The notes below the pieces were generated by a model, which worked only from the letters and a program-made list of their open reading frames with translations, made no database searches and had not been told where the DNA came from. A DNA stretch of 64,000 nucleotides. It comes from an uncultured delta proteobacterium. Lineage in GTDB: Bacteria > Desulfobacterota > RBG-13-43-22. The DNA lies in assembly GCA_963790475.1 (NCBI GenBank), contig CAWBOS010000006.1:160001-224000 (forward strand), written 5' to 3'. Both the position numbers and the translations under genes were made by a program. This document shows positions 1 through 64,000 of this stretch, piece after piece (position 1 is the stretch's first letter; each line of letters starts with the position of its first letter).

Positions 1-1335
1 AAGGATATAATCCGGATGTCGGTAGCCCGTGCTAGCCATTTGGAGCCATTACAGGAATTTGATCTGCCGGTCAACAAGTCGGCCTTGGTGGTTGGTGGAG
101 GTATAGCCGGCATGACTTGTGCTCTCTCCATAGCCGAGCAGGGACATGAAGTTTACTTAGTGGAAAAGGATCCAGACCTGGGAGGAATGGCCCGAAGAAT
201 TCATTACACCCTGGAAGGGCTGGATGTTCAGGCCTACTTGCATGATCTGGTGCGCAAGGTTTATCAGCATCCCTTGATACATGTATATACTCAGGCTACC
301 ATCACGGAGGCCACCGGTTATGTCGGGAATTTCGTAACCAGGGTAAAGTCTGAAGGAAGAGTCACAGAGATAAAACATGGTGCAGCCGTCATCGCTACCG
401 GGGCTGATGAATATAAGCCCTTCGAATACCTTTATGGACAAGATGACCGAGTGATGACCGGTCTGGAGCTGGAAGAGCAGATCGCCAAAGGAGATGAAAA
501 GGTAATCAAGGCAGAAAGCCTGGTGATGATCCAATGTGTAGGCTGCAGAAATGATGACAGAAATTACTGCGCCCGGATATGTTGCAGCCAGTCTATAAAG
601 AACGCCCTGAAACTTAAAGAGATGAATCCCCGGATGGATATATACATCCTCTTCCGGGATATGAGAACCTACGGATTCAAAGAGGACTATTACCGGGAAG
701 CGGCCAATAAAGATGTCAAGTTCATCCGCTATGAACCGCAGGAGAAACCTCAGGTGGAAGCCGTTGAGGAGGCGGGTCGGCGGATCTTAAGGGTTACCGT
801 GACCGATCCAATTTTGGGGAAGAAGCTGGCTATCAAGGCCGATTTCCTCTCTTTGGCCGCTGCTGTTATTTCCCCGGCAGGAAACAAGGAAGTATCTCAA
901 TTATTCAAGGTCTCTTTGGGACCGGATGATTTTTTCAAAGAAGCCCACGTCAAATTAAGACCGGTTGAGTTTGCCGCGGATGGCGTTTATCTGTGTGGAA
1001 CGGCTCACTATCCCAAGCATATCCCGGAAGCGGTTAACCAGGCCTATGGAGCTGCAGGGCGGGTCTTAAGCCTTCTCTCGCAGGATACGGTCATCGCCTC
1101 CGGCTCTGTTTGCGATGTGGAGGAGAGGAAGTGTATGGGGTGTGGAGCTTGTATCTCGGCCTGTTCCTACGGTGCCATAGAGTTTCGTGAGACAAAACAA
1201 GGTAAAAAGGCCGGGGTTAATCCCATCCTCTGTAAAGGGGATGGCCTCTGTAACGCCAAGTGTCCCACCGGAGCTATAAAACTGAAGCACTTTACCGATG
1301 AAGAGATCTTAAGCCAAATCGACGCAGCGGCATGA
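1..1335 (+). CDS. hdrA: Heterodisulfide reductase subunit A-like flavoprotein (HdrA/BamE-like), 5' partial
   Basis: Frame open from base 1; FAD motif VVGGGIAG, IQCVGCR..CARICC cluster motif, EAHVKLRP, C-terminal 2x[4Fe-4S] ferredoxin. Confidence 0.92.
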   Translation, partial: KDIIRMSVARASHLEPLQEFDLPVNKSALVVGGGIAGMTCALSIAEQGHEVYLVEKDPDLGGMARRIHYTLEGLDVQAYLHDLVRKVYQHPLIHVYTQATITEATGYVGNFVTRVKSEGRVTEIKHGAAVIATGADEYKPFEYLYGQDDRVMTGLELEEQIAKGDEKVIKAESLVMIQCVGCRNDDRNYCARICCSQSIKNALKLKEMNPRMDIYILFRDMRTYGFKEDYYREAANKDVKFIRYEPQEKPQVEAVEEAGRRILRVTVTDPILGKKLAIKADFLSLAAAVISPAGNKEVSQLFKVSLGPDDFFKEAHVKLRPVEFAADGVYLCGTAHYPKHIPEAVNQAYGAAGRVLSLLSQDTVIASGSVCDVEERKCMGCGACISACSYGAIEFRETKQGKKAGVNPILCKGDGLCNAKCPTGAIKLKHFTDEEILSQIDAAA

Positions 1336-1343
1336 TAAAGGAC

Positions 1344-1411
1344 AAGGTAAAAGGTATAAGGTTCAAGGTCCAAGGTAAAACCGTATACCGTAAACCTTGC
1401 ACCTTAGACCG
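1344..1411. repeat. 7-mer repeat hairpin (AAGGTNN array then NNACCTT array)
   Basis: aaggtaa aaggtat aaggttc aaggtcc aaggtaa followed by accgtat accgtaa accttgc accttag. Confidence 0.85.
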
Positions 1412-1450
1412 ATTAGAAGCCTGTTTTCGTATCGAAGAGGTGAAATAAGC

Positions 1451-2305
1451 ATGAGCTCAGGACCGAAATTCAAGCCCAAAATATTAGGTTTTGTATGTCA
1501 TTGGTGAGCGTACGGCGCTGCTGACCTGGCTGGAGTTTCCAGACTGCAATATACCACTGAAATCAAACTGATTCGCGTCATGTGTTCCGGTAGAGTCGAC
1601 CTGGAATTTGTGCTCCGGGCTTTCTCAAATGGAATGGATGGGGTGATTATCGGGGGTTGCCGTTTGAACGAATGCAATTATGTCACTCATGGAAATTACC
1701 ATGCGCTGAATATGGTGCTTCTATGTAGAAAAATAATGGAACACATAGGATTGAACCCGGAAAGGTTAAGTATTGAATTTATGTCTGCCGGTGAAGGAAT
1801 CCTTTTCGCCGAAGTTATGAATGGGTTTGGCGATAAGGTGAAAAAGATAGGGCCCCTTGGCAAGAGCGAAGGAATAGAGGAAATTGAACTAAAGACCAGA
1901 CTTAAAGAAGTTACCAAGTTAATCCCCTACATTAAGCTGGTCAAAAAGGAAAAACTGGCATCGCGTCTTGAGAAACCGGAAGAATATGAGAAGCTTTTCT
2001 CCATAGATGAAATAGACCAGTTATTCAGCGACATAATATCATACTCTATTGATCCGGATAAGTGCCGGGCCTGTATGATTTGCCTCAGGAAATGTCCTGT
2101 AGAGGCAATTGCCGGCGGCAAGAACCTGATCCATGTCATTGACCAGGAGAAGTGCATAAAATGCGGAACTTGTTTTGAGGCTTGCCCCCCAAGATTTGGT
2201 GCGGTGAAGAAGATTACCGGTGAGCCTGTTCCACCTCCCATTCCAGAGGAAAAGAGAATTATTGTTAGAACGAATAAAGAAAGATCCGAGGAATCCCTAC
2301 ATTGA
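1451..2305 (+). CDS. mvhD: Selenocysteine-containing MvhD/BamF-like iron-sulfur protein with C-terminal 2x[4Fe-4S] ferredoxin domain
   Basis: ATG 1451 after GAGGTG; MSSGPKFKPKILGFVCHW-TGA(1505-1507)-AYGAADLAG..IRVMCSGRVD is the MvhD N-terminus in frame with the listed ORF 1580-2305. Confidence 0.92.
1508..1548 (+). promoter_or_regulatory. Putative bacterial SECIS element
   Basis: CTGGA-GTT-TCCAG stem-loop (1530-1542) with G-led apical loop ~28 nt downstream of the in-frame UGA. Confidence 0.7.
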
Positions 2306-2440
2306 CGTCGTTCATAGCACACTCTAAAAATTCATTATTGCCTTGAGCATCCATCCAACTAATCATGGTCCAACCATCTCCTAAGTCAGTTTTCATAATC
2401 TCTATGTCCCATGTCATTTTTATTTATTGGAGGTTAGAGA

Positions 2441-3208
2441 ATGATTACCGCGGGGTTAGATATTGGCGCTAAGACCATTAAGGTTGTCATTTTAAATGAT
2501 GATAATATCATGGGGCAGACCCTGGTCATGGCCGGGTATGATGTACAGAAGTCCTTAAAGAAGGTCTGGGAGGAATCATTGCTCAAGGCCGGGATTCAGA
2601 AGAACCAGATAGACCGAATCGTGGCCACCGGCGCCGGCAGGAAAAAGGCCGTGGTGGCCCGGGAGCAGGTTACCGAGATTTCGGCAGCGGCCAAGGGTGC
2701 GATCTTTTTAAACGATCAGGTAAGAACGGTGATCGATGTCGGGGCCGAGGAGGGACGAGCCATTAAGTTCAATTCTACCGGTAAGGTGGTCGATTTTGCT
2801 ATTAATGAAAAATGCGCTGCCGGTACCGGGGCCTTCATTGAGGCCATGGCCCGGGCCCTGGAGGTCACACTGGAAGAGCTTGGCCCTATTTCCTTAAAAG
2901 CCACCCGGGCCGTGGCCATGAACGCTCAGTGTGCCGTTTTTGCCGAATCGGAGATAGTATCTTTAGTTCATGCCAAGACCCCCAAACCGGATATGGCCCG
3001 GGCAGTCCATGATGCCATAGCCGATCGGATCGCTTCCATGGCCCGAAGGGTAGGCTTGGAAAAGGAAATTATGCTCATTGGAGGCTTGGCCCGAAATGTG
3101 GGATTTGCAGCATCATTGAAAAGAGAGCTGGAAAGCGATATCATCATTCCGGAAAATCCGGAATTTGTCAGTGCCCTGGGTGCGGCCTTGGCGGCTGCGG
3201 GGAAATAA
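2441..3208 (+). CDS. bzdP: Benzoyl-CoA reductase bzd-type P subunit / 2-hydroxyacyl-CoA dehydratase activator-family ATPase
   Basis: ASKHA motifs GLDIGA, ATGAGR, IDVGAEEGR, NEKCAAGTG, QCAVFAESE; adjacent to bzdQ. Confidence 0.75.
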   Translation: MITAGLDIGAKTIKVVILNDDNIMGQTLVMAGYDVQKSLKKVWEESLLKAGIQKNQIDRIVATGAGRKKAVVAREQVTEISAAAKGAIFLNDQVRTVIDVGAEEGRAIKFNSTGKVVDFAINEKCAAGTGAFIEAMARALEVTLEELGPISLKATRAVAMNAQCAVFAESEIVSLVHAKTPKPDMARAVHDAIADRIASMARRVGLEKEIMLIGGLARNVGFAASLKRELESDIIIPENPEFVSALGAALAAAGK

Positions 3209-3221
3209 ATTCGAGTACAAG

Positions 3222-3290
3222 AAGGTATAAGGTCCACGGTATAAGGTTTTCCTTTGGACCTTATACCTTAAACCTTGAACCTCAAACCTT
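3222..3290. repeat. 7-mer repeat hairpin (AAGGTNN/NNACCTT)
   Basis: aaggtat aaggtcc acggtat aaggttt ... ggacctt atacctt aaacctt gaacctc aaacctt. Confidence 0.85.
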
Positions 3291-3363
3291 TCTCTGACAA
3301 TATCATCACATTACCGGGAGCTTTTGTTAGCTTTCATTGGAGTTGAGATACGGGGAGAAATGG

Positions 3364-4227
3364 ATGGCTGAAGAATTCTGGAGATGGACGGAATCCCGGT
3401 GGACCGCACCGGATAAGGATTGGAATTCGGCCAAGATTATAACCGCCGGAGTGGATGTCGGTTCGGTGAGTTCACAGGCCGTTATTATGACCGACGGAGA
3501 ATTATATGCCTACAGCAATATGAGAACCGGTTCGGACAGCCCGAACAGCGCCATTAAGGCCATGAACAGGGCCTTGGAAGGAACCGGACTGACCTTGGAA
3601 AAAGTCCAATATATCGTCGGTACCGGCTACGGCCGGGTTAATGTCCCTTTTTCACAGCGGGCCATTACTGAGATTGCCTGCCACGGACGGGGGGCCAATT
3701 TTTTGTACGGTCCGACCGTGCGGACCGTTTTGGATATGGGGGGGCAGGATTGCAAGGCCATTCATATCGATGAAAAAGGAAAGGTCACCAATTTTCTAAT
3801 GAACGACAAATGTGCTGCCGGAACCGGACGGGGTCTGGAGGTCTTTGCCGATCTACTGGGGGTCTCGATCAATGAAATCGGAGAGCTTTCCCTGAAAGTA
3901 GAAGAAGAACCCCCCTCAGTGAGCAGCACCTGTGTGGTCTTTGCCAAATCAGAAGCCTCGGGATTATTACGGGAAGGCTGGCCAAAAGAAAGGGTCATCG
4001 CCGCTTACAGTTCGGCCATGGCCCATCGGGTGTTCACGCTGCTGGAACGGATCGGGATAGAGCCTGATTTTGCCATCACCGGAGGAATCGCCAAGAATAT
4101 AGGCGTGGTTTCCCGGCTGGAAAAGGAATTGAAGCTCAAGGCCTTAAGGCCAAAGTTTGACACCCAGATCGCCGGCGCGGTCGGGGCGGCACTGCTTGCC
4201 AAGGACCTGGCGGAAAAGGGGAAGTAA
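3364..4227 (+). CDS. bzdQ: Benzoyl-CoA reductase bzd-type Q subunit
   Basis: N-terminus MAEEFWRWTESRW, GVDVGSVSSQ, GTGYGR, DMGGQDCK, NDKCAAGTG; ATG 3364 after GGGGAG. Confidence 0.85.
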   Translation: MAEEFWRWTESRWTAPDKDWNSAKIITAGVDVGSVSSQAVIMTDGELYAYSNMRTGSDSPNSAIKAMNRALEGTGLTLEKVQYIVGTGYGRVNVPFSQRAITEIACHGRGANFLYGPTVRTVLDMGGQDCKAIHIDEKGKVTNFLMNDKCAAGTGRGLEVFADLLGVSINEIGELSLKVEEEPPSVSSTCVVFAKSEASGLLREGWPKERVIAAYSSAMAHRVFTLLERIGIEPDFAITGGIAKNIGVVSRLEKELKLKALRPKFDTQIAGAVGAALLAKDLAEKGK

Positions 4228-4233
4228 TAAATA

Positions 4234-4329
4234 AAAGGTGCAAGGTATAAGGTTTAAGGTCCAAGGAAAAACCTTTGGTGCGTGTTCTTAGGTGTCTTTC
4301 CTTATACCTTGAACCGTAAACCTAATACC
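4234..4329. repeat. 7-mer repeat hairpin (AAGGTNN/NNACCTT)
   Basis: aaggtgc aaggtat aaggttt aaggtcc aaggaaa ... cttatacctt gaaccgt aaaccta. Confidence 0.85.
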
Positions 4330-4341
4330 CGAGGTTACATT

Positions 4342-4434
4342 TTGATTGCCAATTTCGAATACAATGACGGTTCAGGAGAGTTTTTTATCAGTATTGATAC
4401 GGATCGATGTAGCGGTTGCGGGGACTGCGTCTGC
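4342..4434 (+). pseudogene. Truncated BzdM-like ferredoxin
   Basis: TTG start after GAGG; LIANFEYNDGSGEFFISIDTDRCSGCGDCV then similarity stops before the fourth Cys-Pro and the second cluster; followed by repeat-like sequence. Confidence 0.7.
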
Positions 4435-4540
4435 CTTGTGTGGGAATTTGTAATCGGTATCTTGAATCTTGCCTTTGACACGATACTCCGAACTCCGAAC
4501 TATTTACCCTGAACTTTGACCTTTGACAGGGAAATTCATA

Positions 4541-4759
4541 ATGAACCGACACGATCAATTAACCTCGCAAGGCTGGACCAAACGATTCACCGCCGATGAG
4601 CCGCGTCTGTCGGAGGCAGTGGAAGAATATCAGGGATTGGGATTTGAGGTCCTTGTGGAGCCGATGGATCCCCGGGAAATGACCGGAAAATGCACCTCCT
4701 GTCTCTTGGCCTCTTCCGACCGATACAAAACCATTTATATCCGCCGAAAAAAATATTAA
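4541..4759 (+). CDS. Small hypothetical protein (GWTKRF..EPRLSEAVEEY..LGFEV, CxxC)
   Basis: 72-aa ORF with protein-like composition; ATG after AGGGA. Confidence 0.7.
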   Translation: MNRHDQLTSQGWTKRFTADEPRLSEAVEEYQGLGFEVLVEPMDPREMTGKCTSCLLASSDRYKTIYIRRKKY

Positions 4760-4901
4760 CCACTTAACTCCTTTATTCCTCCCTTCGGCTGCCGGTAGCT
4801 ACAAAAAAATACACGTTAGAACACCTTGCAGAAGCCCATTCTTTCTAGAACAGGTCAGTCCATCCTTTGGCGGGATTGCCAGACAATTGGGTGAAATCAA
4901 T

Positions 4902-4935
4902 AGAGGTCAGCCCCGCCCCGGTGGGGCCGACCTCT
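4902..4935. terminator. GC-rich hairpin (terminator or REP-like element)
   Basis: AGAGGTCAGCCCC..GGGGCCGACCTCT inverted repeat with one mismatch. Confidence 0.5.
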
Positions 4936-5060
4936 TAAATGTGAAATTCATATTATCTGGATTTTTTAAAGAAACCCCCTTTTTATTCAAATACATTTAA
5001 GTGGGATGGGCGATAGACCGATGAAAAAACTGGTTCCATTAGATTATTACAAAAATCCTG

Positions 5061-5089
5061 TTGACATCTATTCTTTTTATGAATAATAT
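5061..5089 (+). promoter_or_regulatory. Putative sigma70 promoter
   Basis: TTGACA-17 nt-TAATAT just upstream of the kinase gene. Confidence 0.5.
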
Positions 5090-5115
5090 CAAATAGTATC
5101 TGAAAAACAGAAGGT

Positions 5116-6258
5116 ATGTCTGTTTTGGAAAGGACCGAAACCCGAGTTCTTCTACCGATGTCCTTAAAACCAATAATAATTGTTGATCCGGATCGGGATT
5201 TTGCCAAAACGACCGAGAGATTTCTATTGTCTCACGGTTTTAAGGTAGCCCTGGCCTATACCGGAAACCAGGCCATTAAGAGGGTATCATCAGGGTCCCC
5301 TCTTCTAGCCCTTCTTTCCCTGAAATTACCTGATATGGAGGGAGAAGTCTTATTAAAAAAAATCAACGAATTTGCTCCTCAATTAGTTATTATTCTCACC
5401 GATTTTGGGAAAGAAGATATCACAGACTTAATGAAATATGGGGTCATTGATTTTTTCCCCAAGCCTATCGATGAGAATACCCTTTTACAGGCCATTAATA
5501 AAGTCCCCACGGTTATCAATCCTATTTCAAATGGTCCGGATAGCGAAGGGGTTTCTGTATTGGCCCAATTTTTTCCTTTTCTAGTCCATGAGCTCCGCAA
5601 TCCTCTTCAAGCCATCGGGGGGGCCCTCACCATTATTGAAAAACGCTCCAGTTTGGAAGATAAACCCCTGGCCCAATCTCTTGGCATTATCAAAGAAGAG
5701 GTCCAACATCTCAGTGGTTTTGTCCAGAAATGTTTGGATTTTGTCCGCCCGCTCAATAGAGATTTTTGTATAGAAACCGACCTTAATGAAATGATCAGGC
5801 TGTGTATAAAAATGACAACCTATATGTTTCCGGAGGCCTCAAGTGCCGTTAAAGTTATCACAGGTCTCGATCCCGACCTACCGAAGGTCTATGCCAACTA
5901 TGAAGAAATAAAACAGGTTTTGTTAAATTTATTGAAAAATGGTTTTGAAGCCATGAATCAAAGTTCAACAAAAGAGTTGACCGTAAAAACCGTCAGCAAG
6001 GTCCTTCGTAATACGGGATGGGTGGAAATTATTATCAGCGATACCGGTTTGGGGATTAAAAACGAAAATTTGAAACTGATCGGCACGCCATTCTTCACGA
6101 CAAAAATTAGAGGGACCGGGTTGGGAATAGCGGTCTGCCATAGGATTATTGTCGATCGACACAAGGGAAAGATATTGATTGAAAGTGAAGAGGGCATGGG
6201 AACAACGGTTACCATTAAATTGTCGGTTAACCCCAGGCGGGAGGAAAGGGACCTATGA
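5116..6258 (+). CDS. Receiver-domain/histidine kinase hybrid (NtrB-like)
   Basis: N-terminal REC, H-box HELRNPL, N-box NLLKNG, DTGLGI, PFFTTK..GTGLG. Confidence 0.9.
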   Translation: MSVLERTETRVLLPMSLKPIIIVDPDRDFAKTTERFLLSHGFKVALAYTGNQAIKRVSSGSPLLALLSLKLPDMEGEVLLKKINEFAPQLVIILTDFGKEDITDLMKYGVIDFFPKPIDENTLLQAINKVPTVINPISNGPDSEGVSVLAQFFPFLVHELRNPLQAIGGALTIIEKRSSLEDKPLAQSLGIIKEEVQHLSGFVQKCLDFVRPLNRDFCIETDLNEMIRLCIKMTTYMFPEASSAVKVITGLDPDLPKVYANYEEIKQVLLNLLKNGFEAMNQSSTKELTVKTVSKVLRNTGWVEIIISDTGLGIKNENLKLIGTPFFTTKIRGTGLGIAVCHRIIVDRHKGKILIESEEGMGTTVTIKLSVNPRREERDL

Positions 6259-7640
6259 CCGATCCATCCATCCTGGTGGTCGATGATGAACCGAATGCAC
6301 TTTTTACCGTCTCCCAAATGTTAATTGATGAGGGATATAAGGTAATCTCCGCCTCCAGCGGCCAAGAAGCCTTAGGGATTTTCAAAAAAAACCTAATCGA
6401 CCTGGTGGTTTCGGATGTTAAAATGCCGGATTTCAGCGGCATCGATCTTCTGGGTGACCTGAAACGGGTCAATCAGGATATTCCGGTTATTCTCATGACG
6501 GCCTATGGTTCGATTTCCATGGCCGTGGAAGCGTTAAGGCAAGGGGCCTACTACTTCTTCGAAAAGCCCATCTTTAATAATGAAGACAAATTTCTGGCCA
6601 TTATTCGCCAGGCCTTAAAAACCCAACAGTTAGAAAAAGAACTGACGGATCTTCGTAAGGAAGTTATCGAGAAATATTCCTTCCCTAATATTATCGGTGA
6701 CGACCCTAAAATGATTAAAATCTTCGAGTTTATCGGAAGAATATGCCGGACGGATAAGACCGTTCTTGTACAGGGAGAGAGTGGAACAGGAAAAGATCTG
6801 ATCGCCAAAAGCATTCATTTCAACAGCCCGAGAAGAAACAAGCCGTTGATTACAGTCAATTGTGGTACCTTGACCGAGACCCTTTTATCCAGCGAACTAT
6901 TCGGGCATTCCCGGGGCGCTTTTACGGGAGCCATAAAAGATACCATGGGGCGGTTTCAAGCCGCAGACGGGGGGACCTTGGTTTTGGAAGAAATGGGGGA
7001 GGTACCTCTAAACTCCCAAAAAGTTTTTTTAAGGGTCCTGGAAGAGAAAAAGTTGGAACCGGTAGGGAGTAATCAAACCAGAAAAGTGGATGTTCGCATC
7101 ATTGTCACCACCAATCGAAATCTACAGGAAGAAGTGCTAAAAGGAAATTTTCGAAAGGATCTTTATTATCGATTAAGCATTCTTTCTTTGACTATTCCCC
7201 CTTTACGGGACCGAATCTCAGATCTTCCCCTTTTAGTCGATTATTTCTTGAAAAAATTTCAGGAAGGGAGGACCCCTTTCAAGATAGAGCCGGGGGTTCT
7301 TGAATATCTGAAAACCCTTTCCTGGCCTGGAAATATAAGGGAATTAGCCAATGTTATCCAACACATGATAACTTTTTGTATTGGAAATAAAATTACCATG
7401 AATGACCTTCCTCCTTCTCTCTTCCCTTTGGAAAAAGAGGTAAAAGACGAAACCAAAGAAGAAATAGATTTGCCTAAACTGGTTTCTGATCTGGAAAAAA
7501 AATGGATTATTAAAAAATTAGAAGAAAGCGATTGGAATAAAGAAAAATCTAGAAAACTGCTTGGTATTACACGAAGGATGCTTATTGACCGAATAAAAAA
7601 ATATGATATCTCCATGCCTTCCGAAATCCTTGAGAGTTAA
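6255..7640 (+). CDS. Sigma54-dependent response regulator (NtrC family)
   Basis: REC (DD, SDVKMP), [23 protein letters not shown]-terminal HTH. Confidence 0.93.
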   Translation: MTDPSILVVDDEPNALFTVSQMLIDEGYKVISASSGQEALGIFKKNLIDLVVSDVKMPDFSGIDLLGDLKRVNQDIPVILMTAYGSISMAVEALRQGAYYFFEKPIFNNEDKFLAIIRQALKTQQLEKELTDLRKEVIEKYSFPNIIGDDPKMIKIFEFIGRICRTDKTVLVQGESGTGKDLIAKSIHFNSPRRNKPLITVNCGTLTETLLSSELFGHSRGAFTGAIKDTMGRFQAADGGTLVLEEMGEVPLNSQKVFLRVLEEKKLEPVGSNQTRKVDVRIIVTTNRNLQEEVLKGNFRKDLYYRLSILSLTIPPLRDRISDLPLLVDYFLKKFQEGRTPFKIEPGVLEYLKTLSWPGNIRELANVIQHMITFCIGNKITMNDLPPSLFPLEKEVKDETKEEIDLPKLVSDLEKKWIIKKLEESDWNKEKSRKLLGITRRMLIDRIKKYDISMPSEILES

Positions 7641-7689
7641 TCTTGGATTAAATTATTTAAAGGATGACCCTTATAATTAAGGGGAGGAT

Positions 7690-8565
7690 ATGCCTGAAAA
7701 ATCGATTTGCATAATCGACCCTTTTGAAAATATCTTCAATGTTTATAGGATGATCCTGGAAGAGAAAGGGTTTGCGGTTCATACCTTCGCTGAGCTGGAT
7801 CCGGCCCTTCAAAGTTGTTCTTCAATAGCCTATTCTATTATAATTACAGAATATTTCTTTCCTTTGGAAAAAATGTGTCATTTTATCCGATCGGTAAAAA
7901 AGCTGGTGTCGGAGAGCTATCTCATAATGAGCACTTCGGTGATCATTGATGATCCAACCTATAAAAAAATGTTTGATGCCGGATTGGAGGATTTGTTGCT
8001 CAAACCTTACGGACAAGAGAAACTCATGGCCCATATTGAAAAAGGTATTAAAAGGCAGAAGATATTCCTTGGAAATAAAAGAAAGGCAAAAGAAAATGGT
8101 GGTTTTTCTAGTATACAAGAGGATCATCCGGGAGTCTATGGCCCCGCCTTTTTTAAAAAACTGATTCGACAAGATATAAAAAAGGCGAGAAGGCACCAAC
8201 AGCCGCTATCCTTGATCTTATTAAAACTTCCGTCAAAAGATAGATTGGGTAATCGATTTGGATCATTCTATACGGAATTGATCGATCTGCTTAGAAAATC
8301 CCTGAGGGAAGAGGACATAATAGGAAGAGAAAATGGCAACCTGGGAATTATTCTCGATAAAACGGACGAAGCCGGTTCCCGGGACTTAGGTAGAAGGCTC
8401 TCAAAATTGATTCAAACCCATCCCTCTTTTAAAGCCAACTTTTCATTGCAAGAGACATTGAATGAACTTTCTTTTCAATATTATACCTTCCCTCACCAGA
8501 CTAATATTCCCGAATTTTTAACCCCGTTATTGAAAGAAATGGAAGTAGAATTCCCTTCGAACTGA
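7690..8565 (+). CDS. Atypical receiver domain fused to degenerate GGDEF domain
   Basis: REC-like N-terminus (IITEY, LLKPY); C-terminus ARRHQQPLSLILL..LREEDIIGRENGNL lacks GGDEF. Confidence 0.7.
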   Translation: MPEKSICIIDPFENIFNVYRMILEEKGFAVHTFAELDPALQSCSSIAYSIIITEYFFPLEKMCHFIRSVKKLVSESYLIMSTSVIIDDPTYKKMFDAGLEDLLLKPYGQEKLMAHIEKGIKRQKIFLGNKRKAKENGGFSSIQEDHPGVYGPAFFKKLIRQDIKKARRHQQPLSLILLKLPSKDRLGNRFGSFYTELIDLLRKSLREEDIIGRENGNLGIILDKTDEAGSRDLGRRLSKLIQTHPSFKANFSLQETLNELSFQYYTFPHQTNIPEFLTPLLKEMEVEFPSN

Positions 8566-8757
8566 CCCAGTGGCTTTTTTGGGTAGGTCGGCCTTTCTTA
8601 GTAACTATCTTTAATTACAATAAAAAAAAAACAAGCCGGACATTTTTGTTTTATGTTTGTGCAAAAAAGTCCATTTTAGACCGACAATCCTCACTTTTCT
8701 AGGGATCTATTAATAAAATAATCTCAAAAAACAATAGGTTGTGATAATTTTTTTTCT

Positions 8758-8773
8758 TGGCCTGACTATTGCA
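8758..8773 (+). promoter_or_regulatory. Sigma54 -24/-12 promoter
   Basis: TGGCCTGACTATTGCA, GG-N10-GC spacing, in an AT-rich intergenic region. Confidence 0.7.
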
Positions 8774-9013
8774 AATCATTAATTTTCAAAAAGGTCAAAA
8801 ACAGTTAATAATCTCTTGGTGGGGTTAACTAACAGGTATTCCATAAAAATTTACCATAGAAAACTATGAGCGAAATCCAAGGAGAAAAAAGCGGTTGTCC
8901 ACTTTGGAGGATTAAAACCCAAGGGCAGGAATGTAGAGAGCTTTGAAAAATTTCTGTTTTCGAATCCATCACAAGTAGAAGATTAGAGAATTAATAAGAG
9001 GTTTTAGATAAAA

Positions 9014-9451
9014 ATGGTTCAGGAAACTATACTTATATTGGAAGAGGATCTTCAACTCCAGTGGATTTTGAAAACCTATTTGGAGAACAAAGGGTTTAAT
9101 ATTATCGCTCATGATACTATTGAAAAGGTGAGGGAATCTATCTCCAAAGAAAAAATATCTGTATTCATTACGACAGAATATTGGGTCAACCACTCCCATA
9201 TGCTGGAAATCATCAAGCAGTTGAAAACGACCCTTCCCAAAATTTACATTATGTTGATTACTTATAGAATGATGGATGAAAAGGAATATGAGGATTTTCT
9301 TGTTGCCGGCGTCGATGATCTTTTAGAAAAGCCTTTTTCATTAAGTAAAATCCCGGTCCTTCTCAATAAAAGATTGGGATTCGTTTCCTGTTTATCTTCA
9401 AAAATAAATTTGGATCAGAATGAACAAAGGGTAAATGGTTCAGATAGGTAA
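9014..9451 (+). CDS. Single-domain atypical response regulator
   Basis: REC fold motifs ILILEED, FITTEY, LLEKPF. Confidence 0.75.
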   Translation: MVQETILILEEDLQLQWILKTYLENKGFNIIAHDTIEKVRESISKEKISVFITTEYWVNHSHMLEIIKQLKTTLPKIYIMLITYRMMDEKEYEDFLVAGVDDLLEKPFSLSKIPVLLNKRLGFVSCLSSKINLDQNEQRVNGSDR

Positions 9452-9499
9452 TGGTTCTAAAATAATCAATGGTGACCCGAATGAAAGGAACTTCGTACA

Positions 9500-11242
9500 A
9501 TGGTTGTCCCAGCCAAGAAACTTTTTGGGGAGGAAGATTCGGTGAGTAGGGAAAACAACGATACTAGCTTAACTGAGTTAGGAAATAAAAATGACTCTGT
9601 TCAGCTGCCGTTAATTTTTCCCGAAAAGGGCACTGCTTTTGCGTTCTTCCACAAAATACAAAAGGCCATGTCCGGACTGCCCAATTTTATTGAAACCTGT
9701 AAAGGTATTATGGATACGGTTATAGAAGAAATTGATGCCGAAAATTGTTCCCTCATGCTAAAGGACCCCCTTTCCGGTGAATTATCCATTTTTATGGCCC
9801 GCGGGAAAAAGGATACCCAGAGCACTCACTATCCGGGACCTGTTGGTAAAAGAGGGCGGTTTAAATCAGGAGAGGGGATCGCCGGGTGGGTCTTCCAGGA
9901 GGGGTTTTCTTTAATCGTCGGGGATACCGATGTGGAACCTCGTTTCAAAAAAGGGGCAGGGTTAAACAATAATTTAAAATCAATTAGCTGTTTCCCTGTT
10001 CGCGAAAAGGAGGAAATTGTCGGGGTATTTAATATCAGTCATTCCCGATACAAGGCCTTTGGGGAATGGGAACGTATTGCCATGGCCTACGTCGTCAATC
10101 AAATTGGGGCGGCGTTAACGTCGTCTCTTTTTTTCCTCCAGATCAATCAGGTCGATCCCTTTAAAGGGTCTGAATTAAATGGTTCAACGCAGAATCAAGG
10201 GATGGACAATGGCTCGTTTCACCGGATTGGATATGAACCGGTTGAGCAGAATAATGGGGAATTTGTTTTTTCCAGCGAGAAAATGAAACAAATCGAAACC
10301 ATAATCAATCAAATTGCCAATACCAATGTCACTGTTTTTATCGAAGGAGAAAGCGGAGTCGGCAAAGAGGTGGTGGCTCGGGCCATTCATAAGAAATCTT
10401 CCCGAAGGGACAAGCCGTTCATTAAAGTAAACTGCGCGGCTCTCCCCACTGAATTGTTGGAGAGTGAATTGTTTGGATACGAAAAAGGGGCCTTTACCGG
10501 AGCTTATAAGCAAAAGCCCGGGAAATTTGAACTGGCCAACGGTGGGACCATCTTTTTGGATGAAATTGCCGAAATAAAACCATCGCTTCAGGCTAAATTG
10601 CTACAGGTCCTTCAAGACAATGAATTTTCAAGACTGGGAGGGAAGAAGGATATTAAGGTTGATGTGATGATTTTATCGGCGACCAATAAAAATATTCAGG
10701 AAGCTATTAAAAGTGGCGCGTTCCGTGAAGACTTCTATTATCGTTTAAATATCGTCAATATCACTATCCCACCTCTAAGGGAACGGAAAGAAGAAATTCC
10801 TGTTTTAATAGAGCATTTTTTAAATAAATTCGCCACAAAATTCAATGTGAATAGAAAAATTAAATTATCTGACCACGCCCTTAAGACATTGCTCCAATAT
10901 AATTGGCCGGGGAATATTCGGGAACTGGAAAACATGATTCAGAGATTTATTGTCTTGGGTAATGAAGGGGCCATGATCGGGGATTTACCTATGTCTATCC
11001 ACCCTCATGCGGCACAGGTTTCAAAGAAGCCGTCCCCTTTTAAAATTTGGCCGTCCTTGAAAGAAGTTAACCGGCGGGCTGTTCAAAGAGTCGAAACAGA
11101 GGCCATCAAAAAAATATTGGAACATACCTGTTGGAACCGAAGAAAATCGGCCCAACTCTTAAATATCAGTTATAAAACATTATTGCATAAAATGAAAGAG
11201 TGCCAGATTAAAGGGGATTCAGTTATCCCGGAGTTAAGGTAA
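9500..11242 (+). CDS. GAF-domain sigma54 enhancer-binding protein (NifA-like architecture)
   Basis: GAF (GEGIAGWV), [27 protein letters not shown], Fis-type HTH. Confidence 0.92.
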
Positions 11243-11533
11243 TTGGCTCAGTGACTGAATTTATAAAACACGGGTAATTTATTATCCACTTCATTTTTTT
11301 TCTGTTAACCTATTAAAAATGGGTGGACAGGAGAAGAAAAGTAGATAATAGTTAACCTTTTTACACGTTTGATGTATTTTATTTCCTTTTTTAGAACCAA
11401 AAATACCATTAAAGGGTATGATTTTTCCATTTTTTGATTTGAGATTATTAAAAATGTTCAAAAAATTGAGTTTTATGGTTGTCGTGAACCAATGATTGGC
11501 AAATTAGAAGAAGTTAAGGAGGAAAGGAATCCA

Positions 11534-11791
11534 ATGTCCGTTGAAATGGTTTCTCTGGTTTCTTCACCGGAATCAAATGTATTTGATCTAAAAGAGATAG
11601 GAAGAAAGGCGGCGGAAGCAGCGGAAAGGGAACATATCAGAAACACCTTATCTTATACCAACTGGAATCGAAAGGCTGCGGCTAGGCTGCTTCAAGTCAG
11701 CTATAAGGCTTTACTCTATAAAATTGAAAAATATCATTTAAATGGGTTGCAAAGCCAAAAAGACAGGGAACAACAAGGAGTGAAAAGATGA
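11534..11791 (+). CDS. Stand-alone Fis-type HTH protein
   Basis: EREHIRNTLSYTNWNRKAAARLLQVSYKALLYKI; ATG after AAGGA (alternative start 11492). Confidence 0.8.
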   Translation: MSVEMVSLVSSPESNVFDLKEIGRKAAEAAEREHIRNTLSYTNWNRKAAARLLQVSYKALLYKIEKYHLNGLQSQKDREQQGVKR

Positions 11792-12429
11792 AATTCCGTA
11801 TATTAAGAATAGGGCTATCGATCATACTGATTGTATCAAGTCTTTTCATTACCCGGAGTTTTGTAATCGCTCAAAATGAAAAGGAAGTTTCAGCAAAATC
11901 CACTGCTCCGTCCCCGGTCCCGTTACCGGTCCCGCCGGACAGCGACAAATATTTAATCGGACCGGAAGATGTCCTTTTTATACAGGTGTGGAAAGAAGAT
12001 CAGTTATCTCAACAGGTAATGGTCAGGGCCGACGGTAAAATCTCCTTGCCTCTCATTGATGAGATCCAGGCTGCCGGTTTGACCCCCTTGCAATTGAAAG
12101 AAGTATTGACTCAGAAATTCAAACAGTTTGTCGAGACCCCCATTGTTACGGTCATGGTTCGTGAAGCCAAAAGTTTCAAGGTTTACATCGGCGGACAGGT
12201 GGCCAAGCCGGGTGTTTATACCCTGGTTGAGGAAATCACCCTCCTCCAGCTTATTCCATTGGCCGGCGGATTTACCGAATGGGCCAATCAACGAAAGATC
12301 CTCCTGGTCCGCAAAGAGGGAGGGCAGGAAAAGCGAATTACGATTAATTATAAAAAAATCATCTCCGGAGAGGATCTGAGCAGCAATGTGATACTTAAAC
12401 CCGGGGATACCATCATTGTACCGGACTGA
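11788..12429 (+). CDS. wza: Polysaccharide export protein (Wza/OPX family)
   Basis: Signal peptide, YLIGPEDVL..VRADGKISLPLI, SLBB domain LKPGDTIIVP. Confidence 0.9.
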   Translation: MKFRILRIGLSIILIVSSLFITRSFVIAQNEKEVSAKSTAPSPVPLPVPPDSDKYLIGPEDVLFIQVWKEDQLSQQVMVRADGKISLPLIDEIQAAGLTPLQLKEVLTQKFKQFVETPIVTVMVREAKSFKVYIGGQVAKPGVYTLVEEITLLQLIPLAGGFTEWANQRKILLVRKEGGQEKRITINYKKIISGEDLSSNVILKPGDTIIVPD

Positions 12430-12440
12430 TCCGGTCATCA

Positions 12441-12664
12441 GGTTATTGGGTTGCTTGGGTCTATTGGGTTAAGGGCTGCCGGGTTAAGGGTTACTGGAGT
12501 TTGTTGAGTTGAGTTAGTTTAAAGCTGATAACTTTTAGGGGGAGCAAGAGAGAATTTTTTGGTTTGATCGGTTTAGAATCCAACAAACTCAAGAAACTCA
12601 ATAACTCAAGTAACCAAACTAACACAAGCAACTCAAGTTAATCAATTAACCCAACAAACACAAG
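12441..12664. repeat. 8/9-mer repeat hairpin (GGGTTATT/GAGTTTGTT array then AACTCAAG/AACCCAAC array)
   Basis: GT-rich degenerate array followed by complementary CA-rich array. Confidence 0.85.
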
Positions 12665-12677
12665 GGGGGAAACCGGA

Positions 12678-13963
12678 ATGAAACTTAGAAAAGCGGAGTG
12701 GATAATGGGCTGGGTCGGGGTGCTGGTTCTGACGGTTGTTCCAACCGCCTTTGGGGCCGTGGAGGGACAGCTTTACGGATTCCATCCCTACATCAGCCTC
12801 CAAGGGGAATATAACGATAACATTTTCCTTACTCAGGATAACGCTAAAGCGGACTTCATCACCTCGGTTTACCCTGGTTTGAAATATACGACCAGGGGAG
12901 CAGGCTATAACTTCGAATTGGACTACAAGCTGGGACTGAATTTTTATGCTTCGGAATCGCAAAACAACTATATCAGTCACGATGGCCGGTTGACCACGGA
13001 TTATTCCTTCGATCCCCATTGGACGGTCCGGCTTAACGACGCGCTGACCCGGTCCCGGGAGGGGATTGAAAGTTACACAACCACAACACCTGCCGGCCAG
13101 CAGACCAATGTTGTTTCCAACCCCGGTGAGAAATTTATATTTGCGTCATATCTTTGAACCGGCATTAGAGTATAAATTCGGAAAAGAGGACCTGGTTGCG
13201 CTCCAGTATCGCAACATGATTTATCGGGTCGATGAAGGGGCCGGGGAAGACAGTACGGAAAACTCCATCGCTCCCCGTCTGGCCTACTGGTTCAATATCC
13301 GCAATGGGATTACCCTGGACTATACCTATTCTACTGCCCAATTCCAGACGCAACCCGACTGGGTGGGGAATACCGTGGCCGGAAAATACCTCTATCGTTT
13401 TAACCCCCGGACCATGGTTTTTGGGGCTTACAGCTATTCTATAATAGATTTTAAAGCTCCGGGGATTGATTATACGGTCCATTCTCCAAGCATCGGGGTG
13501 GAACATGCCTTCAGCTCCACCCTGAACGGCCGGGCCAGTTTAGGCTGGTTCTGGCAGGTGATGGATACGGGCTCTTCTTTCAATGGACCGGTTTATAACT
13601 TGTCAATAAGTCAGCGCTTCCAAAGAACCGATTATACAGTTGGCCCTGGAAGGTGGCTATCGGGAACAGTACTTCACCGTAGATAACCTGGGTTTTTCCA
13701 GGTATAACCAGGCCAGTGTTAGTGTGAACCACAAGCTTCGCGAGAGGATGTCCGTGGGGTTGACCGGGACCGTTTCGCGGGATGAGTACCAGAATCCCGA
13801 CCGTACTGATTTGACTTGGGGGCTGACAGGTAACTTTTCCTACCAACCCCTCAAATGGCTGACTGTTTCTTTGGGGGCCTCAACGTATGCAAGAGATTCG
13901 GACTTGAACGGAAACAGCTATCATGAGAACAGGGTGTTTTTGAAATTCATGGCGGAATATTAA
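12678..13963 (+). CDS. Outer-membrane beta-barrel of EPS export systems, split by two +1 frameshifts (~13125, ~13640)
   Basis: Three overlapping ORFs join into one barrel: signal peptide, EYNDNIF..DFITSVYPG, C-terminal YHENRVFLKFMAEY. Confidence 0.8.
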
Positions 13964-13966
13964 AAA

Positions 13967-14147
13967 GTTTATTGAGTTCATTGAGTTTGTTGGGTTCATT
14001 GAGTTACTTAAGTTGCTTGTGTTTTTGACTTTCATATCCCTGAACCCTATAAGGCAATGAACCCCAATAAACCCAATAAACCCAAAAGACCCAACAAACC
14101 AAACAGAAATGACCAAACAGACTAAATGACAAGACAAACTAAACAGA
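13967..14147. repeat. 9-mer repeat hairpin (GTTTATTGA-type then ACCCAATAA/ACCAAACAG-type)
   Basis: gtttattga gttcattga gtttgttgg gttcattga ... aacccaata aacccaaaa gacccaaca .. gaccaaaca gactaaat. Confidence 0.88.
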
Positions 14148-14160
14148 TGGAGAGTTATCA

Positions 14161-15645
14161 ATGATCAATTCCCAAAAATCTTTCAATCTTCACTCTTATA
14201 TAGATATCTTCCTCAAGCGGATCTGGTATTTTATCATCCCCCTGGTCTTAGTGGTTTCCGGTACCGTCGCTTACTTGATAACCACCCCCAAATGGTACCG
14301 ATCCAGCACGCTGGTCCTGGTTTCTCCGCAGAAGATCCCCCAGGACTACGTCAAGGCCACTGTGACCTCCACTGTAGCAGACCGGCTCCAGTCCATAGCT
14401 CAAGAGATCCTGAGCCGGACCCGCCTGGAGCAGGTGATTTCGGAGAATAAGCTTTATCCGGAAAAGGTGAAATCCTGGCCCATGGAGGCCGTGGTGGAAG
14501 CCATGCGCAAGGACATCATCATTGATGTCCCTAATGAGAGAGAAAAAGAGCAAAACCACTTTTCCATTTCCTATATCGGCAAGGACCCCAAAGTGGTGGC
14601 CTCAGTGACCGGTAAATTGGCTTCCCTCTTTATTGAAGAAAACCTGAAAATTCGGGAGCAGCAGGCCCAGGGAACAACGGAATTCCTGGAATCCGAGCTA
14701 AAAACCAATAAAGAGAAAGTGGATCAGGCCCAAATGGCGATCAGCTCTTTCAAAAGACAATTTATCAATGAATTACCGGAAAACAGAGACGCCAACTTAA
14801 AAATCCTGGAACAACTTCGTACCCAGAGCCAGAAAATAAACGAATCCATCAAAGGGCTCGAGGATCGGAAATTGATTATCCAAAGTCAGTTGGCCAACAT
14901 GCCCTATCTTGGGGAAGCGACCACCCGCCCCGGCTCTTCAACGGCAGGACTGGCTGATTCGTCAGCGGGCAAGCCGCCGATGGTACTGCAATTGAGCCAG
15001 TTAAAAAGTCAGTTGGAAAGTCTGCAAGCCACCTATACGAATAATCACCCCGACATCATTGTTACTAAAAAGAAGATCGCCGACCTGGAAAAGAAGCTGG
15101 CCGAAGGGCTCAGTGATGCTAAAAAAGGCAAGGGGGGGGACCCGGCCACTGACCAGTACAATTATATCCAAGAGGAGAGGAAAAACCAACTGCCTCTGAT
15201 AGACAAAGAAATAAGCCGGTTGAGGAAAGAGGATGAACGAACCCGCACTATGATAGCCGGCTACCAGGCCCGGATTGAGAATACTCCCATTCGAGAGTTG
15301 GGCCTGAGCACCAAAATTCAGGATTTCAACAACGTCAACGAAAGCTATCAGGTTTTACTCAAGAAGAATGCTGAAGCCCAGCAGGCCGAAAACCTGGAGC
15401 GCCGTCAGAAAGGGGAACAATTCCGGATTATCGATCCGGCGCGGGTTCCTGAAAAGCCTTTTAAGCCGGACATCCCCAAGGTGCTGGCCATCGGCTTGGC
15501 CCTGGGTCTCGGATTGGGTTTGGCCTTGACTTTTGTCCGGGAGCAGATGGATCGCTCTTTCCGGGATGCGGAAGATCTGGAAACGACTTTAGGATTAAAA
15601 GTCTTGGTCAGCATTCCGAAGATAGAAAAAGAAGCAACGGCCTAA
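14161..15645 (+). CDS. Polysaccharide chain-length determinant (Wzz/Wzc N-terminal, PCP family)
   Basis: Two TM segments, ILSRTRLE, YTNNHPDI, FRIIDPARVPEKPFKP. Confidence 0.9.
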   Translation: MINSQKSFNLHSYIDIFLKRIWYFIIPLVLVVSGTVAYLITTPKWYRSSTLVLVSPQKIPQDYVKATVTSTVADRLQSIAQEILSRTRLEQVISENKLYPEKVKSWPMEAVVEAMRKDIIIDVPNEREKEQNHFSISYIGKDPKVVASVTGKLASLFIEENLKIREQQAQGTTEFLESELKTNKEKVDQAQMAISSFKRQFINELPENRDANLKILEQLRTQSQKINESIKGLEDRKLIIQSQLANMPYLGEATTRPGSSTAGLADSSAGKPPMVLQLSQLKSQLESLQATYTNNHPDIIVTKKKIADLEKKLAEGLSDAKKGKGGDPATDQYNYIQEERKNQLPLIDKEISRLRKEDERTRTMIAGYQARIENTPIRELGLSTKIQDFNNVNESYQVLLKKNAEAQQAENLERRQKGEQFRIIDPARVPEKPFKPDIPKVLAIGLALGLGLGLALTFVREQMDRSFRDAEDLETTLGLKVLVSIPKIEKEATA

Positions 15646-15662
15646 TAGCTATGAGCTAACGC

Positions 15663-16595
15663 ATGTATACAAATTTTTATAATTTAAAAGAAAGACCTTT
15701 TGAGATAACCCCCGATCCTGATTTTCTCTTCCTCAGCGAAAGTCATCGGGAAGCCTTGGCTCACTTGGTTTATTCGGCCAGAGAACGAAAGGGATTTACG
15801 GTAATTACCGGAGAAGTGGGGACAGGCAAGACCACCCTGGTCCAAGCCTTTTTAAGCCAACTTAACGGGAAGGTAAAAACAGCCTATATATTCAATCCAA
15901 AATTAACATCCATAGATTTTCTACGCTATATCTGTGAGGATTTTGGGTTGAAGGAAGAAAAACATTCTAAAGGGCAATACATCGGCCAGTTGCACAATTT
16001 TTTACTGGAGCATTACAGCCGGGATGAACAGGTGATTTTGATAATTGACGAGGCACAAAGTCTTCCTCCGGCCTTATTGGAGGAAGTTCGTCTGCTGACC
16101 AACCTGGAAACCCCCAAGAGTAAGCTTTTGCAGGTCATACTGGTTGGACAGCCGGAACTGGATACTGTCTTGAACAGTCATCAATTCCGCCAATTAAAGC
16201 AGAGGGTTAGCCTTCGCTATCACATATTTCCTTTGGACGAAGAGGACACCAGAAAGTACATTGAAAAAAGGTTGATTAGTGCCGGGGCAATAGACCCCCA
16301 TATTTTCACGGCCAAGGCCCTTGAAAAAATTTACAGCTATTCCGGGGGGATCCCCAGATTGATCAATATTATCAGTGACAATGCCCTATTGGCCGGATAT
16401 TCCGAAAGCAAGAAAATTATCGGACCTAAAATGATTAAAGAGGCCGCCCAAAAGTTGGAAAGCCGGCCGAGGTCAAAAGAAAAGAAAAGAAAACGAGTTT
16501 TGACCCGGATTCTCTTCCTGATGGTTATTATCACCCTGATCGTGATTTCTTATTGGGCTTGGCCCCGAATCGGTGGAATAACCTTTCGATTTTGA
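15663..16595 (+). CDS. ExeA/GspA-like AAA ATPase of the XrtA-associated type
   Basis: PFEITPDP, GEVGTGKT, IIDEAQ, LVGQPEL, SGGIPRLIN, C-terminal TM. Confidence 0.9.
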   Translation: MYTNFYNLKERPFEITPDPDFLFLSESHREALAHLVYSARERKGFTVITGEVGTGKTTLVQAFLSQLNGKVKTAYIFNPKLTSIDFLRYICEDFGLKEEKHSKGQYIGQLHNFLLEHYSRDEQVILIIDEAQSLPPALLEEVRLLTNLETPKSKLLQVILVGQPELDTVLNSHQFRQLKQRVSLRYHIFPLDEEDTRKYIEKRLISAGAIDPHIFTAKALEKIYSYSGGIPRLINIISDNALLAGYSESKKIIGPKMIKEAAQKLESRPRSKEKKRKRVLTRILFLMVIITLIVISYWAWPRIGGITFRF

Positions 16596-16684
16596 AAAAT
16601 GAATAAGGTATTGAATTAAAGGAAAAAGAAATAACCCGAAGAATAGAAGGATTGTAACTCGTCCGGTGTTTGAAAAATAATTAT

Positions 16685-16882
16685 TGTTCACCGCAAAGGC
16701 ACAAAGAACGCAGAGTGAATCATTATTGTTCAATCCCGTGAGAGGCGGGATTAAACAAAACAGATCTGGCCTCCAGCCAAATAATTACCTGGAGGTAGCG
16801 AAGGTTTTTTCGATTGCCGGCCTCTCACTGGCAATCGACAAAAGTACTTCTTGGCGCCCTCTGCGCCTTTGCGGTGAAAACA
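16685..16882. mobile_element. Palindromic MITE/REP-like element with two internal hairpins
   Basis: Terminal inverted repeats TTCACCGCAAAGGCACAAAG / CTCTGCGCCTTTGCGGTGAA; internal stems at 16726-16758 and 16811-16837. Confidence 0.7.
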
Positions 16883-16920
16883 GTTATTACAAAAAGATAA
16901 ATTGATAAAAGGATTGATCA

Positions 16921-17757
16921 ATGAGTCATATTTATGAGGCGCTGGAAAAAGCGGAGCAAGAGAGAAATAAACAAATGGTAAAGGAAAAAGAGATAGAGAG
17001 TCCTAGACCTTCCAAGGAGGTTATCAGCCTGCCTTCCACGCAGTTTGATGTACCCTCTTTCCCTCTTTTTCAAACAGGGTCTCTGGCCGCGGAACAATTT
17101 CGAAAACTCAGGACTTTCCTGATCAAGAAGGATCCCCTGAAAACGGTTATGGTGACCAGTGCCCTCCAGGGAGAGGGGAAAACATTTGTTGCCTCCAATC
17201 TAGCGGTCGGGATTGCCTTTGACCTCCATCTCCATGCCTTATTGGTTGACTGTGATTTAAGGAATCCTTCCCTGGGAGAACACTTTGGGCTGACCGATGG
17301 AAAAGGGCTGTCGGATTTTCTGGTAGGCGAGGAATCGATTCCCGATCTGATAAACCATACCAAACTGGAAAGACTTACCTTGATATCGGGAGGCAGCATC
17401 CCGGTTAATCCGGCTGAATTGGTGGGATCCAAGAAGATGGAGGCCATGGTTGAGGAAATCAAAAACAGGTATGACGATCGCTACATCATCTTTGACACTA
17501 CGCCAATCCTGGCGACCTCCGAACCGGAGATTTTGACCAAATTAGTGGACGGGATCATCCTGGTAGTTCGGGCCGGGTTTACCCCCAGAGAAACCGTTCA
17601 ACAGGCGATCAATCTCATAGGAAAAGAGAAACTCCTGGGGGTCATATTAAACCAGGTAGAATTTAAATCTTCGGGCCTTTTCAAAAAGTATTTCGGTTCA
17701 AATGATTATTATAATTCTTATGGATATGGATACGGTTATAGAAGAGAAAAGAAGTGA
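16921..17757 (+). CDS. BY-kinase (CpsD/CapB family tyrosine autokinase)
   Basis: MSHIYEALEKA, EQFRKLRT, Walker A GEGKT, DCDLR, DTTP, C-terminal Tyr cluster DYYNSYGYGYGY. Confidence 0.93.
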   Translation: MSHIYEALEKAEQERNKQMVKEKEIESPRPSKEVISLPSTQFDVPSFPLFQTGSLAAEQFRKLRTFLIKKDPLKTVMVTSALQGEGKTFVASNLAVGIAFDLHLHALLVDCDLRNPSLGEHFGLTDGKGLSDFLVGEESIPDLINHTKLERLTLISGGSIPVNPAELVGSKKMEAMVEEIKNRYDDRYIIFDTTPILATSEPEILTKLVDGIILVVRAGFTPRETVQQAINLIGKEKLLGVILNQVEFKSSGLFKKYFGSNDYYNSYGYGYGYRREKK

Positions 17758-17910
17758 AAGGTAAAAGGGGAAAGGTGAAAGGCAGGTTTTTCATAATTCA
17801 CATTTTACATTTAACATTTCCCCAGTCATGTTTTGCACTTTGCATTTTGAACTTTGAAATTTGAATTGTTCGGTTCTTTTAACCTTTAACCTTTTGCATT
17901 TTGCACTTAA
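17755..17910. repeat. Mixed 7-mer repeat tract/hairpin (AAAGGTG...TTTAACC; TTGCATT, TTTGAA)
   Basis: tgaaagg taaaagg ggaaagg tgaaagg ... ttttgca ctttgca ttttgaa ctttgaa ... tttaacc tttaacc. Confidence 0.8.
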
Positions 17911-17924
17911 AATTATTGGTTAGG

Positions 17925-19166
17925 ATGCTTTTTGTATCCGAAGGAGCGGTAGCTCAAGCAAAAGTCATGAAAAAGATTATTACCGGTTCAAATTTAGATG
18001 GAAAACAAGAGGCTTTGCCTGATGAGGCGGTAGGGATGACCCGTTATCAGGTGATGGAAAAAATTCCATTTGAAGTCCATCAAAAAAAGACCCTTTCGGT
18101 AGACTATAGTTGGGTTGATGATTGCTTTTTGTCTCCCGACGATTTCAGGTTGCAATTACGAAGAGAAAAACGACGGGTCGAACGTTCTTCGGCGCCTTTG
18201 TCCATTGTCCTTTTTCAACTCAATGAATCGGTATTGAGCAATAAATTTCAACTTAAGAATTTTTTGGATTCTGTCAGGACCAGGACCCGGGAAACGGATA
18301 TCAAAGGCTGGGTGGACGCAAAAACTATCGGTATGATTCTTCCGGATACCAACGGCGAAAATGTGAATAAATGCGTTAATTTGGTAACACGGGGGACTGA
18401 CCAGCGCCATTTTTCCATCATTAAAGGGAGTTTTCCTGATTCCCTTTTTGAAGAATTACTCGATGAATCAAAAACCGCCCCTGATCTTTTCCCCTTTGAA
18501 CTGGATTATATTTCAACAGGTCGGAGCGCAGCTCATTTTTTCAAAAGGTGTTTTGATATATTCGGCGCTCTGGTAGGGTTGGTCCTTTTTTCTCCGCTGA
18601 TAGCCTTGACGGCCCTGGCCATCAAGATAACTTCTCCGGGTCCCGTTATCTTTAAGCAAACCCGTCTGGGCTGCAGAGGATGCCGCTTCCCCTTTTATAA
18701 ATTCCGGTCCATGTTTGTGGAAAATGATGACCGTTGTCATAGGGAATTTGTAGCCGAGTTAATCGAGGGCAAGCATGAAGCCCTTAATCAAGGAGATAGC
18801 CAGCAGCCATGTTTTAAAATAAAAAATGATCATCGTATTACCCCGGTCGGCAGAATTATTCGCCGGCTCAGCTTAGATGAACTTCCTCAGTTCTTCAATG
18901 TCTTGAAAGGGGAAATGAGTTTGGTGGGACCAAGGCCCCCGATTCCTTATGAAGTGGAAAAATATAAACCTTGGCATCTTCGTCGAATTCTGGAAATAAA
19001 ACCGGGAATCACCGGGCTTTGGCAGGTGGATGGAAGAAGCCGGACCTCTTTCGATGAGATGGTTCGCCTCGACCTCCGTTATTTGATGACCTGGTCATTC
19101 TGGTTGGATATAAAGATTTTATTCAAAACAATCAAAGCGGTTCTGGAAACCAAAGGGGCCGTATAA
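17925..19166 (+). CDS. Priming sugar (phosphoglycosyl) transferase with N-terminal degenerate GGDEF-like domain
   Basis: KRCFDI, YKFRSM, RITPVG..SLDELPQFFNVLKGEMSLVGPRP, KPGITGLWQV; exact start uncertain. Confidence 0.9.
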   Translation: MLFVSEGAVAQAKVMKKIITGSNLDGKQEALPDEAVGMTRYQVMEKIPFEVHQKKTLSVDYSWVDDCFLSPDDFRLQLRREKRRVERSSAPLSIVLFQLNESVLSNKFQLKNFLDSVRTRTRETDIKGWVDAKTIGMILPDTNGENVNKCVNLVTRGTDQRHFSIIKGSFPDSLFEELLDESKTAPDLFPFELDYISTGRSAAHFFKRCFDIFGALVGLVLFSPLIALTALAIKITSPGPVIFKQTRLGCRGCRFPFYKFRSMFVENDDRCHREFVAELIEGKHEALNQGDSQQPCFKIKNDHRITPVGRIIRRLSLDELPQFFNVLKGEMSLVGPRPPIPYEVEKYKPWHLRRILEIKPGITGLWQVDGRSRTSFDEMVRLDLRYLMTWSFWLDIKILFKTIKAVLETKGAV

Positions 19167-19172
19167 TAAGGT

Positions 19173-19314
19173 GAGAACTTTGAAAAATGTTCAATTTTGT
19201 TCAAGGTCAAGGAAGCCGAAAATTTTAACCACAGGAATACATTTAGTATTTCGAGGATTAAAATTTGAGTCTGACGTAGAGATTGGACCAAAGGGGACGT
19301 TTTCCTAAGGTCTC
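19173..19314. mobile_element. ~140 bp MITE-like element
   Basis: Imperfect terminal inverted repeats GAGAACTTTGAAAAATGTTC / GGACGTTTTCCTAAGGTCTC and an internal palindrome AAATTTTAACC..GGATTAAAATTT. Confidence 0.65.
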
Positions 19315-19327
19315 AAGGGGGGATAAC

Positions 19328-20455
19328 ATGAAAATTGCGGTATTAGGGTGCGGTTATTGGGGCCCCAATTTGATTAGAAATTTTTATCAATTGAACAAAG
19401 TAGATGAGTTGTTTTGCTGCGATCCGGACCCGAAGAGGTTGGAGCGGGTAAAGAACCTAATACCGTCTGTCAAACCGATACAGGACTATAAAGAACTTCT
19501 GGAGATGCCTGATTTGAATGGGGTAGCCATTGCCACTCCGGTAAGGAGTCATTATCCTTTGGCCAAGGATTTTCTGGAGCATGGCAAACATGTGATGGTG
19601 GAAAAACCCCTAACCCATTCCCAGGAAAGCAGTTTGGAATTGATCAAAATAGCCGAAGAAAAAAAGCGAATCCTGATGGTGGGTCACACCTTCGAATACA
19701 CGGCCGCCGTAAACAAGATCAAAGAGATTGTTGAAAGCGGAGAATTGGGGAAAATCCTGTATGTGAGCTGTACCCGGGTCAACCTGGGGCTCTTCCAAAA
19801 TGATATCAATGTGGTTTGGGACCTCGCGCCCCATGATATATCCGTCATTCTTTATATCCTGGGGGAATTCCCGGTTTCTGTCAACTGCCAGGGGAGGGCC
19901 CATTTTAAATCAGAAGTGGAAGATGTGGCCACAACGACGCTGAATTTTAAGAACGGCTTGATTGCCTTTATACACAACAGTTGGCTTGATCCGAAAAAGA
20001 TCCGGAAAACAACCATTGTCGGAACACGAAAAATGCTGGTTTATGACGATATAGAAGTACAGGAAAAGATCAAGATATACGATAAAGGGTTGGAAATCCC
20101 GCCTTATTATGACACCTTTGCCGAGTTTCATTTTTCCTACCGCTCAGGAGATACCTACAGCCCAAGGGTTGATGAATATGAACCTCTCCGGAAACAGTGC
20201 GATACTTTTCTGGAGTGTATAAAGAAAGAGATTCATCCCCCTTCAGACGGGTATAGCGGCCTGAGGGTGGTGTCCATCCTGGAAGCCGCTTCAAAATCAT
20301 TAAAAAGGGCCGGTAAGGAAACTCCATTGCGCCTGGCCAAAGAGGAAAAAAATGTTCATTTGAACGACAAGGGCTTTCCCGTCTTCTCAAAAGTCCCGCT
20401 GAAGCCTAAGACGGAGACTTCCTTACGGGTGCTGGGAAAAAGGGGAAGTAATTAG
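19328..20455 (+). CDS. Gfo/Idh/MocA NAD-dependent oxidoreductase (nucleotide-sugar 3-dehydrogenase-like)
   Basis: GCGYWG, VEKP, WDLAPHD; ATG 19328 after GGGGGG. Confidence 0.9.
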   Translation: MKIAVLGCGYWGPNLIRNFYQLNKVDELFCCDPDPKRLERVKNLIPSVKPIQDYKELLEMPDLNGVAIATPVRSHYPLAKDFLEHGKHVMVEKPLTHSQESSLELIKIAEEKKRILMVGHTFEYTAAVNKIKEIVESGELGKILYVSCTRVNLGLFQNDINVVWDLAPHDISVILYILGEFPVSVNCQGRAHFKSEVEDVATTTLNFKNGLIAFIHNSWLDPKKIRKTTIVGTRKMLVYDDIEVQEKIKIYDKGLEIPPYYDTFAEFHFSYRSGDTYSPRVDEYEPLRKQCDTFLECIKKEIHPPSDGYSGLRVVSILEAASKSLKRAGKETPLRLAKEEKNVHLNDKGFPVFSKVPLKPKTETSLRVLGKRGSN

Positions 20456-20927
20456 ATGAAGTTGTTTACCATCGCCCCAGATGTGAAATTGGGAGAAAAT
20501 GTCAAGGTTTATAATTATGTAAATCTTTACGGCTGTGAAATTGGGGATGAGACCAGGATCGGGTGTTTTGTTGAAATACAAAAGAATGCCAAGATAGGAA
20601 AACGCTGTAAAATATCGAGCCACACTTTTATTTGTGAAGGAGTGACTATCGAAGACAATGTCTTCATCGGTCACAATGTAACTTTTATTAATGATAAGAT
20701 TTCCCAGGGCGACGAATGGGAAAGGAATACCCAAGGACGAAGAAGAGTGGGAAGTGGAACCCATAGTGGTAAAAAAAGGGGCGTCTGTCGGATCCAGCGC
20801 CACCCTCCTCAGCAAGGTAACGATCGGGGAAAACGCCATCGTCGGGGCCGGCAGTGTGGTGACCCGTGACGTTCCGCCCAACACCATCGTAGCCGGCAAT
20901 CCCGCACGCGTCCTACGTAGAATATAG
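20456..20927 (+). CDS. Hexapeptide-repeat N-acetyltransferase (WbpD/FdtC-like), +1 frameshift near 20700
   Basis: CKISSHTFICEGV..FIND joins FPRAT..VGAGSVVTRDVP..AGNPAR in the next frame. Confidence 0.85.
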
Positions 20928-20929
20928 TC

Positions 20930-21066
20930 TTTGTGGTCTCTTTGGTCATTTGGTCTATTTAGTTCCTTTGGTCTTTTAGTCTATTCAGTCAAAGGACTAG
21001 ACGACTTATAAAACCGAACAGACCAAACAGACTAAACAGACAAGACAGACCAAATAGACTAAACAG
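20930..21066. repeat. 9-mer repeat hairpin upstream of four-helix-bundle gene 1
   Basis: TTTGGTCTN array then AGACCAAAC/AGACTAAAC array running up to the start codon. Confidence 0.9.
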
Positions 21067-21432
21067 ATGACCAAAATTATTCGCTTTGAAAATCTGGATT
21101 GCTGGCAACAAGCCCGGAGATTGGTCAAGGAGATCTATAAGATTTCTAAAGGAAAAGCATTTTCAAAAGATTTCAGGTTGGTTGGGCAAATCCAAGGATC
21201 AGCAATTTCTGTAATGGCCAATATTGCTGAAGGGTTTATCCGTAAGTCGGATAAAGAGTTTATCCAATTCTTATTCATCGCTCTTTCATCTGCTGCTGAG
21301 GTTCAAAGTCATTTATATGTTGCCTTGGATCAAGACTATATCCGTGATGAGGAATTTAATACATTATATAAGCAGACTGAAGTAACAGCAAAAATGATTT
21401 CCGGATTGATCAAGTATCTCCGAAAAAAATAA
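21067..21432 (+). CDS. Four-helix-bundle protein (23S rRNA IVP/Avd-like family)
   Basis: FENLDCWQ..QIQGSAISVMANIAEG..FIQFLFIALSSAAEVQSHL. Confidence 0.9.
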   Translation: MTKIIRFENLDCWQQARRLVKEIYKISKGKAFSKDFRLVGQIQGSAISVMANIAEGFIRKSDKEFIQFLFIALSSAAEVQSHLYVALDQDYIRDEEFNTLYKQTEVTAKMISGLIKYLRKK

Positions 21433-21439
21433 TACCGTC

Positions 21440-21605
21440 CTTCAGTCTTTTTGGTCTATTTTGTCTATTCAGTCAGTAAGGCTAAGGGGCTGAAAAAACC
21501 AAAAAAACCAAAAAGACCAGATAAACCAAACGACAAAAAAGACCAAATAGACCAAACAGACTAGATGACCAAACAGACTAAACAGACGGAATAGACCAAA
21601 CAGAC
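21440..21605. repeat. 9-mer repeat hairpin downstream of four-helix-bundle gene 1
   Basis: ttggtctat tttgtctat tcagtc ... gaccaaata gaccaaaca gactagat gaccaaaca gactaaaca up to the DegT ATG. Confidence 0.9.
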
Positions 21606-22793
21606 ATGAAGATTCCTTTTTTAGATCTAAAAGCCCAATACCTCTCCATCAAACCGGAGATAGATGGCGCCCTCCAGGAAGTAATAGACGATACCGCCTT
21701 TGCCGGGGGACCTTTCGTGGCCCGGTTTGAGAAGGCCTTCGCCGAATTCTGCGGATGCCAAGAGGCCATCGGAGTGGGCAGCGGGACCGAGGCCCTGTGG
21801 ATGGTCCTGCTGGCCCTGGGCGTAGGCCCCGGCGATGAAGTCATTACCGTGCCCAACACCTTCATTGCCACGGCCGAGGCCATATCATTTTGCGGGGCCA
21901 CTCCGGTCTTTGTGGATGTCGAGGAACGCACCTGTAACCTCGATCCCAACAAACTGGAAGACTTCCTTAAAAAACAGGATAAAGGATCGAGGATAAAGGA
22001 TAAAGATGACTCCTCGAACCTCGCTCCTCAGTCCTCCGGCCTTGGCCGCTTGAAGGCCGTGATCCCGGTTCATCTTTACGGTCAGCCGGCCGATATGGAC
22101 CCCATCCTTGAATTGGCTCAAAAATACGGATTGTTTGTCGTTGAGGACGCCTGTCAGGCCCACGGTGCGGAGTATAAGGGAAAGCGGGCCGGGGTCTTAG
22201 GGTCGGCTGCCGGGTGCTTCAGCTTCTATCCCGGAAAGAATCTGGGGGCCTACGGGGAGGCCGGGGCGGTGACCACCAATGATAAAGCTCTCGCTGATCG
22301 GATCCGCATCTTCCGGGATCATGGACAGCCTAAGCGGTATTACCATGACGTCGTGGGTTGGAACGGCCGCATGGACGGGTTCCAGGGAGCGGTCCTGGGA
22401 GTAAAGCTTAAATACCTCGACGAATGGAATAAGGGAAGAAGGGAAAACGCCAAACGATATAATAAATACTTGTCTGGCATAGAGGGGATCATCCTCCCTG
22501 GGGAAGCGGACTATGCCTGCCACGTCTATCACATCTATCCCATCAGGGTTAAAAACCGGGATCGGGTCATGGAGGCCTTAGTGGAAAAAGGGATTAATTG
22601 TAACATACACTACCCAGTGCCTATCCATCTCCAGAAGGCCTATGAATTTCAGGCGCACCGATTGGGTGACTTCCCGATCTCTGAAAAAATTGCTTCAGAG
22701 CTTCTGTCCCTTCCTATGTTCCCGGAGCTGACCGAGGAACAAATCGTCTATGTGGCCGACTCATTAAAAACCATCTTGGAGGAACGAGGATAG
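21606..22793 (+). CDS. DegT/DnrJ/EryC1/StrS sugar aminotransferase with repeat-derived loop
   Basis: IPFLDL, SGTEAL, PVHLYGQ, EDACQAHG, SFYPGKNLGAYGE. Confidence 0.93.
   Translation: MKIPFLDLKAQYLSIKPEIDGALQEVIDDTAFAGGPFVARFEKAFAEFCGCQEAIGVGSGTEALWMVLLALGVGPGDEVITVPNTFIATAEAISFCGATPVFVDVEERTCNLDPNKLEDFLKKQDKGSRIKDKDDSSNLAPQSSGLGRLKAVIPVHLYGQPADMDPILELAQKYGLFVVEDACQAHGAEYKGKRAGVLGSAAGCFSFYPGKNLGAYGEAGAVTTNDKALADRIRIFRDHGQPKRYYHDVVGWNGRMDGFQGAVLGVKLKYLDEWNKGRRENAKRYNKYLSGIEGIILPGEADYACHVYHIYPIRVKNRDRVMEALVEKGINCNIHYPVPIHLQKAYEFQAHRLGDFPISEKIASELLSLPMFPELTEEQIVYVADSLKTILEERG
21976..22040. repeat. In-frame 7-mer hairpin inside DegT
   Basis: aggataa aggatcg aggataa aggataa ... tcctcga acctcgc tcctcag tcctcc. 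Confidence 0.8.
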
Positions 22794-22862
22794 AGGAAAA
22801 AGGTTCGAAGAACGAGGTTCCGAGGTAAAAGGATTAAGGTAAAAGGAGAAGGGATAAGGCAA
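22785..22862 (+). repeat. Left arm 7-mer array (AGGNNNN) before four-helix-bundle gene 2
   Basis: aggatag aggaaaa aggttcg ... aggttccg aggtaaa aggatta aggtaaa aggagaa gggataa. Confidence 0.85.
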
Positions 22863-22867
22863 AGAGC

Positions 22868-23236
22868 GTGGAATTTGAGAATTTAGAGGTTTGGAAAAGA
22901 GCGGTAAGACTGAGTGCCAATATATACAAAGAATTGGCTATGCTAAAGGATTTTGGTTTTCGCGATCAGATAACTCGGGCAGGATTATCCGTCCCAAGTA
23001 ATATTGCCGAAGGATTTGAGCGAGGGTCACAGAAAGAGTGCGTTGTATTTCTATCCTATGCCAAGGGATCCTTAGGGGAGTTGAGGACTCAGATCTATAT
23101 CGGAATGGCCATCGGCTATATTGACCAGGTTACCGGAAATGAATGGATCAAAGAAGCAAAAGAACTTGCCTCCATGTTGGGGGGACTTATAAAGACCAAA
23201 CGTAATTTTATCCAAACACAATCCAAAAGCAAATGA
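22868..23236 (+). CDS. Four-helix-bundle protein (23S rRNA IVP/Avd-like family)
   Basis: FENLEVWK..DQITRAGLSVPSNIAEGFER..FLSYAKGSLGELRTQ. Confidence 0.92.
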   Translation: MEFENLEVWKRAVRLSANIYKELAMLKDFGFRDQITRAGLSVPSNIAEGFERGSQKECVVFLSYAKGSLGELRTQIYIGMAIGYIDQVTGNEWIKEAKELASMLGGLIKTKRNFIQTQSKSK

Positions 23237-23249
23237 ATATGGCATTTTC

Positions 23250-23365
23250 ACCCTTTATCCTCGATCCTTTCTCCTTTATCCTAGAACCTCGCTCCTCAAA
23301 CCTGGTCAAACTCAACAAACCCAACCAATCCACCCAATCAGCTATCAGCAATGAGCCATGAGCTA
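23250..23365 (+). repeat. Right arm 7-mer array (NNNNCCT) followed by 9-mer and AGCTATG-type units
   Basis: ttatcct cgatcct ttctcct ttatcct agaacct cgctcct caaacct; then aactcaaca aacccaacc; then agctatc agcaatg agccatg agcta. Confidence 0.85.
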
Positions 23366-24391
23366 AGGATTATTAATCCGTTAGATATTCCCGACTGGGA
23401 TGAGCAGGTTCTTCGGCTCCCTAATTATTCTTTCTTCCACTCCGCAGCGTGGGCAAAGGTCCTTTCAGAAGCATATAAATACAAACCGACCTATTTTACC
23501 TTCTTTGAAGATAATAAGCTGACCGCTCTGTTACCCGCGATGGATGTAAACAGCATATTGACGGGCCACAGAGGAATATCACTCCCCTTCACTGATTTTT
23601 GTGAACCTATTGCAGATAGTAACCTGAATTTTCGGACTTTATTTGAACATGCAGTATCCCATGGGAAAAAAAGCGGATGGAAGTATATCGAACTTCGTGG
23701 TGGTCAGACTTTTTTACCGGACACTGTTCCATCCCAAACTTTTTTAGCCCATACCATGGACCTCTTTCCTGATGAAAAAAAAATAATGAACAACTTTCGG
23801 GACAGTACCAGGCGTAATATAAAGAAGGCTATCACCGAGGGGGTGACGGTAAACATCCTCAATACAAGGGAAGCGGTAAAAGAGTTTTGCAGATTGAACT
23901 GTCTTACCAGAAAGGAGCATGGACTGCCACCGCAGCCAGGAAAGTTTTTTCAGGCAATATATAAACACATTATATCAAAAGGGCATGGATTTGTGGCTCT
24001 TGCCTATTTTCAAGGAAAGGCCATAGCGGGAAATATCTATTTTCATTTTGGTGAAAAAGCGGTTTATAAATATGGAGCCTCAAACAAAACCTGGCAGCAT
24101 TTAAGAGCCAGCAACCTTGTGATGTGGGAGGCAATTAGGTGGTATTGTCGAAAGGGGTGTGAACAAATGCATTTCGGAAGAACCGAAGAGGATCATCAGG
24201 GGCTAAGACAATTCAAGATGGGCTGGGGGGTGCAGGAACATGCTGTCAGCTATTCAAAATATGATTTGCGAAAAGGCAATTTTGTTAAGCAAAAAAACAA
24301 GGTTACATTTTTTCAAAATTCAATTTTTTGCAGGATGCCCGTTCCTTTATTGAAAATTACCGGTTCTTTGTTTTATGGACACATGGCATAA
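23351..24391 (+). CDS. FemAB-like GNAT protein (XrtA/PEP-CTERM-associated type)
   Basis: SLPFTDFC, RRNIKKA, HGLPPQP, YKYGAS, FGRT..GLRQFKMGWG. Confidence 0.85.
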   Translation: MSHELRIINPLDIPDWDEQVLRLPNYSFFHSAAWAKVLSEAYKYKPTYFTFFEDNKLTALLPAMDVNSILTGHRGISLPFTDFCEPIADSNLNFRTLFEHAVSHGKKSGWKYIELRGGQTFLPDTVPSQTFLAHTMDLFPDEKKIMNNFRDSTRRNIKKAITEGVTVNILNTREAVKEFCRLNCLTRKEHGLPPQPGKFFQAIYKHIISKGHGFVALAYFQGKAIAGNIYFHFGEKAVYKYGASNKTWQHLRASNLVMWEAIRWYCRKGCEQMHFGRTEEDHQGLRQFKMGWGVQEHAVSYSKYDLRKGNFVKQKNKVTFFQNSIFCRMPVPLLKITGSLFYGHMA

Positions 24392-24430
24392 AGGTGCGAG
24401 GTCAATCGAATCAATGCGCGAGGGTGAAAG

Positions 24431-24688
24431 ATGATTGATAAAAATCAAATTAGATTCTTTATTCAGGACGAAATCATGAAGGAAGGGAGTCTCGATAATT
24501 TTGAGGATTCAGACTCATTGGTTGAGACAGGGATTATTGATTCTCTTGGAATTCAGATTCTGTTGGCTTTCCTTGAGCAAACTTATTCAGTTCATATTTC
24601 TGATGATGAACTAATACCGGAGAATTTTGAGACTATTGAAGCTATTTCCGAATTTGTTTCCCGTAAAATTTCAAAGTCAGGTTCTTAA
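24431..24688 (+). CDS. Stand-alone acyl/peptidyl carrier protein
   Basis: GIIDSLG phosphopantetheine motif, ENFETIEAI. Confidence 0.9.
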   Translation: MIDKNQIRFFIQDEIMKEGSLDNFEDSDSLVETGIIDSLGIQILLAFLEQTYSVHISDDELIPENFETIEAISEFVSRKISKSGS

Positions 24689-24747
24689 AGAAGATGGGTT
24701 AAGCAAGAATGAAAGTACGTTACAGATCATAAGGGAATAGATTTGCC

Positions 24748-25380
24748 ATGTTGTCCCATATTAGAATGCGTCTTTTTCATTCAGTTGAGACTATAGTTAA
24801 TAAGGGTTTCCCCTTTTTTTGTAAGGAAATTGTATTTATTAATAGAACATGTATCTTGTTAGAAAAAGGATTAAAAGGTTTTGTGCCTCCCCGGGTCAAT
24901 CGCAACCATTCCGATTTGGTATTGATTGAAATTAATTCAGATAATGTTGATAGATACTTTTTTCAATCAAGGACGAGACGTTTAAAAGCAATTGGATATG
25001 TTAAGAAAGGTTATCATGGGTATGGGATTGTTAGAGATAAAAAAATCATAGGAGATATTTGGTGTTTTATGCAAAACAGTTCTCCAAAAATTCATCCTGA
25101 CCTAAAATGGCTTGACATTAAATGCGCTCCGAATGAATGTTATTCATTTGATATGTATCTAAGTCTTGAAGAAAGAGGGGGTGGCAACTTGGCGGCTTTT
25201 CTTGAAAATGCCTTGTTTTACGATCTTCAAAGGAAAGGTTATGAGAGGATCTATGGTTACGTATGGGCGGATAACTTTCCTGCCCTTTGGGCCCATAGAG
25301 TAGTTAAATGGAAAGAGAAGAAAAAATTTGTGGTAAATCGGTTTCTAAATTTTAAAAAAAAAGCTAATAAAAGTGAATAA
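24748..25380 (+). CDS. GNAT-fold protein
   Basis: YSFDMYL..ERGGG..GYERIYGYVWADNFPA. Confidence 0.65.
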   Translation: MLSHIRMRLFHSVETIVNKGFPFFCKEIVFINRTCILLEKGLKGFVPPRVNRNHSDLVLIEINSDNVDRYFFQSRTRRLKAIGYVKKGYHGYGIVRDKKIIGDIWCFMQNSSPKIHPDLKWLDIKCAPNECYSFDMYLSLEERGGGNLAAFLENALFYDLQRKGYERIYGYVWADNFPALWAHRVVKWKEKKKFVVNRFLNFKKKANKSE

Positions 25381-25412
25381 GTGTTTTGAACCTTATCAAA
25401 TGAGGGTAAGCT

Positions 25413-26408
25413 ATGAATCAACTTGATATTCCCATGGTCCCACGACGCAAAGAAACATTACCAATAGTTTATGGAGATACTCCTTCTTTTTTGGGAGTGC
25501 CTGTTCTTGATGCAGAATCACAGCAAAAGGATTTAGATGTTATATTCATGGGTGTTCCCTGGGAGGGGACCATAACCTGGGGTTCTTTCACGGGATGCGA
25601 ACTCGCACCGCGAGTTATCAGACATGCCGCAGCCAGATATGGCGGTTTTCTTCCTGAATATGAATTAAACCTTTTTGATTATCTTAATCTTGCGGATATT
25701 GGTGATATATCGGTTAGTCCTAATACTCCCGCGGAGACCATGAAAAATATTTTTACCGCAGCTCAATCTATATATAAAAACAATAGCGTTCCCTTTACTC
25801 TTGGCGGGGACCATTCCATTAGTCCTGAGATTGTGAAAGCTTTGAGTGAATGTAAAGAGGGGGATATAGGCATAATTCATTTTGATGCCCATCTGGATAA
25901 TGCTAAGAAATTTGGAAAAGACCGTTTTCCCAGATGTGGTCCTCTTCACAGGATTGCGCAGATTCCAAAAGTAAGAAAGAAAAGTATTGTCCATGTCGGC
26001 ATAAGAGGGCCAAGGAATTCTCCATCTCAACTCGAGTATGCTCGGCAGATGGGAGCCAAGGTCTTTCATATGGGGGAGGTACGGAATCGGGGGATGGAAG
26101 CGGTTATTAGTGATGCGATTAATATTGCTCATGAGAAAACCAAACATGTCTATGTTACTATCTGCAGCGACTGTATAGACGCGGGATATAACCCTGGAGG
26201 GCCGGCAGATTTCAATGGACTTTTTCCCTATGAGTTATTCTCATCTCTTTACCAACTTGGAAAAACAGGGATATCCGGTCTTGATTATGTAGAGATTTAC
26301 CCGAATCAAGACCCTCAGTCATTTTCTGCCCATCTTGCTGCTTGGGCGATTATTTATGCGTTAGTTGGAATGGCGTCTAACAAAAAGAGTCAAAAAGGAG
26401 ATTATTAG
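25413..26408 (+). CDS. Ureohydrolase (agmatinase/arginase family), non-canonical active-site motifs
   Basis: GVPWE, LGGDHSI, HFDAHLD, VGIRG; second metal motif reads CSDCID. Confidence 0.85.
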   Translation: MNQLDIPMVPRRKETLPIVYGDTPSFLGVPVLDAESQQKDLDVIFMGVPWEGTITWGSFTGCELAPRVIRHAAARYGGFLPEYELNLFDYLNLADIGDISVSPNTPAETMKNIFTAAQSIYKNNSVPFTLGGDHSISPEIVKALSECKEGDIGIIHFDAHLDNAKKFGKDRFPRCGPLHRIAQIPKVRKKSIVHVGIRGPRNSPSQLEYARQMGAKVFHMGEVRNRGMEAVISDAINIAHEKTKHVYVTICSDCIDAGYNPGGPADFNGLFPYELFSSLYQLGKTGISGLDYVEIYPNQDPQSFSAHLAAWAIIYALVGMASNKKSQKGDY

Positions 26409-26409
26409 C

Positions 26410-27555
26410 GTGGATTTCTTGTTGAAAGACGACCAGATTAAACTAAAAGAGTCCGTCATTAATTTTGTGAAGCGTTCGCTGAATGATGGGGCTTACGAAC
26501 GCCGTAACAGCGAGGAGTTCTATTGGGATGGGTGGAAGAAATGTGCAGATTTTGGGATACTGGGGTTGCCCATGCCGCAGAAGTATGGAGGATTAGAAAT
26601 GGACTTGATGGGATGCGTGGCTGCCATGGAAGGATTCGGTTATGCTTCCAAGGATCCCGGATTGCTTTTCTCTATAAACACTCATATTTGGACTTGTGAA
26701 TTTCCCATTTTAAAGTTCGGTTCCGAAGAACAAAAAGAGAAATACCTTAGGGGGTTAATAAAAGGTTCTATAATTGGCGGACATGCAATGACCGAACCGG
26801 ATTCCGGTTCCGATGCTTTCAGCCTCAGGTGCAAAGCAATACGCGATGGCAACAAGTATATTCTTAATGGAACAAAGATGTTCATTACCAATGCACCTAT
26901 CGCCGATATTCTCCTTGTTTTTGCCCGGATCGATGATCGAAAAGGATTTGCCGGAATCTCGGTATTCATTGTGGAAAAGGATTTTCCTGGATTTTCCATC
27001 GGCAAACCGCTCAAGATGATGGGCCTCGAAGACTGTCCTCTTGGTGAAGTCATCTTGCGGGAATGCGAAGTACCCGTTGAAAACAGATTGGGGAGAGAAG
27101 GGGCAGGATCTGCGGTATTCAATTCGGAAATGGAACAAGAACGAAGCTGCCTGTTTGCCACCCACCTGGGAAGTATGGAAAAGATTCTGGAAGACTGCAT
27201 CGAATATGCCAAAACACGCCATCAGTTTGGTAAACCTATTGGGAGTAATCAATCGATTTCACATAAGATAGCCGAAATGAAGGTGCGGGTTGAAATGTCC
27301 CGACTTATTCTCTACAGGGTTGCATGGATTAAAACCATCGGTCAGCGCGCTCCTATGGAAGCTGCCATCGCTAAATTATTCATAAGCGAGAGTTATGTGG
27401 CTACATGTATGGATGCTCTTCAGATCCATGGTGCCTATGGTTATTCGAGAGAGTTTAGTATTGAAAGAAGTCTTCGGGACGCGATCGGATCAAAGATATA
27501 TTCGGGGACTTCCGAGATCCAGAGGAACATCATAGCAACTTTTTTAGGTCTTTAG
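26410..27555 (+). CDS. Acyl-CoA dehydrogenase family, L-prolyl-carrier-protein dehydrogenase-like (PltE/RedW/CloN3 type)
   Basis: WKKCADFGILGL, GLLFSINTHIW, MTEPDSGSDA, QIHGAYGY, IYSGTSEIQR; GTG 26410 after AAGGAG. Confidence 0.8.
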   Translation: MDFLLKDDQIKLKESVINFVKRSLNDGAYERRNSEEFYWDGWKKCADFGILGLPMPQKYGGLEMDLMGCVAAMEGFGYASKDPGLLFSINTHIWTCEFPILKFGSEEQKEKYLRGLIKGSIIGGHAMTEPDSGSDAFSLRCKAIRDGNKYILNGTKMFITNAPIADILLVFARIDDRKGFAGISVFIVEKDFPGFSIGKPLKMMGLEDCPLGEVILRECEVPVENRLGREGAGSAVFNSEMEQERSCLFATHLGSMEKILEDCIEYAKTRHQFGKPIGSNQSISHKIAEMKVRVEMSRLILYRVAWIKTIGQRAPMEAAIAKLFISESYVATCMDALQIHGAYGYSREFSIERSLRDAIGSKIYSGTSEIQRNIIATFLGL

Positions 27556-27576
27556 CCCCGGTTACAATAAGATTAT

Positions 27577-29190
27577 ATGTATTCATATCTTTTACACCAT
27601 CTTCTGACAAATACGGCCAGACAGAATCCGGATAAAAAGGCTGTTATCTTCAAAGATAAGTCGTTGACCTACTCAGAGCTGGATGCCCAGAGTGATCAAT
27701 TTGCCGCAACTTTGTCCGGGTTAGGCATAAGAATGGGAGACCGGGTCGGCATTATTCTCGGCAAATCCATTGAGGCCATCATCAGCATTTTTGGGATACT
27801 GAAGGCCGGAGCGGCCTATGTGCCTGTAGATTATCAGTCGCCGATGAGTCGGACACAACACATATTGAAGAATTGCGGCATCAGCGCTGTGATCTCATCT
27901 CATACAATGGCAGAGAAAATAATAAAAGACCCTGACCCGGAATTGTCTCTAAGAACAATCATAGTTACTGGAACCGACTCGCGAATCCTTGGCCATGGAG
28001 TAGGAATTAAATCGATATCTTTTGAGACGATATTGAATGAGGGAAAAAAAGATGATCCTCAAGTCGAAATGGCTGATGTCAGTCCTGCCTACATCCTGCA
28101 CACCTCCGGTTCAACGGGGTTGCCGAAGGGTGTCGTAATTTCACACCTGAACGCCCTTTCCTTTGTCAACATGGCCGCAGAGTTCTTTCACATAGGTATA
28201 GACGATAGGTTCGGCAATGTCGCGCCCCTTCACTTTGATCTTTCAGTGTTCGATATATTCGTTGCTGTTAAAGCCGGAGCGGCTATCATCTTAGTCCCGG
28301 AATATCTTACCGCTTTTCCGATAAGGTTAGCCGAGTATATAGAAAATCAGAGGATCACCGTATGGAATTCGGTTTCTTCGCTCCTATCGATGCTTGCCGA
28401 AAAAGGAGGGCTCGAAAGAGTTTCTCTGGAATCTTTGCGCATCTTACATTTTTCCGGAGAAATCCTGCCGATCAAATATCTCCGGATACTTAAGAATTGT
28501 ATGCAGAATGCGAAGTTCTATAATATCTACGGACAGACCGAAGCAAATTCCTCTGTGTACTATCAAGTCAGGGAACTCCAAGAAAATGACCATTGGAAGA
28601 TACCCATCGGCAGACCGTTTCCAAACTTTGAAGTGTTCATCATGGGGGAGGATGGCAGTGAGAAGACTGCTCCTGGCGATGAAGGGGAATTGTATGTCAA
28701 GAGCTCCACGGTAGCCATAGGTTACTGGGGCCGGGAGGAGGAAACGCGGGAGAAGTTCGTGTCAGACCCGCGAGACCTCTTCGGAAGGCAACGATGTTAC
28801 AAAACCGGAGATCTCGTCCGCATTGACGACGATGGCAATTACGTGTTCGTTGGCCGCAAGGACCACATGATAAAAAGCAGAGGCTATAGAATAGAGTTGG
28901 CGGAGATCGAGGCTGTTCTCAACAGCCACCCGCTCATTAGACAGGCCGTGGTAACAGCAATTCCTGATGAGCTAATCGGAAACAGGCTCATCGGCCACGT
29001 TTCATTAGTGGAACGAGGGGTATTGAGCAAAAATGATCTTTACAGGTTCTGCAGCAGTCCTTTGCCAAAGTATATGATACCCGGGGTTTTCAAGTTTCAC
29101 GATGGGTTGCCCTTGAGTTCAACGGGTAAGGTTAACAGAAAGGCTTTAGAAGGGCAGGACTTGAATGATTCGAAAGTAGAGGTAGGGTAA
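27577..29190 (+). CDS. Stand-alone amino acid adenylation enzyme (PltF/RedM/DltA-like)
   Basis: LKAGAAYVP, YILHTSGSTGLPKG, APLHFDLSV, NIYGQTE, YKTGD, GYRIELAEIE, STGKVNRKAL. Confidence 0.9.
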   Translation: MYSYLLHHLLTNTARQNPDKKAVIFKDKSLTYSELDAQSDQFAATLSGLGIRMGDRVGIILGKSIEAIISIFGILKAGAAYVPVDYQSPMSRTQHILKNCGISAVISSHTMAEKIIKDPDPELSLRTIIVTGTDSRILGHGVGIKSISFETILNEGKKDDPQVEMADVSPAYILHTSGSTGLPKGVVISHLNALSFVNMAAEFFHIGIDDRFGNVAPLHFDLSVFDIFVAVKAGAAIILVPEYLTAFPIRLAEYIENQRITVWNSVSSLLSMLAEKGGLERVSLESLRILHFSGEILPIKYLRILKNCMQNAKFYNIYGQTEANSSVYYQVRELQENDHWKIPIGRPFPNFEVFIMGEDGSEKTAPGDEGELYVKSSTVAIGYWGREEETREKFVSDPRDLFGRQRCYKTGDLVRIDDDGNYVFVGRKDHMIKSRGYRIELAEIEAVLNSHPLIRQAVVTAIPDELIGNRLIGHVSLVERGVLSKNDLYRFCSSPLPKYMIPGVFKFHDGLPLSSTGKVNRKALEGQDLNDSKVEVG

Positions 29191-29201
29191 TCAGGTCGAA
29201 C

Positions 29202-30152
29202 ATGTGGTCTCCGAAGTTGCAATGTCCTGTCTGTCGCATATCCTTTGGTGTGTCACTCTCTAAGGGGATTAAGTTGCCCCAAACGGTATGTAGGGTCTGT
29301 GGTTTTCGCGTAGTGCCAATGGACGGAACGTACGACGGGAGGGTTTCAAAGAATCATCCACTCGACTTCTCTGTTCAATGGATATTATGGGACAAAGGCA
29401 AACTAGGAGACAGCAGATTCACCTATGGCCAACTCCCTACTCAGGCGTTCGATTTATTACTCCAAGCCCTGAATCTTAACGCCGAGATTTTGAAACAGTT
29501 TACGCTTCTCGAAGTTGGGTACGGTAACGGAAGACTGCTCCAAGAAATACAGAAACATTGCTCGGCAGCATTTGGGATCGACCTGTGCTTGCCAGCGGCG
29601 TCTTCAAGTCTCAAACCTAACACGATAATTCAGGGGGATCTGTTCGCGATTCCTTTCGAACCCGGCCAATTTGACATCGTGATCTGCAAAGGCACGATTC
29701 AACACACACCAAGGCCAAAACAGGCATTTCGCTGTGTAGCAGATCAAGTGGGTCCTAATGGACTGCTATACATAAGCACATACGAAAAGAACATGAAGAA
29801 AAGCCTGATGTTAAGGACCATTCTACCTTGGACTTGGAGATACCCAGTTTTCGTTCGTTTGCTCATCTCTCGTATTTTGGGCATGGCGCGAGCATTATTG
29901 CATGCTGTGCGCGCTGGCGATATTAGTCTGAAAACAATCACCAAAATGTATCGGACAAGTTACAAACTTGCCGTATTCGACGTGATATCACCTCGATGGA
30001 GCCATACTTTAGCGCCTGACCAGGTAGTTTCATGGTTCGATGAGTGCGGATTTAGAGCCCGTCGAGTGGGCCAGGGTATCTACGTGGGGCGTAAGCAGCC
30101 AAAGGATTACCCGGTACAAGAGGATCGGAAGAGAGTCCGCGAAGGAGCGTGA
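29202..30152 (+). CDS. Class I SAM methyltransferase with N-terminal CxxC..CxxC zinc ribbon
   Basis: LEVGYGNG, QGDLFAIPF..FDIV. Confidence 0.8.
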   Translation: MWSPKLQCPVCRISFGVSLSKGIKLPQTVCRVCGFRVVPMDGTYDGRVSKNHPLDFSVQWILWDKGKLGDSRFTYGQLPTQAFDLLLQALNLNAEILKQFTLLEVGYGNGRLLQEIQKHCSAAFGIDLCLPAASSSLKPNTIIQGDLFAIPFEPGQFDIVICKGTIQHTPRPKQAFRCVADQVGPNGLLYISTYEKNMKKSLMLRTILPWTWRYPVFVRLLISRILGMARALLHAVRAGDISLKTITKMYRTSYKLAVFDVISPRWSHTLAPDQVVSWFDECGFRARRVGQGIYVGRKQPKDYPVQEDRKRVREGA

Positions 30153-31108
30153 AGGTGCAATTCAGCGTAATCATTGCGGTCTACAACGGTGCAAAGTATG
30201 TTCGGCAGGCGATTGACTCGGTCCTGTCGCAGACCTTTGAAGACTATGAACTTATTGTAATCGATGACGGTTCAACCGACCGGACGTGGGACGTCCTTAA
30301 ATCCTACGGAACACAGATCATAACCCTGCACCAAGTCAATCAAGGGCCGGAAGCTGCCCACAAGCTGGCGGTCTCCGCTGCCAGCGGAGACTACCTGGCA
30401 TTCTTAGACCATGATGATCTTTTCCTGCCTTGGACGTTAGGGACTTACGACAGAGTCGTTCGCGCCTTCCAGTTTCCCCCATTAATTCTCGGGTCCACGA
30501 TGTATTTCGTGGAGGACAACGCTATTCCGGCGGATTCCGGAAATGCGGGTACTCTCGAGATATTGAAATATCGGGACTTCCTGTCAAAGGGTGTTGGTAT
30601 TAGTATCTCGAGCAGCAAAATCGTCATTAAGAAGTCTGTGTTCAAAGAAGTCACCGGACGACGAGATATGATAAAGGCTTTTCCTTTCAACGATTATAGC
30701 CTGCTGTTCCTAGCGGGCACCTACGGGCCCTGCGTGATTGTAAAGCGACCGACGACAGTGGCCTATAGGAGACATGCTGCCAACACAAGTCGTGATATCG
30801 AGGCCATGACGGAGGGAGTTATCTGTCTGATTCGAGCGGAATTGTCTGGATTGTATCCCGGGGGGAGGACCCGACGATTTGCTAGGTATGCGCTCATCGG
30901 TGGTCCTGTGTACGAGTGGAGCAAAAAGGCATTCAAGAGGCGTCGTCGCGGGCTTGCGCTCCGGCTCTTGATACGCGGTTTGCCTATGGTGGTAGCCGCC
31001 ATTCTGAGGAAGTCGGCGTTCGCGTTCCAACGGACATCCGTCCTAACTGTCTCGAAAGGTTGCCAAGGCAGTGACGGACCGATCGGCGATCGGGAGACTT
31101 TTGAATAA
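30149..31108 (+). CDS. Glycosyltransferase family 2
   Basis: SVIIAVYN, IDDGSTD, FLDHDD. Confidence 0.9.
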   Translation: MKVQFSVIIAVYNGAKYVRQAIDSVLSQTFEDYELIVIDDGSTDRTWDVLKSYGTQIITLHQVNQGPEAAHKLAVSAASGDYLAFLDHDDLFLPWTLGTYDRVVRAFQFPPLILGSTMYFVEDNAIPADSGNAGTLEILKYRDFLSKGVGISISSSKIVIKKSVFKEVTGRRDMIKAFPFNDYSLLFLAGTYGPCVIVKRPTTVAYRRHAANTSRDIEAMTEGVICLIRAELSGLYPGGRTRRFARYALIGGPVYEWSKKAFKRRRRGLALRLLIRGLPMVVAAILRKSAFAFQRTSVLTVSKGCQGSDGPIGDRETFE

Positions 31109-31546
31109 CCATGTCAAATTTTGTGAAGAGATGATTATCAGACAAAAGTTTCATTTCGTCAACCTCGCTTCAACTCGCTGGTTTCTCCTCTGGCCTGACT
31201 TTCAGCAGGCTATAGCCCTCCAGCCCTGGGGGGAAGTGCCTGGGCCGCGGAGGGATGGCATTTTAATCTCTTCAGAGAGTCGAAGATTAATAAGACCGCT
31301 TAATCCGGGGGCTTCCAGCCTGGAATGGTTTTCAAACCGCAAGGAGAGAGGTATACTCGAAACAAGGGCCGGAGTCTCCAAGGGGGGATTGGCTGATTCT
31401 TAAGCCGGAGTAATTCCCTGGTTGGACTTCTTAAGAGGAAATTTTAAAATTTTAATTGGAGAATCTGAATATTGGAACGAAAAATTTAGTAAGAAAAAAA
31501 ATTTTAAAAATGTTCGCCCTCGCCCATAAAAAAACTCCAGAGAAAT

Positions 31547-32207
31547 ATGGCCGACTACGGTCTCCAGGCAGCAGTCAAGAAGACGATTTTATATGCCCTG
31601 CAGGGTGCTTATGAGAGCCGGTGTTACCGTATCTACGGCATCGATCTGGAGATCTTTGAGCCCCGTCCGCCGAGAAAGAGTGAATTTGTGTTTAAAGAAG
31701 TAAATCCGTCACAATTCGGAATGATCCGGCAGATTGAGGATATGGAGGAGTGGCTTTCCGGACAAGTAGCACTCCAATTGGAAAAAGGGGCTTACTGCCT
31801 GGCGGCCTTCAAAGGGGAAGAGGTCGTCAGCTTCAATCTGGTGCAGTTCAGGCAGATATTTATTCCCCTGATTAAGATGAAGCGGGTTTTCAAACCAGAT
31901 GAAGCCTGGTCGGAACAAATCACCGTGCATAAAAAATTCCGGAAGATGGGTTTGGCCCAGCGACATGCGCTTTCGGGTTTTTGCTTCGCTCAAGGGTCGA
32001 GGCATCAAAGGGTTTTATGGAGGCACCCTGACCAGCAACGTGGTGAACCTCCAGTTGACGCGGAAGGTGGGTTTCAAAGAGCTGTTCGATATTCAATACT
32101 GGAAACTCGGGCATATCCGAAAATGTCAACTTCGGGGAATCAGTCAAGATGGGCTTCGAGAATATGCAGACACAGTTCGGTGGGAAGATTACTTTTGTGC
32201 TCAGTAA
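31547..32207 (+). CDS. GNAT-fold protein, +1 frameshift near 31957
   Basis: ITVHKKFRKMGLA continues as SDMRFRVF..NVVNLQLTRKVGF in the next frame. Confidence 0.7.
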
Positions 32208-32214
32208 CTGCCTG

Positions 32215-32481
32215 ATGAACCGCTGGGGTATCCTGGGGGGCAGTCGGGCGGCTGAAAAATTGAAGTGGTATGGCCTGGATTAGTTGCAAAAATTGCAATT
32301 GGCCAAGCTGCAAAATATCCTGAGCTATACCGCCAACTGGGTGCCGTATTATCGGGACCTGTCTAATTGGATCGGGTTTGTACCGGAAGACCTAAAAGAG
32401 TTTGAAGATGTCCGGCGCCTCCCCTTTCTGTCGCGTTATGAAGCCATCAAGCACCACGAGGGGACGGTCGTAACGGCTTGA
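32215..32481 (+). pseudogene. Remnant of phenylacetate-CoA ligase/CapK-family gene
   Basis: LQLAKLQNILSY..VPYYR..EDVRRLPFL N-terminal signature; in-frame TAG at 32281-32283 and truncation at 32481. Confidence 0.75.
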
Positions 32482-32647
32482 TTATCCAGGGTCTAAAAGC
32501 AGGAAGATTAGATGTGCAAGATGTTTTGGCAATTCTATCAAATATATTCAGATATCTTTACAAGCAGTAGGACCCTATGTCATGCCGAAGCCTGGATAAA
32601 AGCAGGCGAGACATTACGGGATTCATAATAGAAGGGAGGGATAGATC

Positions 32648-33460
32648 ATGAGAAACCGTGCTAAAGAACTCACCGGCTTAACGGATTATTTAAGCCTGAT
32701 AGGCGTCCGCGATTTACCGCCTCTCACCTCTCCATTTGACCCGGGGTATGACCCGCTTACCCTGGAAAGTCACATGGAACAGAGCGCACACCTGATAGCA
32801 GTGTTAAAAATTTCCATGGCATGCTGGCAAATCGCAAACGAAGCCAGCACCCGCAGAAAAGTGGACGCGGCCAACCGGCTGAAAATCCCCACCTGCACCG
32901 GCGGAGGCCCCTTCGAAGTTGCCGTGCAGTTCGGCAAACTCCCAGGATTCCTCGATCTGGTCGCCGATATCGGTTTCAGGCGAATTGAAGCTGGCGAAGG
33001 GTTTACAGATATGCCTCTTCCTCCAGGGCATGTGATTAAACTGGCAGCCGAAAGAGGATTGGAGGTTCAATTCGAAGTCGGCAAGAAGCACGAAGGCACT
33101 TTTATCTCCGATGTCATTGAAGAGCTCATCGACCAAGGGAAAAGGTGGCTGGATGCCGGAGCCAAACAAATTGTGGTTGAAGCGCGAGAAAATGCCCAGA
33201 ATATTGGCGTATTTGGCAGTAAAGGCGAATTTGACGCATCGGCCGCTGACCGTTTCGCGAATGCCTTTGGGTTAGAGGTCGCAATTTTTGAGGCACCCAC
33301 TAAACCAAGCCAGTTCGCGATGTTAAACCATTTTGGTCCAATGGTCCACTTGAGTAATGTCCGCATCGAAGAACTGCTCCGCGTAGAAATTTACCGAAGA
33401 GGCCTCCACTCCGATGCTTTTCAACAAGACAACTTAAGACCGGTAGGGCCGTTAAAATAA
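32648..33460 (+). CDS. comA: Phosphosulfolactate synthase
   Basis: FDPG, LKIS, TGGGPFE, IEAGEGF, EVGKK, IVVEARE, FEAP, FGPMVHLSNV, EIYRRGLHSD. Confidence 0.85.
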   Translation: MRNRAKELTGLTDYLSLIGVRDLPPLTSPFDPGYDPLTLESHMEQSAHLIAVLKISMACWQIANEASTRRKVDAANRLKIPTCTGGGPFEVAVQFGKLPGFLDLVADIGFRRIEAGEGFTDMPLPPGHVIKLAAERGLEVQFEVGKKHEGTFISDVIEELIDQGKRWLDAGAKQIVVEARENAQNIGVFGSKGEFDASAADRFANAFGLEVAIFEAPTKPSQFAMLNHFGPMVHLSNVRIEELLRVEIYRRGLHSDAFQQDNLRPVGPLK

Positions 33461-33490
33461 AACTAAACTTTCACCTTAATCTTGCTTACG

Positions 33491-33526
33491 GTAAATTCCC
33501 CGCAGCTTGCTGCGTGGTAGTTCATT
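33491..33526. repeat. Short palindromic remnant resembling IS200/IS605-type or REP end
   Basis: CCCCGCAGCTTGCTGCGTGG hairpin followed by TAGTTCATT. Confidence 0.55.
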
Positions 33527-33632
33527 GCAGCGATAAACGAGTATTCGAAAAAATATTGACGTAAAAGGCAAGGAGACCACTTTTCTTATCTTGACCCGTT
33601 TGGAACAGTACAATAGAGTACTGAAAAATTTC

Positions 33633-34445
33633 ATGGGTAATAATCAAAGAACAATAAATGAAAACGAGTTAGAATCGTGGGAAATTATTTACGATGAACA
33701 AAGTTTCGTTGGGGATTTCTTCCGCCGAAGAATGGAAAAGGCTCTCTCGTGGGTCGACGCGATGAATTTCTCTGAAAATGCTATAATCTTTGATGCGGGT
33801 TGTGGCGGAGGCCGGTTGGTAGAAGAAGCTGTCAAGAAAGGGTATCACATAATCGGGATGGATTCCAATGAGGATGTGCTGAAGAAGGCGTTGGGTTCTC
33901 TGAAAAAAAGACCGGGCAGCAATTACTGCTTTTTACGAGGTGATGTCAAGATTATACCGGTGAAGGATTCAAGCCTGGACGCAATTATTTGCCTGGGGGT
34001 TATTTCTTATTTGAAATCGGAGATGACTGTTCTGCTTGAGTTTGCAAGAGTTTTGAAACCGGGTGGATTGCTTATTTTGAGTGCGACCAATAAGGCTCGG
34101 CTAGTGGGGCGCCTGGATATTCCTCTCATGATTTCGTCCATTAAAAAGAAGATTTTTGTGCACAAGAATATGAAGGAAGATGATGATTCTTCCAGAGAAG
34201 GAAATCATCGACAACGATCATATTTAATTCCTCGCTTCTCAAATTCGTTAGAATCCGCGGGGTTTTCTGTTTCAGGATACGTAACTTTTCCATATGAACT
34301 TCCCACATTATTTGGGCGAGAATTTCTACCACGAAGCTTCTCTGAAAAGGTCTCGTTGTTTATCGAACGATTTGCCAATTTACCCCTGGTTGGATCTTTT
34401 GGATCGAGGTGGATGATCAAAGCGCAAAAAAAGAACTTTTCATAA
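33633..34445 (+). CDS. Class I SAM methyltransferase
   Basis: FDAGCGGG, GDVKIIP, ARVLKPGG. Confidence 0.88.
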   Translation: MGNNQRTINENELESWEIIYDEQSFVGDFFRRRMEKALSWVDAMNFSENAIIFDAGCGGGRLVEEAVKKGYHIIGMDSNEDVLKKALGSLKKRPGSNYCFLRGDVKIIPVKDSSLDAIICLGVISYLKSEMTVLLEFARVLKPGGLLILSATNKARLVGRLDIPLMISSIKKKIFVHKNMKEDDDSSREGNHRQRSYLIPRFSNSLESAGFSVSGYVTFPYELPTLFGREFLPRSFSEKVSLFIERFANLPLVGSFGSRWMIKAQKKNFS

Positions 34446-34636
34446 GATAATTATTATAATAATGAAACCTATGCTTATTTTCAAGAGATCTATCGATTCG
34501 TCGCTGCAGTTTTCTGAATACGAGAATTCTCGTAGCTACGGTAAGCCGTTGAAAATAATCAAAATAAGTCCAGTCGTTCTCTGGAACCATCTATTAAAAT
34601 AAATCATGTGAAATTGCTATGTTGACGGGGAATCAT

Positions 34637-35371
34637 ATGATTGCAATTGATGTTTTTTACAACAAAAGACTTGACTACGATAACACGTATGCGATTTTGG
34701 CAGTAGATGTAATTCGGGCGACAACCACCGCCATTACTGGCGTTGCGATGGGGAGAAAGTGTTATCCAGCGTCTTCGATTGAAGACGCGACCACTCTCGC
34801 TAAAAAGCTGGTGAACCCGTTGCTGGTGGGTGAATTGGGCGGGAACATGCCCTACGGGTTTGACCTACAAAACAGCCCCTTTCTGGTGGCCTCACGGACC
34901 GATATTATCCGCCCGATGATTCTCCTTTCCACGTCCGGCACCCGACTCATCACCAAATATAAAGGCCACGATGCCGTTTACCCGGCCTGCCTCCGAAACT
35001 ACAAAGCGCTCATCCCCCACCTGGCGGCTCACCACGACAAAGTAGCCTTGATTGGCGCAGGCACTCGCGGAGAGTTCCGCGAGGAAGACCAGCTTTGCTG
35101 CGCGTGGATAGCCGAAGGGCTCATTCAGAACGGTTTTAAACCTGAAAACGAAATGACTGCGGAAATGATCGAGCGCTGGCGGCATGCTTCGGTCGACATT
35201 ATTAGAGACGGCGAAAGCGCCGCTTATCTCAACCGATCGGGGCAAACCCAGGATCTGGATTTTATCCTGGCGCATGTGGACGACCTGCCTTTTGTGTACC
35301 AATTTAAAAATGACCAGATTGTTGAACTGTCAAAAACCACAACTTGGGAAAAAGCTGTTTTATCAGAGTGA
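34637..35371 (+). CDS. comB: 2-phosphosulfolactate phosphatase
   Basis: VDVIRATTT, LLVGELGG..GFDLQNSP, STSGT, CLRN, EEDQLCC. Confidence 0.88.
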   Translation: MIAIDVFYNKRLDYDNTYAILAVDVIRATTTAITGVAMGRKCYPASSIEDATTLAKKLVNPLLVGELGGNMPYGFDLQNSPFLVASRTDIIRPMILLSTSGTRLITKYKGHDAVYPACLRNYKALIPHLAAHHDKVALIGAGTRGEFREEDQLCCAWIAEGLIQNGFKPENEMTAEMIERWRHASVDIIRDGESAAYLNRSGQTQDLDFILAHVDDLPFVYQFKNDQIVELSKTTTWEKAVLSE

Positions 35372-35375
35372 AACC

Positions 35376-36596
35376 TTGACTTTAAAGCAGACCAAAATTC
35401 GACTGAAGATAGAACCATCAACACCTTGCGTCGTGATCTGCCCAGGCTACCACGGGCACGGGGTCGCACGGAGTCTTGGACGGCTGGGCGTCCCTGTCTT
35501 CGGGGTGCATGCCAACCCGAGATCTCCTTCCGCTAGCTCACATTACTGGCGCAGCAACTATCTTTGGGACCTTTCGAAAGCCTCACCCGATGAATCTTTA
35601 AACTGGTTCCTTAAACTTGCCTGCACAATTGGACAACGCCCCATTCTCATTCCCACTGACGATCATAGCTGCTTGTTTGTAGACGACCACGCCGAAGCAC
35701 TGCTTCAGGAATACGAGTTCCCAAAGCAGCCAACCGGGCTGACACGTGCGCTCTCTAACAAAAAGCTGCTTTATTCGCTGTGCAACGAGGAGTCAATTCT
35801 AACCGCCGAGACAGTCTTTCCGCAGTCGCGCGCCGACGTCATCCAGTTTATGGAAAAAGGAAACTTCCCTGTTATGCTCAAAGGGATTGACACAGTCGCT
35901 CTTCAAAAACGGGTCGGGGTTCGCATGGTTATCGTCAATGACGGTGAGACGCTGCTGAAACGCTACGATGAGATGGAAATGCCCGGCGCGCCCAGTTTGA
36001 TGATGCAGGAGTATATCCCAGGAGGAGCGGAAAACGTGTGGATGTTCGACGGATATTTTGACAGCAATTCAAACTGTCGATTCGGAATCACTGCCCGCAA
36101 ACTGCGTCAGTACCCGGCCTATACAGGCATGACCAGCCTGGGAGTATGCGAAACCAACGAAACACTCTTTAACCAAATCCAGGCCTTTATGAAAGCGGTT
36201 GGGTACTGCGGCATTCTGGATATTGGCTACAAATATAACCCGGCTAACAGAAAATATTATCTCTTAGACCCCAATCCGCGACTCGGTTGTTCATTTCGTC
36301 TCTTTGTTGATTCCATCGATATGGACGTGGTAAGGGCACTGTATTGCGACCTGACTAGGCAACCTATCCCGACCGGGAAACCAGTGGAAGGGCGCAAATG
36401 GCTGGTTGAGCTCTTTGACATCGTCTCCTCCTATCGCTATTGGCGCGATGGAAATCTTAAGTTTGGAAACTGGCTGCATTCATTCCAGGGGTTGCAAGAG
36501 GCGCAATGGTTCGCTTGGGATGACATGCGCCCATTTCTTAATGTTTGGAAGTATTCCGCCGAGACGCTCTTCAAACCGAAAGAGAAAAAGAACTGA
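35376..36596 (+). CDS. ATP-grasp carboxylate-amine ligase (D-aspartate ligase-like)
   Basis: GVARSLGRLGV, LIPTDD, QEYIPG, KLRQYP, LDPNPR; start approximate. Confidence 0.82.
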   Translation: MTLKQTKIRLKIEPSTPCVVICPGYHGHGVARSLGRLGVPVFGVHANPRSPSASSHYWRSNYLWDLSKASPDESLNWFLKLACTIGQRPILIPTDDHSCLFVDDHAEALLQEYEFPKQPTGLTRALSNKKLLYSLCNEESILTAETVFPQSRADVIQFMEKGNFPVMLKGIDTVALQKRVGVRMVIVNDGETLLKRYDEMEMPGAPSLMMQEYIPGGAENVWMFDGYFDSNSNCRFGITARKLRQYPAYTGMTSLGVCETNETLFNQIQAFMKAVGYCGILDIGYKYNPANRKYYLLDPNPRLGCSFRLFVDSIDMDVVRALYCDLTRQPIPTGKPVEGRKWLVELFDIVSSYRYWRDGNLKFGNWLHSFQGLQEAQWFAWDDMRPFLNVWKYSAETLFKPKEKKN

Positions 36597-36620
36597 TGAC
36601 ACTGGAATACAGACACATCC

Positions 36621-37493
36621 ATGAAACCCCAGACAAAGAACAAAAACGCAAATTTCGTCACACCTCTCCAGTTTCATGAGGAAAAGAATAACGTCAACAC
36701 TTATTTCGCGTCTGAATCTTCGGGCTGGAACGATATCTATCAAAAAGAGGATGTCTATTCCATAATCCATCAAGACCGCCGTGCGATCGCGTTTCAATAT
36801 TTCCAGGAATTGTCGCTGCCGCGGGATGCCCGCATACTGGAAATTGGGTGCGGCGCCGGTTTAACCTCGGTGGATATCGCCCGTCAGGGTTATGTCGTCC
36901 AAGCGGTTGATAGCGTGGAAGCCATGATTGACCTGACTCGTAAGAATGCGCTCAAATTTGGAATGGAAAAACAAATTCACGCCAGCGTGATGGATGTGTA
37001 TAACCTACAGTTTTCAAAACAAACCTTTGCCCTGGTCATAGCCCTGGGGGTGGCTCCTTGGCTTGCCGACCTGAACAGGGCTCTCAAAGAAATCTCAAGG
37101 GTGCTAACTCCCGGGGGGTATGTCCTGATGAATGTGGATAACCGCTATCGCCTCAATCACCTGCTAGACCCGTTTTATTTTCCCAGGCTCGCTGGTTTGA
37201 AAGAGCGGTTGAGGGATTTCCTAGAAAAGGCTAGCGTGTGCAAAACTTCCAGCATTCCCCGCCCTAAAAGACACAGCATCAAAGAGTTTGAGTCCCTGCT
37301 CGAGTCCGCCAGTCTGGTCAAACTAAAACACCGGATGCTTGGGTTTGGCCCATTTACCTTTTTAAAGATTCGCCTGTTCCCGAACTCAGTTGGAATCAAG
37401 CTTCATCGGTACCTACAAAACGAGGCCGACAAGGGAACCCCCCTCCTCCGTTCGACCGGGTCACAATACCTGGTTCTGGCGCATAAAATGTAA
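36621..37493 (+). CDS. Class I SAM methyltransferase
   Basis: LEIGCGAG, RVLTPGG; similar to 33633-34445. Confidence 0.88.
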   Translation: MKPQTKNKNANFVTPLQFHEEKNNVNTYFASESSGWNDIYQKEDVYSIIHQDRRAIAFQYFQELSLPRDARILEIGCGAGLTSVDIARQGYVVQAVDSVEAMIDLTRKNALKFGMEKQIHASVMDVYNLQFSKQTFALVIALGVAPWLADLNRALKEISRVLTPGGYVLMNVDNRYRLNHLLDPFYFPRLAGLKERLRDFLEKASVCKTSSIPRPKRHSIKEFESLLESASLVKLKHRMLGFGPFTFLKIRLFPNSVGIKLHRYLQNEADKGTPLLRSTGSQYLVLAHKM

Positions 37494-37526
37494 CTTGTTA
37501 TTCCTTTTTTCATTCAACCAACCAAA

Positions 37527-38837
37527 ATGAACTCAATAATTTCTCTCAAGACCGGGGTCTGGTACGGCGATAGGCAAATTAATTTGCCCATCCCCTCGAG
37601 TTGGGATGTAAAGGTCCTTTGGCCGGCCACCCCCCCCCCTCTGACGGCGGAAGAGTTATTGAGCACCCTGGAACATCCAATAGGCAAAGCGAGGCTGACT
37701 GAAGTCTGCCGGAAGAAATCCCGACCCTTGATTCTCGTTGATGACCTGAACCGCCCTACCCCCACAGCCGAAATCATGCCGCATTTGCTAAAAATGATGA
37801 GCACGGTCGGCATCCCCTCCGAAGCGATCAAAATCCTCATGGCTACCGGTACGCATGGCCAACCGGAACCAGACGCTGTTCTCAAAAAGGTAGACGCAGC
37901 ATTCGCTAACGATCAACTACAGGTACACAACTGCTTTGCGGACACTATAAAAATTGGGGTTACCTCCTCCGGTATACCTGTATTTGTGAACAAAATCGTC
38001 ATGGAAAGCGATGTGGTCATTGGCATCAGCGGAATTTACCCCAACCACACCGCCGGTTTTGGCGGCGGGTCCAAGCTTGCTCTAGGCGTGTTGGGGATTC
38101 AAACCATCTACCATTTGCACTTTCGTCACAAGTCGGCCGGCTGGGGGAATTTCTTTCCGGAGATGGGTTTCCGACGGGATCTGGATGAAATCGCCAGAAT
38201 GATTGGTATGGAATTTAATATCTCCCTGATTATTGACGCTAACCGGCAGATCGTTCGGATGTATTGTGGCGACCCAATCGCCTACTTCCCTCGAGCAGTT
38301 TTATATTACCAGCAGGTGTTCCGTACCCAGCTCCCCGGCGATGCAGATGTCGTCATCTCAAATGCCTACCCCAACGATTGTTCACTCACATTTACGCGGA
38401 TGAAGGGATTTGTTCCGCTTGCTCTGTGCACCCCAGCAGCGACTAGAATTGCTATTTCTGCATGTCCTGAGGGGCTAGGGCTTCATAATATCTGGCCGTT
38501 TGTAAACGTGCCGCCGCGTCACCGGTTGAAACATATCCTGCGGGTTTTATCCGTCCTGACTTTAAAAGAAATCCTGGTGAGGGGGTTTCGCACCGCAATC
38601 TCCCCACTCACGAAAAGGCTTACCAACCGGCAGAAGTCAGGGAACCTAAAGGCGCTCCAATCCGTATGGCTGTACCAGACGTGCGGCTCAGAAATTAATC
38701 TACCAGCAAATGTGCCCGGAATCCATATCACATCGGATTGGCAAAAAATCCTTGAGGCTGTTCTTCGAGAACAGTCGAATCGAAATCAGCTCAAGGTTTT
38801 GGTTTATCCGTGCGCTTTTCTTCAACTGTTCGAATAA
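37527..38837 (+). CDS. LarA-family (nickel-pincer) hydroxyacid racemase/epimerase
   Basis: DDLNRPTP, ATGTH, AGFGGGSK, MKG motifs. Confidence 0.8.
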   Translation: MNSIISLKTGVWYGDRQINLPIPSSWDVKVLWPATPPPLTAEELLSTLEHPIGKARLTEVCRKKSRPLILVDDLNRPTPTAEIMPHLLKMMSTVGIPSEAIKILMATGTHGQPEPDAVLKKVDAAFANDQLQVHNCFADTIKIGVTSSGIPVFVNKIVMESDVVIGISGIYPNHTAGFGGGSKLALGVLGIQTIYHLHFRHKSAGWGNFFPEMGFRRDLDEIARMIGMEFNISLIIDANRQIVRMYCGDPIAYFPRAVLYYQQVFRTQLPGDADVVISNAYPNDCSLTFTRMKGFVPLALCTPAATRIAISACPEGLGLHNIWPFVNVPPRHRLKHILRVLSVLTLKEILVRGFRTAISPLTKRLTNRQKSGNLKALQSVWLYQTCGSEINLPANVPGIHITSDWQKILEAVLREQSNRNQLKVLVYPCAFLQLFE

Positions 38838-38856
38838 TAATTTCTCCCGGAGGATT

Positions 38857-41001
38857 ATGACTATGAGAGTTTGTATGATTGCATATACCTTCTATGAAAA
38901 CGACAATCGAGTAAGACGATATGCCGATGCCTTGGTAAAAAGAGGGGATCATGTAGATGTGGTAGCGTTGCGAAATCCCGAGTTCGCAGAGCAGGAGAAC
39001 TTTCATGGAGTTAACATATACCACATTCAAGCAAGAATCCAAAATGAGAAGCATAAGCTGTTGTATTTGGCAAAGCTACTACTTTTTCTGGTTAACTCCG
39101 GAATATTTGTCACAAAGCAACACTTGAAAAATCCATATGATGTGCTTCATATCCATAATGTCCCGGACTTCTTGGTATTTTCCGGTTTGATACCAAAGCT
39201 AAAGGGTGCAAAAGTCATTCTCGATATTCATGACATAGTCCCTGAGTTTTACGCCTCCAAATTCAAAGTCTCCAAGGATTCTCTGGTTTGTAAAGTGTTG
39301 ATGCAGATCGAGAAACTGTCGATAGCTTTTTCGGACCACGTAATTATCTCCAATCATATTTGGGAGCAAAGACTCCTCTCACGATCTATCTCGAAAGAGA
39401 AGTGTTCCGTTTTTCTCAATTACCCGGACCCCGTACTATTCTATCCGCGGAAAGTGGAGAGAGAGGCGAATAAACTAATTTTCTTATACCCCGGAACCTT
39501 GGCGTGGCACCAGGGTTTGGACGTTGCTATCAAGGCATTTGCTCTGGTAAGAGACGAGCTTGAATCTGCTGAAATGCATGTCTATGGTGGTGGCCCTGAA
39601 AGGAGAAGACTCGAGCTACTCGCTACTGAACTTGGGATAAGTCGACAAGTTGTTTTCAAGGGATCATTTCCTATAGATGAGATTGTCGATGTTATGGCGA
39701 GGTCGAACATTGGGGTGGTCCCTAAAAGAAATGATTCGTTTGGAGGGGAGGCTTTTAGCACAAAGATATTTGAGTTCATGTCTCTCGGGGTTCCCGTGAT
39801 TGCTTCGAGGACTAGGATCGACTCTTACTATTTCGATAAGTCTGTCATCCAGTTCTTCGAGCCGGGAGACGAGAATGATTTGGCGAGATGTATGATTCTG
39901 CTCGGAAAAAACAAGGGGCTACGAGATGGCATCGCAGACCGGGCCCTGGAATTTATCAAGCAATACTCGTGGGATAAAAAGAAACAAGCCTATTTTGAGT
40001 TGGTGGATGGGTTGGTCCGGAAGAATGGCGTTGTGAAAACCTCTGGGGGACAGGCAACTAGTAAGCTGCTGGGGGTTTATTATTTGATGAAACCATTCAT
40101 ACCGAGGCGCCTGCAGATCCAGATACGGAGAAGGGTTGCGTCACGAAAGAGTATCTCCAATCGACATATTTGGCCCATTAACGAGCAAACGTCAAAAAAA
40201 CCTGAAGCATGGCGCGGGTGGCCCGATGACAAACGTTTTGCCCTGGTCCTTACCCACGACGTGGAAGGAGCCAAGGGTGTCCCGAATTGTCTCAGGTTGG
40301 CCGATCTCGAGCAAGATCTTGGCTACCGGTCTTCTTTTAACTTCGTGGCCCTGGACTACGAGATTTCGAAGGAATTGATGGATAGTTTACGGGCTCGGGG
40401 GTTCGAGATTGGCCTGCACGGTCTCTATCATCATGGAAATTTGTTCAAATCCAGAAGGGCTTTTCAAAAGCAAGTTCCTCGGATTAATGAATTTTTGAAG
40501 AAATGGAATGCGGCGGGCTTCAGATCCCCCAGTATGTATCATAATTTGGAATGGATCTGTGATTTGGATATTGAGTATGATGCCTCCACATTCGATACGG
40601 ACCCATTCGAACCTCAACCGGACAGCGCGGGTACGATTTATCCGTTTATCATATCAAGGAACGGATCGAAAAGCGGATTCGTGGAGCTGCCCTATACACT
40701 TCCGCAAGACCATCTGTTGTATGTGGTGATGAGAGAAAGAACTCCCTCAATCTGGAAGCAAAAACTGGATTGGATTGCCGAGAAAGGCGGTCTGGCCTTA
40801 ATAATTACTCATCCTGATTACATAGACTTCGCTGATAAGAGAAAGCCTGTGGATGCCTATCCGGCCAATTATTATGTTGAATTTCTCCAATATATCAAAG
40901 ACCGGTACGATGGGCAGTACTGGCATGCGCTTCCGAAAGATGTCGCCCGGTTCATACGGGAATCAGAAACAGCAGCTCAGTCGTCTATAAATGGAAAATA
41001 A
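38857..41001 (+). CDS. GT4 glycosyltransferase fused to a NodB-type deacetylase-like domain
   Basis: DNRVRR, HNVPD, LDIHD, STKIFEFM; C-terminal LTHDVE, EIGLHG, GFRSP, ITHPDY. Confidence 0.85.
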   Translation: MTMRVCMIAYTFYENDNRVRRYADALVKRGDHVDVVALRNPEFAEQENFHGVNIYHIQARIQNEKHKLLYLAKLLLFLVNSGIFVTKQHLKNPYDVLHIHNVPDFLVFSGLIPKLKGAKVILDIHDIVPEFYASKFKVSKDSLVCKVLMQIEKLSIAFSDHVIISNHIWEQRLLSRSISKEKCSVFLNYPDPVLFYPRKVEREANKLIFLYPGTLAWHQGLDVAIKAFALVRDELESAEMHVYGGGPERRRLELLATELGISRQVVFKGSFPIDEIVDVMARSNIGVVPKRNDSFGGEAFSTKIFEFMSLGVPVIASRTRIDSYYFDKSVIQFFEPGDENDLARCMILLGKNKGLRDGIADRALEFIKQYSWDKKKQAYFELVDGLVRKNGVVKTSGGQATSKLLGVYYLMKPFIPRRLQIQIRRRVASRKSISNRHIWPINEQTSKKPEAWRGWPDDKRFALVLTHDVEGAKGVPNCLRLADLEQDLGYRSSFNFVALDYEISKELMDSLRARGFEIGLHGLYHHGNLFKSRRAFQKQVPRINEFLKKWNAAGFRSPSMYHNLEWICDLDIEYDASTFDTDPFEPQPDSAGTIYPFIISRNGSKSGFVELPYTLPQDHLLYVVMRERTPSIWKQKLDWIAEKGGLALIITHPDYIDFADKRKPVDAYPANYYVEFLQYIKDRYDGQYWHALPKDVARFIRESETAAQSSINGK

Positions 41002-41066
41002 CAAGCACCTCTATCTTGGTCTGATTGACCAATTGGTCAAGTAAATCCAAAAATATGGTATAAAAA

Positions 41067-41432
41067 ATGAAGGAAACCGAGGGGAAGAACAAGAAGTACG
41101 ATTTAGAGGACCGGACTTTTGAATTTGCACGAGAGGTTATTGCTTTTGTCAATAAACTGAAAAAAACGTTGGCGAATATTGAAATTGGAAAACAACTGAT
41201 CCGGGCCGCCGGTTCAGTTGGAGCAAATTATATCGAGGCAAATGAAGGGCTGAGCAGGAAGGATTTCATTATGAGAATAAAGATCTGCCGAAAGGAAGCC
41301 AAGGAAGCCGGATACTGGATTCGTCTGATCGATTGCGAAGAAGGTCTGGAAAGTTCTAGAGAAAAGTTGGTGAGCGAAAGCAAAGAGTTAACTAAAATAT
41401 TTGGAGCAATAATTATTAGATGCAAATCCTAA
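41067..41432 (+). CDS. Four-helix-bundle protein (23S rRNA IVP/Avd-like family)
   Basis: YDLEDRTFEFA..QLIRAAGSVGANYIEANE..ICRKEAKEAGYW. Confidence 0.92.
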   Translation: MKETEGKNKKYDLEDRTFEFAREVIAFVNKLKKTLANIEIGKQLIRAAGSVGANYIEANEGLSRKDFIMRIKICRKEAKEAGYWIRLIDCEEGLESSREKLVSESKELTKIFGAIIIRCKS

Positions 41433-41466
41433 ATCGCGAATTCTAAACTCAAAATAAGGATTTCTT

Positions 41467-41706
41467 ATGATTAGAAATTATACCGCTAAATATATAAAAA
41501 TTAGCAAAGGGTATATGGGACAGTTAATTGAGTGGCCGGAGGTCATCACTGAAGGCCGGGATATTGAAGAATGCCGTCGAATGCTGCGGGATGCCCTAAA
41601 ACAAATGGTTTTAGCCTATAAGCAGATACATAAAGAAATTCCCATTGGCGACGGTTTGATCGAACAGCTCCCCGTGGATATCCAAGATGTCTATCAAACG
41701 GCGTGA
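41467..41706 (+). CDS. hicB: HicB-family antitoxin (short)
   Basis: YMGQLIEWPEVITEGRDIEECRRMLRDAL. Confidence 0.85.
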   Translation: MIRNYTAKYIKISKGYMGQLIEWPEVITEGRDIEECRRMLRDALKQMVLAYKQIHKEIPIGDGLIEQLPVDIQDVYQTA

Positions 41707-41875
41707 CCTAATCAAATATCTTGAAGAAAATGGATTTCGTTTTATAAGAGAAGGTGGGAGTCATTCTATCTATTCGAATGAGAACAAAACCATCCCGGTT
41801 AAAAGGCATCGTTCTTTAGATAGAATAACCGCCAATGAACTTTGCAAGCAAGCCGGAATAATCCCAAAATTTTGA
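41687..41875 (+). CDS. hicA: HicA-family toxin
   Basis: KRRDLIKYLEENGF..REGGSHSIY..PVKRH..CKQAGI. Confidence 0.88.
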   Translation: MSIKRRDLIKYLEENGFRFIREGGSHSIYSNENKTIPVKRHRSLDRITANELCKQAGIIPKF

Positions 41876-41961
41876 TGTCAGATTTTTGGATTGGGGTATT
41901 TGAATATTAGTATGGTCTATTATTTTCGGATTTCGAATTTGGGATTTAGAGTTTGACCAGA

Positions 41962-43263
41962 ATGCGTCTCGATCGTCTATTAACCCTATATCTATTTGGT
42001 CCTCTGGCTCGCCTCCGCAAACCCAGGGGTCTGCGAATCCCCATCCTCATGTATCACAGTATTTCCGATGACCCGGAAACCGGCCATCCGTACTATTGGA
42101 TCAACACATCCCCGGCATGCTTCGCCGAACACATGAAATTTCTTTATGATAATGGATATCAGGTAATTCCCCTCTCAACCGCGGTCGAAATGATCCGGAT
42201 GGAAAAAACTAATTCTAAAATTCTAAATTTTAACCTCGAACCTCGAACCTCGAACCTCGAACCTGGATCGAACCTCGAACCTCGAACCTCGAACCCCGAA
42301 AAGGGATTAACCAACAAACCAAACAAACTTAACGAACTCAATAACCCAATAGACCCAATCAACCAGCCAACCAATCAATCCGATCAATTAAATGGACTGG
42401 ATAGACCAAACCAACAAAATAGACCCAATGAACTCAAGGAACCCGAAGAACCCAATGAACTCAACCAACCCAATAGACTCAAAGAACCAGAGAAACCCCG
42501 CTACGTGGTCTTAACCTTTGACGATGGCTATCTCGACTTCTACACCGAAGCCTTTCCCATCCTCCAGCAATACGGTTTCCACGCAACCGTGTTTCTTCCG
42601 ACGATCTTCATCGATGGGAAAAGACCAGGCCTTCGGGGTAAGGAGCACCTCAACTGGGATCAGGTTCGCGAACTTCGTACCGTCGGCATTACTATCGGCT
42701 CTCACACCTGCAGCCACCCACAGCTTTACGATTTGCCGTTAGATAAAATTGAGCAGGAACTCCACCGGTCAAAAGAATCAATCGAATTTCATCTGAATCA
42801 AACAACCAACAAAGAAGTTAAGCAATCAGCCCAGTCAACCAATAAGCCCAATAAACTAAATGAATCCTATGAGCTATCAGCTATGAGCTATAAGCCATTT
42901 CCACCCGATCACCCGATCACCCTGTCTTCCGTGGATTCTTTTTGTTATCCTTATAAATTTCCCGGGCAAAACAAAGCTTTTCGAACTTTGCTATCCGATT
43001 CCTTGAAGAAAACAGGCTATAACAACTGCGTTACGACGAGGATAGGATCATACAATACCGCGGAGGATATTTTGTGTATGAAACGGTTGCCTATGAATAG
43101 GGCCGACGACCATTGGCTTTTTCGTGCGAAGCTTCAGGGAGGCTATGATTGGCTTGCGTGTCTTCAATCCCTGACTAAAAAAACCAACAGGGGGAGCAGA
43201 GTTGGCCGTCCGGTAGGTCAAATGATCGAGAAAGTCCAAACAAAGGCAGGGGTAAGAGCATGA
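41962..43263 (+). CDS. Polysaccharide deacetylase (NodB/IcaB-like) with two long repeat-derived in-frame insertions
   Basis: PILMYHSI, LTFDDGY, IGSHTCSH, FCYPY; low-complexity inserts between conserved blocks. Confidence 0.88.
   Translation: MRLDRLLTLYLFGPLARLRKPRGLRIPILMYHSISDDPETGHPYYWINTSPACFAEHMKFLYDNGYQVIPLSTAVEMIRMEKTNSKILNFNLEPRTSNLEPGSNLEPRTSNPEKGLTNKPNKLNELNNPIDPINQPTNQSDQLNGLDRPNQQNRPNELKEPEEPNELNQPNRLKEPEKPRYVVLTFDDGYLDFYTEAFPILQQYGFHATVFLPTIFIDGKRPGLRGKEHLNWDQVRELRTVGITIGSHTCSHPQLYDLPLDKIEQELHRSKESIEFHLNQTTNKEVKQSAQSTNKPNKLNESYELSAMSYKPFPPDHPITLSSVDSFCYPYKFPGQNKAFRTLLSDSLKKTGYNNCVTTRIGSYNTAEDILCMKRLPMNRADDHWLFRAKLQGGYDWLACLQSLTKKTNRGSRVGRPVGQMIEKVQTKAGVRA
42208..42495 (+). repeat. 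In-frame stacked repeats: AATTCTA-type, AACCTCG x9 (7 perfect), then 9-mer array
   Basis: Directly visible; encodes NLEPRTS.. and NKPNKLNELN.. Confidence 0.92.
42795..42925 (+). repeat. Second in-frame stacked repeat insert (AATCAACC-like, AGCTATG, CACCCGAT units)
   Basis: tatgagc tatcagc tatgagc tataagc; cacccgat cacccgat caccctgt. Confidence 0.85.
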
Positions 43264-44126
43264 CTCCCGGATATGTCGTCATCACTCCCATCAGGGATGA
43301 GGAAGCCTACATAGAAAAGACCATCGACTCTATGGTTTCTCAAACAATTGCCCCAATGCAATGGATTATCGTTGACGATGGATCTACGGACGGTACCGGT
43401 GGGCTTATAGATAATGCGGCGAACCTTTACCCTTGGATTCTGTCAATCCATCGAGAGGATAGAGGATTTCGCAAGGCGGGTGGTGGGGTTATTGAGGCCT
43501 TTTACGCTGGTTATGCCGCACTCTCGTGTGAAGATTGGGATTTTGTCGTAAAACTGGACGGGGACCTGTCCTTCGAACCGGACTATTTTGAGAAGTGTTT
43601 TGCTATTTTCAGAACAGATCCCAAACTCGGGGTCGGTGGAGGCCATATCTATAACCTGATCGAAGGCAGATTGGAGCTGGAAAAACAACCACGCTTCCAT
43701 GTGCGAGGAGCTACGAAAATTTACAGGAGAACCTGTTGGGATGCAATAGGCAGTCTGCTTGCCGCACCCGGGTGGGACACCCTCGATGAGGTAAAGGCAA
43801 ATATGCTCGGCTGGACCAGCTACAGCTTCCCGGAGTTGAAGCTGACTCATCATCGGTACACAGGCGGTGCCGATGGCACCTGGCGAGACGCGGTTAAGAA
43901 CGGCCTTTCGGACTACATTTGTGGATACCACCCCTTATTTATGGCAATCAAATGCCTCAAGCGGCTCGGGGGAAAACCCTATCTGTTGGGATCATTGGGC
44001 CACGCCTACGGCTTTGGGAAGGGCTACCTTAAGGGGGTATCTCAAATCAATGACCCAGCGCTCATCAAATACCTGAGGGCGCAGCAGTTGAAGAGGCTTT
44101 GCCTGAAATCCAGTATCTGGACTTAG
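43260..44126 (+). CDS. Glycosyltransferase family 2
   Basis: VITPIRDE, VDDGSTD, KLDGD, GWDTLDE. Confidence 0.9.
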   Translation: MTPGYVVITPIRDEEAYIEKTIDSMVSQTIAPMQWIIVDDGSTDGTGGLIDNAANLYPWILSIHREDRGFRKAGGGVIEAFYAGYAALSCEDWDFVVKLDGDLSFEPDYFEKCFAIFRTDPKLGVGGGHIYNLIEGRLELEKQPRFHVRGATKIYRRTCWDAIGSLLAAPGWDTLDEVKANMLGWTSYSFPELKLTHHRYTGGADGTWRDAVKNGLSDYICGYHPLFMAIKCLKRLGGKPYLLGSLGHAYGFGKGYLKGVSQINDPALIKYLRAQQLKRLCLKSSIWT

Positions 44127-44163
44127 GAAGTCAGTTCCCTATTCCGGAGGCAGTCGGCAAAAA

Positions 44164-45138
44164 ATGGATTTATCAATAATCATCGTCAACTGGAATTCCG
44201 CGAACTACCTCCGGAAATGCCTTGAGACTGTATTCGCGAACATCCATGGCCTTGATTTCGAAGTTATTGTAGTCGATAATGCATCCTACGACGGATGCGG
44301 CGAAATACTCGAAACTTACTTCCCGACTGTCAAGTTTGTACAAAGTGCCAAGAATCTCGGGTTTGCAGGCGCCAATAATCTTGGCTTCAACCATTCGTCC
44401 GGAGAAAATCTCCTCTTCCTGAATCCGGATACTGAAGTTCTCGGCTCGGCAATCCAGGACATGCTTCATGTCCTCCGAACGATTCCCGACGCCGGAGCAG
44501 TGGGATGCAGGCTGCTGAATACGGATGGGTCTTTACAGACTACCTGCATCCAGCCGTTCCCAACCCTCCTAAACCAGATGCTGGACACAGATTTTCTGAT
44601 ACTTCGTTTCCCCAGTTGGAAAATTTGGGGCGTAAGGCCCCTTTTCTTCGGTTCGGACCATGCTGAAACTGTTGAGGTGGTGACCGGAGCCTGTTTGCTG
44701 GTAAGGCGAAGTGATTTTGAAAAAGCAGGGATATTCAGTTCCGATTATTTTATGTATGGGGAAGATATAGATCTATGTTTTAAACTGGTCAGGTCCGGTC
44801 AAAGGAATTATTACCAGGGAGGCGCATCGATTGTCCACCATGGGGGGAAGAGTGCGGATCAGGCGAGCTTCAGCCATTTCAATGCGGTCCATAAACGGGA
44901 TTCCGTTCGTATATTTTTCTGCAAATTCAGGGGCCCTTTCCAGGCCCACCTTTACACCTTCACCACCGGGTTATCTGCGGTCGCCCGGTTGATTGTGATC
45001 CTTTTGTCCAGTCCCGGGGCCTTCCTGACTCGGCGCAGGAAGCGCCTGGGGGTGACATTCAAAAAATGGATGACCGTCTTAAAGTGGTCCTTAAGGGGCT
45101 CCCGGCGGACCAACGAAATTTCTTTAAAAGGCGTTTAG
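44164..45138 (+). CDS. Glycosyltransferase family 2
   Basis: IIIVNWN, VDNASYD, FLNPD, FMYGEDIDLC. Confidence 0.9.
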   Translation: MDLSIIIVNWNSANYLRKCLETVFANIHGLDFEVIVVDNASYDGCGEILETYFPTVKFVQSAKNLGFAGANNLGFNHSSGENLLFLNPDTEVLGSAIQDMLHVLRTIPDAGAVGCRLLNTDGSLQTTCIQPFPTLLNQMLDTDFLILRFPSWKIWGVRPLFFGSDHAETVEVVTGACLLVRRSDFEKAGIFSSDYFMYGEDIDLCFKLVRSGQRNYYQGGASIVHHGGKSADQASFSHFNAVHKRDSVRIFFCKFRGPFQAHLYTFTTGLSAVARLIVILLSSPGAFLTRRRKRLGVTFKKWMTVLKWSLRGSRRTNEISLKGV

Positions 45139-45147
45139 ACAATTTCC

Positions 45148-47070
45148 ATGTGTGGAATCTGCGGCATATTTTATCTGGATAAGGATCGGGTGGTGTCACC
45201 GATTCTTTTGAAAAACATGGCTGACATCATGCATCACCGGGGGCCTGACGACGAAGGGTTTTATATCGCCGGACGGATTGGATTTGGCCATAGACGCCTC
45301 TCGATTATCGACCTCGATACAGGCAAGCAGCCGATAAGCAATGAAGATGAAACAGTCTGGATCGTTTTCAATGGAGAAATCTATAATTATCTGGAACTTA
45401 AAAAAACATTGATAGCCAAGGGACATCAGTTTAAGACTCGCTCGGATACCGAGGTGATTATTCATGCTTATGAGGAATATGGGGCCGATTGCGTAACCAA
45501 GCTCAATGGGATGTTCGCCTTCGCCATCTGGGACGAAAAACAACAAACCTTATTCCTGGCCCGGGACCGTGTCGGGATCAAACCGCTTTATTATACCCGG
45601 ACTGAAGGGGCCTTGGTGTTTGCCTCTGAAATCAAGGCCATTCTGACGGATCCTTCCATTCCCAGGAGAATGAACCTGGGTTCCATCGACAGGTTTCTGA
45701 CTTACTATTATCTCCCCGGGGAAGAAACTTTACTCGAAGGTATCTATAAACTTAGTCCAGGCCATTATCTAATAGCTAATGAAAAGGGGGTAACCAAACG
45801 GCGGTATTGGGATTTACATTTTGATATTTCACCTCGCTGGCAGGATTTTAATGAAGCGGTGGAAGCCTTACGGGAGATCCTGCGCCGGTCGGTCAAGGAT
45901 CATATGATCAGTGATGTCCCGGTGGGTGTGCTGCTCAGCGGCGGGGTGGATTCTACCGGAGTGTTGCGTTATGCCGTCGAGCAGACCGACAAACCTATTC
46001 GGACGTTTACCATCGGGTTTGAGGGAGAGAAATTTACCGACGAACGGCCCTATGCCCGTTTGGCGGCCGAGCGCTATGGTACGATTCATCAGGATATAAC
46101 CATGACCTCCAGGGATTTCCGTGAATTCCTCCCCCATTATGTCTGGCATATGGAAGAGCCCGTCTGTGAACCGCCGGCCGTGGCCCTCTATTATGTTTCC
46201 CGGCTCGCCCGGGACAACGGGGTCAAGGTGCTGCTCTCCGGGGAGGGGGGGGACGAGGCCTTCGGAGGTTATCAGACTTACCGAAACCTTCTTTTATTAG
46301 AGAAATTAAAATCAGCCTTCGGTCCGGCCAAAGGATTGTTGCGACTCGGTTTTCAGGCTTTGGGGCGGGTCGGTCTGAAACGTTTTGAACACTACGGCAC
46401 CTTGGTTGACCCGACCCTATCCCAATACTACCTCAGTCGTACTTCCACCCCATACATGGGATTCAACCGCCTCAAAGGTTCCCTTTACACGGAGGAATTC
46501 AAGGAAGCACTCCGTACCGGCCAATCAGCGGAATCAACCAATCAGCCTTTCAATCAATTTGATGATCTGCAGATCAACCAATCTCCCTTAAATTACATGC
46601 TTTATATGGATACGAAAACCTGGCTTCCGGATGATTTGCTGGTAAAGGCGGACAAGATGACCATGGCCACCTCTGTAGAGCTGCGGGTACCGCTGCTCGA
46701 TTTTCAAATTCTGGAATTCGCGGCATCGCTTCCGGAGGATTATAAGGTTCGGGGCTGGGAAACCAAACGGATCCTTAAGGCGTGCCTGGCAGAGTCCGTG
46801 CCCTCGGAAATTTTAAGAAGGAAAAAGACCGGCTTTCCAGTTCCATACGGCAACTGGTTACAAGGGAACCTGAAAGATCTCGTTGAAAAAAACTTATTAG
46901 AAAAAGAAGCTGTTGGACGTGGCTATTTTTTCAGAAAAGGGATAGAAGAGATGGTCTCAGCCAATGCGACGAGAGGGGATGGCGCCAAGGAGATCTTTTC
47001 CCTATTGGTATTAGAACTTTGGCATAAAAAATTTTTAGATAACAAAACCATGAATCCTTTAAGCTCTTAA
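45148..47070 (+). CDS. asnB: Asparagine synthase-like amidotransferase (sugar amidation)
   Basis: MCGICG, HRGPD, FNGEIYN, LLSGGVDS, SGEGGDE, KADKMTMA..ELRVP. Confidence 0.93.
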   Translation: MCGICGIFYLDKDRVVSPILLKNMADIMHHRGPDDEGFYIAGRIGFGHRRLSIIDLDTGKQPISNEDETVWIVFNGEIYNYLELKKTLIAKGHQFKTRSDTEVIIHAYEEYGADCVTKLNGMFAFAIWDEKQQTLFLARDRVGIKPLYYTRTEGALVFASEIKAILTDPSIPRRMNLGSIDRFLTYYYLPGEETLLEGIYKLSPGHYLIANEKGVTKRRYWDLHFDISPRWQDFNEAVEALREILRRSVKDHMISDVPVGVLLSGGVDSTGVLRYAVEQTDKPIRTFTIGFEGEKFTDERPYARLAAERYGTIHQDITMTSRDFREFLPHYVWHMEEPVCEPPAVALYYVSRLARDNGVKVLLSGEGGDEAFGGYQTYRNLLLLEKLKSAFGPAKGLLRLGFQALGRVGLKRFEHYGTLVDPTLSQYYLSRTSTPYMGFNRLKGSLYTEEFKEALRTGQSAESTNQPFNQFDDLQINQSPLNYMLYMDTKTWLPDDLLVKADKMTMATSVELRVPLLDFQILEFAASLPEDYKVRGWETKRILKACLAESVPSEILRRKKTGFPVPYGNWLQGNLKDLVEKNLLEKEAVGRGYFFRKGIEEMVSANATRGDGAKEIFSLLVLELWHKKFLDNKTMNPLSS

Positions 47071-47102
47071 GGAATTGTTTTTAAAATATAGGAAAACCGG
47101 TT

Positions 47103-48320
47103 ATGGAACATAACGCTAAGGTTCGGGTATTGTACAGCTTTCCTCACAAAATCGGGGCTGATAGGATCTGTTATACAGCCTGGCAGCAGGTAAATGGTCT
47201 GGCCCTTGCCGGTGCCGATATTTTGGTTTTCCCGGGGGTTCTTCACAAACCATTTCCGTCGAAGGTGAAAGTGCAGCCAACCCTCGCACGAGGGAAACTG
47301 CGGCTGTCGTACAAGCTTTTGGGGACCATGCGCGCCTGCGCGTTACACGACCATATTGTATCTCGCAGGATAAAAAAGCTGGTGGGCCAGATCGATATCA
47401 TCCACACCTGGGCCTTGGGGGCGGAAGAAACGCTAAAGACTGCCGCCAGGCTAGGGATTCCAACAGTTTTGGAAAGGCCTAACGCCCATACGCGTTTTGC
47501 CTATGAGGTGGTACAAAGGGAATGCGAGAAACTGGGCGTGGCTTTGCCGCCGAACCACGAACATGCTTATAAGGCCGATGTTCTGGAAAAGGAGGAAAGG
47601 GAGTATGAAATGGCCGATTATCTGTTATGCCCCTCCGAATTTGTGGTAAAAACCTTTCTTGACCAGGGTTTTAAACGGGAGAAATTGGTCAGGCACATAT
47701 ATGGATTTGATGAGAAGAGATTTTTTCCTGACAATAGGCAGAAAGATAACGGCAAAGGGATTACCATGATCTCGGTAGGTGTATGCGCCGTGAGGAAAGG
47801 GTTGCATTATGCATTGGAGGCCTGGCTGAATTCTCCAGCCAGCCGAGATGGGACATTCTTAATCGCCGGGGAATTTGTTCCCGACTATGCCAAAAAACTC
47901 TCGAAAATGCTGTCCCATCCTAGTGTTCAGGTGCTCGGGCACCGTAACGACGTGCCGGAATTGATCCGGAAAAGTGACATCCTGGTTCTGCCAAGCATCG
48001 AGGAAGGTTTTGGCCTGGTTTGCACTGAAGCCATGGGAAGTGGATGTGTCCCACTGGTTTCGGACGCCTGCACAGAAATATGTGTACATATGGAAAATGC
48101 CTTAGTGCACCACGTTGGTGACGTTAAGATGCTCACCCAACAAATCAACCAACTTTACCAAGATCGATTGCTCCTGGAGAGACTGCGTAAGGGATGTTTG
48201 GAAACCGCACCTGAAGTTACGTGGACCGTAGCAGGAGTCAGGTTGCTCCAGGCGTATCGAGAGGTCATGGCAGCCAGATCCGAGAGGAATATCTTAGATC
48301 GGCTCTCTCTGTGTAGTTAA
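47103..48320 (+). CDS. Glycosyltransferase family 4
   Basis: RKGLHY, PSIEEGFGLVCTEAMGSG. Confidence 0.9.
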   Translation: MEHNAKVRVLYSFPHKIGADRICYTAWQQVNGLALAGADILVFPGVLHKPFPSKVKVQPTLARGKLRLSYKLLGTMRACALHDHIVSRRIKKLVGQIDIIHTWALGAEETLKTAARLGIPTVLERPNAHTRFAYEVVQRECEKLGVALPPNHEHAYKADVLEKEEREYEMADYLLCPSEFVVKTFLDQGFKREKLVRHIYGFDEKRFFPDNRQKDNGKGITMISVGVCAVRKGLHYALEAWLNSPASRDGTFLIAGEFVPDYAKKLSKMLSHPSVQVLGHRNDVPELIRKSDILVLPSIEEGFGLVCTEAMGSGCVPLVSDACTEICVHMENALVHHVGDVKMLTQQINQLYQDRLLLERLRKGCLETAPEVTWTVAGVRLLQAYREVMAARSERNILDRLSLCS

Positions 48321-48335
48321 GTTTAGGTTATCTGT

Positions 48336-49295
48336 ATGAAAATCAGCGTTCTTATCCCGACTTACAATTCTTCAAAGACTATCCGAGCGACTCTCGACTC
48401 AGTGTTACAGCAAACTGTTCAGCCGGATGAAATACTTGTTCTCGATGATGGAAGCACCGACGATACGGTGTCACTGCTTAATTCATACAAGGGAAAGGTT
48501 AACGTTTTTCAGCAGGGGAATAGAGGTGTGGCCAGTGCCCGAAATGTGCTTTGCGAGCGTGCCAATGGGGACCTCATTGCTTTCCTCGATCACGATGACA
48601 TCTGGCATCCAGCCTACCTCGAGGTACAGCGTAGGCATTTAGAAGATTACCCAGACTCAGTTGCGTTCTTCACAGGGCATGTTAACTTTTATGGATATGG
48701 GGCGTACCGTTGGGAGAATAATGAATTTGACGTCGAGGAGACTCCTGAAGTAATGAGCCCCTTGAGGTTCTTTAAGAGATATAACAAATTCAACGGCCTT
48801 TTTAGCTCCGCCAGTTTCTTTTGCATTCGCAAATCGGTGCTGTCAAAAATTGGTAGCGAACCATTCCTTGAACAAGTCAGTGGAGTGGACGATGGTTATC
48901 TCTGCAATTTACTTCCCTTTTTTGGTTGTGTAGTCTATACTCGGCTTCCTTTGGTAGCGTATAGAATTATTAAGGAGGGACAATCGACGGACAAATTAAA
49001 GACCTTCGGGCTCAATGTAAAAATGTTTGAGCTTCTCGAGAGACGCTACAGAAACTTGCTAGACAGGAGACTCTCCACGGCCTTCGAAATGGCTTATGCT
49101 TCAAAAAGACGGACATACGCCAAGTTTTTATTGGGGGCAGGGATGACCTCCGACGCACGAGCCCAGCTACGGCACTCTCTGGGAAACACAAAAAATCCTT
49201 TGTCAATAGTAAAATCCCAGGCCTTGCTGTTATTGAGCTACATGCCCTCTCAGCTACAGCCTAAATATCCTACGAGCTACCGAGAATGGGAGTGA
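48336..49295 (+). CDS. Glycosyltransferase family 2
   Basis: SVLIPTYN, DDGSTD, FLDHDD. Confidence 0.9.
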   Translation: MKISVLIPTYNSSKTIRATLDSVLQQTVQPDEILVLDDGSTDDTVSLLNSYKGKVNVFQQGNRGVASARNVLCERANGDLIAFLDHDDIWHPAYLEVQRRHLEDYPDSVAFFTGHVNFYGYGAYRWENNEFDVEETPEVMSPLRFFKRYNKFNGLFSSASFFCIRKSVLSKIGSEPFLEQVSGVDDGYLCNLLPFFGCVVYTRLPLVAYRIIKEGQSTDKLKTFGLNVKMFELLERRYRNLLDRRLSTAFEMAYASKRRTYAKFLLGAGMTSDARAQLRHSLGNTKNPLSIVKSQALLLLSYMPSQLQPKYPTSYREWE

Positions 49296-49387
49296 TGAGA
49301 ATCTTTGTGAATATCAATGTGGTCGGAGGAGTTTGGATCAACCGCAGGAGACTATTATGAACCGGGATAGTAAAAATTACTAAGAAT

Positions 49388-50752
49388 GTGAAGAGGCGGA
49401 TGCCAGAAACAAATGCTCCAACTTTGAGCCTGATAGGCCTCCTGTTAACCTTAGGGTTAGGCTCCTTGTTCCTTGTGTTACCGCGACGGTTCGCAGTGTT
49501 TCCGCTGATAGCGTCGGCATGCTTCATTACCTTGGGCCAGACAATTGTAGTCGCAAATATCTTTCATTTTACATCCTTCCGGATCGTTATACTCGTTGGA
49601 TGGCTTAGGCTGCTTGTCCGCCACGAATTATCATTATCAACAAAGTTCAATATCATGGACAAGCTTATCATTGTCTATGCAAGCGTGGGTTTTATATTAC
49701 CTATCATACTATTCGGGACTCTAGAAGCTCTAATAGCCCAGTCGGGGTTTATATATAACTTAATAGGCATATATTTCTTATTCAGATTCCTAATTAGAGA
49801 TTACGAGGATATGGAAAAAGCTGTCAAGATACTAGGTCTCTGTTTGATTCCTCTTGCAGGGTTTATGATCGTTGAGATGTCTACGGGCAGGAATATGTTT
49901 TCTGCTTTAGGAGGTGTTCCCGAGTTCAGCGCTTTTCGAGATGGCCAATTTCGCTGTCAAGGACCGTTTAGGCATCCAATCCTGGCCGGTAGCTTGGGGG
50001 CTGTGTCCACGCCTCTCCTAATAGGGTTGTTGGGCAAGCAAGAAAATCGCAGATGGTGGGCCATACTAAGTATTATTGCCTCTACGGCGATTGTTATTGC
50101 TTCACATTCGAGTGGGCCCGCCTTGGCCTATGGCTTTGGGTTGATTGGCTTGGGGGCCTGGCTCTGGAGACGTAAAATGCGCCTTATCAGATGGGCAATC
50201 CTGACATCATTGATCTTGCTCCATCTCATAATGAAGGCGCCTGTGTGGTATTTGATGGACCGTATTAGCGGCTTAATAGGCGGAGGTGGGTGGCACCGGG
50301 CTTACCTTATAGATCAGGCGATTAAGCACATTGACGAGTGGTGGCTATTGGGCACGAAATCTACAGCTGATTGGATGCCTTACACTCTCGCCATCGACCC
50401 CAACGCCGCCGATATTACTAATCAATTTATTGTTGAAGGTGTGACAGGAGGGCTGTTAAGGATGGGGCTCTTTATCTGTATAATTGTGACATGCTTCATA
50501 ATAATCGGTAGTCGTGTGCGTAAACTGAATAATGTGTTTAAATATCAGGCATTTCTTATATGGGGTCTTGGGGCCAGCCTGCTGGCGCATGTCACATCGT
50601 TCTTTTCTGTATCCTATTTTGATCAAATGACTTTGTTCTGGTACATGCTCCTGGCATTTATTGTAACGTCAATTCCTTCATCTCGAGTTAGCGAGAATAT
50701 CACCACGGCTGGTTTTCAATATCCTAACCTTCACGACTGTTTCAAGAAATGA
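49388..50752 (+). CDS. wzy: Wzy-type polymerase / O-antigen ligase family membrane protein
   Basis: Multiple TM helices, RCQGPFRHPILAG, DITNQF periplasmic loop. Confidence 0.75.
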   Translation: MKRRMPETNAPTLSLIGLLLTLGLGSLFLVLPRRFAVFPLIASACFITLGQTIVVANIFHFTSFRIVILVGWLRLLVRHELSLSTKFNIMDKLIIVYASVGFILPIILFGTLEALIAQSGFIYNLIGIYFLFRFLIRDYEDMEKAVKILGLCLIPLAGFMIVEMSTGRNMFSALGGVPEFSAFRDGQFRCQGPFRHPILAGSLGAVSTPLLIGLLGKQENRRWWAILSIIASTAIVIASHSSGPALAYGFGLIGLGAWLWRRKMRLIRWAILTSLILLHLIMKAPVWYLMDRISGLIGGGGWHRAYLIDQAIKHIDEWWLLGTKSTADWMPYTLAIDPNAADITNQFIVEGVTGGLLRMGLFICIIVTCFIIIGSRVRKLNNVFKYQAFLIWGLGASLLAHVTSFFSVSYFDQMTLFWYMLLAFIVTSIPSSRVSENITTAGFQYPNLHDCFKK

Positions 50753-51259
50753 ATGATATGTACTGCTATGTAATTGTATGAGAGAAATGCTTGCATTCAC
50801 TCTAATGCGATCACAGGGGTATCTATTTTTAGGTCTTTTCGGAGTCCCTGTTTTCAATTGTTTCATGAGATGACGGCAATTCACTCAAATTCAATTTTGA
50901 CTAATGATCATAGGCAATTCAGTGATTTACTTTTGATGTGTTTTTATGATTTATCGTTGAATTAATCCATTTTATATAATTTCATTCCTTCAAGATCAGA
51001 GGATTGTCAATAACAAAAATTATATAGTGAAAAATCATTCAGCCTATATCGAAATCTGTAGAGAAAAACCTTCACCAGGGTGCTTATTTTTATATGCCGT
51101 TCTCAAAATATAGCTGATATTTTCAACTAATTTTTGTCATTTTATTACAAGTATTGTTAATCAATCCCCGCGCTTAACAGAGAACAGATATTTCCAAATC
51201 ATGAACAAAATATAATAAATGTAGATACATGTAATTTCCTGCTGATTAATTAATTATTG

Positions 51260-51275
51260 TGGCATTTTATTTGCA
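51260..51275 (+). promoter_or_regulatory. Sigma54 -24/-12 promoter
   Basis: TGGCATTTTATTTGCA, GG-N10-GC. Confidence 0.78.
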
Positions 51276-51329
51276 ATAAAATATTTTGTCAAAATTTAGG
51301 TTAAATTATAAGGTGAAGGGGAATTTTTT

Positions 51330-52892
51330 ATGAATAGAGTAGAATTATTTAGTAAATATACAAAAAAAAATGAGATTATAGGTCAAAGGGTTATAATGGC
51401 TCAATGCTTTAAAATTTGGATAGTAATAGCCTCCATTTTTTTATTCGTTGGACTTTGTGAGGCAAAAGATATTTATATTACTCAGACAGCAGCAGGGGGA
51501 AACACTGGAGCCGATTGCGCTAATGCCCATGCCGTGACATGGTTCAATTCTACCTCGAACTGGGGTACAGGGACTGGTAAAATAAGTCCGGGGGATACCG
51601 TTCATCTTTGTGGAACGATTACTTCATCCCTTTCGGCGCAGGACGGTAGTGCCGGAAATCCCGTGACTATCCTATGGGAAACAGGGGCCAAACTTAGCCA
51701 ATCCGCCGCCAGTACATTCATCGACATTACAGGGAGTACCTATCTTATCTTCGATGGAGGGACAAATGGAATAATTGAAAATACCGGAAATGGAACAGGA
51801 GGAACTTCGGTTTCAACCAAGGGTTTTGATATTGCAGGAGCCCATGATATTGAGGTAAGAAAATTAACCTTCCAAAACTTTTATACTCATACTTCCTTGA
51901 GCGACACAAACGTAGATGCGGCAGCAGGAGGGGCATTTTATATCAATGGTGGTGCTTCCAACATATCGATTCACGATAACACTTTTACCGATATAGGGTG
52001 GGTAATTAATCTTCAATGTGGATCAAACACCTGTTCGGGGTTCAATATTTATAATAATACCATTACGAATTACGATCATGGGATAGCCGTAGGAATGAAT
52101 AATGGTGGATCAATTACTGGCAGTAGCTTTTACAATAATCACTTTGGGACCACTCTGAATTGGGACACAACAGCCAATGCTTATCACCATGATGGGATTC
52201 ATCTGTATATCAATTCGGGAACGGCGACAACGGGAATCTCTATTTACAATAACCTTTTTGATGGGGATTGGGGAGATCATACTACAGCCCAAATTTACAT
52301 TGAAAATCCATGGTCGCTAACTGTTTATAATAATGTTTTTATCGGAGAGAATAGCAGAAATCTAACAAACGGGCATCTAAGTGTAAATGGTTTAAAAAGT
52401 GGTTCTAAAATATTGAATAATACGATAGTTGGAAGCGGGGCATCTTTTCAAACCGCATCGTGTTTGACTTTAGGCGGATCAGGAATGACAGTAGAAAACA
52501 ATGTTGTTACGGATTGTGCAAATCCAATTTATGTTGATATTCCATCTACCTTTACGAGCCTGGATTACAACATTTACGCCAAAAGTGGAAGCTCAAATGC
52601 TTTCAAGTGGGGATCTACCTTCTACAGTTACAGTAATTTTGCAGGTTGGAAATCTGCTTCAGGAGAAGGAAGCCATTCTTCGTATCAAACCAGTGCTGGA
52701 TTAAGTTCTACTGGTGTACCACAGGCAGGATCAATTGTTTTAAGTGGCGGAGCAAATTTAACTTCCCTTGATATAAACACTCTTAATTCGGATAAGGCAG
52801 GCACATCAAGACCTATAAATGGGGCTTGGGGCATAGGGGCTTTTCAGCTCTCTTATCCCCTACTTCAGCCAAAAAATTTGCACGTAAATTAA
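51330..52892 (+). CDS. Secreted right-handed parallel beta-helix protein (pectate-lyase-like fold)
   Basis: Signal peptide, PGDTVHLCG, repeated IYNNxF/HHDGI motifs, C-terminal GAWGIGAFQ; alternative start 51396. Confidence 0.75.
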   Translation: MNRVELFSKYTKKNEIIGQRVIMAQCFKIWIVIASIFLFVGLCEAKDIYITQTAAGGNTGADCANAHAVTWFNSTSNWGTGTGKISPGDTVHLCGTITSSLSAQDGSAGNPVTILWETGAKLSQSAASTFIDITGSTYLIFDGGTNGIIENTGNGTGGTSVSTKGFDIAGAHDIEVRKLTFQNFYTHTSLSDTNVDAAAGGAFYINGGASNISIHDNTFTDIGWVINLQCGSNTCSGFNIYNNTITNYDHGIAVGMNNGGSITGSSFYNNHFGTTLNWDTTANAYHHDGIHLYINSGTATTGISIYNNLFDGDWGDHTTAQIYIENPWSLTVYNNVFIGENSRNLTNGHLSVNGLKSGSKILNNTIVGSGASFQTASCLTLGGSGMTVENNVVTDCANPIYVDIPSTFTSLDYNIYAKSGSSNAFKWGSTFYSYSNFAGWKSASGEGSHSSYQTSAGLSSTGVPQAGSIVLSGGANLTSLDINTLNSDKAGTSRPINGAWGIGAFQLSYPLLQPKNLHVN

Positions 52893-53270
52893 GGTTCATT
52901 TAAATACACAGTATTTTATAAACAGGACATTTTAAGAGCATTAGTGTTTGAGAATCGGGATGTAGCCCCGAAAGCTGCTACCAAACCAAACAAAATTCCC
53001 AGGTTGATCTCTTCATATAGAAGGTGTTTTGCAAGGGACGAATATATTCAATTTTCTATCTGGGGGGTACATAGTCCCGCCATCAATGAATCTTCTATCT
53101 TTTCTGCCATACTACGAAATAAGGAATCGTTAGATAGTTCTACGATGGCTTATTCAAATTTGAACTAGCCAGGTTTCCCTCAATTCATAACCCTCTTTAT
53201 TTCAGCCTTTTCATAAAGGTTTTTTTTGAAGGTGAGTATTTGACGGGGGTAAGATGGAGTAACAGAAATA

Positions 53271-53945
53271 TTGGAAAATTCAGCTTTCAAAAATAAGAGC
53301 GACCCGTACTACAACATGTTCAAGAGCCGGATAGCTTCTCTAATTCCTGACGGTCCGAATGTAATACTCGATGTCGGATGTGCGGCAGGCACCTTTGGCC
53401 GGAAGCTTAAGAAATGGAATAAGGCCCATGAATTAGTTGGGATTGAAATTTTTAAGGAAGCAGCGGATGAGGCTTCAAAATGTTATGATAAAGTATATTG
53501 TGCTGACGTAGAGAACTCTCAACTCGAATATAGTGAGTATTTTGATTTTGTGATTTGCAGTGATATCCTAGAACATCTCAAGAACCACTATGAAATTCTT
53601 CGCAAGATCCATGGTTGGTTGAAAAAAGATGGATTTGTTCTCTTTTCCATTCCCAATATTCGGTACTGGAGAGTGATACGAAATCTTGTCATTCTTGGTC
53701 GCTGGGAATATGCGGAGGCAGGGATCCTTGACAAGACCCACTTGCGATTTTTTACGAGGCGATCCTTTTTAAAAGTTCTAAGAGAATCTGGGTTCCTCAT
53801 TCAACATTACGAAATGATCGTAGACGGGCTTAAACAGAAGCTGTTTGATCGAGTTACGTGCCATCTTTTTGAGGAATTCATGGGAGCACAAATAATTTTT
53901 GTTGCGAAGAAAGGAGAGACTATCGCTAGCAGACGCGGAGGATAA
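53271..53945 (+). CDS. Class I SAM methyltransferase
   Basis: LDVGCAAG, DILEHL, SIPNI, GILDKTHLRFFT. Confidence 0.88.
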   Translation: MENSAFKNKSDPYYNMFKSRIASLIPDGPNVILDVGCAAGTFGRKLKKWNKAHELVGIEIFKEAADEASKCYDKVYCADVENSQLEYSEYFDFVICSDILEHLKNHYEILRKIHGWLKKDGFVLFSIPNIRYWRVIRNLVILGRWEYAEAGILDKTHLRFFTRRSFLKVLRESGFLIQHYEMIVDGLKQKLFDRVTCHLFEEFMGAQIIFVAKKGETIASRRGG

Positions 53946-54030
53946 AATAATTACTTGGGGGAACAGATTATTATGCCACTGCTTAATTGTAACTTATTTT
54001 ATGCTCCTTATAATAAAGGTGGACATTTTA

Positions 54031-55215
54031 ATGAAAATACTTATGCAAAATAGACAAATGGCTCTTTCATATCCCGGTGGTGATACAATACAAATGTTAA
54101 AAACAAAAGAATATTTGGAGAAAAATGGCTTAACTGTTGATATATCTTTAGAAAGAGATCCAGAGGTCAAGTCCTATGACCTAATTCATATTTTTAACAT
54201 GCAGGATGTCGCTGTTACCCATAGCTATTTTCAGATCCTAAATGCCAAGAAAAAACGGAAACCCATTGCTCTTTCAACTATTTACTGGAACCTCTCTGAG
54301 GCTAACTCATGGGCAAGAGTTTTTAGGCAAGAAAAAGGTCCGTGGTATAAAACAAAAACTCTTGACCAGGTTATAAATTCAATATCAAGAAGAGCATTCT
54401 CAGTCGAGATTAGAAGGTTGCGTTACCTTGAGTGGCTTCAATGGCGTGCGCGGCAAGAGGAAAGTAACGAATTGATTAAGTCTTAACAACTATCTTGTTT
54501 ACTGCTTGCTGATGTTGTGTTGCCCAATGCGATTGCAGAATTGGATATGCTGATCAACGATTTTGAGATTTCTCCCAATAGAGCGTATATAATTCCAAAT
54601 GGCGCAGACTCTCTTTTTGAACACAGCGATGGAGCGGAATTTAAAAGGAAATATGGGTTACAAGACTTTGTATTATGTGTTGGGAGGATAGAACCTAACA
54701 AGAATCAACTTATGCTTATTAGGGCGATGAAAGGCTCAGGACTTCCGTTGGTTCTAATAGGAAAATGCGGAGATAAGGAGTATCTAAAACGATGCTTGAA
54801 CGAGTCTAAATCTGAGGTTAAATTTTTAGAAGCGATGCCGCATAGCGATCTTAGGTCTGCCTACGGGGCAGCAAAAGTTCACGCTCTACCAAGTTGGCGT
54901 GAAACCCCTGGTCTGGTAAGCCTAGAGGCAGGTCTTGCCGGCTGTAATGTGGTGGTTACCAACAGGGGTTCTACAGAAGAATATTTTAGAGATCTTGCGT
55001 TCTACTGTGAACCTGATGATGTCTCATCAATTAGGAGCGCGGTCATAAGAGCATTCAACGCACCTAGGACTCGTGATTTGGCAGACCATATTTTCAAGAA
55101 TTACACCTGGGAAAAGGCGGCAGAGAAAACATTAGACGCATATAAATCTATTATCGCTGAAGGAAGCGCGAGAGATGCTTATGCCAAATCACCATCTTTG
55201 AGGTTGAACTCCTGA
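54031..55215 (+). pseudogene. GT4 glycosyltransferase with in-frame TAA at 54484-54486
   Basis: MKILMQNR..PGGDTIQ and VGRIEPNKNQ..ETPGLVSLEAG are in the same frame either side of the stop. Confidence 0.8.
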
Positions 55216-55585
55216 AGATAGCCGCCATTTAAATGATTAGGATTCTTTATAACTCGCTGATACCTTATCATTTAAGAAGCGGGGTCAACTTCAGAGCCAT
55301 CAACCTGGCCAGATATTTACGAACCTCTCCTTGAACTTTAAACCAAATTATCGAGAAAATATTTCTGGAATAATTTGAATGCGCTTTAATAAATTTCTGA
55401 ATTGACCCTGTGCTGCCCAATCTTTTTATCCCTTTACTGGTAAATTCTTCTTGGTCTTTTAGACTTCTCTCTGCCTCTATTTTTCCATTTATTGAATTCA
55501 TCCCCTATAGTCATAGGGTTTCTCAAAACATCTTTATTTTATAATTATAGCCGGAAGCACTTTTGTCTCCATTTATGCGCCATTC

Positions 55586-57169
55586 ATGCATAATTTCGAT
55601 AATGTGGGTCTTGTGGTGAAAATAAAATCTGGGTTAGGCAAATTGAAAAAGATTGAAAGAATGAGGCTATTATTTGTCGGTGTTGTCAGAAGGTTTGAAC
55701 AAGAAACCCCAATAGTCTATAGGCTCCTTCATGGAGGTTTTTGGGCTTTGGGGGGCACAGTTGCTTCTCGTATTTTTTCCATGGCTACCACAATTTTCAT
55801 CGCCAGAATTTTGGGTAAAGAAGATTATGGGGCCTATGGCATGGTTCAGAGCACCATAGGTATGTTCGGCCTTTTTGCAGGGATGGCTATGGGAGCTACA
55901 ACTTCAAAATATGTTGCCCAACTGAAATCAAGTGACCCTGCGAGAAGCGGTAGGATTATTGGGCTCACAATGATGCTTTCGATCATTTCAGGAGGTCTAT
56001 CAATGGTACTCATAATTACAGGAGCACCATGGTTGGCCCGAGTAACATTAAATCGCCCAGATCTGACTCCTATTTTGATGACTGGAGCAATATTGTTATT
56101 TATGATGACTGTAGGTGGGGTTCAGATTAGTTCCCTCGCCGGGTTCGAAGCATTCAAAGAAATTGCGATAATTAACGTCATACAGGGCGTCGCTACTCCT
56201 TTTATATCTCTGCCCCTGGTATACATCTATGGCATCCATGGGGCTATAGTTTCACTTATTATAATTACTGCTCTGGGTTGGTATTTTTGTAAAATTGCCA
56301 TTAAGCGGGAGTGCGATAAATTCAACATTGTCTACAAGACGTTTTCCTTTTCAAATTTAAGTGAACGGGGCATTCTTTGGAGATTTGCCTTGCCTGCTTT
56401 AATTTCAGGCGCTCTGGTTATCCCGGTTACATGGGCTACCAATGCAGTCCTTGTGAACCAGATTAACGGTTATTCCGAACTTGGCCTCTTTAATGCAGCT
56501 AATCAGTGGCGGCAATTCATAACATTTATCCCTCTAATACTTTCCGGGGTTATGCTGCCCATATTCTCAGATGTTCATGGTAGGCAGCAGAGCCATGAGT
56601 TTGTCCACGCGCTAAACATCAATTTGGGTTTGACATGGACCATTGCCCTACCGATGACTATCCTGACAATCGTTGTCAGGGGTCTAATATCCGATTTATT
56701 TGGTAGGCAATTTTCCGGTATGGTCCCCTTGATGGCACCACTCATGGTTACTTCTTTCTTAAACATTTTAAACAACGTAATTGGAACAGCTTTAATGGGA
56801 TCGGGACAAATGTGGATCGGGGCAATGTTCAATCTGGCGTGGGCTATCAGTTTATGCATAATCACATTAATCATGGTTCCTAAGTTTGGGGGTTTGGGCT
56901 TAGCAATTGCTTATTTGATCGCTTATGCCTTACATACCGTCTGGCAGATGATTTATGTCGAAATGAAACTGGCCCCATCTTCAATCCTCCGACACTGGAG
57001 GTTAATCCTAATATCAATTTTCTGTTTGGGGATTGCACCTTTTACATCCCAATCCTATCTGCCTTCAATCATTCCAAACTTATTTTTGATTGCAATAGGT
57101 TTCGTGCCATTATCGGGACTGATATACAGATTCTTTTCTGCCCAGCGCTCTTTCACCATAACTACTTAA
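55586..57169 (+). CDS. wzx: Wzx flippase
   Basis: ARILGKEDYGAY, ELGLFNAANQW, many TM helices; start uncertain. Confidence 0.88.
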   Translation: MHNFDNVGLVVKIKSGLGKLKKIERMRLLFVGVVRRFEQETPIVYRLLHGGFWALGGTVASRIFSMATTIFIARILGKEDYGAYGMVQSTIGMFGLFAGMAMGATTSKYVAQLKSSDPARSGRIIGLTMMLSIISGGLSMVLIITGAPWLARVTLNRPDLTPILMTGAILLFMMTVGGVQISSLAGFEAFKEIAIINVIQGVATPFISLPLVYIYGIHGAIVSLIIITALGWYFCKIAIKRECDKFNIVYKTFSFSNLSERGILWRFALPALISGALVIPVTWATNAVLVNQINGYSELGLFNAANQWRQFITFIPLILSGVMLPIFSDVHGRQQSHEFVHALNINLGLTWTIALPMTILTIVVRGLISDLFGRQFSGMVPLMAPLMVTSFLNILNNVIGTALMGSGQMWIGAMFNLAWAISLCIITLIMVPKFGGLGLAIAYLIAYALHTVWQMIYVEMKLAPSSILRHWRLILISIFCLGIAPFTSQSYLPSIIPNLFLIAIGFVPLSGLIYRFFSAQRSFTITT

Positions 57170-57255
57170 CAGCAATTTCGAAGTACCATACAAATTTTTT
57201 TATAAATTTAAAAACGGTCAAACTCGTAACACAATTTCATATAAAAACTGAAAAA

Positions 57256-57381
57256 TGTCAGTTTTTTTTACAAATATTCAAATACTATATCAATAAAGTA
57301 ATATATTGAATCTACATTATATTATGTGATCTGATTTTTTTAGCCACATGAATCTATTTATTTATGTCGGGAATTTTTACA
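57256..57381 (+). promoter_or_regulatory. Two TGT-N11-ACA enhancer-like boxes
   Basis: TGTCAGTTTTTTTTACA (57256-57272) and TGTCGGGAATTTTTACA (57365-57381), both ending TTTACA, upstream of a sigma54 site. Confidence 0.6.
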
Positions 57382-57445
57382 ATTCCTTGCTTGGCTATTT
57401 GAAAAAAATATGAAATTATTTAATAAAATTAAATAGATAAATAAT

Positions 57446-57461
57446 TGGTCTCAAATTTGCA
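57446..57461 (+). promoter_or_regulatory. Sigma54 -24/-12 promoter
   Basis: TGGTCTCAAATTTGCA, GG-N10-GC. Confidence 0.65.
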
Positions 57462-57495
57462 ATACATTTATATAAAAAATGCAAGGAGATTCCAA

Positions 57496-60400
57496 GTGAG
57501 AAATTCACGTTTAAATATTAATTTATTGATATTACTATTTATTTTAATAGTTCTTCCGTCGGTTGCCAGGGCCGATTGGCTTGATCCCGGATGGAGTAGT
57601 CGAGGGGTAATAACCGTGACCAACCCCGGAGGGGTCTCTTTGACCGGATTTCAGGTCAAAATACCACTTAATAGTACCTTTGATTTTAGTAGGTCGAAAA
57701 ATGATGGCTCTGATATTCGTTTGACTTCAGCGGATGGCATTACCCCCGTTCCGTTTTGGATAGAGTCTTGGAATAGTGCTGAAAAAACAGGCATTTTATG
57801 GGCAAAGGTGCCATCCATTTCTCCTACGGGTACGGCCCTCTTTCTTTATTATGGAAATCCTTCGGCAGTCAGTATCTCTAATGGGTCGGCAGTATTTGAA
57901 TTTTTTGATGATTTTGAATCAAACGGCACTACGACACTCGGATACTACCAATTGAATTTTCCTCAGACGGAACTGGTAAGGGACCAAGCCTGGGAAGCAA
58001 CCGCTCCACACTCTCTCAGCGTGGTGGAAGTGAACAGCGGGGGCTACACTTATTGGGGTTATTACGGGCTGCAGGATGGCTGTGGTGGGGTCGGTCTGGC
58101 CCGCAGTAATGACCTTATTAATTGGACAAAATACTCCCTTAATCCTTTATTCAGTAATGGAAGGTGGCCTTCTGTTCTTAAGGTGGACAAGACCTTTTAT
58201 ATGCTTTATACCAAGGACTTTTGTGCTACCAGTTATATTATCTTAGCAGAAAGTACCGACGGAATAGCCTTCAGTGACGTAAAACAGATAGTGTTACCGC
58301 AAACCGGCTACCGCAACCAGAACCCCAATCTGTTTTTCAACCCAAACGATGGTCAGTATTATCTGTACTGGTACAACGGAAACGATTCAAACAATTTTAT
58401 CATTAAAGCACGAAAGGCCCCTACCCCTGAAGGATTGGATAACCCGGCTACTGAGACGATCGTATTGCAATCCAGCAATACACTGGCTGCCCCTAATATG
58501 CTATTCCGTGACGGAACGTATTTTCTCTCGACGGAAAGCAAGGATAGTTCCGGCAATTGGATTGTCGATATCTACTCCAGCACCTCGCCGACCAGCGGAT
58601 TCTCCATGCTACCCGGGAACCCAATTATTCCTGATGGTGCTGCCTGTAACTTCCAGCATGTATTTGGAACTCAACTTCATGACTACTATTGTAAACAGAC
58701 GGGAGGCGTCTGGACCTTAGACCATCAGGTCGCCGATTTGACAGCCGGACGGGTAAACGAGCCATCAGGGGATCTTAGCAAATGGGCTGCCAGCGGCGGC
58801 ACATGGAATATTGTCAGCGATATCCAGCAGGATGGATCCGTGGGCGGTGTGGCCCAGGGCAGTATCAGCAATACCCGGGACATTCTTCTCTCCTCGTACA
58901 CCGGTACAGATTATGTCCTTGAAGGGTACGGCCGGCTGCTCAGCGGGCGTGTGTGGGGTTTCGGCACGCGGGCAACCGACAAGAATAATTTGTATTCCAG
59001 TAATCTTTACGAGGACCTTGACGGGACTTATAACCTGTATGAATACGATTGGGCAGGAGGCAGGGCCTCGACGCTTGCGCTGGCGGGCGTGGGCCAGATT
59101 GACCTCGATAGCTGGTACAAGCTCACGGTGAAGGCACACGGGAACACGATAGAGGTATTTAAGGATGATGTGCTCATGATCAACCCCACCTCTTCTCAAT
59201 ATGCCTCCGGTGCGGTGGCCCTCTATGGCGAGCGAAATACCGTAGCCCAGTTCAACAACGTGCTGGTGAGGAAGTATGCAGCCACAGAGCCTGTGGCGAC
59301 AATCACGCAATCAACAGTCATCACGAGCCTCAGCCCTTCCTCTGCGACAGCCGGCGGTCCTGCTTTTACACTGACGGTGAACGGGGGCAATTTTACTGTC
59401 AATTCCGTAGTGCAATGGAACGGTTCGGCTCGAACGACCACGTTTTTATCGGGCAGCCAGCTTCAGGCGAGCATCAGTGCGGCTGATATTGCTAATTCCG
59501 GAATAGTAGGAGTCTCCGTATTTGATCCCAATTCATCCGGTCTTTCCAACACGGTCACGTTTACGGTTCAGGGTCCAGCCTTACAGCCGGTTCTCGTGAG
59601 CCTCGCTCCTTCCTCTGCGACAGCGGGTGGCCCCGCCTTCACCCTGACGGTGAACGGGAGCAATTTTACCGGAAGCTCCGTAGTGCAATGGAACGGTTCG
59701 GCGCGAACGACCACGTTCTTGTCGGGCAGCCAGCTTCAGGCGAGCATCAGTGCAACGGACATAGCCTCTTCGGGGAATGTTCCGGTGACGGTGTTTACCC
59801 CGTCACCCGGAGGAGGGACCTCGAATTCGATATCGTTTGGGATTGTTAATACCGTGCCACTTCTTGTGTCGCTCACTCCTTCTTCTGCGACAGCCGGTAA
59901 TTCTGCTTTTACCCTGACGGTGAACGGGGGCAATTTTACTGTCAATTCCGTAGTACAGTGGAACGGTTCGGCTCGAACGACCACGTTTTTATCGGGCAGC
60001 CAGCTTCAGGCGAGCATCAGTGCGGCTGATATTGCTAATTCCGGAATAGTAGGAGTCTCCGTATTTGATCCCAATTCATCCGGTCTTTCCAACACGGTCA
60101 CGTTTACGGTTCAGGGTCCAGCCTTACAGCCGGTTCTCGTGAGCCTCGCTCCTTCCTCTGCGACAGCGGGTGGCCCCGCCTTCACCCTGACGGTGAACGG
60201 GAGCAATTTTACCGGAAGCTCCGTAGTGCAATGGAACGGTTCGGCGCGAACGACCACGTTCTTGTCGGGCAGCCAGCTTCAAGCGAGCATCAGCGTAACG
60301 GATATAGTCTCGGCGGGGAATGTTCCGGTGACGGTGTTTACCCCGTCACCCGGAGGAGGGACCTCGAATTCGATATCGTTCGTTGTTGCCCCTCAACCGG

Positions 60401-61308
60401 GGCAGATAGGCTGGCTTGATCCGGCATGGAGTAGTCGAAAGTTAGTAACCATCACCAATCCGGGAGGGGTGACCCTGAGCAACTTCCAGGTTTGGGTGAC
60501 GTTAGACAGCAGCTTTGACTTTGCCAGCGTGAAAAGCGATGGCTCCGATATTCGCTTTACCATGGACGACGGCATTACCCCTGTTTCTTTCTGGATAGAG
60601 TCTTGGAACAGCACAAACCGGACGGCCCTTATTTGGGTGAATATACCGTCAATTCCATCCGCCGGGACGTCTCTTTATCTTTATTACGGAAATCCGGGTG
60701 CCGTCACGGCGGCCAACGGATCGGCAACGTTCGATTTCTTTGATGATTTTGAAGGGACAGCACTTGATACATCGAGGTGGACTGCGAGCGGAGGCACGTG
60801 GTCCATTGTCAGCGATGTCCAGCAAGACGGATCTGTGGGAGGGGTAGCCCAGGGAAGTATCAGCAACACCCTTGATATCCTTCGCTCCTCGTATACCGGT
60901 ACTGATTATGTGCTTGAAGCATACGGCCGGCTGCTCAGCGGGCGGGTATGGGGGCTTGGTACACGGGCAACGGACAAAAATAACTTGTATTCCAGCAATT
61001 TGTATGCAGATTTGGACAGTGCCTACAACCTGTATGAATATGGCTGGTCGGGAGGCCGTGCCTCGACGCTTGCGCTGGCGGGCGTGGGCCAGATTGACCT
61101 CGATAGCTGGTATATTCTCACGGTGAAGGTCCATGGGAATACGATCGAGGTATTAAAGGACGGGGTCTCCATGATCAATACTACCTCCGCTCTATATGCT
61201 TCCGGCGCTGTGGCTCTCTACGGCGAACGAAATACCGTCGCCCAGTTCAACAACGTGCTGGTAAGAAAATATGCAGCAGTGGAACCTCAGGCGACAATAG
61301 CGCCTTGA
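57496..61308 (+). CDS. Large secreted protein: DUF2341, beta-propeller glycoside-hydrolase-like domain, lectin-like domain, 4 IPT/TIG, DUF2341, lectin-like domain
   Basis: GTG after AGGAG; signal peptide; DGSDIR..FWIESW..LYYGNP..FDDFE twice; GLARSNDLINW; AGGPAFTLTVNG-type x4. Confidence 0.8.
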   Translation: MRNSRLNINLLILLFILIVLPSVARADWLDPGWSSRGVITVTNPGGVSLTGFQVKIPLNSTFDFSRSKNDGSDIRLTSADGITPVPFWIESWNSAEKTGILWAKVPSISPTGTALFLYYGNPSAVSISNGSAVFEFFDDFESNGTTTLGYYQLNFPQTELVRDQAWEATAPHSLSVVEVNSGGYTYWGYYGLQDGCGGVGLARSNDLINWTKYSLNPLFSNGRWPSVLKVDKTFYMLYTKDFCATSYIILAESTDGIAFSDVKQIVLPQTGYRNQNPNLFFNPNDGQYYLYWYNGNDSNNFIIKARKAPTPEGLDNPATETIVLQSSNTLAAPNMLFRDGTYFLSTESKDSSGNWIVDIYSSTSPTSGFSMLPGNPIIPDGAACNFQHVFGTQLHDYYCKQTGGVWTLDHQVADLTAGRVNEPSGDLSKWAASGGTWNIVSDIQQDGSVGGVAQGSISNTRDILLSSYTGTDYVLEGYGRLLSGRVWGFGTRATDKNNLYSSNLYEDLDGTYNLYEYDWAGGRASTLALAGVGQIDLDSWYKLTVKAHGNTIEVFKDDVLMINPTSSQYASGAVALYGERNTVAQFNNVLVRKYAATEPVATITQSTVITSLSPSSATAGGPAFTLTVNGGNFTVNSVVQWNGSARTTTFLSGSQLQASISAADIANSGIVGVSVFDPNSSGLSNTVTFTVQGPALQPVLVSLAPSSATAGGPAFTLTVNGSNFTGSSVVQWNGSARTTTFLSGSQLQASISATDIASSGNVPVTVFTPSPGGGTSNSISFGIVNTVPLLVSLTPSSATAGNSAFTLTVNGGNFTVNSVVQWNGSARTTTFLSGSQLQASISAADIANSGIVGVSVFDPNSSGLSNTVTFTVQGPALQPVLVSLAPSSATAGGPAFTLTVNGSNFTGSSVVQWNGSARTTTFLSGSQLQASISVTDIVSAGNVPVTVFTPSPGGGTSNSISFVVAPQPGQIGWLDPAWSSRKLVTITNPGGVTLSNFQVWVTLDSSFDFASVKSDGSDIRFTMDDGITPVSFWIESWNSTNRTALIWVNIPSIPSAGTSLYLYYGNPGAVTAANGSATFDFFDDFEGTALDTSRWTASGGTWSIVSDVQQDGSVGGVAQGSISNTLDILRSSYTGTDYVLEAYGRLLSGRVWGLGTRATDKNNLYSSNLYADLDSAYNLYEYGWSGGRASTLALAGVGQIDLDSWYILTVKVHGNTIEVLKDGVSMINTTSALYASGAVALYGERNTVAQFNNVLVRKYAAVEPQATIAP
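59325..60385 (+). repeat. Near-identical tandem duplication, 543-bp period (two IPT domains per unit)
   Basis: ctgacggtgaacgggggcaattttactgtc at 59371 and 59914, with near-identity continuing downstream. Confidence 0.9.
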
Positions 61309-61392
61309 TAAGGAGAGATTTTTAGGTTTTATATTCAAAAGCGTGGTTATAATGATAGCATTAAATCTATAAGTCAATCCATTTTCCTTCAA

Positions 61393-61421
61393 GAGGCTGC
61401 TTGAAATTTTCAACCAGCCTC
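61393..61421 (+). terminator. Hairpin, possible terminator or collapsed IS footprint
   Basis: GAGGCTGCTTGAAATTTTCAACCAGCCTC followed by a pyrimidine run. Confidence 0.5.
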
Positions 61422-61536
61422 CTTCCCTTTTTGACAGAGCTGACTCAATCCCTCATCCAAAATAATCAGAAATTTCAACTCTTCCTTACCGATGCCATAA
61501 AACGGTTAAGATAATTATTCTCGGGGAAAATTCTTT

Positions 61537-62730
61537 ATGAAGATAGCATTTATCTTTGGAACACGGCCGGAAGCCATTAAGTTGGCACCGATTATCCTGG
61601 CGATGAGAAACCACCCGGTTATGCAGGGCATAGTTTGTGTCACCGGACAACACAGAGAAATGCTTGACCAGATGATGAACGTTTTTGGAATCACAGCTGA
61701 TGCCGATTTAGGGCTGATGCAGCCTAACCAAACCCTGTCTGGTCTAACGGCAAGGGCGATAGAAGCCTTGGATGGGTTTCTGCAGGAGGTTAAGCCTGAT
61801 TTTATTTTTGTTCAGGGGGACACGACAACGGCCTTTTGTGCTGCCTTGGTTGCCTTTTATCACCACATTCCTGTTGGGCACGTCGAGGCCGGGCTACGGA
61901 CATATAACTATGAGGCTCCCTGGCCTGAAGAGGCCAATCGAGTCCTTCTTTCCCGTTTGGCCTCCCTCCATTTTACACCGACAGAAATCTCCAGGGAAAA
62001 CCTTCTTAAAGAAGGTATTGCGGATAAGACAATAACCATAACTGGAAATACTGTCATTGATGCCTTATTTTTAGCTTTAAAGATGGTTAAACAAAAGCTG
62101 CCAAGAATTCCGGATCTTCCAGATTTCCTTCAGCCTTCAGCCGGAAGCCAAAATAATAATCCAAGAATGATCCTCATAACCGGGCACCGAAGGGAGAGTT
62201 TCGGGAAGGGATTCGAAAATATCTGCCAGGCGATCGCTGAATTGGCAATGCGTTTTTCAGATGTCCATTTTGTCTATCCCGTTCATCTCAACCCAAATGT
62301 GCAAGTCCCGGTGAGGCGCATTCTTGGTTTCGGCGAGGGCGGTTCAAAAGAGAGAAGAAACGGGGAAGGCCAGTATGATCAAACTCCACTCTGGAATGTT
62401 CACTTGATTGAACCTTTAGCCTATCTGGAATTTATCGGTATGATGGAAAGATCCACCCTGTTACTGACCGATTCCGGAGGGGTTCAGGAAGAAGCCCCTA
62501 GCCTAGGGAAACCGGTACTGGTAATGCGGGAAACTACCGAGCGACCAGAGGGTGTAGCTGCCGGGACGGCTCGTCTGGTAGGAACGGACAAAGAGAGGAT
62601 CGTTTCTGAGGTGTCGCGCTTGCTTAATGATCAAGAATTTTACTTATCTATGTCCCAACGCCGTAATCCTTACGGAGATGGCCTGGCATCGGAAAGAATT
62701 ATCCAGGTGGTTTGTGACTACCTGAAATGA
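61537..62730 (+). CDS. wecB: UDP-N-acetylglucosamine 2-epimerase (non-hydrolysing)
   Basis: FGTRPEAIK, VQGDTTT, HVEAGLRT, TGHRRE, DSGGVQEEAP, NPYGDG. Confidence 0.95.
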   Translation: MKIAFIFGTRPEAIKLAPIILAMRNHPVMQGIVCVTGQHREMLDQMMNVFGITADADLGLMQPNQTLSGLTARAIEALDGFLQEVKPDFIFVQGDTTTAFCAALVAFYHHIPVGHVEAGLRTYNYEAPWPEEANRVLLSRLASLHFTPTEISRENLLKEGIADKTITITGNTVIDALFLALKMVKQKLPRIPDLPDFLQPSAGSQNNNPRMILITGHRRESFGKGFENICQAIAELAMRFSDVHFVYPVHLNPNVQVPVRRILGFGEGGSKERRNGEGQYDQTPLWNVHLIEPLAYLEFIGMMERSTLLLTDSGGVQEEAPSLGKPVLVMRETTERPEGVAAGTARLVGTDKERIVSEVSRLLNDQEFYLSMSQRRNPYGDGLASERIIQVVCDYLK

Positions 62731-62995
62731 TCATGACTGGTTCTGATGAATATCATTTGTGTCGGAGTGAGCGACCCTACATAGAGATTCGGTTTCATAG
62801 GGTGTATTCGATTACAAGTTGAAGCTTCCCAATTCTTGCCTCGGATTCAGAAATGGCCCAACAAAATTTTGGATGTGGGTGTCTTATGGACATCCGATAT
62901 TTAAAGAACGATTAAGGACCTATGGCCTGTCATAATGGGGGACGTTGGTGCAGAAAGTTCTTGACGGAAGGGACGGGTTGTGAGATGATGGTATA

Positions 62996-63961
62996 ATGCC
63001 ACGATTAGCCCGCTTAGACGCCCACGGGGTGTTGCACCACGTCATTGGCCGTGGGATTGAACGTAGAAAGATATTTTATAAGGATAAGGATCGGGAGGAT
63101 TTTGTTGACCGGCTGGCGGGATTGGCGGAAAAGGGGGCCTGGGTCGTTTATGCCTGGGTCCTGATGTCCAATCATTATCATCTGTTGATCAAGACCAAAA
63201 ATCAGCCCCTGGCCGACAACATGAGGAAACTGTTGACCGGGTACGCGGTTAACTTCAACCACCGGCATAAGCGTGTAGGGCATCTGTTTCAAAACCGGTA
63301 TAAATCCATTGTCTGCCAGGAAGAGAACTATTTGCGAGAATTGGTTCGCTACATTCATCTGAACCCGCTGAGAGCCGGATTGGTTCAAGATACGGAACAG
63401 CTTAACCGGTATCCCTGGTCGGGGCATTCGGCTTTGCTGGGCTGGGTCAAACGGGAATGGCAGGATATCGGTTATGTGATGTCCTTTTTCGGCAACGAGC
63501 GACAGGCCCGCCGGAACTATTTAACCTACATGGTCGAAGGGATAGAGCAGGGGAGACGCGCGGATTTGGTCGGGGGAGGGTTGCTCCGAAGTTTGGGCGG
63601 CTGGTCGGAAGTGTTAGCCTTAAGAACCAAAAAAGAGCGGGTTCCCTACGACCAACGGATACTTGGAGATGGAGACTTTGTGGAGGGTTTACGATCGGCC
63701 TTGGACGATTTAATTTTTAGAAATCGAAGAAGTACAGTGAAGACCATGGACTTGGAAACCTTAATCGAACAAACCGGTTCCAAATACGGCCTGCTCCCGG
63801 GGGAACTCCGGTCCGGAAGCCGAAGGCGTGAGGCGGTCCGGGCTCGTGGGGAAATCGCCTGGGGAGCTGTGCGGGAACTGGGATATTCGGGGGCCGAGGT
63901 GGCCCGGTATCTGGGTGTGACCACTTCCTGCATCAACCGGGTGGTGGGAAGGGGCCGGTAA
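62996..63961 (+). CDS. RAYT-like Y1 HUH transposase with C-terminal DnaA-C-like HTH
   Basis: MPRLAR..HHVIGRG, MSNHYHLL, GHLFQNRYKS, YIHLNP, YPWS. Confidence 0.88.
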   Translation: MPRLARLDAHGVLHHVIGRGIERRKIFYKDKDREDFVDRLAGLAEKGAWVVYAWVLMSNHYHLLIKTKNQPLADNMRKLLTGYAVNFNHRHKRVGHLFQNRYKSIVCQEENYLRELVRYIHLNPLRAGLVQDTEQLNRYPWSGHSALLGWVKREWQDIGYVMSFFGNERQARRNYLTYMVEGIEQGRRADLVGGGLLRSLGGWSEVLALRTKKERVPYDQRILGDGDFVEGLRSALDDLIFRNRRSTVKTMDLETLIEQTGSKYGLLPGELRSGSRRREAVRARGEIAWGAVRELGYSGAEVARYLGVTTSCINRVVGRGR

Positions 63962-63996
63962 GATTGGGATAATGGAAGGGTGGAAGATTGGAAGGA
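63962..63996 (+). repeat. 8-mer repeat arm (TGGAAGAT-type) right after the transposase stop, cut by window end
   Basis: tgggataa tggaaggg tggaagat tggaagga. Confidence 0.6.
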
Positions 63997-64000
63997 CAAA

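Follow-up and report, generated by a model that had tools for sequence, protein, structure and literature searches.

PF05635 four-helix-bundle genes between inverted arrays of short repeats in a surface-polysaccharide locus of an uncultured delta proteobacterium

The window analysed here, a 64,000-nt stretch of the forward strand from an uncultured delta proteobacterium (GCA_963790475.1, contig CAWBOS010000006.1, positions 160,001-224,000), includes a surface-polysaccharide locus with three divergent genes of the PF05635 (IVP) family, at 21067, 22868 and 41067 (genes 1, 2 and 3; Table 1). All three score above the PF05635 cut-off of 33.8 bits and also match TIGR02436, gene 2 passes the NF008912 subfamily model (173.4 bits, cut-off 124), and the two other proteins are 40% and 16% identical to that of gene 1. 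The AF2 model of gene 1 (pLDDT 95.4) has four helices and finds its best PDB matches by Foldseek in 2gsc and 2rld (TM 0.8-0.9) and in Avd (4dwl, TM 0.77-0.86). The proteins are basic, the median pI of 78 family members being 9.0, and the genes have no evident promoter. An Rfam search of the window gave zero family matches, and none of the genome's nine RVT_1 matches falls inside the window or adjoins a family gene, in agreement with the original statement that neither rRNA nor reverse transcriptase is present.

Table 1. Positions of the PF05635 genes, repeat arms, gene-less hairpins and in-frame inserts in the window.
Feature	Position	Strand	Details
Gene-less 9-mer hairpin and array	12444-12660	+	5' of porin-like gene
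Gene-less 9-mer hairpin	13966-14143	+	between porin-like gene and Wzz gene
Hairpin 5' of gene 1	20930-21066	+	from sequence, TRF, inverted pairs
Gene 1, PF05635/TIGR02436 four-helix bundle	21067-21432	+	121 aa, pI 9.49; Pfam 119.1 bits
Hairpin 3' of gene 1	21441-21605	+	left arm 21441-21477, right arm 9-mer array 21493-21605
In-frame insert in DegT aminotransferase gene (21606-22793)	21976-22040	+	AGGATAA array, then CCTCGNN-type sequence
Cassette 2, 5' arm, purine-rich AGGNNNN-type heptamer array	22782-22866	+	
Gene 2, PF05635	22868-23236	+	122 aa, GTG start, pI 9.27; Pfam 108.8 bits
Cassette 2, 3' arm, pyrimidine-rich NNNNCCT-type array	23243-23303	+	
Composite cassette 3, weak AT-rich 5' arm	41044-41066	+	partner 41870-41892
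Gene 3, PF05635, divergent	41067-41432	+	121 aa, pI 9.13; Pfam 53.1, TIGR02436 71.5 bits
AAATCCN-type arm	41423-41454	+	partner 41924-41955
HicB-like (UPF0150, 41467-41706) and HicA toxin (41687-41875) pair	41467-41875	+	Pfam PF21748, PF07927
GGATTTN-type 3' arms (41870-41892 and 41924-41955)	41870-41955	+	reach deacetylase start
In-frame insert in polysaccharide deacetylase gene (41953-43263)	42211-42490	+	7-mer (AACCTCG) and 9-mer (ACCCAATGA-type) arrays; TRF
Second in-frame repeat-rich stretch, deacetylase gene	42800-42925	+	CTATGAG and CACCCGAT arrays

Flanks were scored by aligning the 150 nt before a gene with the reverse-complemented 150 nt after it, and 1786 crude small ORFs from the same genome served as the null (mean 15.7, 99th percentile 24, maximum 53). 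All three genes had been described as sitting in a repeat context, which holds clearly for genes 1 and 2 (scores of 44 and 31) but weakly for gene 3, which taken alone is at chance level (14) and shares its arms with HicAB. Gene 1 has a complete 9-mer hairpin of the AGACCAAAC type on either side. In the upstream one, a left arm of the GTCTNTTTG type (~20930-20990; TRF row 20934-20989) is followed by a right arm of the AGACCAAAC type (~21013-21066; TRF row 21013-21067) that runs up to the start codon, while the right arm of the downstream hairpin adjoins the DegT start codon. Beyond cassette 2, further arrays at 23307-23365 reach into the 5' end of a FemAB-like gene; the whole 541-nt cassette 2 transcript folds no better than its shuffles (z = -0.72). 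At the third locus the AAATCCN/GGATTTN arms are weak and interleaved: one pair, beginning with the AT-rich arm (23 nt, 83% complementary), surrounds the PF05635 gene together with hicB and hicA, and the other (32 nt, 75% complementary) surrounds hicBA, which lies within the cassette 3 arm system.

Repeats of the same kinds also recur without a gene and in frame, as originally described. Gene-less hairpins lie at the two sites in Table 1 and at 1337-1396, 3258-3290 and 4242-4260; in the one before the Wzz gene the units shift gradually from the AACCCAATA to the AGACCAAAC type. Altogether the window holds 15 strict arrays, against 4.4 expected from genome density. The in-frame inserts are genuine, in the deacetylase gene as well as in that of the DegT aminotransferase. 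The array of the DegT insert (TRF row 21976-22005) is complementary to the cassette 2 3' arm at 23243-23275 (score 46), and its site is hypervariable across three species, with different sequence in the related genomes G004 and G009, the G009 match breaking at residues 129-146. The first deacetylase insert accounts for ~93 extra residues relative to the solved homologue 6dq3, query residues 73-179 lying opposite just 14 residues of that structure; the second stretch (TRF rows 42867-42895 and 42902-42922) likewise lies within the ORF.

The genome as a whole contains 13 family matches, 10 of them above the Pfam cut-off, and seven of these ten reach the null 99th percentile, each with a different unit; IVP genes take ranks 1, 2, 3, 5 and 6 in flank score among the 1786 small ORFs. 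Three copies survive as fragments or carry frameshifts, and one of the fragments remains flanked by arms (score 29). The repeats are far more numerous: 2165 loose arrays represent 1397 distinct canonical units, which form a continuum, and some, but not all, units of IVP arms are abundant elsewhere (TTCGGAG in 28 arrays, GACACGG in none). One third of strict arrays, whose units number in the hundreds, have an inverted partner. The genome encodes RNase III; no mobility enzyme was identified for the cassettes.

In relatives, 22 of 29 family genes showed the gene-in-stem layout (a score at or above the null 99th percentile), as did 52 of 81 drawn from many phyla, where period 7 dominated. That protein clade would predict the flanking repeat was upheld: in a Mantel test of protein against arm similarity only 5 of 999 permutations were as strong, and at 65-80% protein identity the 5-mer overlap of the two arms was 0.226 and 0.190 (baselines 0.049 and 0.046), whereas that of inner spacers was 0.089 against 0.103. 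The effect is present in 6 of 7 clade components. In different phyla and contexts arm sequence follows protein clade, which adjacent spacers do not, and the arms therefore travel with the gene. The arms keep their complementarity although the unit changes; their mismatches include 87 G:U and 90 A:C, and this lack of a wobble excess would not be expected if selection acted on an RNA helix alone. Genes were co-oriented with both neighbours in 78 of 99 assessable cases, as compared with 47% of crude small ORFs.

One junction shows filled, empty and differently filled states, so that the proposed check for such alleles also came out in favour of the original interpretation. Within the genus, the hexapeptide-transferase/DegT junction occurs without a PF05635 gene in G004, and in G009 with a 64%-identical orthologue whose four arrays are all of the AACCCAAGC type, a different unit from that of G000. 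G012 has a 75%-identical gene in another context, its unit again being CAGACCAAA. The proposal that each gene has its own repeat therefore stands only in part: arms do carry units of their own, but the orthologue in G009 has a different one, and the 9-mers of gene 1 also occur in IVP-less spacers of the same locus and of G004. The count of 1397 units against 13 family matches and the presence of GxxExxY genes with the same layout likewise speak against a strict rule of one protein to one repeat.

In a small sample of 20 partly related genomes, with the family counted as present at six or more matches, all 10 family-present genomes had 2-27 period-7 arrays per 100 kb (G000, 4.7; G004, 9; G017, 4; G039, 12.1; G021, 2.9; G034, 26.6; and, in Bacteroidota, G073, 8; G084, 2; G077, 2; G064, 5) and all 9 family-absent genomes had 0-0.5 (two phyla; 0.5 in G036 and G037, 0 in G022, G030, G032, G050, G055, G060 and G063); a shuffled control gave none. 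Among the sampled genomes, heptamer arrays and gene-less hairpins were abundant in family carriers alone; heptamer arrays were rare in all nine that lack the family, and the idea that they might be equally common there was not borne out. Y1_Tnp co-occurs with the family almost as well, matching 32 of 34 relatives with PF05635 and 1 of 7 without, so the genome-level link could have a third cause, for example the total load of mobile elements.

The closest known counterpart is the 23S rRNA IVS of Coxiella burnetii in which, according to PMC4990558, variable-copy tandem heptamers form the 5' part of the 28-bp stem that encloses the S23p ORF, with RNase III cleaving at the first repeat; the same paper cites other ORF-bearing rRNA IVS in Leptospira and Salmonella, and CPR bacteria also have them (bioRxiv 10.1101/2024.02.27.582315). 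In both systems genes of one and the same family occupy the loop of a terminal-inverted-repeat stem, both are patchy in occurrence, and ORF-less versions of both exist. In contrast to the IVS, the window cassettes lie between protein genes of operons (there were no rRNA matches in the window or in 20 sampled loci), comprise several divergent paralogues per genome with a unit each, and have whole arrays as both arms; cleavage is known for the IVS and is predicted for the cassettes.

We consider it somewhat more probable than not (about 0.55) that every locus represents one copy of a gene-plus-arms cassette of rRNA-IVS type that rides host operons. Such a cassette would consist of a gene for a ~120-residue, basic, Avd-like four-helix bundle between two inverted arrays of 7-9-nt units, placed co-directionally in operon spacers, here those of a surface-polysaccharide locus. 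When the operon is read through, the arms may pair within the transcript into a 20-75-bp stem, which RNase III would cut as in the homologous 23S rRNA cassettes; the cut would free a small mRNA and leave the flanking cistrons usable, so that insertion would be tolerated. The protein, probably a pentamer like its homologues 2gsc and 2rld, may bind the nucleic acid of the repeats, both those in its own cassette and those in gene-less copies. Gene-less hairpins would mostly be decayed or miniature cassettes, and repeat slippage could extend arrays, also in frame within tolerant loops of neighbouring genes. The heptamer repeats of bacteria, so far unexplained, would thereby be tied to an orphan protein family; apart from the rRNA IVS of Coxiella, our literature searches found no account of such cassettes. 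The observation that started this analysis is confirmed, and its original interpretation, under which the arrays might also diversify the operon functionally, is as a whole partly supported.

The postulated protein-repeat pairing is modelled on Ssn/NTS and RAYT/REP logic. REPIN/RAYT is a comparable protein-repeat system. In Ssn/NTS, as set out in PMC11893778, a small gene for a GIY-YIG single-strand nuclease has a hairpin-forming repeat on both sides, and this repeat is also dispersed without the gene, mostly in gene-carrying genomes, and varies with the protein homologue. Both differ from the cassettes in that their proteins are GIY-YIG or HUH enzymes, as opposed to a non-enzymatic-looking helical bundle, and their repeats are fixed motifs of ~20-40 nt, as opposed to short-unit tandem arrays; binding of the repeats by PF05635 proteins and cleavage of the stem by RNase III are our inference.

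An unlikely alternative is that the hairpins came first, as host-made repeats unrelated to the protein. They would arise by replication slippage and palindrome correction and act in 5'-UTRs or between cistrons, like the TAACTGA repeats of marine Beggiatoaceae or the cyanobacterial STRR, which are heptamer direct repeats; small selfish genes (IVP, GxxExxY, HicAB) would lodge in the loops because insertion there is harmless. Most hairpins are indeed gene-less, with loops under 200 nt in 109 of 142 partnered arrays, the 9-mers of gene 1 recur in IVP-less spacers, and unrelated cargo (GxxExxY, HicBA) lies within like arms. Arrays adjoin start codons, as do the TAACTGA repeats, which PMC4679880 describes as tandem 7-nt, mostly intergenic units that often end just 5' of starts and are confined to certain lineages; '23S' and 'four helix' are absent from that paper. 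STRR share these features. STRR and TAACTGA have one dominant unit in direct repeats, as opposed to hundreds of units here, with a third of strict arrays inverted-partnered. Against host-made repeats, arms track protein clade where adjacent spacers do not, arrays are nearly absent from the nine family-less genomes, and stems are kept in array-poor genomes, as in Amphritea (0.5 arrays per 100 kb), where one IVP has a 30-nt inverted repeat scoring 50.

It is rather improbable that the motor is a trans-acting Y1/HUH, RAYT-type transposase-like protein or a GxxExxY PD-(D/E)XK nuclease that spreads the heptamer hairpins in REPIN-like fashion, the four-helix-bundle gene being its cargo or accessory factor. 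The Y1_Tnp distribution among relatives favours it, as do 3-4 Y1 genes in 4 of 4 array-rich Bacteroidota genomes (Y1 in 1 of 4 array-free ones), a long Y1-like window gene (62996-63961) with a 9-mer hairpin past its stop codon, and the GxxExxY genes of relatives, 11 of 16 of which have the arms layout. None of the genome's five long Y1 genes, however, has a strict array within 200 nt, which sets them apart from RAYTs and REPs; among the PF05635 matches 6 of 13 have one. Y1_Tnp fits array counts less well than PF05635, since the Y1-positive, family-less G036 (11 copies) and G060 (1) are array-poor. Neither G034 nor G021, both array-rich, yielded GxxExxY, but array-poor G037 did, and hundreds of units are ill-suited to one sequence-specific enzyme.

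Avd is a pentamer that binds nucleic acid and reverse transcriptase. That the window proteins are Avd accessory proteins of DGRs, or partners of a reverse transcriptase in trans, with arrays made by reiterative reverse transcription, is very improbable: they are basic four-helix bundles like Avd (4dwl and the 8ub7 series, TM 0.7-0.86), and PF05635 is the commonest family beside DGR reverse transcriptases according to PMC10053308, but the reading is largely refuted here by the RVT_1 placement described above, by the Avd equivalog model, whose cut-off is 80 bits and which scores 17, and by RVT_1 itself, which matches in just 15 of the 34 family-carrying relatives and not at all in array-rich G034 and G039, counts subject to MAG incompleteness. 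In contrast to Avd systems, the cassettes have no template or variable repeats.

The gene-plus-arms cassettes and the gene-less hairpins each have a composition bias, with the purine-rich arm coming first in the direction of transcription: of 78 cassettes, 56 have a purine-rich and 4 a pyrimidine-rich 5' arm, and among 66 gene-less hairpins this arm is purine-rich in 41 and pyrimidine-rich in 6.

The PF05635 loci described here are copies of a cassette of the rRNA intervening-sequence (IVS) kind, consisting of a PF05635 gene plus flanking inverted short-repeat arrays (arms) and residing in operon spacers. PF05635 is an abundant family, structurally solved since 2006 and homologous to Avd. The original prediction that the window holds three divergent members is borne out, since all three exceed the curated cut-offs of both PF05635 (33.8 bits) and TIGR02436 (24 bits), and genes 2 and 3 share 40% and 16% identity, respectively, with gene 1. 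An AF2 model, restricted to gene 1 (with 22 relatives), is a confident four-helix bundle (pLDDT 95.4; helices at 11-27, 36-58, 62-88 and 94-120) that Foldseek aligns with 2gsc at TM 0.87-0.93. Its best structural matches are Xcc0516 (2gsc), BT_0352 (2rld) and then Avd, in agreement with the proposed Avd-related fold, and profile matches extend to 2gsc (7.6e-36) and 2rld (1e-26); judging from the five chains per entry in both structures, the protein may be a homopentamer.

Genes of the surface-polysaccharide locus, including the three PF05635 genes (positions in the window, nt)
Feature	Position	PF05635 (bits)	TIGR02436 (bits)
Wza-like exporter	11788		
Porin-like gene, apparent frameshifts	12678-13963		
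Wzz	14161		
Initiating sugar transferase	17901		
GFO/IDH oxidoreductase	19283		
Hexapeptide acetyltransferase	20456		
PF05635 gene 1	21067-21432	119.1	114.4
DegT aminotransferase	21606		
PF05635 gene 2	22868-23236	108.8	103.7
FemAB-like gene	23351		
Arginase-family, acyl-CoA and AMP-binding enzymes; methyltransferases, glycosyltransferases; ComA, ComB	after FemAB-like gene		
GT4 glycosyltransferase	38710		
PF05635 gene 3	41067-41432	53.1	71.5
Deacetylase	41953		
Two GT2 glycosyltransferases	downstream of deacetylase		

The stretch from 11.8 to 45 kb of the window (G000:C6:160001-224000; the source genome, G000, comprises 6.34 Mb in 20 contigs) is a single surface-polysaccharide locus with all genes co-directional, and protein-coding genes flank the cassettes. 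The porin-like gene is split over three overlapping frames, with a BBP2_2 match in the last part, and is therefore probably frameshifted or a pseudogene; 9-mer hairpins stand on either side of it. At 23307-23365, CAACCAATC and ATCAGCT arrays cross the annotated start of the FemAB-like gene, so that its N-terminus may be repeat-encoded or its start miscalled.

To score complementarity, the 150-nt upstream flank of each gene was locally aligned with the reverse complement of its downstream counterpart and the best alignment was taken; the null was 1786 crude ORFs of 90-200 aa from the same genome (mean 15.7, 99th percentile 24, maximum 53). Each window gene had been thought to occupy a hairpin context of its own, which holds for gene 1, located between two complete 9-mer hairpins of AGACCAAAC type (score 44), and for gene 2, flanked by a purine-rich AGGNNNN array and that array's complement (31), but only weakly for gene 3 (14), whose weak, AT-rich, interleaved arms enclose the gene plus a HicB-HicA toxin-antitoxin pair of adjacent, overlapping genes (HicA, PF07927, 52.2 bits; HicB-like, PF21748, 27.8 bits against a cut-off of 27.3). 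Genes 1 and 2, and weakly gene 3, thus resemble rRNA IVSs as ORFs enclosed by terminal inverted repeats, but the cassettes do not lie in a 23S/16S rRNA helix: Rfam families have zero matches within the window, and rRNA genes accompany the cassette at 0 of 20 sampled loci.

In the source genome PF05635 is matched 13 times, in 10 cases above the cut-off; 3 of the 13 copies are fragments or frameshifted. Seven of the 10 score at least 24 and an eighth scores 23, family genes holding ranks 1, 2, 3, 5 and 6 among the 1786; the repeat unit differs from copy to copy (TTCGGAG, GACACGG, TGATTGA, GGACTGA, CTATAGC and others). With RNAduplex energy of the 150-nt flanks as the statistic, family genes could not be told from random sites, the value being governed by large loops. 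At G000:C12:25150-26591, four TGATTGA-type arrays of alternating orientation occupy three successive spacers around the family gene 25599-25955, indicating that one unit family serves the whole neighbourhood; TTCGGAG does the same at G000:C13:463.7-472.3 kb.

The layout recurs well beyond this genome. Among relatives of the same phylum, 22 of 29 family genes (29 loci) score at least 24 (median 35), and a search with the gene 2 protein returned 80 loci from Desulfobacterota, Gamma- and Betaproteobacteria, Bacteroidota, Planctomycetota, Acidobacteriota, Nitrospirota, Calditrichota, Cyanobacteria and others, where 52 of 81 scored genes reach 24, mostly with period 7 (3 had flanks too short). The gene is co-oriented with both neighbours in 78 of 99 assessable cases, against 47% for crude small ORFs; median arm length is 30 nt (12-75), with median gaps of 32.5 nt from arm to start and 30 nt from stop to arm. 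In one relative, the Acido-Lenti-1 sRNA is matched once on each strand (L041:2562-2806; 43.8 and 43.5 bits) about 700 nt from a family cassette.

A search for filled and empty alleles, proposed at the outset, found three states of the hexapeptide-transferase/DegT junction within the genus. It is filled in G000 and differently filled in a second genome (G009), where a 64%-identical family gene also lies between two 9-mer hairpins, all four arrays being built of AACCCAAGC/AACTCAAGN units rather than the AGACCAAAC of G000; a third (G004) has no family gene but a 322-nt spacer with a AACCCAACA array at its end. The latter spacer (L135, G004:C34, about 8050-8375) holds a GC-rich, apparently structured element of ~200 nt. 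A 75%-identical gene in a fourth genome (G012) has the CAGACCAAA unit, as in G000, in a different gene context.

The arms are constrained in both sequence and complementarity. In the 78 cassettes whose arms are good, the 5-mer overlap of the arms rises with protein identity (5 of 999 permutations as strong); arm sequence does track protein clade, as had been suggested, although not strictly. At 65-80% protein identity the overlap is 0.226 for the 5' arm and 0.190 for the 3' arm, compared with 0.049 and 0.046 in distant pairs, whereas the spacers between arm and ORF overlap by 0.089 vs. 0.103. The arm word is therefore kept beyond what co-inherited neutral DNA would leave, yet is not strictly clade-bound. 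Of the 45 pairs in this identity bin, a single clade of 18 loci with mostly NNNAAGG-like arms contributes 38; the effect is also present in 5 of 6 small components.

At the genome level, the cassette is tied to heptamer arrays and to gene-less hairpins (arms without a gene). All genome comparisons used a strict set of arrays (period 6-10, at least 3 copies, TRF score at least 36); a looser score of 30 was dropped as noisy, yielding 43 arrays per 400 kb of shuffled sequence. The source genome has 431 strict arrays, 300 of period 7, compared with 0 in a shuffled sample, and 15 fall in the window against an expected 4.4. An inverted partner scoring beyond the 99th percentile for random windows lies within 2.5 kb of 142 of the 431; the loop is shorter than 200 nt in 109 of these, and every loop of 250-600 nt that holds one ORF holds a family gene.

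Arrays also enter coding sequence: on large contigs, only 40 of 416 lie inside ORFs of at least 200 aa, 4 of the 40 in the window's DegT and deacetylase genes. The in-frame inserts originally read from the sequence hold up on comparison, the DegT site being unalignable among G000, G004 and G009, with a different repeat mix in each, and the deacetylase placing 107 residues opposite 14 in the solved homologue 6dq3; 13 genomes of the genus yielded no deacetylase orthologue at E <= 1e-20. A one-to-one map of family units onto abundant array families was powerless with one mismatch, rotation and both strands allowed (a random 7-mer already matches 6 arrays on average, and 299 of 302 arrays fuse under single linkage), and exact matching supports only some of the units as abundant array families.

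Period-7 arrays in sampled genomes (60-400 kb from each of 19 other genomes, and the whole of G000)
Group	Genome	Family matches	Arrays per 100 kb
Window's phylum, family present	G000	13	4.7
	G004	11	9
	G017	17	4
	G039	6	12.1
	G021	6	2.9
	G034	9	26.6
Window's phylum, family absent	G036, G037		0.5, 0.5
	G022, G030, G032		0, 0, 0
Bacteroidota, family present	G073, G084, G077, G064		8, 2, 2, 5
Bacteroidota, family absent	G050, G055, G060, G063		0 in 60 kb each
Gammaproteobacteria (Amphritea)	G041	1	0.5

All 10 genomes with at least 6 family matches carry at least 2 period-7 arrays per 100 kb, and all 9 without the family carry at most 0.5. The split is complete, but the sample is small, some of its genomes are related to one another, and other mobile genes also distinguish the groups. 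Equal abundance of the repeats in genomes lacking the family, which would have counted against the original prediction, is not seen in this sample. Family-less Bacteroidota were sampled at 60 kb each, and a 4-kb sample (G054) carries no weight; the arms of the single Amphritea gene are a plain 30-nt inverted repeat.

Other genes were compared with these repeats. GxxExxY (TIGR04256) nuclease-like genes have the arms layout too: of their loci in relatives, 16 could be scored and 11 show it, but in the source genome only 1 of 6 does. Their presence fits the arrays less well, as they were not found in G034 and G021 and were found in G037. Three near-identical tandem GxxExxY genes lie at G000:C11:166300-170606 with CTATGCT-type heptamer arrays and CCGTGNN repeats between them, and a further one at G000:C10:490956 has on its flanks a ~95-nt direct repeat with an internal palindrome.

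Y1 transposase-like genes (PF01797) follow the family closely, being found in 32 of 34 genomes with it vs. 1 of 7 without, the Bacteroidota sample being alike. The layout of a REPIN/RAYT system, in which a Y1 gene is flanked by its dispersed repeat, is not seen: in the source genome a strict array lies within 200 nt of 0 of 5 long Y1-like genes, against 6 of 13 family loci and 8.6% of all ORFs, and both sampled genomes with Y1 but without the family (G036, G060) are array-poor. The window's own Y1/HUH transposase-like gene (62996-63961; 321 aa, PF01797 E = 2e-12) has a C-terminal extension, and by eye a 9-mer hairpin of the AGACCAAAC family directly follows its stop codon.

A reverse transcriptase acting in trans, with the family protein as the DGR accessory Avd, was rejected. 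The earlier statement that the window holds neither rRNA nor reverse transcriptase stands: all nine RVT_1 matches of the genome fall outside the window, and none adjoins a family gene. The Avd equivalog NF033474 scores 17.1 bits against a cut-off of 80, and an RVT_1 match occurs in 15 of 34 family-bearing relatives but in neither of the array-rich G034 and G039. Membership of a defence system was rejected, PADLOC on five proteins giving as its sole hit a JetA fragment (E = 0.001), which is not a meaningful match.

In the sense of the gene, the upstream arm is purine-rich in 56 of 78 cassettes and pyrimidine-rich in 4; in gene-less short-loop hairpins between co-directional genes the figures are 41 and 6 of 66. 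Cassettes and gene-less hairpins share this bias. Arm polarity points to a strand-specific, probably transcript-level feature. The wobble signature of an RNA helix is absent from the arm mismatches (A:C 90, G:U 87), and the RNA fold of the whole of cassette 2 gives an uninformative z = -0.72. The passages of PMC4990558 on the Coxiella 23S IVS describe an S23p ORF within a 28-bp stem, the 5' part of which consists of tandem heptamers in variable number and which RNase III cuts at the first heptamer repeat. As homologous 23S rRNA elements are so cut, RNase III, whose gene (rnc) is present in the source genome, would process the cassette stem.

The basic family proteins (median pI 9.0) would bind the arms; this charge and the tracking of protein identity by arm k-mers hint, indirectly, that each may bind or cut its own repeat specifically. 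The gene-less hairpins would descend from cassettes. To a wider reading as a whole we assign a probability of roughly 0.3: PF05635 proteins would be trans-acting partners of bacterial heptamer repeats, each paralogue binding, or aiding the copying or moving of, arrays of its own 7-nt word. On this view a very widespread family of elements would have the cassette as its autonomous member, its gene-less hairpins and arrays would account for 'STRR'-type repeats in cyanobacteria, Bacteroidota, Desulfobacterota and others, and the classical rRNA IVS would be a special case of where such elements land. A protein-repeat system of this kind, resting on a non-enzymatic Avd-like fold, would, if real, rival REP/RAYT or Ssn/NTS in scale. 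Two long-standing puzzles, the tandem heptamer repeats of some bacterial lineages and the PF05635 family, would be linked; the arms offer defined RNA or DNA substrates for defined proteins, and filled and empty junctions together with the genome association make both questions directly testable. Ssn/NTS is the closest working precedent, the gene being flanked by the repeat (here in 7/10, 22/29 and 52/81 cases) and repeat-rich genomes carrying the gene; in the relevant passages of PMC11893778, the Ssn nuclease and NTS repeat are likewise identified from flanking and from co-occurrence across genomes.

Searches of open-access full text and bioRxiv returned no description of the cassette layout outside the Coxiella IVS paper; family-type genes are mentioned in CPR rRNA insertions, in cas loci (PMC3936711) and in a Riemerella capsule locus (PMC13688083). 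For annotation, the small family genes and the low-complexity inserts in adjoining enzymes are intruders, not components of the polysaccharide pathway.

Two further repeat regions of the window deserve mention. At 59325-60293, a 273-nt unit in tandem (3.6 copies, 74% matches) resembles a repeated protein domain and has no relation to the short repeats. At 1337-4264, AAGGTAA/ACCTTAA-type heptamer arrays of alternating orientation, with loops of 1865 and 946 nt between inverted arrays, surround a FlpD-ferredoxin gene and two BadF/BcrA-type ATPase genes; thus, ordinary metabolic genes can also sit between inverted arrays.

What the first reader, a model, noticed from the sequence alone, without database searches (positions are those of the whole stretch)
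21976..23298. Coding insert in DegT matches the arm downstream of four-helix-bundle gene 2
Seen: AAAGGATCGAGGATAAAGG (21981-21999, in DegT) is the exact 19-nt reverse complement of 23252-23270, and GAACCTCGCTCCTCA occurs at both 22016-22030 and 23284-23298. The insert encodes DKGSRIKDKDDSSNLAPQSS in a loop before KAVIPVH. Inference: local copying from the cassette arm, or alternative long-range pairing that would loop out ~1.25 kb.
Basis: partly seen in the sequence, partly recalled or inferred. Interest (0 to 1): 0.7.

Follow-up and report, generated by a model that had tools for sequence, protein, structure and literature searches.

The report
Translated repeat hairpin inside DegT loop
A 72-base stretch of 7-base repeat DNA, of the same kind that wraps a small neighbouring gene cassette, is read through as a floppy surface loop of a sugar aminotransferase; it is a further case of tolerated repeat DNA inside a gene, not a demonstrated RNA switch.

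Summary
The 19-nt inverted and 15-nt direct exact matches exist, never arose in shuffles, and are reciprocal best hits in the 6.34-Mb genome.

The insert (21975-22046, DegT residues 124-147) has a purine-rich and then a pyrimidine-rich run of about 7-nt units. It folds as a hairpin. It has no counterpart in solved homologues and is low-confidence in the model.

It is not a recent one-off copy:
- 116 of 120 close DegT homologues carry extra low-complexity sequence at this loop, with 7-residue periodicity.
- Several homologues have near-identical peptides.
- A same-genus orthologue with no cassette within 7.5 kb keeps part of the loop.

In related genomes the loop holds other repeat families, which also occur beside DegT or across that genome. 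In this genome, arrays within 3 kb of a four-helix-bundle cassette share its arm repeats far more often than distant arrays.

Best reading: a gene-less, in-frame member of the heptamer-repeat pool that forms cassette arms, kept similar to the neighbouring arm by DNA-level exchange. Long-range RNA pairing is feasible in energy terms, but it is untested and not conserved.

This scan found the same class on other DNA, including another DegT.

The parts
21606..22793 (+). DegT/DnrJ/EryC1 sugar aminotransferase gene (395 aa)
   Evidence: Pfam PF01041, E 1.9e-116. Closest solved homologues are 7b0d, QdtB 3frk and 2oga.
21975..22046 (+). In-frame insert, residues 124-147 (QDKGSRIKDKDDSSNLAPQSSGLG), absent from solved homologues
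   Evidence: The HMMER alignment breaks between query residues 123 and 148, where QdtB runs 123|124. AF2 pLDDT is below 50 at residues 131-145.
21976..22008 (+). Half A: purine-rich run of about 7-nt units (GGATAAA / GGATCGA), inverted match to R2
   Evidence: pair I6 (33 nt, 88%); one search score 46; TRF period 7.
22011..22035 (+). Half B: pyrimidine-rich run, direct match to the outer part of R2; pairs with half A
   Evidence: family D4 (25 nt, 88%). Hairpin (z -2.96 and -4.24).
22776..22866 (+). Left arm L2 of cassette 2; it overlaps the last codons and the stop of DegT
   Evidence: Duplex with R2 is -53.1 kcal/mol. Conserved in the G017 cassette.
22868..23236 (+). Four-helix-bundle gene 2 (H2), PF05635
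   Evidence: Pfam E 1.9e-31. The only close orthologue among 41 genomes is in G017 at 81%.
23243..23303 (+). Right arm R2: inner part complementary to half A, outer part a direct copy of half B
20922..21066 (+). Repeat arms upstream of H1 (TTTGGTCT-type run, then CAGACCAAA-type run, 9-nt period)
   Evidence: families D1 and D2 and pairs I1-I5.
21067..21432 (+). Four-helix-bundle gene 1 (H1), PF05635
   Evidence: Pfam E 1.2e-34.
21437..21605 (+). Repeat arms downstream of H1, running up to the DegT start codon
   Evidence: D1, D2, I4, I5, I7.
42232..42488 (+). Further in-frame arrays (AACCTCG about 10 units; ACCCAATGA about 7 units) inside a polysaccharide deacetylase gene (41953-43263)

Best explanation
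The insert is a gene-less, in-frame copy of the short-tandem-repeat hairpin DNA that also forms the inverted arms of PF05635 (23S-rRNA-intervening-sequence-protein type) four-helix-bundle gene cassettes. It lies in a surface loop of DegT that, in this clade of the enzyme, has long held such arrays. The arrays are translated as a disordered loop and tolerated. The contents of the loop turn over quickly: each genome's loop holds repeat families that also occur next to DegT or elsewhere in that genome. I infer that the near identity with arm R2 comes from DNA-level exchange between nearby arrays of one family, that is, gene conversion or recombination between inverted and direct repeats 1.25 kb apart, or copying linked to cassette movement. 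I do not think it reflects selection for an RNA duplex. Shown: the relatedness, the hairpin, the placement in a loop, the hot spot across the clade, and the local sharing of repeat families. Inferred: the exchange mechanism, its direction, and neutrality for the enzyme.
For: 1. The match is specific and reciprocal.
2. The insert folds alone as a hairpin: -34.7 kcal/mol, z -2.96; z -4.24, with 0 of 100 shuffles as good.
3. It is an insertion relative to solved structures and has low confidence in an otherwise good model (mean pLDDT 88; below 50 at residues 131-145).
4. 116 of 120 closest homologues have 2 or more extra residues here (median 25, maximum 95). In the 67 loops with 20 or more extra residues, residue identity at lag 7 is 26%, against 7-13.5% at all other lags (13.5% at lag 14). 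This is the signature of translated 7-nt repeats.
5. Most PF05635 genes of this genome are flanked by locus-specific inverted arms of 7-9-nt repeats.
6. In the 10-mer matrix, a loop's own flanks rank first in 4 of 5 same-family genomes and in 5 of 14 loops overall. By eye, G001, G004 and G009 loops repeat the array just upstream of DegT, and the G017 loop repeats DNA just after the DegT stop.
7. Within this genome, arrays within 3 kb of a PF05635 gene share 2 or more 10-mers with its arms in 9 of 29 cases, against 97 of 5566 for distant arrays (Fisher p 1.6e-9). A second in-frame example lies at C12:25150, next to the cassette at C12:25599-25955.
8. The H2 cassette, including its arms, is about 80% identical in G017 but sits on the other side of DegT, so the cassette and its arms move as one unit.
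Against: - Local tracking is not universal. Own flanks are not the top match in 9 of 14 loops. In L045, L122 and L053 the adjacent cassette's arms belong to a different family from the loop.
- In G001 and G017 the loop's families are spread over many contigs, so 'local' there may only mean 'same genome'.
- The 19-mer of half A (1 mismatch or fewer) is present in 8 of 21 genomes of the class, counting G000's own two copies. It is exact in G019 and twice in G017, at the 9 loci outside G000 without a PF05635 gene within 1.5 kb, and 26 nt are shared with the G000 loop. Half A and R2 could therefore each derive from a family consensus, not from each other.
- Genomes of one family are not independent, and the near/far test counts some arrays more than once.
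- Neutrality for the enzyme is not tested.
Confidence: 0.6

Rival explanations
1. Functional long-range RNA structure. In the operon transcript, half A pairs with R2 and half B with L2. This competes with the two local stems, so that processing (for example by RNase III, as for rRNA intervening sequences) or translation of DegT and H2 is coupled.
For: The A/R2 duplex is -41.8 kcal/mol and is the best 41-nt partner of R2 within 16000-29000 (-42.2, against -40.9 for the best L2 window). The swapped pairing (A/R2 plus L2/B = -77.2) is nearly equal in energy to the local pairing (A/B plus L2/R2 = -78.6). RNase III excises the hairpin-armed intervening sequence in Coxiella (PMC4990558, passages read). 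No promoter or terminator excess separates the genes.
Against: Equal energies follow from all four pieces belonging to one repeat family. Only 5 of 20 orthologous loops fold better than shuffles at z of -2 or below, and many are one-orientation arrays. There is no covariation evidence and no Rfam family. The distance is 1.25 kb, against 0.37 kb for the cassette's own stem.
Confidence: 0.12
2. Independent descent from a dispersed repeat family. The loop and R2 are both copies of a family-wide consensus array and never exchanged sequence with each other.
For: The half-A word occurs in 8 of 21 class genomes and 0 times in the reversed control. It is exact in G017 (twice) and G019, and 26 nt are shared with the loop. 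The genome holds 467 arrays of period 7-9.
Against: The half-B 15-mer is exact only at the two G000 sites, and 1-mismatch hits elsewhere are at control level. In G000 the two sites are reciprocal best hits 1.25 kb apart in 6.34 Mb. Array families are shared locally at 5 of 12 cassettes.
Confidence: 0.15
3. DNA inversion switch. The 19-33-bp inverted repeats mediate flipping of the 1.25-kb segment (the DegT 3' two-thirds plus H2), turning DegT off.
For: Inverted repeats of suitable length lie in a surface-polysaccharide locus. One low-depth contig of a relative (run X6) joins 22047 to 22785 on opposite strands.
Against: No invertase or recombinase family was found among the 54 open frames of the window that were scanned; the only mobile-element hit is a Y1 transposase-like domain at 62996-63958. 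That joint does not lie at the repeats in question, comes from another organism, and has only 36 nt on one side. The repeats are explained by the hairpin family.
Confidence: 0.04
4. Contingency (phase-variable) tract. The 7-nt units make the loop prone to frameshifts, switching DegT and hence the surface glycan on and off.
For: The units are not multiples of 3. The loops of G009 (100 nt) and G004 (155 nt) are out of frame.
Against: Here there are only about 4 imperfect units. The run X1 contig is identical. G004 has further stops, so it is a decayed gene or a poor assembly. The G000 assembly itself has at least one probable 1-nt error at 20700, so frameshifts in the draft genomes may be errors.
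Confidence: 0.07

Closest known systems
Rickettsia palindromic elements (RPE) and other intragenic MITE-like repeats
   Same: Palindromic repeat DNA inserted in frame in ordinary genes, translated, and thought compatible with the protein fold (PMC10969869, passages read).
   Different: RPEs are families of about 150 bp, each with a conserved peptide, scattered over many genes. Here the insert is 72 nt of 7-nt units, the content differs between close relatives, one loop of one enzyme clade is occupied in 116 of 120 homologues, and the repeats are shared with the arms of PF05635 cassettes.
ORF-bearing intervening sequences of 23S rRNA (Coxiella burnetii S23p; Leptospira)
   Same: The neighbouring cassettes have a PF05635 ORF enclosed by complementary termini. 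The Coxiella element has a 28-bp terminal stem and tandem heptameric repeats of variable number upstream of the ORF (PMC4990558, passages read).
   Different: The cassettes here lie between protein genes, not in rRNA. The insert itself has no ORF, lies in a coding sequence, and is translated, not excised.
Cyanobacterial STRR heptamer repeat arrays (recalled from my own knowledge and from earlier scan notes; papers seen only as a search listing)
   Same: Dispersed tandem 7-nt arrays, several families per genome.
   Different: A different phylum. Here the arrays are paired as hairpins, linked to PF05635 cassettes, and recurrent in one protein loop.
Diversity-generating retroelements (Avd, RT, TR/VR)
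   Same: PF05635 is the Avd-like fold family (family name noted in the PMC10053308 listing). A direct repeat lies in a nearby coding region, and the 3 differences in half B are all A on the R2 side.
   Different: There is no reverse transcriptase on this contig (9 matches, all on other contigs). The repeat is 25 nt with only 3 differing sites. Half A is inverted. The site is not a C-terminal variable domain.

Membership tests
RPE-like in-frame palindromic repeat | Inserted in frame in a conserved ORF and read through | tested here: met
   72 nt = 24 codons, no stop.
RPE-like in-frame palindromic repeat | Palindromic / hairpin potential | tested here: met
   z -2.96 and -4.24.
RPE-like in-frame palindromic repeat | Sits at a surface position compatible with the fold | tested here: met
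   Absent from QdtB and 7b0d; pLDDT below 50 at residues 131-145 in a model with pTM 0.88.
RPE-like in-frame palindromic repeat | Member of a dispersed family with a long conserved consensus (about 100-150 bp) and a conserved peptide | tested here: not met
   Only two related copies in G000. The shared words are 15-26 nt. Loop content differs between close relatives.
PF05635 hairpin-armed cassette (IVS-like) | PF05635 ORF between the inverted arms | tested here: not met
   The insert has arms only, with 2 nt between its halves. The neighbouring units at 22776-23303 and 20922-21605 do meet this feature.
PF05635 hairpin-armed cassette (IVS-like) | Arms built of 7-9-nt tandem units of the cassette's own family | tested here: met
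PF05635 hairpin-armed cassette (IVS-like) | Excision from RNA by RNase III | not testable with these tools
   No RNA run holds the stretch.
Diversity-generating retroelement | Reverse transcriptase next to the Avd-like gene | tested here: not met
   PF00078 has 9 matches, none on contig C6.
Diversity-generating retroelement | TR/VR direct repeats that differ at template adenines | tested here: inconclusive
   3 of 3 differences in the 25-nt half B are A in R2. This is too few sites, and half A is inverted.
Invertible segment | Inverted repeats plus a recombinase, and both orientations in reads | tested here: not met
   The repeats are present. No invertase was found among the 54 open frames scanned. 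No supporting joint at the repeats (contigs only).
Simple-sequence contingency locus | Repeat-number variation that shifts the frame | tested here: inconclusive
   Out-of-frame loops in G004 and G009. There is no population data for G000, and the X1 contig is identical.

The most novel reading that the evidence does not exclude
The heptamer arrays are attachment sites for the PF05635 cassettes. On this reading, cassettes carrying arms of a given repeat family recombine into, and hop between, arrays of the same family, in a way loosely comparable to integron attC hairpins. The DegT loop would then be an in-gene landing pad that survives because it stays in frame, and the exact 19- and 15-nt words shared with R2 would mark a recent recombination joint. 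This would account for several observations: the H2 cassette lies upstream of DegT in G017 but downstream in G000; H1 is bracketed by a duplicated hairpin (arm'-arm, gene, arm'-arm); and arrays near a cassette share its family.
Probability: 0.15. Interest if true: 0.8.

Novelty: new variant of a known kind. Interest (0 to 1): 0.45.

Why it matters
The finding links two things that are usually noted separately: translated 7-nt repeat tracts inside genes, and the repeat arms around the PF05635 genes, whose function has been unknown since they were found in rRNA intervening sequences. One enzyme loop is occupied in almost every member of a clade, and its content changes with the repeat families of the host genome. 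This offers a natural system for measuring how such DNA spreads, whether by gene conversion, by cassette hopping, or by binding of the four-helix-bundle protein to its own repeats. For annotation, it explains the hypervariable low-complexity loops and frameshifts seen in DegT genes of uncultured Thermodesulfobacteriota-type genomes.

Tried and rejected
- **DGR model.** No reverse transcriptase lies on the contig, so I rejected it.
- **Known RNA family.** Only microRNA-like matches far below the gathering scores.
- **Expression and alternative forms.** No RNA holder was listed. Only Logan contigs could be laid. The same organism (X1) covers the insert without differences but does not cover R2. 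No joint lies at the repeats. One opposite-strand joint, 22047/22785, comes from a relative (X6, depth 2.6, 36 nt on one side) and is left unexplained.
- **Conserved hairpin in the loop.** Only 5 of 20 loops have z of -2 or below, so a hairpin is not the conserved feature.
- **Metagenomic contexts.** I could not fetch the contigs of the closest metagenomic orthologues (P0004, P0007, P0015, P0021).
- **Y1 (IS200-like) transposases as a possible hairpin mobiliser.** The genome has 20 matches, one in the window at 62996-63958, with no link shown.
- **Literature.** Searches for the family names (4 papers, 3 listed), for IVS and four-helix-bundle terms, for heptamer repeats and for RPE found no description of PF05635 cassettes with repeat arms outside rRNA, nor of their link to in-frame arrays. 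Subscription journals are not covered.
- **Technical failures.** timed out and one search failed on a script error. Both were rerun.

Full report
**1. The observation**

- The 19-mer at 21981-21999 is the exact reverse complement of 23252-23270, and the 15-mer occurs at 22016-22030 and 23284-23298.
- Each pattern has exactly two matches in the window even with mismatches allowed. 0 of 100 dinucleotide-preserving shuffles gave two matches.
- Extension gives a 33-nt inverted pair at 88% (21976-22008 / 23243-23275) and a 25-nt direct pair at 88% (22011-22035 / 23279-23303).
- Local alignment scores are 46 and 35, against maxima of 27 and 22 in 300 shuffles.
- The window is G000:C6:160001-224000. 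In the 6.34-Mb genome both exact words occur only at these two sites.
- By blastn-short the loop and the arm are reciprocal best non-self hits (E 3e-4 and 0.07; everything else E above 0.29).
- A contig of run X1 covers 21715-22180 without a difference.

**2. Anatomy**

- The gene at 21606-22793 is a DegT/DnrJ/EryC1 aminotransferase (PF01041, E 1.9e-116).
- The genes at 21067-21432 (H1) and 22868-23236 (H2) are PF05635 four-helix-bundle proteins of the 23S-rRNA-intervening-sequence type.
- The window is a large surface-polysaccharide locus. It encodes export, chain-length and sugar-transferase proteins and many glycosyltransferases.
- H2 is enclosed by a purine-rich left arm L2 (22776-22866), which supplies the last codons and the stop of DegT, and a pyrimidine-rich right arm R2 (23243-23303).
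- H1 is bracketed on each side by a pair of complementary runs of a 9-nt unit (20922-21066 and 21437-21605).
- The insert is residues 124-147 (21975-22046). It has a purine-rich half A of about 7-nt units (21976-22008), two bases, and then a pyrimidine-rich half B (22011-22035).
- Half A is the complement of the inner part of R2. Half B is a direct copy of the outer part of R2.
- The insert folds on its own as a hairpin: -34.7 kcal/mol, z -2.96; z -4.24.
- No Rfam family matches, and no excess of promoter or terminator patterns separates the genes.

**3. The insert in the protein**

- Against solved structures, the alignment breaks between query residues 123 and 148, where QdtB (3frk) runs straight from 123 to 124.
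- An AlphaFold2 model built on 46 sequences is confident overall (mean pLDDT 88, pTM 0.88). It falls below 50 at residues 131-145.
- The insert is therefore an extra, probably disordered, surface loop.

**4. The loop across homologues**

- Of the 120 closest homologues (57-86% identity), 116 have 2 or more extra residues at exactly this place. The median is 25 and the maximum 95. Only 4 have the canonical spacing.
- In the 67 loops with 20 or more extra residues, residue identity at lag 7 is 26%, against 7-13.5% at all other lags (13.5% at lag 14). This is what translation of 7-nt tandem repeats gives.
- Several homologues carry peptides nearly identical to this one (DKGSRIKDKG in P0021; SNLAPRSS-type in P0004 and P0015).
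- The A/B-type loop is therefore older than the present exact identity with R2.

**5. Orthologous loci**

Synteny (sugar transferase, oxidoreductase, acetyltransferase, DegT, FemAB-like gene) holds in relatives. Cassettes and loops vary:

| Genome | Loop | Cassettes |
|---|---|---|
| G021 | none | none |
| G018 | short | none |
| G004 | long, out of frame; keeps the half-B unit | no PF05635 gene within 7.5 kb |
| G009 | long, out of frame | H1-like gene upstream |
| G017 | 204 nt | H2 orthologue (81%) upstream of DegT |
| G001 | 126 nt | contig ends in an arm-type array |

- The G000 and G017 H2 cassettes align at about 80% including both arms. The cassette and its arms therefore travel together and sit on different sides of DegT.
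- H2 has no other close orthologue in 41 genomes.

**6. Does the loop track local repeats?**

- In a matrix of shared 10-mers between each loop and each locus's flanks, a loop's own flanks rank first in 4 of 5 same-family genomes (not G004) and in 5 of 14 loops overall.
- By eye, the G001, G004 and G009 loops repeat the array just upstream of the DegT start. The G017 loop repeats DNA just after the DegT stop and shares a unit with its H2 arms.
- L056 shares a unit family with its adjacent cassette. L045, L122 and L053 do not.
- Whole-genome searches qualify 'local'. The loop families of G001 and G017 are spread over many contigs. Those of G009 are enriched locally, with 5 of 16 non-self hits within 1.2 kb. 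G004 is weak.
- Within G000, TRF finds 467 arrays of period 7-9, of which 67 lie inside long open frames.
- Arrays within 3 kb of a PF05635 gene share its arm 10-mers in 9 of 29 cases, against 97 of 5566 for distant arrays (Fisher p 1.6e-9; these counts are not independent).
- A second in-frame case lies at C12:25150, beside the cassette at C12:25599-25955.
- A third set of in-frame arrays lies in the window, in a polysaccharide deacetylase gene at 42232-42922.

**7. A caution on 'copying from the arm'**

- The half-A 19-mer (1 mismatch or fewer) occurs in 8 of 21 genomes of the class, counting G000's own two copies, with 0 hits for the reversed control.
- It is exact in G019 and twice in G017, at the 9 loci outside G000 without a PF05635 ORF within 1.5 kb. 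Two of these copies share 26 nt with the G000 loop.
- Half A may therefore reflect a family consensus.
- The half-B 15-mer is exact only at the two G000 sites.

**8. RNA pairing**

| Duplex | Energy (kcal/mol) |
|---|---|
| A / R2 | -41.8 |
| L2 / R2 | -53.1 |
| A / B | -25.5 |
| L2 / B | -35.4 |

- The loop is the best 41-nt partner of R2 within 16000-29000 (-42.2, against -40.9 for the best L2 window).
- The swapped and the local pairings are nearly equal in total (-77.2 against -78.6).
- This is expected from four pieces of one repeat family. Only 5 of 20 orthologous loops fold better than shuffles at z of -2 or below.
- No RNA run holds the stretch.

**9. Other models**

- *DGR:* no reverse transcriptase on this contig. 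The 3 differences in half B are all A on the R2 side, but three sites cannot carry the argument.
- *Inversion:* no invertase among the 54 open frames scanned and no joint at the repeats. One opposite-strand joint, 22047/22785, from a relative remains unexplained.
- *Contingency tract:* the out-of-frame loops of G004 and G009 fit this idea, but draft-assembly errors are a live alternative. The G000 assembly itself differs by one base at 20700 from the contigs of X1 and X3 (X6 shows the same 1-nt deletion one base earlier, at 20699).

**10. Comparison with what is known**

- Functionally, the insert behaves like a Rickettsia palindromic element: palindromic repeat DNA read through in frame (PMC10969869, passages). 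It lacks the long conserved consensus of that family.
- Its relatives in sequence are the arms of PF05635 cassettes. These resemble the ORF-bearing rRNA intervening sequences, which have a terminal stem, heptameric repeats and RNase III excision in Coxiella (PMC4990558, passages).
- My searches found no description of such cassettes outside rRNA, nor of their link to in-frame arrays.
- Earlier notes of this scan describe both classes on other DNA, including an in-frame heptamer tract in another DegT.

**11. Verdict**

The insert is an old, recurrent, tolerated repeat tract, not a fresh copy, and an RNA role is unproven.
- It is a new variant of a known kind, of moderate interest.

Noticed in passing
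window 20456-20927 (about 20697-20711): The hexapeptide acetyltransferase upstream of H1 is split into two overlapping frames in this assembly. Contigs of runs X1 and X3 lack one base at 20700 and those of X6 lack one at 20699, and the orthologue in G021 is in one frame (same for G004 by my frame arithmetic on the coordinates). The frameshift is therefore probably an assembly error or a polymorphism.
   Followed up: partly
window 41953-43263: A polysaccharide deacetylase gene carries four in-frame tandem arrays (AACCTCG about 10 units, ACCCAATGA about 7 units, and two shorter ones). They give peptides such as NLEPRTSNLEPGSNLEPRTS, about 0.8 kb downstream of a third PF05635 gene (41067-41432) that has no obvious arms.
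   Followed up: partly
G000:C12:25100-26830: A PF05635 gene (25599-25955) has arms of GATTGAT-type units. The same unit family lies in frame in the upstream 472-aa open frame (25150-25182, peptide SQSTINNQQSAIQ) and at the start of the downstream 938-aa open frame.
   Followed up: partly
window 20922-21605: H1 is bracketed by a duplicated hairpin (T-rich run plus CAGACCAAA run on each side). This is the arrangement expected from integration of a circle into a hairpin site. The H1-like cassette of G009 has the same layout with a different unit.
   Followed up: no
window 62996-63958: A 321-aa open frame has an IS200-like Y1 transposase domain (PF01797). The genome has 20 such matches, several of them long divergent forms. 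Enzymes of this kind act on single-stranded hairpins, but no link to the arrays was shown.
   Followed up: partly
window 32648-38834: Inside the glycan locus lie phosphosulfolactate synthase (ComA, PF02679), 2-phosphosulfolactate phosphatase (PF04029) and a LarA-N-domain protein among methyltransferases. This hints at a sulfolactate- or lactate-type decoration.
   Followed up: no
window 22047 / 22785: One low-depth contig of a relative (run X6) joins these two places on opposite strands, that is, from just after the loop to just before arm L2. Unexplained.
   Followed up: no
G019:C18:69199 and G017:C22:469536 (L230, L232): The half-A array occurs right after the stop codon of the same conserved gene in two genomes. 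In G017 a complementary run follows it, forming a gene-less hairpin.
   Followed up: partly

Follow-up and report, generated by a model that had tools for sequence, protein, structure and literature searches.

A ComA-ComB-ATP-grasp cassette in an exopolysaccharide locus of an uncultured delta proteobacterium, with a possible role in coupling sulfolactate to a glycan

In methanogens, two enzymes of coenzyme M synthesis lead to sulfolactate: ComA adds sulfite to phosphoenolpyruvate (PEP), and ComB then yields (R)-3-sulfolactate. A bacterial ComA/ComB pair outside coenzyme M synthesis is known from Bacillus subtilis, where YitD and YitC make the sulfolactate of the spore. To our knowledge, this sulfolactate is free, and the Bacillus pair has no ligase, methyltransferase or LarA partner. 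An ATP-dependent amidoligase that decorates capsular sugars, Cj1438, is known from Campylobacter jejuni, where a phosphatase step comes later.

The window, i.e. the whole stretch of 64,000 nt that was analysed, covers positions 160,001-224,000 of the forward strand of contig CAWBOS010000006.1 (GCA_963790475.1, uncultured delta proteobacterium, RBG-13-43-22). A co-directional run of six genes is located at 32648..38837, Table 1, and all six genes named by a first-pass annotation of this DNA are confirmed in position and strand (+). According to the annotation of the window, the run sits within an XrtA/PEP-CTERM-type exopolysaccharide locus. A literature search found no published account of this cassette, and sulfolactate decoration of exopolysaccharide would, if true, be previously undescribed.

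Table 1. The six-gene run and two downstream genes, in window coordinates.
Feature	Position	Strand	Supporting match
comA-like, putative phosphosulfolactate synthase, 270 aa	32648..33460	+	Pfam ComA PF02679, E 9e-43
MT1, class I SAM methyltransferase	33591..34445	+	Methyltransf_11, E 4.5e-18
comB-like, putative 2-phosphosulfolactate phosphatase, 250 aa	34619..35371	+	PF04029, E 8e-36
Predicted ATP-grasp carboxylate-amine ligase	35376..36596 (ORF 35184-36596)	+	Fold and NCBIfam
MT2, class I SAM methyltransferase	36621..37493	+	Methyltransf_11, E 5e-18
LarA homologue	37527..38837	+	Lar_N PF09861, E 3.8e-37
GT4 glycosyltransferase fused to a weakly CE4-like C-terminal domain	38857..41001	+	Glycos_transf_1, E 1.1e-22
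CE4 polysaccharide deacetylase	41953..43263	+	Polysacc_deac_1, E 1.8e-21

The most likely function of the cassette, to which we give a probability of about 0.5, would be to make sulfolactate and to couple it to exopolysaccharide by reusing two coenzyme M enzymes. At the observed level there are gene identities, folds, motif conservation, synteny and genomic setting, and from these we infer every chemical step, the acceptor and the sulfonated-glycan product. The ComA-like protein would add sulfite to PEP to give (2R)-phosphosulfolactate, and the ComB-like protein would remove the phosphate, leaving (R)-3-sulfolactate. The ligase would then convert the sole carboxylate of sulfolactate into an acyl phosphate and join it to an amine, most likely on an amino sugar, either within the repeat unit or at the stage of the nucleotide-sugar precursor. 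The amine could be supplied in the locus by a sugar 3-dehydrogenase together with an aminotransferase, or by deacetylases. The product would be a surface polymer with a sulfonate that is bound to carbon and permanently charged. The two methyltransferases, both of the MT2 family, and the LarA homologue may be optional add-ons that alter the sulfolactate unit.

The conserved core of the cassette is comA-comB-ATP-grasp. Among 80 fetched ligase loci, ComA is present in 70 and ComB in 71, and the order comA-comB-ligase is kept within 2.5 kb in 51. Of the 53 loci in which the ligase has 4 kb or more of flank on both sides, 49 contain both. The LarA homologue is present in only 15 of the 80 loci, i.e. 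of the four-gene co-occurrence proposed earlier the ComA-ComB-ligase part holds and the LarA part does not. The carriers belong to at least eight bacterial phyla, and there is one archaeal genome. The cassette is patchy within its lineage, as the ligase is found in 1 of 21 genomes of the host's order. Of three genomes in which the ligase locus has no comA or comB, two encode no ComA anywhere, so that the family of the ligase is not bound to sulfolactate in every case.

The ligase ORF has no Pfam match at E 0.001, only CPSase_L_D2 at E 0.025, and it matches the NCBIfam carbamoyl-phosphate-synthase-like ATP-grasp model (E 4.9e-10). The true start is the ATG at 35310 (428 aa) or the TTG at 35376 (406 aa), not 35184. 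The predicted structure (pLDDT 81.9) is an ATP-grasp fold (Foldseek E about 1e-13), most similar to 2pn1 (Z 25.3), followed by PurK (23.1), an L-amino-acid ligase (22.4) and PylC (21.0). K169, E212, D298, N300 and R302, at positions expected for ATP/metal binding, are invariant in 20 ligase sequences. The protein is thus predicted to be a dedicated ATP-grasp carboxylate-amine ligase, and it is outside any Pfam family. We found 3300 homologues, of which the best 120 are all at least 56% identical. Many homologues are labelled "D-aspartate ligase" by JGI, an automatic name only.

MT2 orthologues (at least 33% identity) occur in 38 of the 80 ligase loci, so that MT2 is often the cassette's fourth gene, and the LarA homologue is immediately downstream of MT2 in 30 of 48 distinct metagenome loci. 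One ligase homologue, P0008, is a natural ATP-grasp-MT2 fusion, and its fused domain is 63% identical to MT2 over 288 aa. The solved relatives of MT2 are generic only. The gene inserted between comA and comB, MT1, is a divergent MT2 paralogue. Over its full length it shares 23% identity with the MT2-type domain of P0008, its matches in other loci are solely to MT2 genes (20-30% identity), and its GC content is 0.415, compared with 0.51 for comA and comB.

The closest solved relative of the LarA homologue is the malate racemase Mar2 (6d6z, E 1.4e-30), and its best NCBIfam model is the malate racemase LarAH6, where it reaches 177.9 bits and the cut-off is 500. Malate corresponds to sulfolactate with a carboxylate in place of the sulfonate. 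The LarA clade and the cassette are linked, although LarA is accessory: when the clade is used as the starting point, 19 of 22 distinct loci contain ComA and 18 of 22 all three core genes. The equivalents of R75, H108, K184, H200 and K298, among them the NPN tether lysine and a Ni-binding histidine, are retained in all 15 LarA-clade sequences. LarB, LarC and LarE, whose presence was a proposed check, are all encoded in the genome. All this would fit a true sulfolactate racemase that feeds the (S)-isomer to the ligase, as the first-pass annotation suggested, a reading we find possible but doubtful. All 15 sequences have Asn at the equivalent of the catalytic His174, while the three other LarA paralogues of the genome retain His, and therefore racemisation is not the default reading. 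The invariant H134, H201 and H320 of the clade could stand in for the missing base. However, the published two-histidine mechanism requires both histidines (PMC11770544), and homologues missing one are thought to catalyse other chemistry (PMC7583248; 10.1101/2025.08.19.671153). With a single catalytic histidine, a non-canonical inversion or another NPN-dependent isomerisation may replace ordinary racemisation. Furthermore, most cassettes function without LarA, which is distributed patchily across the ligase tree (21 changes on 86 labelled tips); there is no LarA-specific lineage in this tree and no sign of the ligase adapting to a LarA-made isomer. Judged by its predicted active site, the LarA homologue is not a canonical racemase.

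The gene clusters in the neighbourhood of the cassette include GT4, priming sugar transferases, UDP-sugar dehydrogenases, DegT aminotransferases, CE4 deacetylases, export proteins and flippases. At least one, two and three glycan families are present in 40, 32 and 25 of the 46 long loci (at least 18 kb), compared with 19, 8 and 4 of 150 random 21-kb control windows, all from this single genome and scored, like the loci, with context profiles trained partly on the loci. This bears out the polysaccharide setting. It argues against a soluble sulfolactate conjugate, such as an N-sulfolactyl amino acid, an osmolyte or a cofactor-like compound, for which the polymer would be untouched and the setting would reflect co-regulation or chance. 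We consider such a conjugate unlikely also because in this window the cassette is flanked on both sides by glycosyltransferases in a single co-directional gene run, and because no conserved small-molecule exporter or transporter is seen beside the cassette among the clustered neighbour genes of the fetched loci. It would agree better with the 6 of 46 long loci that have none of the modelled glycan families, and with the second ATP-grasp that adjoins comA in some loci (10 loci in a D-Ala-D-Ala-ligase-like cluster), which suits the stepwise building of a small molecule. It would also agree with the acceptor side, as no acceptor-making neighbour gene is universal in the 80 loci or the 46 long loci.

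A deacetylase or sugar aminotransferase directly adjoins the cassette in 12 of the 80 loci and occurs anywhere in 18 of the 46 long loci. In 9 of the 80 loci a CE4 gene is no more than 1.2 kb from the cassette, and 22 have one anywhere in the locus; in several Gemmatimonadota and Longimicrobium loci a CE4 deacetylase comes immediately after the ligase. In the window, adjacent deacetylases had been proposed to free the amino sugar. One of them, the CE4 deacetylase in Table 1, is solid and is a possible source of the free sugar amine. The second is a weak match of the C-terminal 283 aa of the GT4 fusion (Polysacc_deac_1, E 0.0045; XrtA-system deacetylase TIGR03006, E 1e-3), and homologues of this domain occur close to the cassette in 4 of 80 loci from genomes and in 4 of 80 from metagenomes. 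The GT4 fusion itself is a possible maker of the acceptor.

The comA-like protein scores 146.9 bits with PF02679 (cut-off 25.2) and retains the EVGKK, E-x-RE and FEAP-x-K motif blocks of M. jannaschii ComA (1qwg, E 7.7e-27). In 102 cassette-linked homologues, 86 of the 270 positions are at least 97% conserved. The closest solved relative of the comB-like protein is 2yyv (E 1.1e-16), and its blocks DVIRAT, GE, NSP and F-R-x-ED are at least 97% conserved in 101 homologues. Each gene is present in one copy, and the comA-like gene is the sole ComA-family gene of the genome. Profile searches find no comC, comD or comE in the window, as the first-pass annotation had noted, and no Ldh_2/ComC or sulfopyruvate decarboxylase alpha subunit in the whole genome (estimated completeness 100%). 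In a genome without ComC and ComD, comA and comB are not for coenzyme M, in line with the description of them as repurposed coenzyme M genes. The genome also contains dsrA; as it encodes a dissimilatory sulfite reductase, sulfite is central to the metabolism of this cell.

Both proteins score below the NCBIfam equivalog cut-offs (145.8 against 280 for archaeal ComA, 91.5 against 235 for ComB). These scores, the identity of about 30% to the characterised ComA, and a clade tightly conserved internally (58-71% identity across phyla) are compatible with a distinct specificity, i.e. another nucleophile or substrate and a different 3-substituted 2-hydroxy acid for the ligase. We judge this quite unlikely, as all blocks in common with M. 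jannaschii ComA are retained and nearly invariant, the genome is that of a sulfite producer, and we know of ComA paired with ComB from sulfolactate synthesis only.

Sulfolactate could also be linked via its 2-hydroxyl, with a GT4 glycosylating it and the ATP-grasp amidating the free carboxylate or acting elsewhere. BshA, the N-acetylglucosaminyl-malate synthase, glycosylates malate, the nearest LarA relatives are malate-type, and 10 of the 80 loci have a GT4 gene no more than 1.2 kb away from the cassette. The two GT4 genes of the locus match BshA weakly (E 4.4e-11 and 5.3e-14), far under the cut-off and no better than other GT4 models, and no particular GT4 is conserved next to the cassette in the fetched loci, which makes this linkage improbable. 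A catabolic cassette, in which the ATP-grasp phosphorylates imported sulfolactate and ComA runs in reverse to PEP and sulfite, is very improbable: a reverse ComA role is proposed for SAR11 transporter islands (PMC11796062), some ATP-grasp proteins are kinases and inositol phosphate kinases rank low among the fold matches, but the operon's own phosphatase would reverse the kinase step, conserved transporters are missing next to the cassette and the setting is biosynthetic.

Compared with methanogen coenzyme M synthesis (ComA MJ0255, 1qwg; ComB), the cassette has the same two families with the same order of action, and (R)-sulfolactate is the expected product of its pair too. It differs in the missing ComC and ComD, in the low identity and sub-equivalog scores, and in the location of its genes within a polysaccharide operon, where they are coupled to an ATP-grasp ligase. 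The structure 1u83, which we take to be Bacillus YitD, is a far weaker match to the comA-like protein (E 1.4e-10) than the archaeal 1qwg.

With known LarA enzymes, the homologue has in common the Lar_N domain, the NPN-tether Lys, the Ni-binding His, one catalytic His and the Arg and Lys for the substrate carboxylate, and the genome encodes the enzymes that make the cofactor, but its second catalytic His is Asn. It is outside the published single-histidine subfamily, whose structures it matches only at E 1.5e-7 (9q3j) and 6.9e-7 (9q2u), and is linked to comA/comB, whereas that subfamily is linked to glycolytic genes (10.1101/2025.08.19.671153).

As for XrtA/PEP-CTERM loci, the window matches the NCBIfam models for the export protein, chain-length determinant, ATPase and tyrosine kinase, and also the FemAB-like, acyl ligase and AsnB-type amidotransferase models. 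However, most scores are under the equivalog cut-offs, profile searches of the 64-kb window show no exosortase gene, and the models for these loci include no ComA/ComB cassette.

The predicted ligase has the fold (Z 21-25), the invariant Lys/Glu and the D-x-N-x-R block of ATP-grasp carboxylate-amine ligases (L-amino-acid ligases, PylC, PurK, PurT), so that by analogy an acyl-phosphate mechanism would be expected, but it is only 9-17% identical to any solved ATP-grasp member and under every Pfam threshold. Likened by description, the logic of Cj1438 is similar: it combines a small phosphorylated unit, an amide formed on a glycan at the expense of ATP, and a phosphatase. There the sugar gives the carboxylate and the small molecule the amine, while here the small molecule has a carboxylate only.

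Six close-set genes, encoding a ComA-family protein, a first class I methyltransferase (MT1), a ComB-family protein, a protein of 406-428 amino acids, a second class I methyltransferase (MT2) and a LarA homologue, form the cassette, with a methyltransferase on each side of the comB-ligase pair. In the best-supported reading, to which we assign a probability of about 0.5, repurposed coenzyme M enzymes make sulfolactate, which is then ligated as part of an exopolysaccharide pathway.

Positions of the cassette and of other features in the window
Feature	Position	Strand	Remark
Six-gene cassette, comA-like to LarA homologue	32648-38837	+	ComA-family, MT1, ComB-family, 406-428 aa protein, MT2, LarA homologue
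MT1	33591-34445	+	class I methyltransferase
ATP-grasp ligase	35184 (ORF as listed); likely start ATG 35310 or TTG 35376	+	listed ORF overlaps comB; 406-428 aa from the likely starts
MT2	36621-37493	+	class I methyltransferase
LarA homologue	37527-38837	+	
GT4 fusion	38857-41001		GT4 with a weakly CE4-like C-terminal domain
65-aa open frame	32284-32481	+	in a 430-nt gap directly upstream of comA
PF05635 gene	41067-41432	+	'23S rRNA intervening sequence protein'
Second tailoring module	23351-29190	+	
Neighbouring ORFs, 195 and 232 aa	53899-55215	+	
Anchor-repeat protein	57445-61308	+	1287 aa
Sigma-54-type match	51260-51274	+	
520-aa ORF	51330-52892		
Sigma-54 activators	6255 and 9500		

The ComA-like protein matches PF02679 with 146.9 bits (cut-off 25.2, E 9e-43). 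In the alignment with 1qwg its active-site blocks are identical, including the lysine of EVGKK, which corresponds to Lys137 of M. jannaschii ComA, the general acid. Of its 270 positions, 86 show at least 97% conservation among 102 homologues; all blocks in common with the M. jannaschii enzyme fall among them, as do K147, E143, E178, R180, E181, E215 and K219. The score against the archaeal ComA equivalog model TIGR03849 is 145.8 bits, below the cut-off of 280. Judged by its sequence, the protein is a member of the ComA family, not the archaeal equivalog, and it is predicted to add sulfite to PEP. The ComB-like protein matches PF04029 (123.7 bits, cut-off 26.4, E 8e-36) with conserved DVxRAT, GE and NSP blocks, and does not reach the NCBIfam equivalog models (91.5 vs 235 required). 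Both proteins have one copy each in the genome, at this locus. Among solved structures, the sole matches of MT2 are generic class I methyltransferases.

Coenzyme M synthesis was rejected as the role of the cassette. ComC (Ldh_2) and sulfopyruvate decarboxylase (ComDE; TIGR03845) have no match in the whole genome, which is estimated to be 100% complete with 9.7% contamination. The absence of comC/D/E described earlier for the window thus holds genome-wide, and with these enzymes missing the cassette does not make coenzyme M. The genome encodes dsrA, and sulfite is therefore a central intermediate.

The fourth protein of the cassette has no Pfam family at E 0.001 (CPSase_L_D2 reaches 14.5 bits, cut-off 19.8), scores 39 bits against NF009406, far under the cut-off of 271, and as a profile finds solved sequences with a best E of only 0.0018. 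Its AlphaFold model (pLDDT 81.9) has an ATP-grasp fold, matching 2pn1 (Z 25.3, rmsd 3.4 over 291 residues), PurK (Z 23.1), an L-amino-acid ligase and PylC at Z 21-25, with Foldseek E values of about 1e-13. K169, E212, D298, N300 and R302 do not vary among 20 homologues, and in the protein atlas all its clusters are of the 'carboxylate-amine ligase family'. On the strength of the model we assign it as an ATP-grasp enzyme. All six genes being present and the Pfam-less protein being of this class, the gene list of the first-pass annotation is correct and its observation confirmed. That the ligase joins sulfolactate, as the acid, to an amine is something we infer from synteny alone.

To describe the conservation of the cassette, all counts were taken from tblastn or six-frame profile searches; simple ORF calling erred in high-GC loci. 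In the protein collection 3300 proteins are related to the ligase, with an identity of 56% or more for each of the best 120, and the ComA clade comprises 4977 protein clusters at E <=1e-50. A scan at one genome per species gave 382 ligase relatives, and the best 80 of these 382 loci were examined. By tblastn, ComA is found in 70 of the 80 loci at 58-71% identity and ComB in 71, the order comA-comB-ligase inside 2.5 kb is seen in 51, an MT2 orthologue (at least 33% identity) in 38 and a LarA homologue in 15. Where at least 4 kb is available on each side of the ligase, both ComA and ComB are present in 49 of 53 loci and neither in three. This linkage of ComA, ComB and ligase across loci defines the core as a three-gene cassette. 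MT2, fused to the ligase once (in P0008, a relative of the ligase), is a frequent fourth member and LarA is accessory. The co-occurrence of the four genes, set earlier as a check, therefore holds for the trio but not for LarA.

According to the record titles, the carriers belong to Calditrichota, Chloroflexota, Acidobacteriota, Gemmatimonadota, Actinomycetota, Bacteroidota/Ignavibacteria/Chlorobi, Proteobacteria and Myxococcota, with one Methanomicrobiales genome. Three ligase homologues (loci L027, L029 and L055, 47-55% identity) are without comA or comB within 10 kb. ComA is missing altogether from two of the three genomes, which means that some paralogues of the ligase must act on another acid. 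At L027 and L029, the gene after the ligase is similar to the C-terminal domain of the GT4 fusion found in the window.

The window resembles an exopolysaccharide locus of the XrtA/PEP-CTERM type. Its export and assembly genes encode a chain-length determinant, an export protein, a tyrosine kinase, an ATPase, a flippase and a priming sugar transferase, and several GT2 and GT4 enzymes are present. A sugar 3-dehydrogenase (19283-20455) and an aminotransferase (21606-22793) would be expected to supply 3-amino sugars. Further genes encode a CE4 deacetylase, an AsnB-type amidotransferase, a FemAB-like protein, an adenylating enzyme and a carrier protein, and the polysaccharide locus adjoins HdrA and benzoyl-CoA reductase genes. 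The PEP-CTERM markers mostly score just under their cut-offs (TIGR03007, 273.1 vs 278.85; TIGR03015, 302.1 vs 324.5), with TIGR03025 above (300.6 vs 295.55), and no exosortase gene was found within the 64-kb window.

In other genomes, the clusters most often found near the cassette have as representatives enzymes of glycan synthesis (GT4 enzymes, priming transferases, UDP-sugar dehydrogenases), DegT aminotransferases, FemAB-like proteins, CE4 deacetylases, flippases and export proteins, together with regulators that carry sigma-54 activator, PilZ and GGDEF domains. Profiles were built for 11 glycan families and scored on the 46 loci of at least 18 kb. At least one family is present in 40 of these loci, at least two in 32 and at least three in 25, compared with 19, 8 and 4 of 150 random 21-kb windows of the source genome, a contrast that is indicative and not exact, as the profiles were trained partly on the scored loci and the control comes from one genome. 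Six of the 46 loci contain none of the modelled families. Within 1.2 kb of the cassette, we counted GT4 in 10 of the 80 loci, FemAB-like proteins in 10, CE4 in 9, priming transferases in 7, flippases in 7 and DegT in 4. No single acceptor-making gene is universal among the loci examined. The proposal that adjacent deacetylases free the amino sugar acceptor is unsupported as stated.

A second tailoring module encodes a FemAB-like transferase, a small carrier protein, an arginase-family enzyme, an acyl-carrier dehydrogenase nearest to the PigA/RedW prolyl-carrier-protein dehydrogenases (439.7 bits, cut-off 500) and a stand-alone amino-acid adenylation enzyme (TIGR01733, 372.7 bits, above the cut-off of 317.4). 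This module may transfer a dehydro-amino-acyl or pyrrole-type acyl group onto the polymer. The second of the two neighbouring short ORFs corresponds to the C-terminal half of a GT4 only, and the pair may represent a GT4 gene that has been split or frameshifted. The 1287-aa protein, which lies where the polysaccharide locus ends, carries four repeat domains of the 'choice-of-anchor Z' type (NF058597, E 1.5e-114) and is followed by wecB and then by a REP-associated tyrosine transposase gene.

MT1 is a distant full-length paralogue of MT2, with a GC content of 0.415 vs 0.51 for the flanking comA and comB, and no specific orthologue was found in the other cassette loci examined; its features suggest that it was inserted later. 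Apart from MT1, the cassette has a GC content of 0.49-0.51 and the genome 0.488, so composition yields no transfer signal. The ligase is present in one of 21 genomes of the order, solely the window's own, and in three of 401 sampled genomes of the phylum. Searched at E 1e-40, the other 20 genomes of this order gave no orthologue of the flanking GT2, which makes the whole central part of the locus species-specific. The 65-aa open frame upstream of comA matches residues 8-58 only, the N-terminal part, of a PaaK/CapK-type phenylacetate-CoA ligase (TIGR02155, E 5.9e-7) and then reaches a stop; it is a remnant of such a ligase gene and suggests a past rearrangement at the 5' edge of the cassette. 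Taken together, the rarity of the ATP-grasp ligase, the unique GT2 and this remnant indicate a species-specific, recombining polysaccharide region. The PF05635 gene (E 4.3e-14) lies inside the polysaccharide gene run with a GC content of 0.407 and is followed by a 520-nt gap.

Between 30800 and 42200 no sigma-70 promoters or terminators were found beyond shuffled expectation, and the sigma-54 consensus search gave no site near comA. A sigma-54-type match, TGGCATTTTATTTGC, lies about 70 nt before the 520-aa ORF, with a count of such matches in the window that is not above chance; two sigma-54 activators are encoded upstream.

A broader claim is that a widespread pathway adds sulfolactyl groups, i.e. 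a carbon-bonded sulfonate, optionally methylated or isomerised, to surface polysaccharides of many bacterial phyla and some archaea, and includes the first LarA-type nickel-pincer enzyme devoted to an organosulfonate; we hold this tentatively, at somewhat less than even odds. The anionic groups known to decorate microbial polysaccharides are carboxylates, phosphates and sulfate esters. If true, the sulfonate would be a new type of glycan decoration, charged at any pH and resistant to sulfatases and phosphatases, and would alter the metal binding and hydration of biofilm matrices and their recognition by phages or predators. It would also give a new role to the ComA and ComB families, hitherto regarded as specific for coenzyme M or spores. 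Many of the 4977 ComA-type clusters and 3300 ligase relatives come from soil and sediment, and given this abundance the product could be a real organosulfur pool. Our search of openly accessible articles and preprint texts found no paper that describes the cassette.

A reciprocal scan of metagenome contigs with a LarA-clade profile gave 180 relatives, of which 80 were kept, 64 of them distinct at 95% identity; the YPN motif was among the search patterns, so this set is selected for the Asn described below. Of the 22 distinct LarA loci that have 4 kb or more of flanking sequence on each side, ComA is found in 19, ComB in 19, the ligase in 18 and MT2 in 17, while the trio is wholly absent from three. 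LarA is directly preceded by MT2 in 30 of 48 distinct metagenome loci. On a FastTree phylogeny of 114 ligases, LarA presence requires 21 changes over 86 labelled tips; shuffled labels give a mean of 28, with 21 or fewer in one of 500 shuffles. LarA is thus an accessory gained or lost many times, and there is no LarA-specific lineage of the ligase. LarC (443.5 bits), LarE (256.4, cut-off 150) and LarB (309.1, cut-off 175), the partners proposed for checking, are all encoded in the genome.

The LarA homologue contains Lar_N (PF09861, 127.9 bits, E 3.8e-37). Its best solved relative is the malate racemase Mar2 (E 1.4e-30), and among NCBIfam models it scores highest against LarAH6, a malate racemase group, though far under the cut-off. 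Malate is the carboxylate analogue of sulfolactate. We conclude, as a substrate lead, that the clade acts on sulfolactate or a derivative. The equivalents of K184 (NPN tether), H200 (Ni-binding) and R75 are kept in all 15 cassette LarA sequences, and those of His108 and Lys298 are also kept in the clade. However, of the two catalytic histidines of L. plantarum LarA, His108 and His174, the clade keeps His108 alone: the His174 position corresponds to Asn173 of the window protein and is also Asn in its 14 cassette-linked orthologues, whereas the genome's other three LarA paralogues have His there. Three additional histidines, His134, His201 and His320, are invariant. The accepted mechanism employs both histidines, according to PMC11770544, and homologues missing one are thought to catalyse other chemistry, as stated in PMC7583248. 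The racemisation step proposed earlier is thus unsupported as stated, and we conclude that racemase is an unsuitable name for the cassette clade.

If the sulfolactate reading is true, it would provide a biological context for a single-histidine LarA clade. A separate Asn-bearing LarA subfamily has been described, with substrates given as unknown in 10.1101/2025.08.19.671153. This published single-histidine subfamily, group 17, includes the LarA of Blautia wexlerae and Streptococcus plurextorum, to which the window LarA is remotely similar in the N-terminal domain only (E 1.5e-7 and 6.9e-7).
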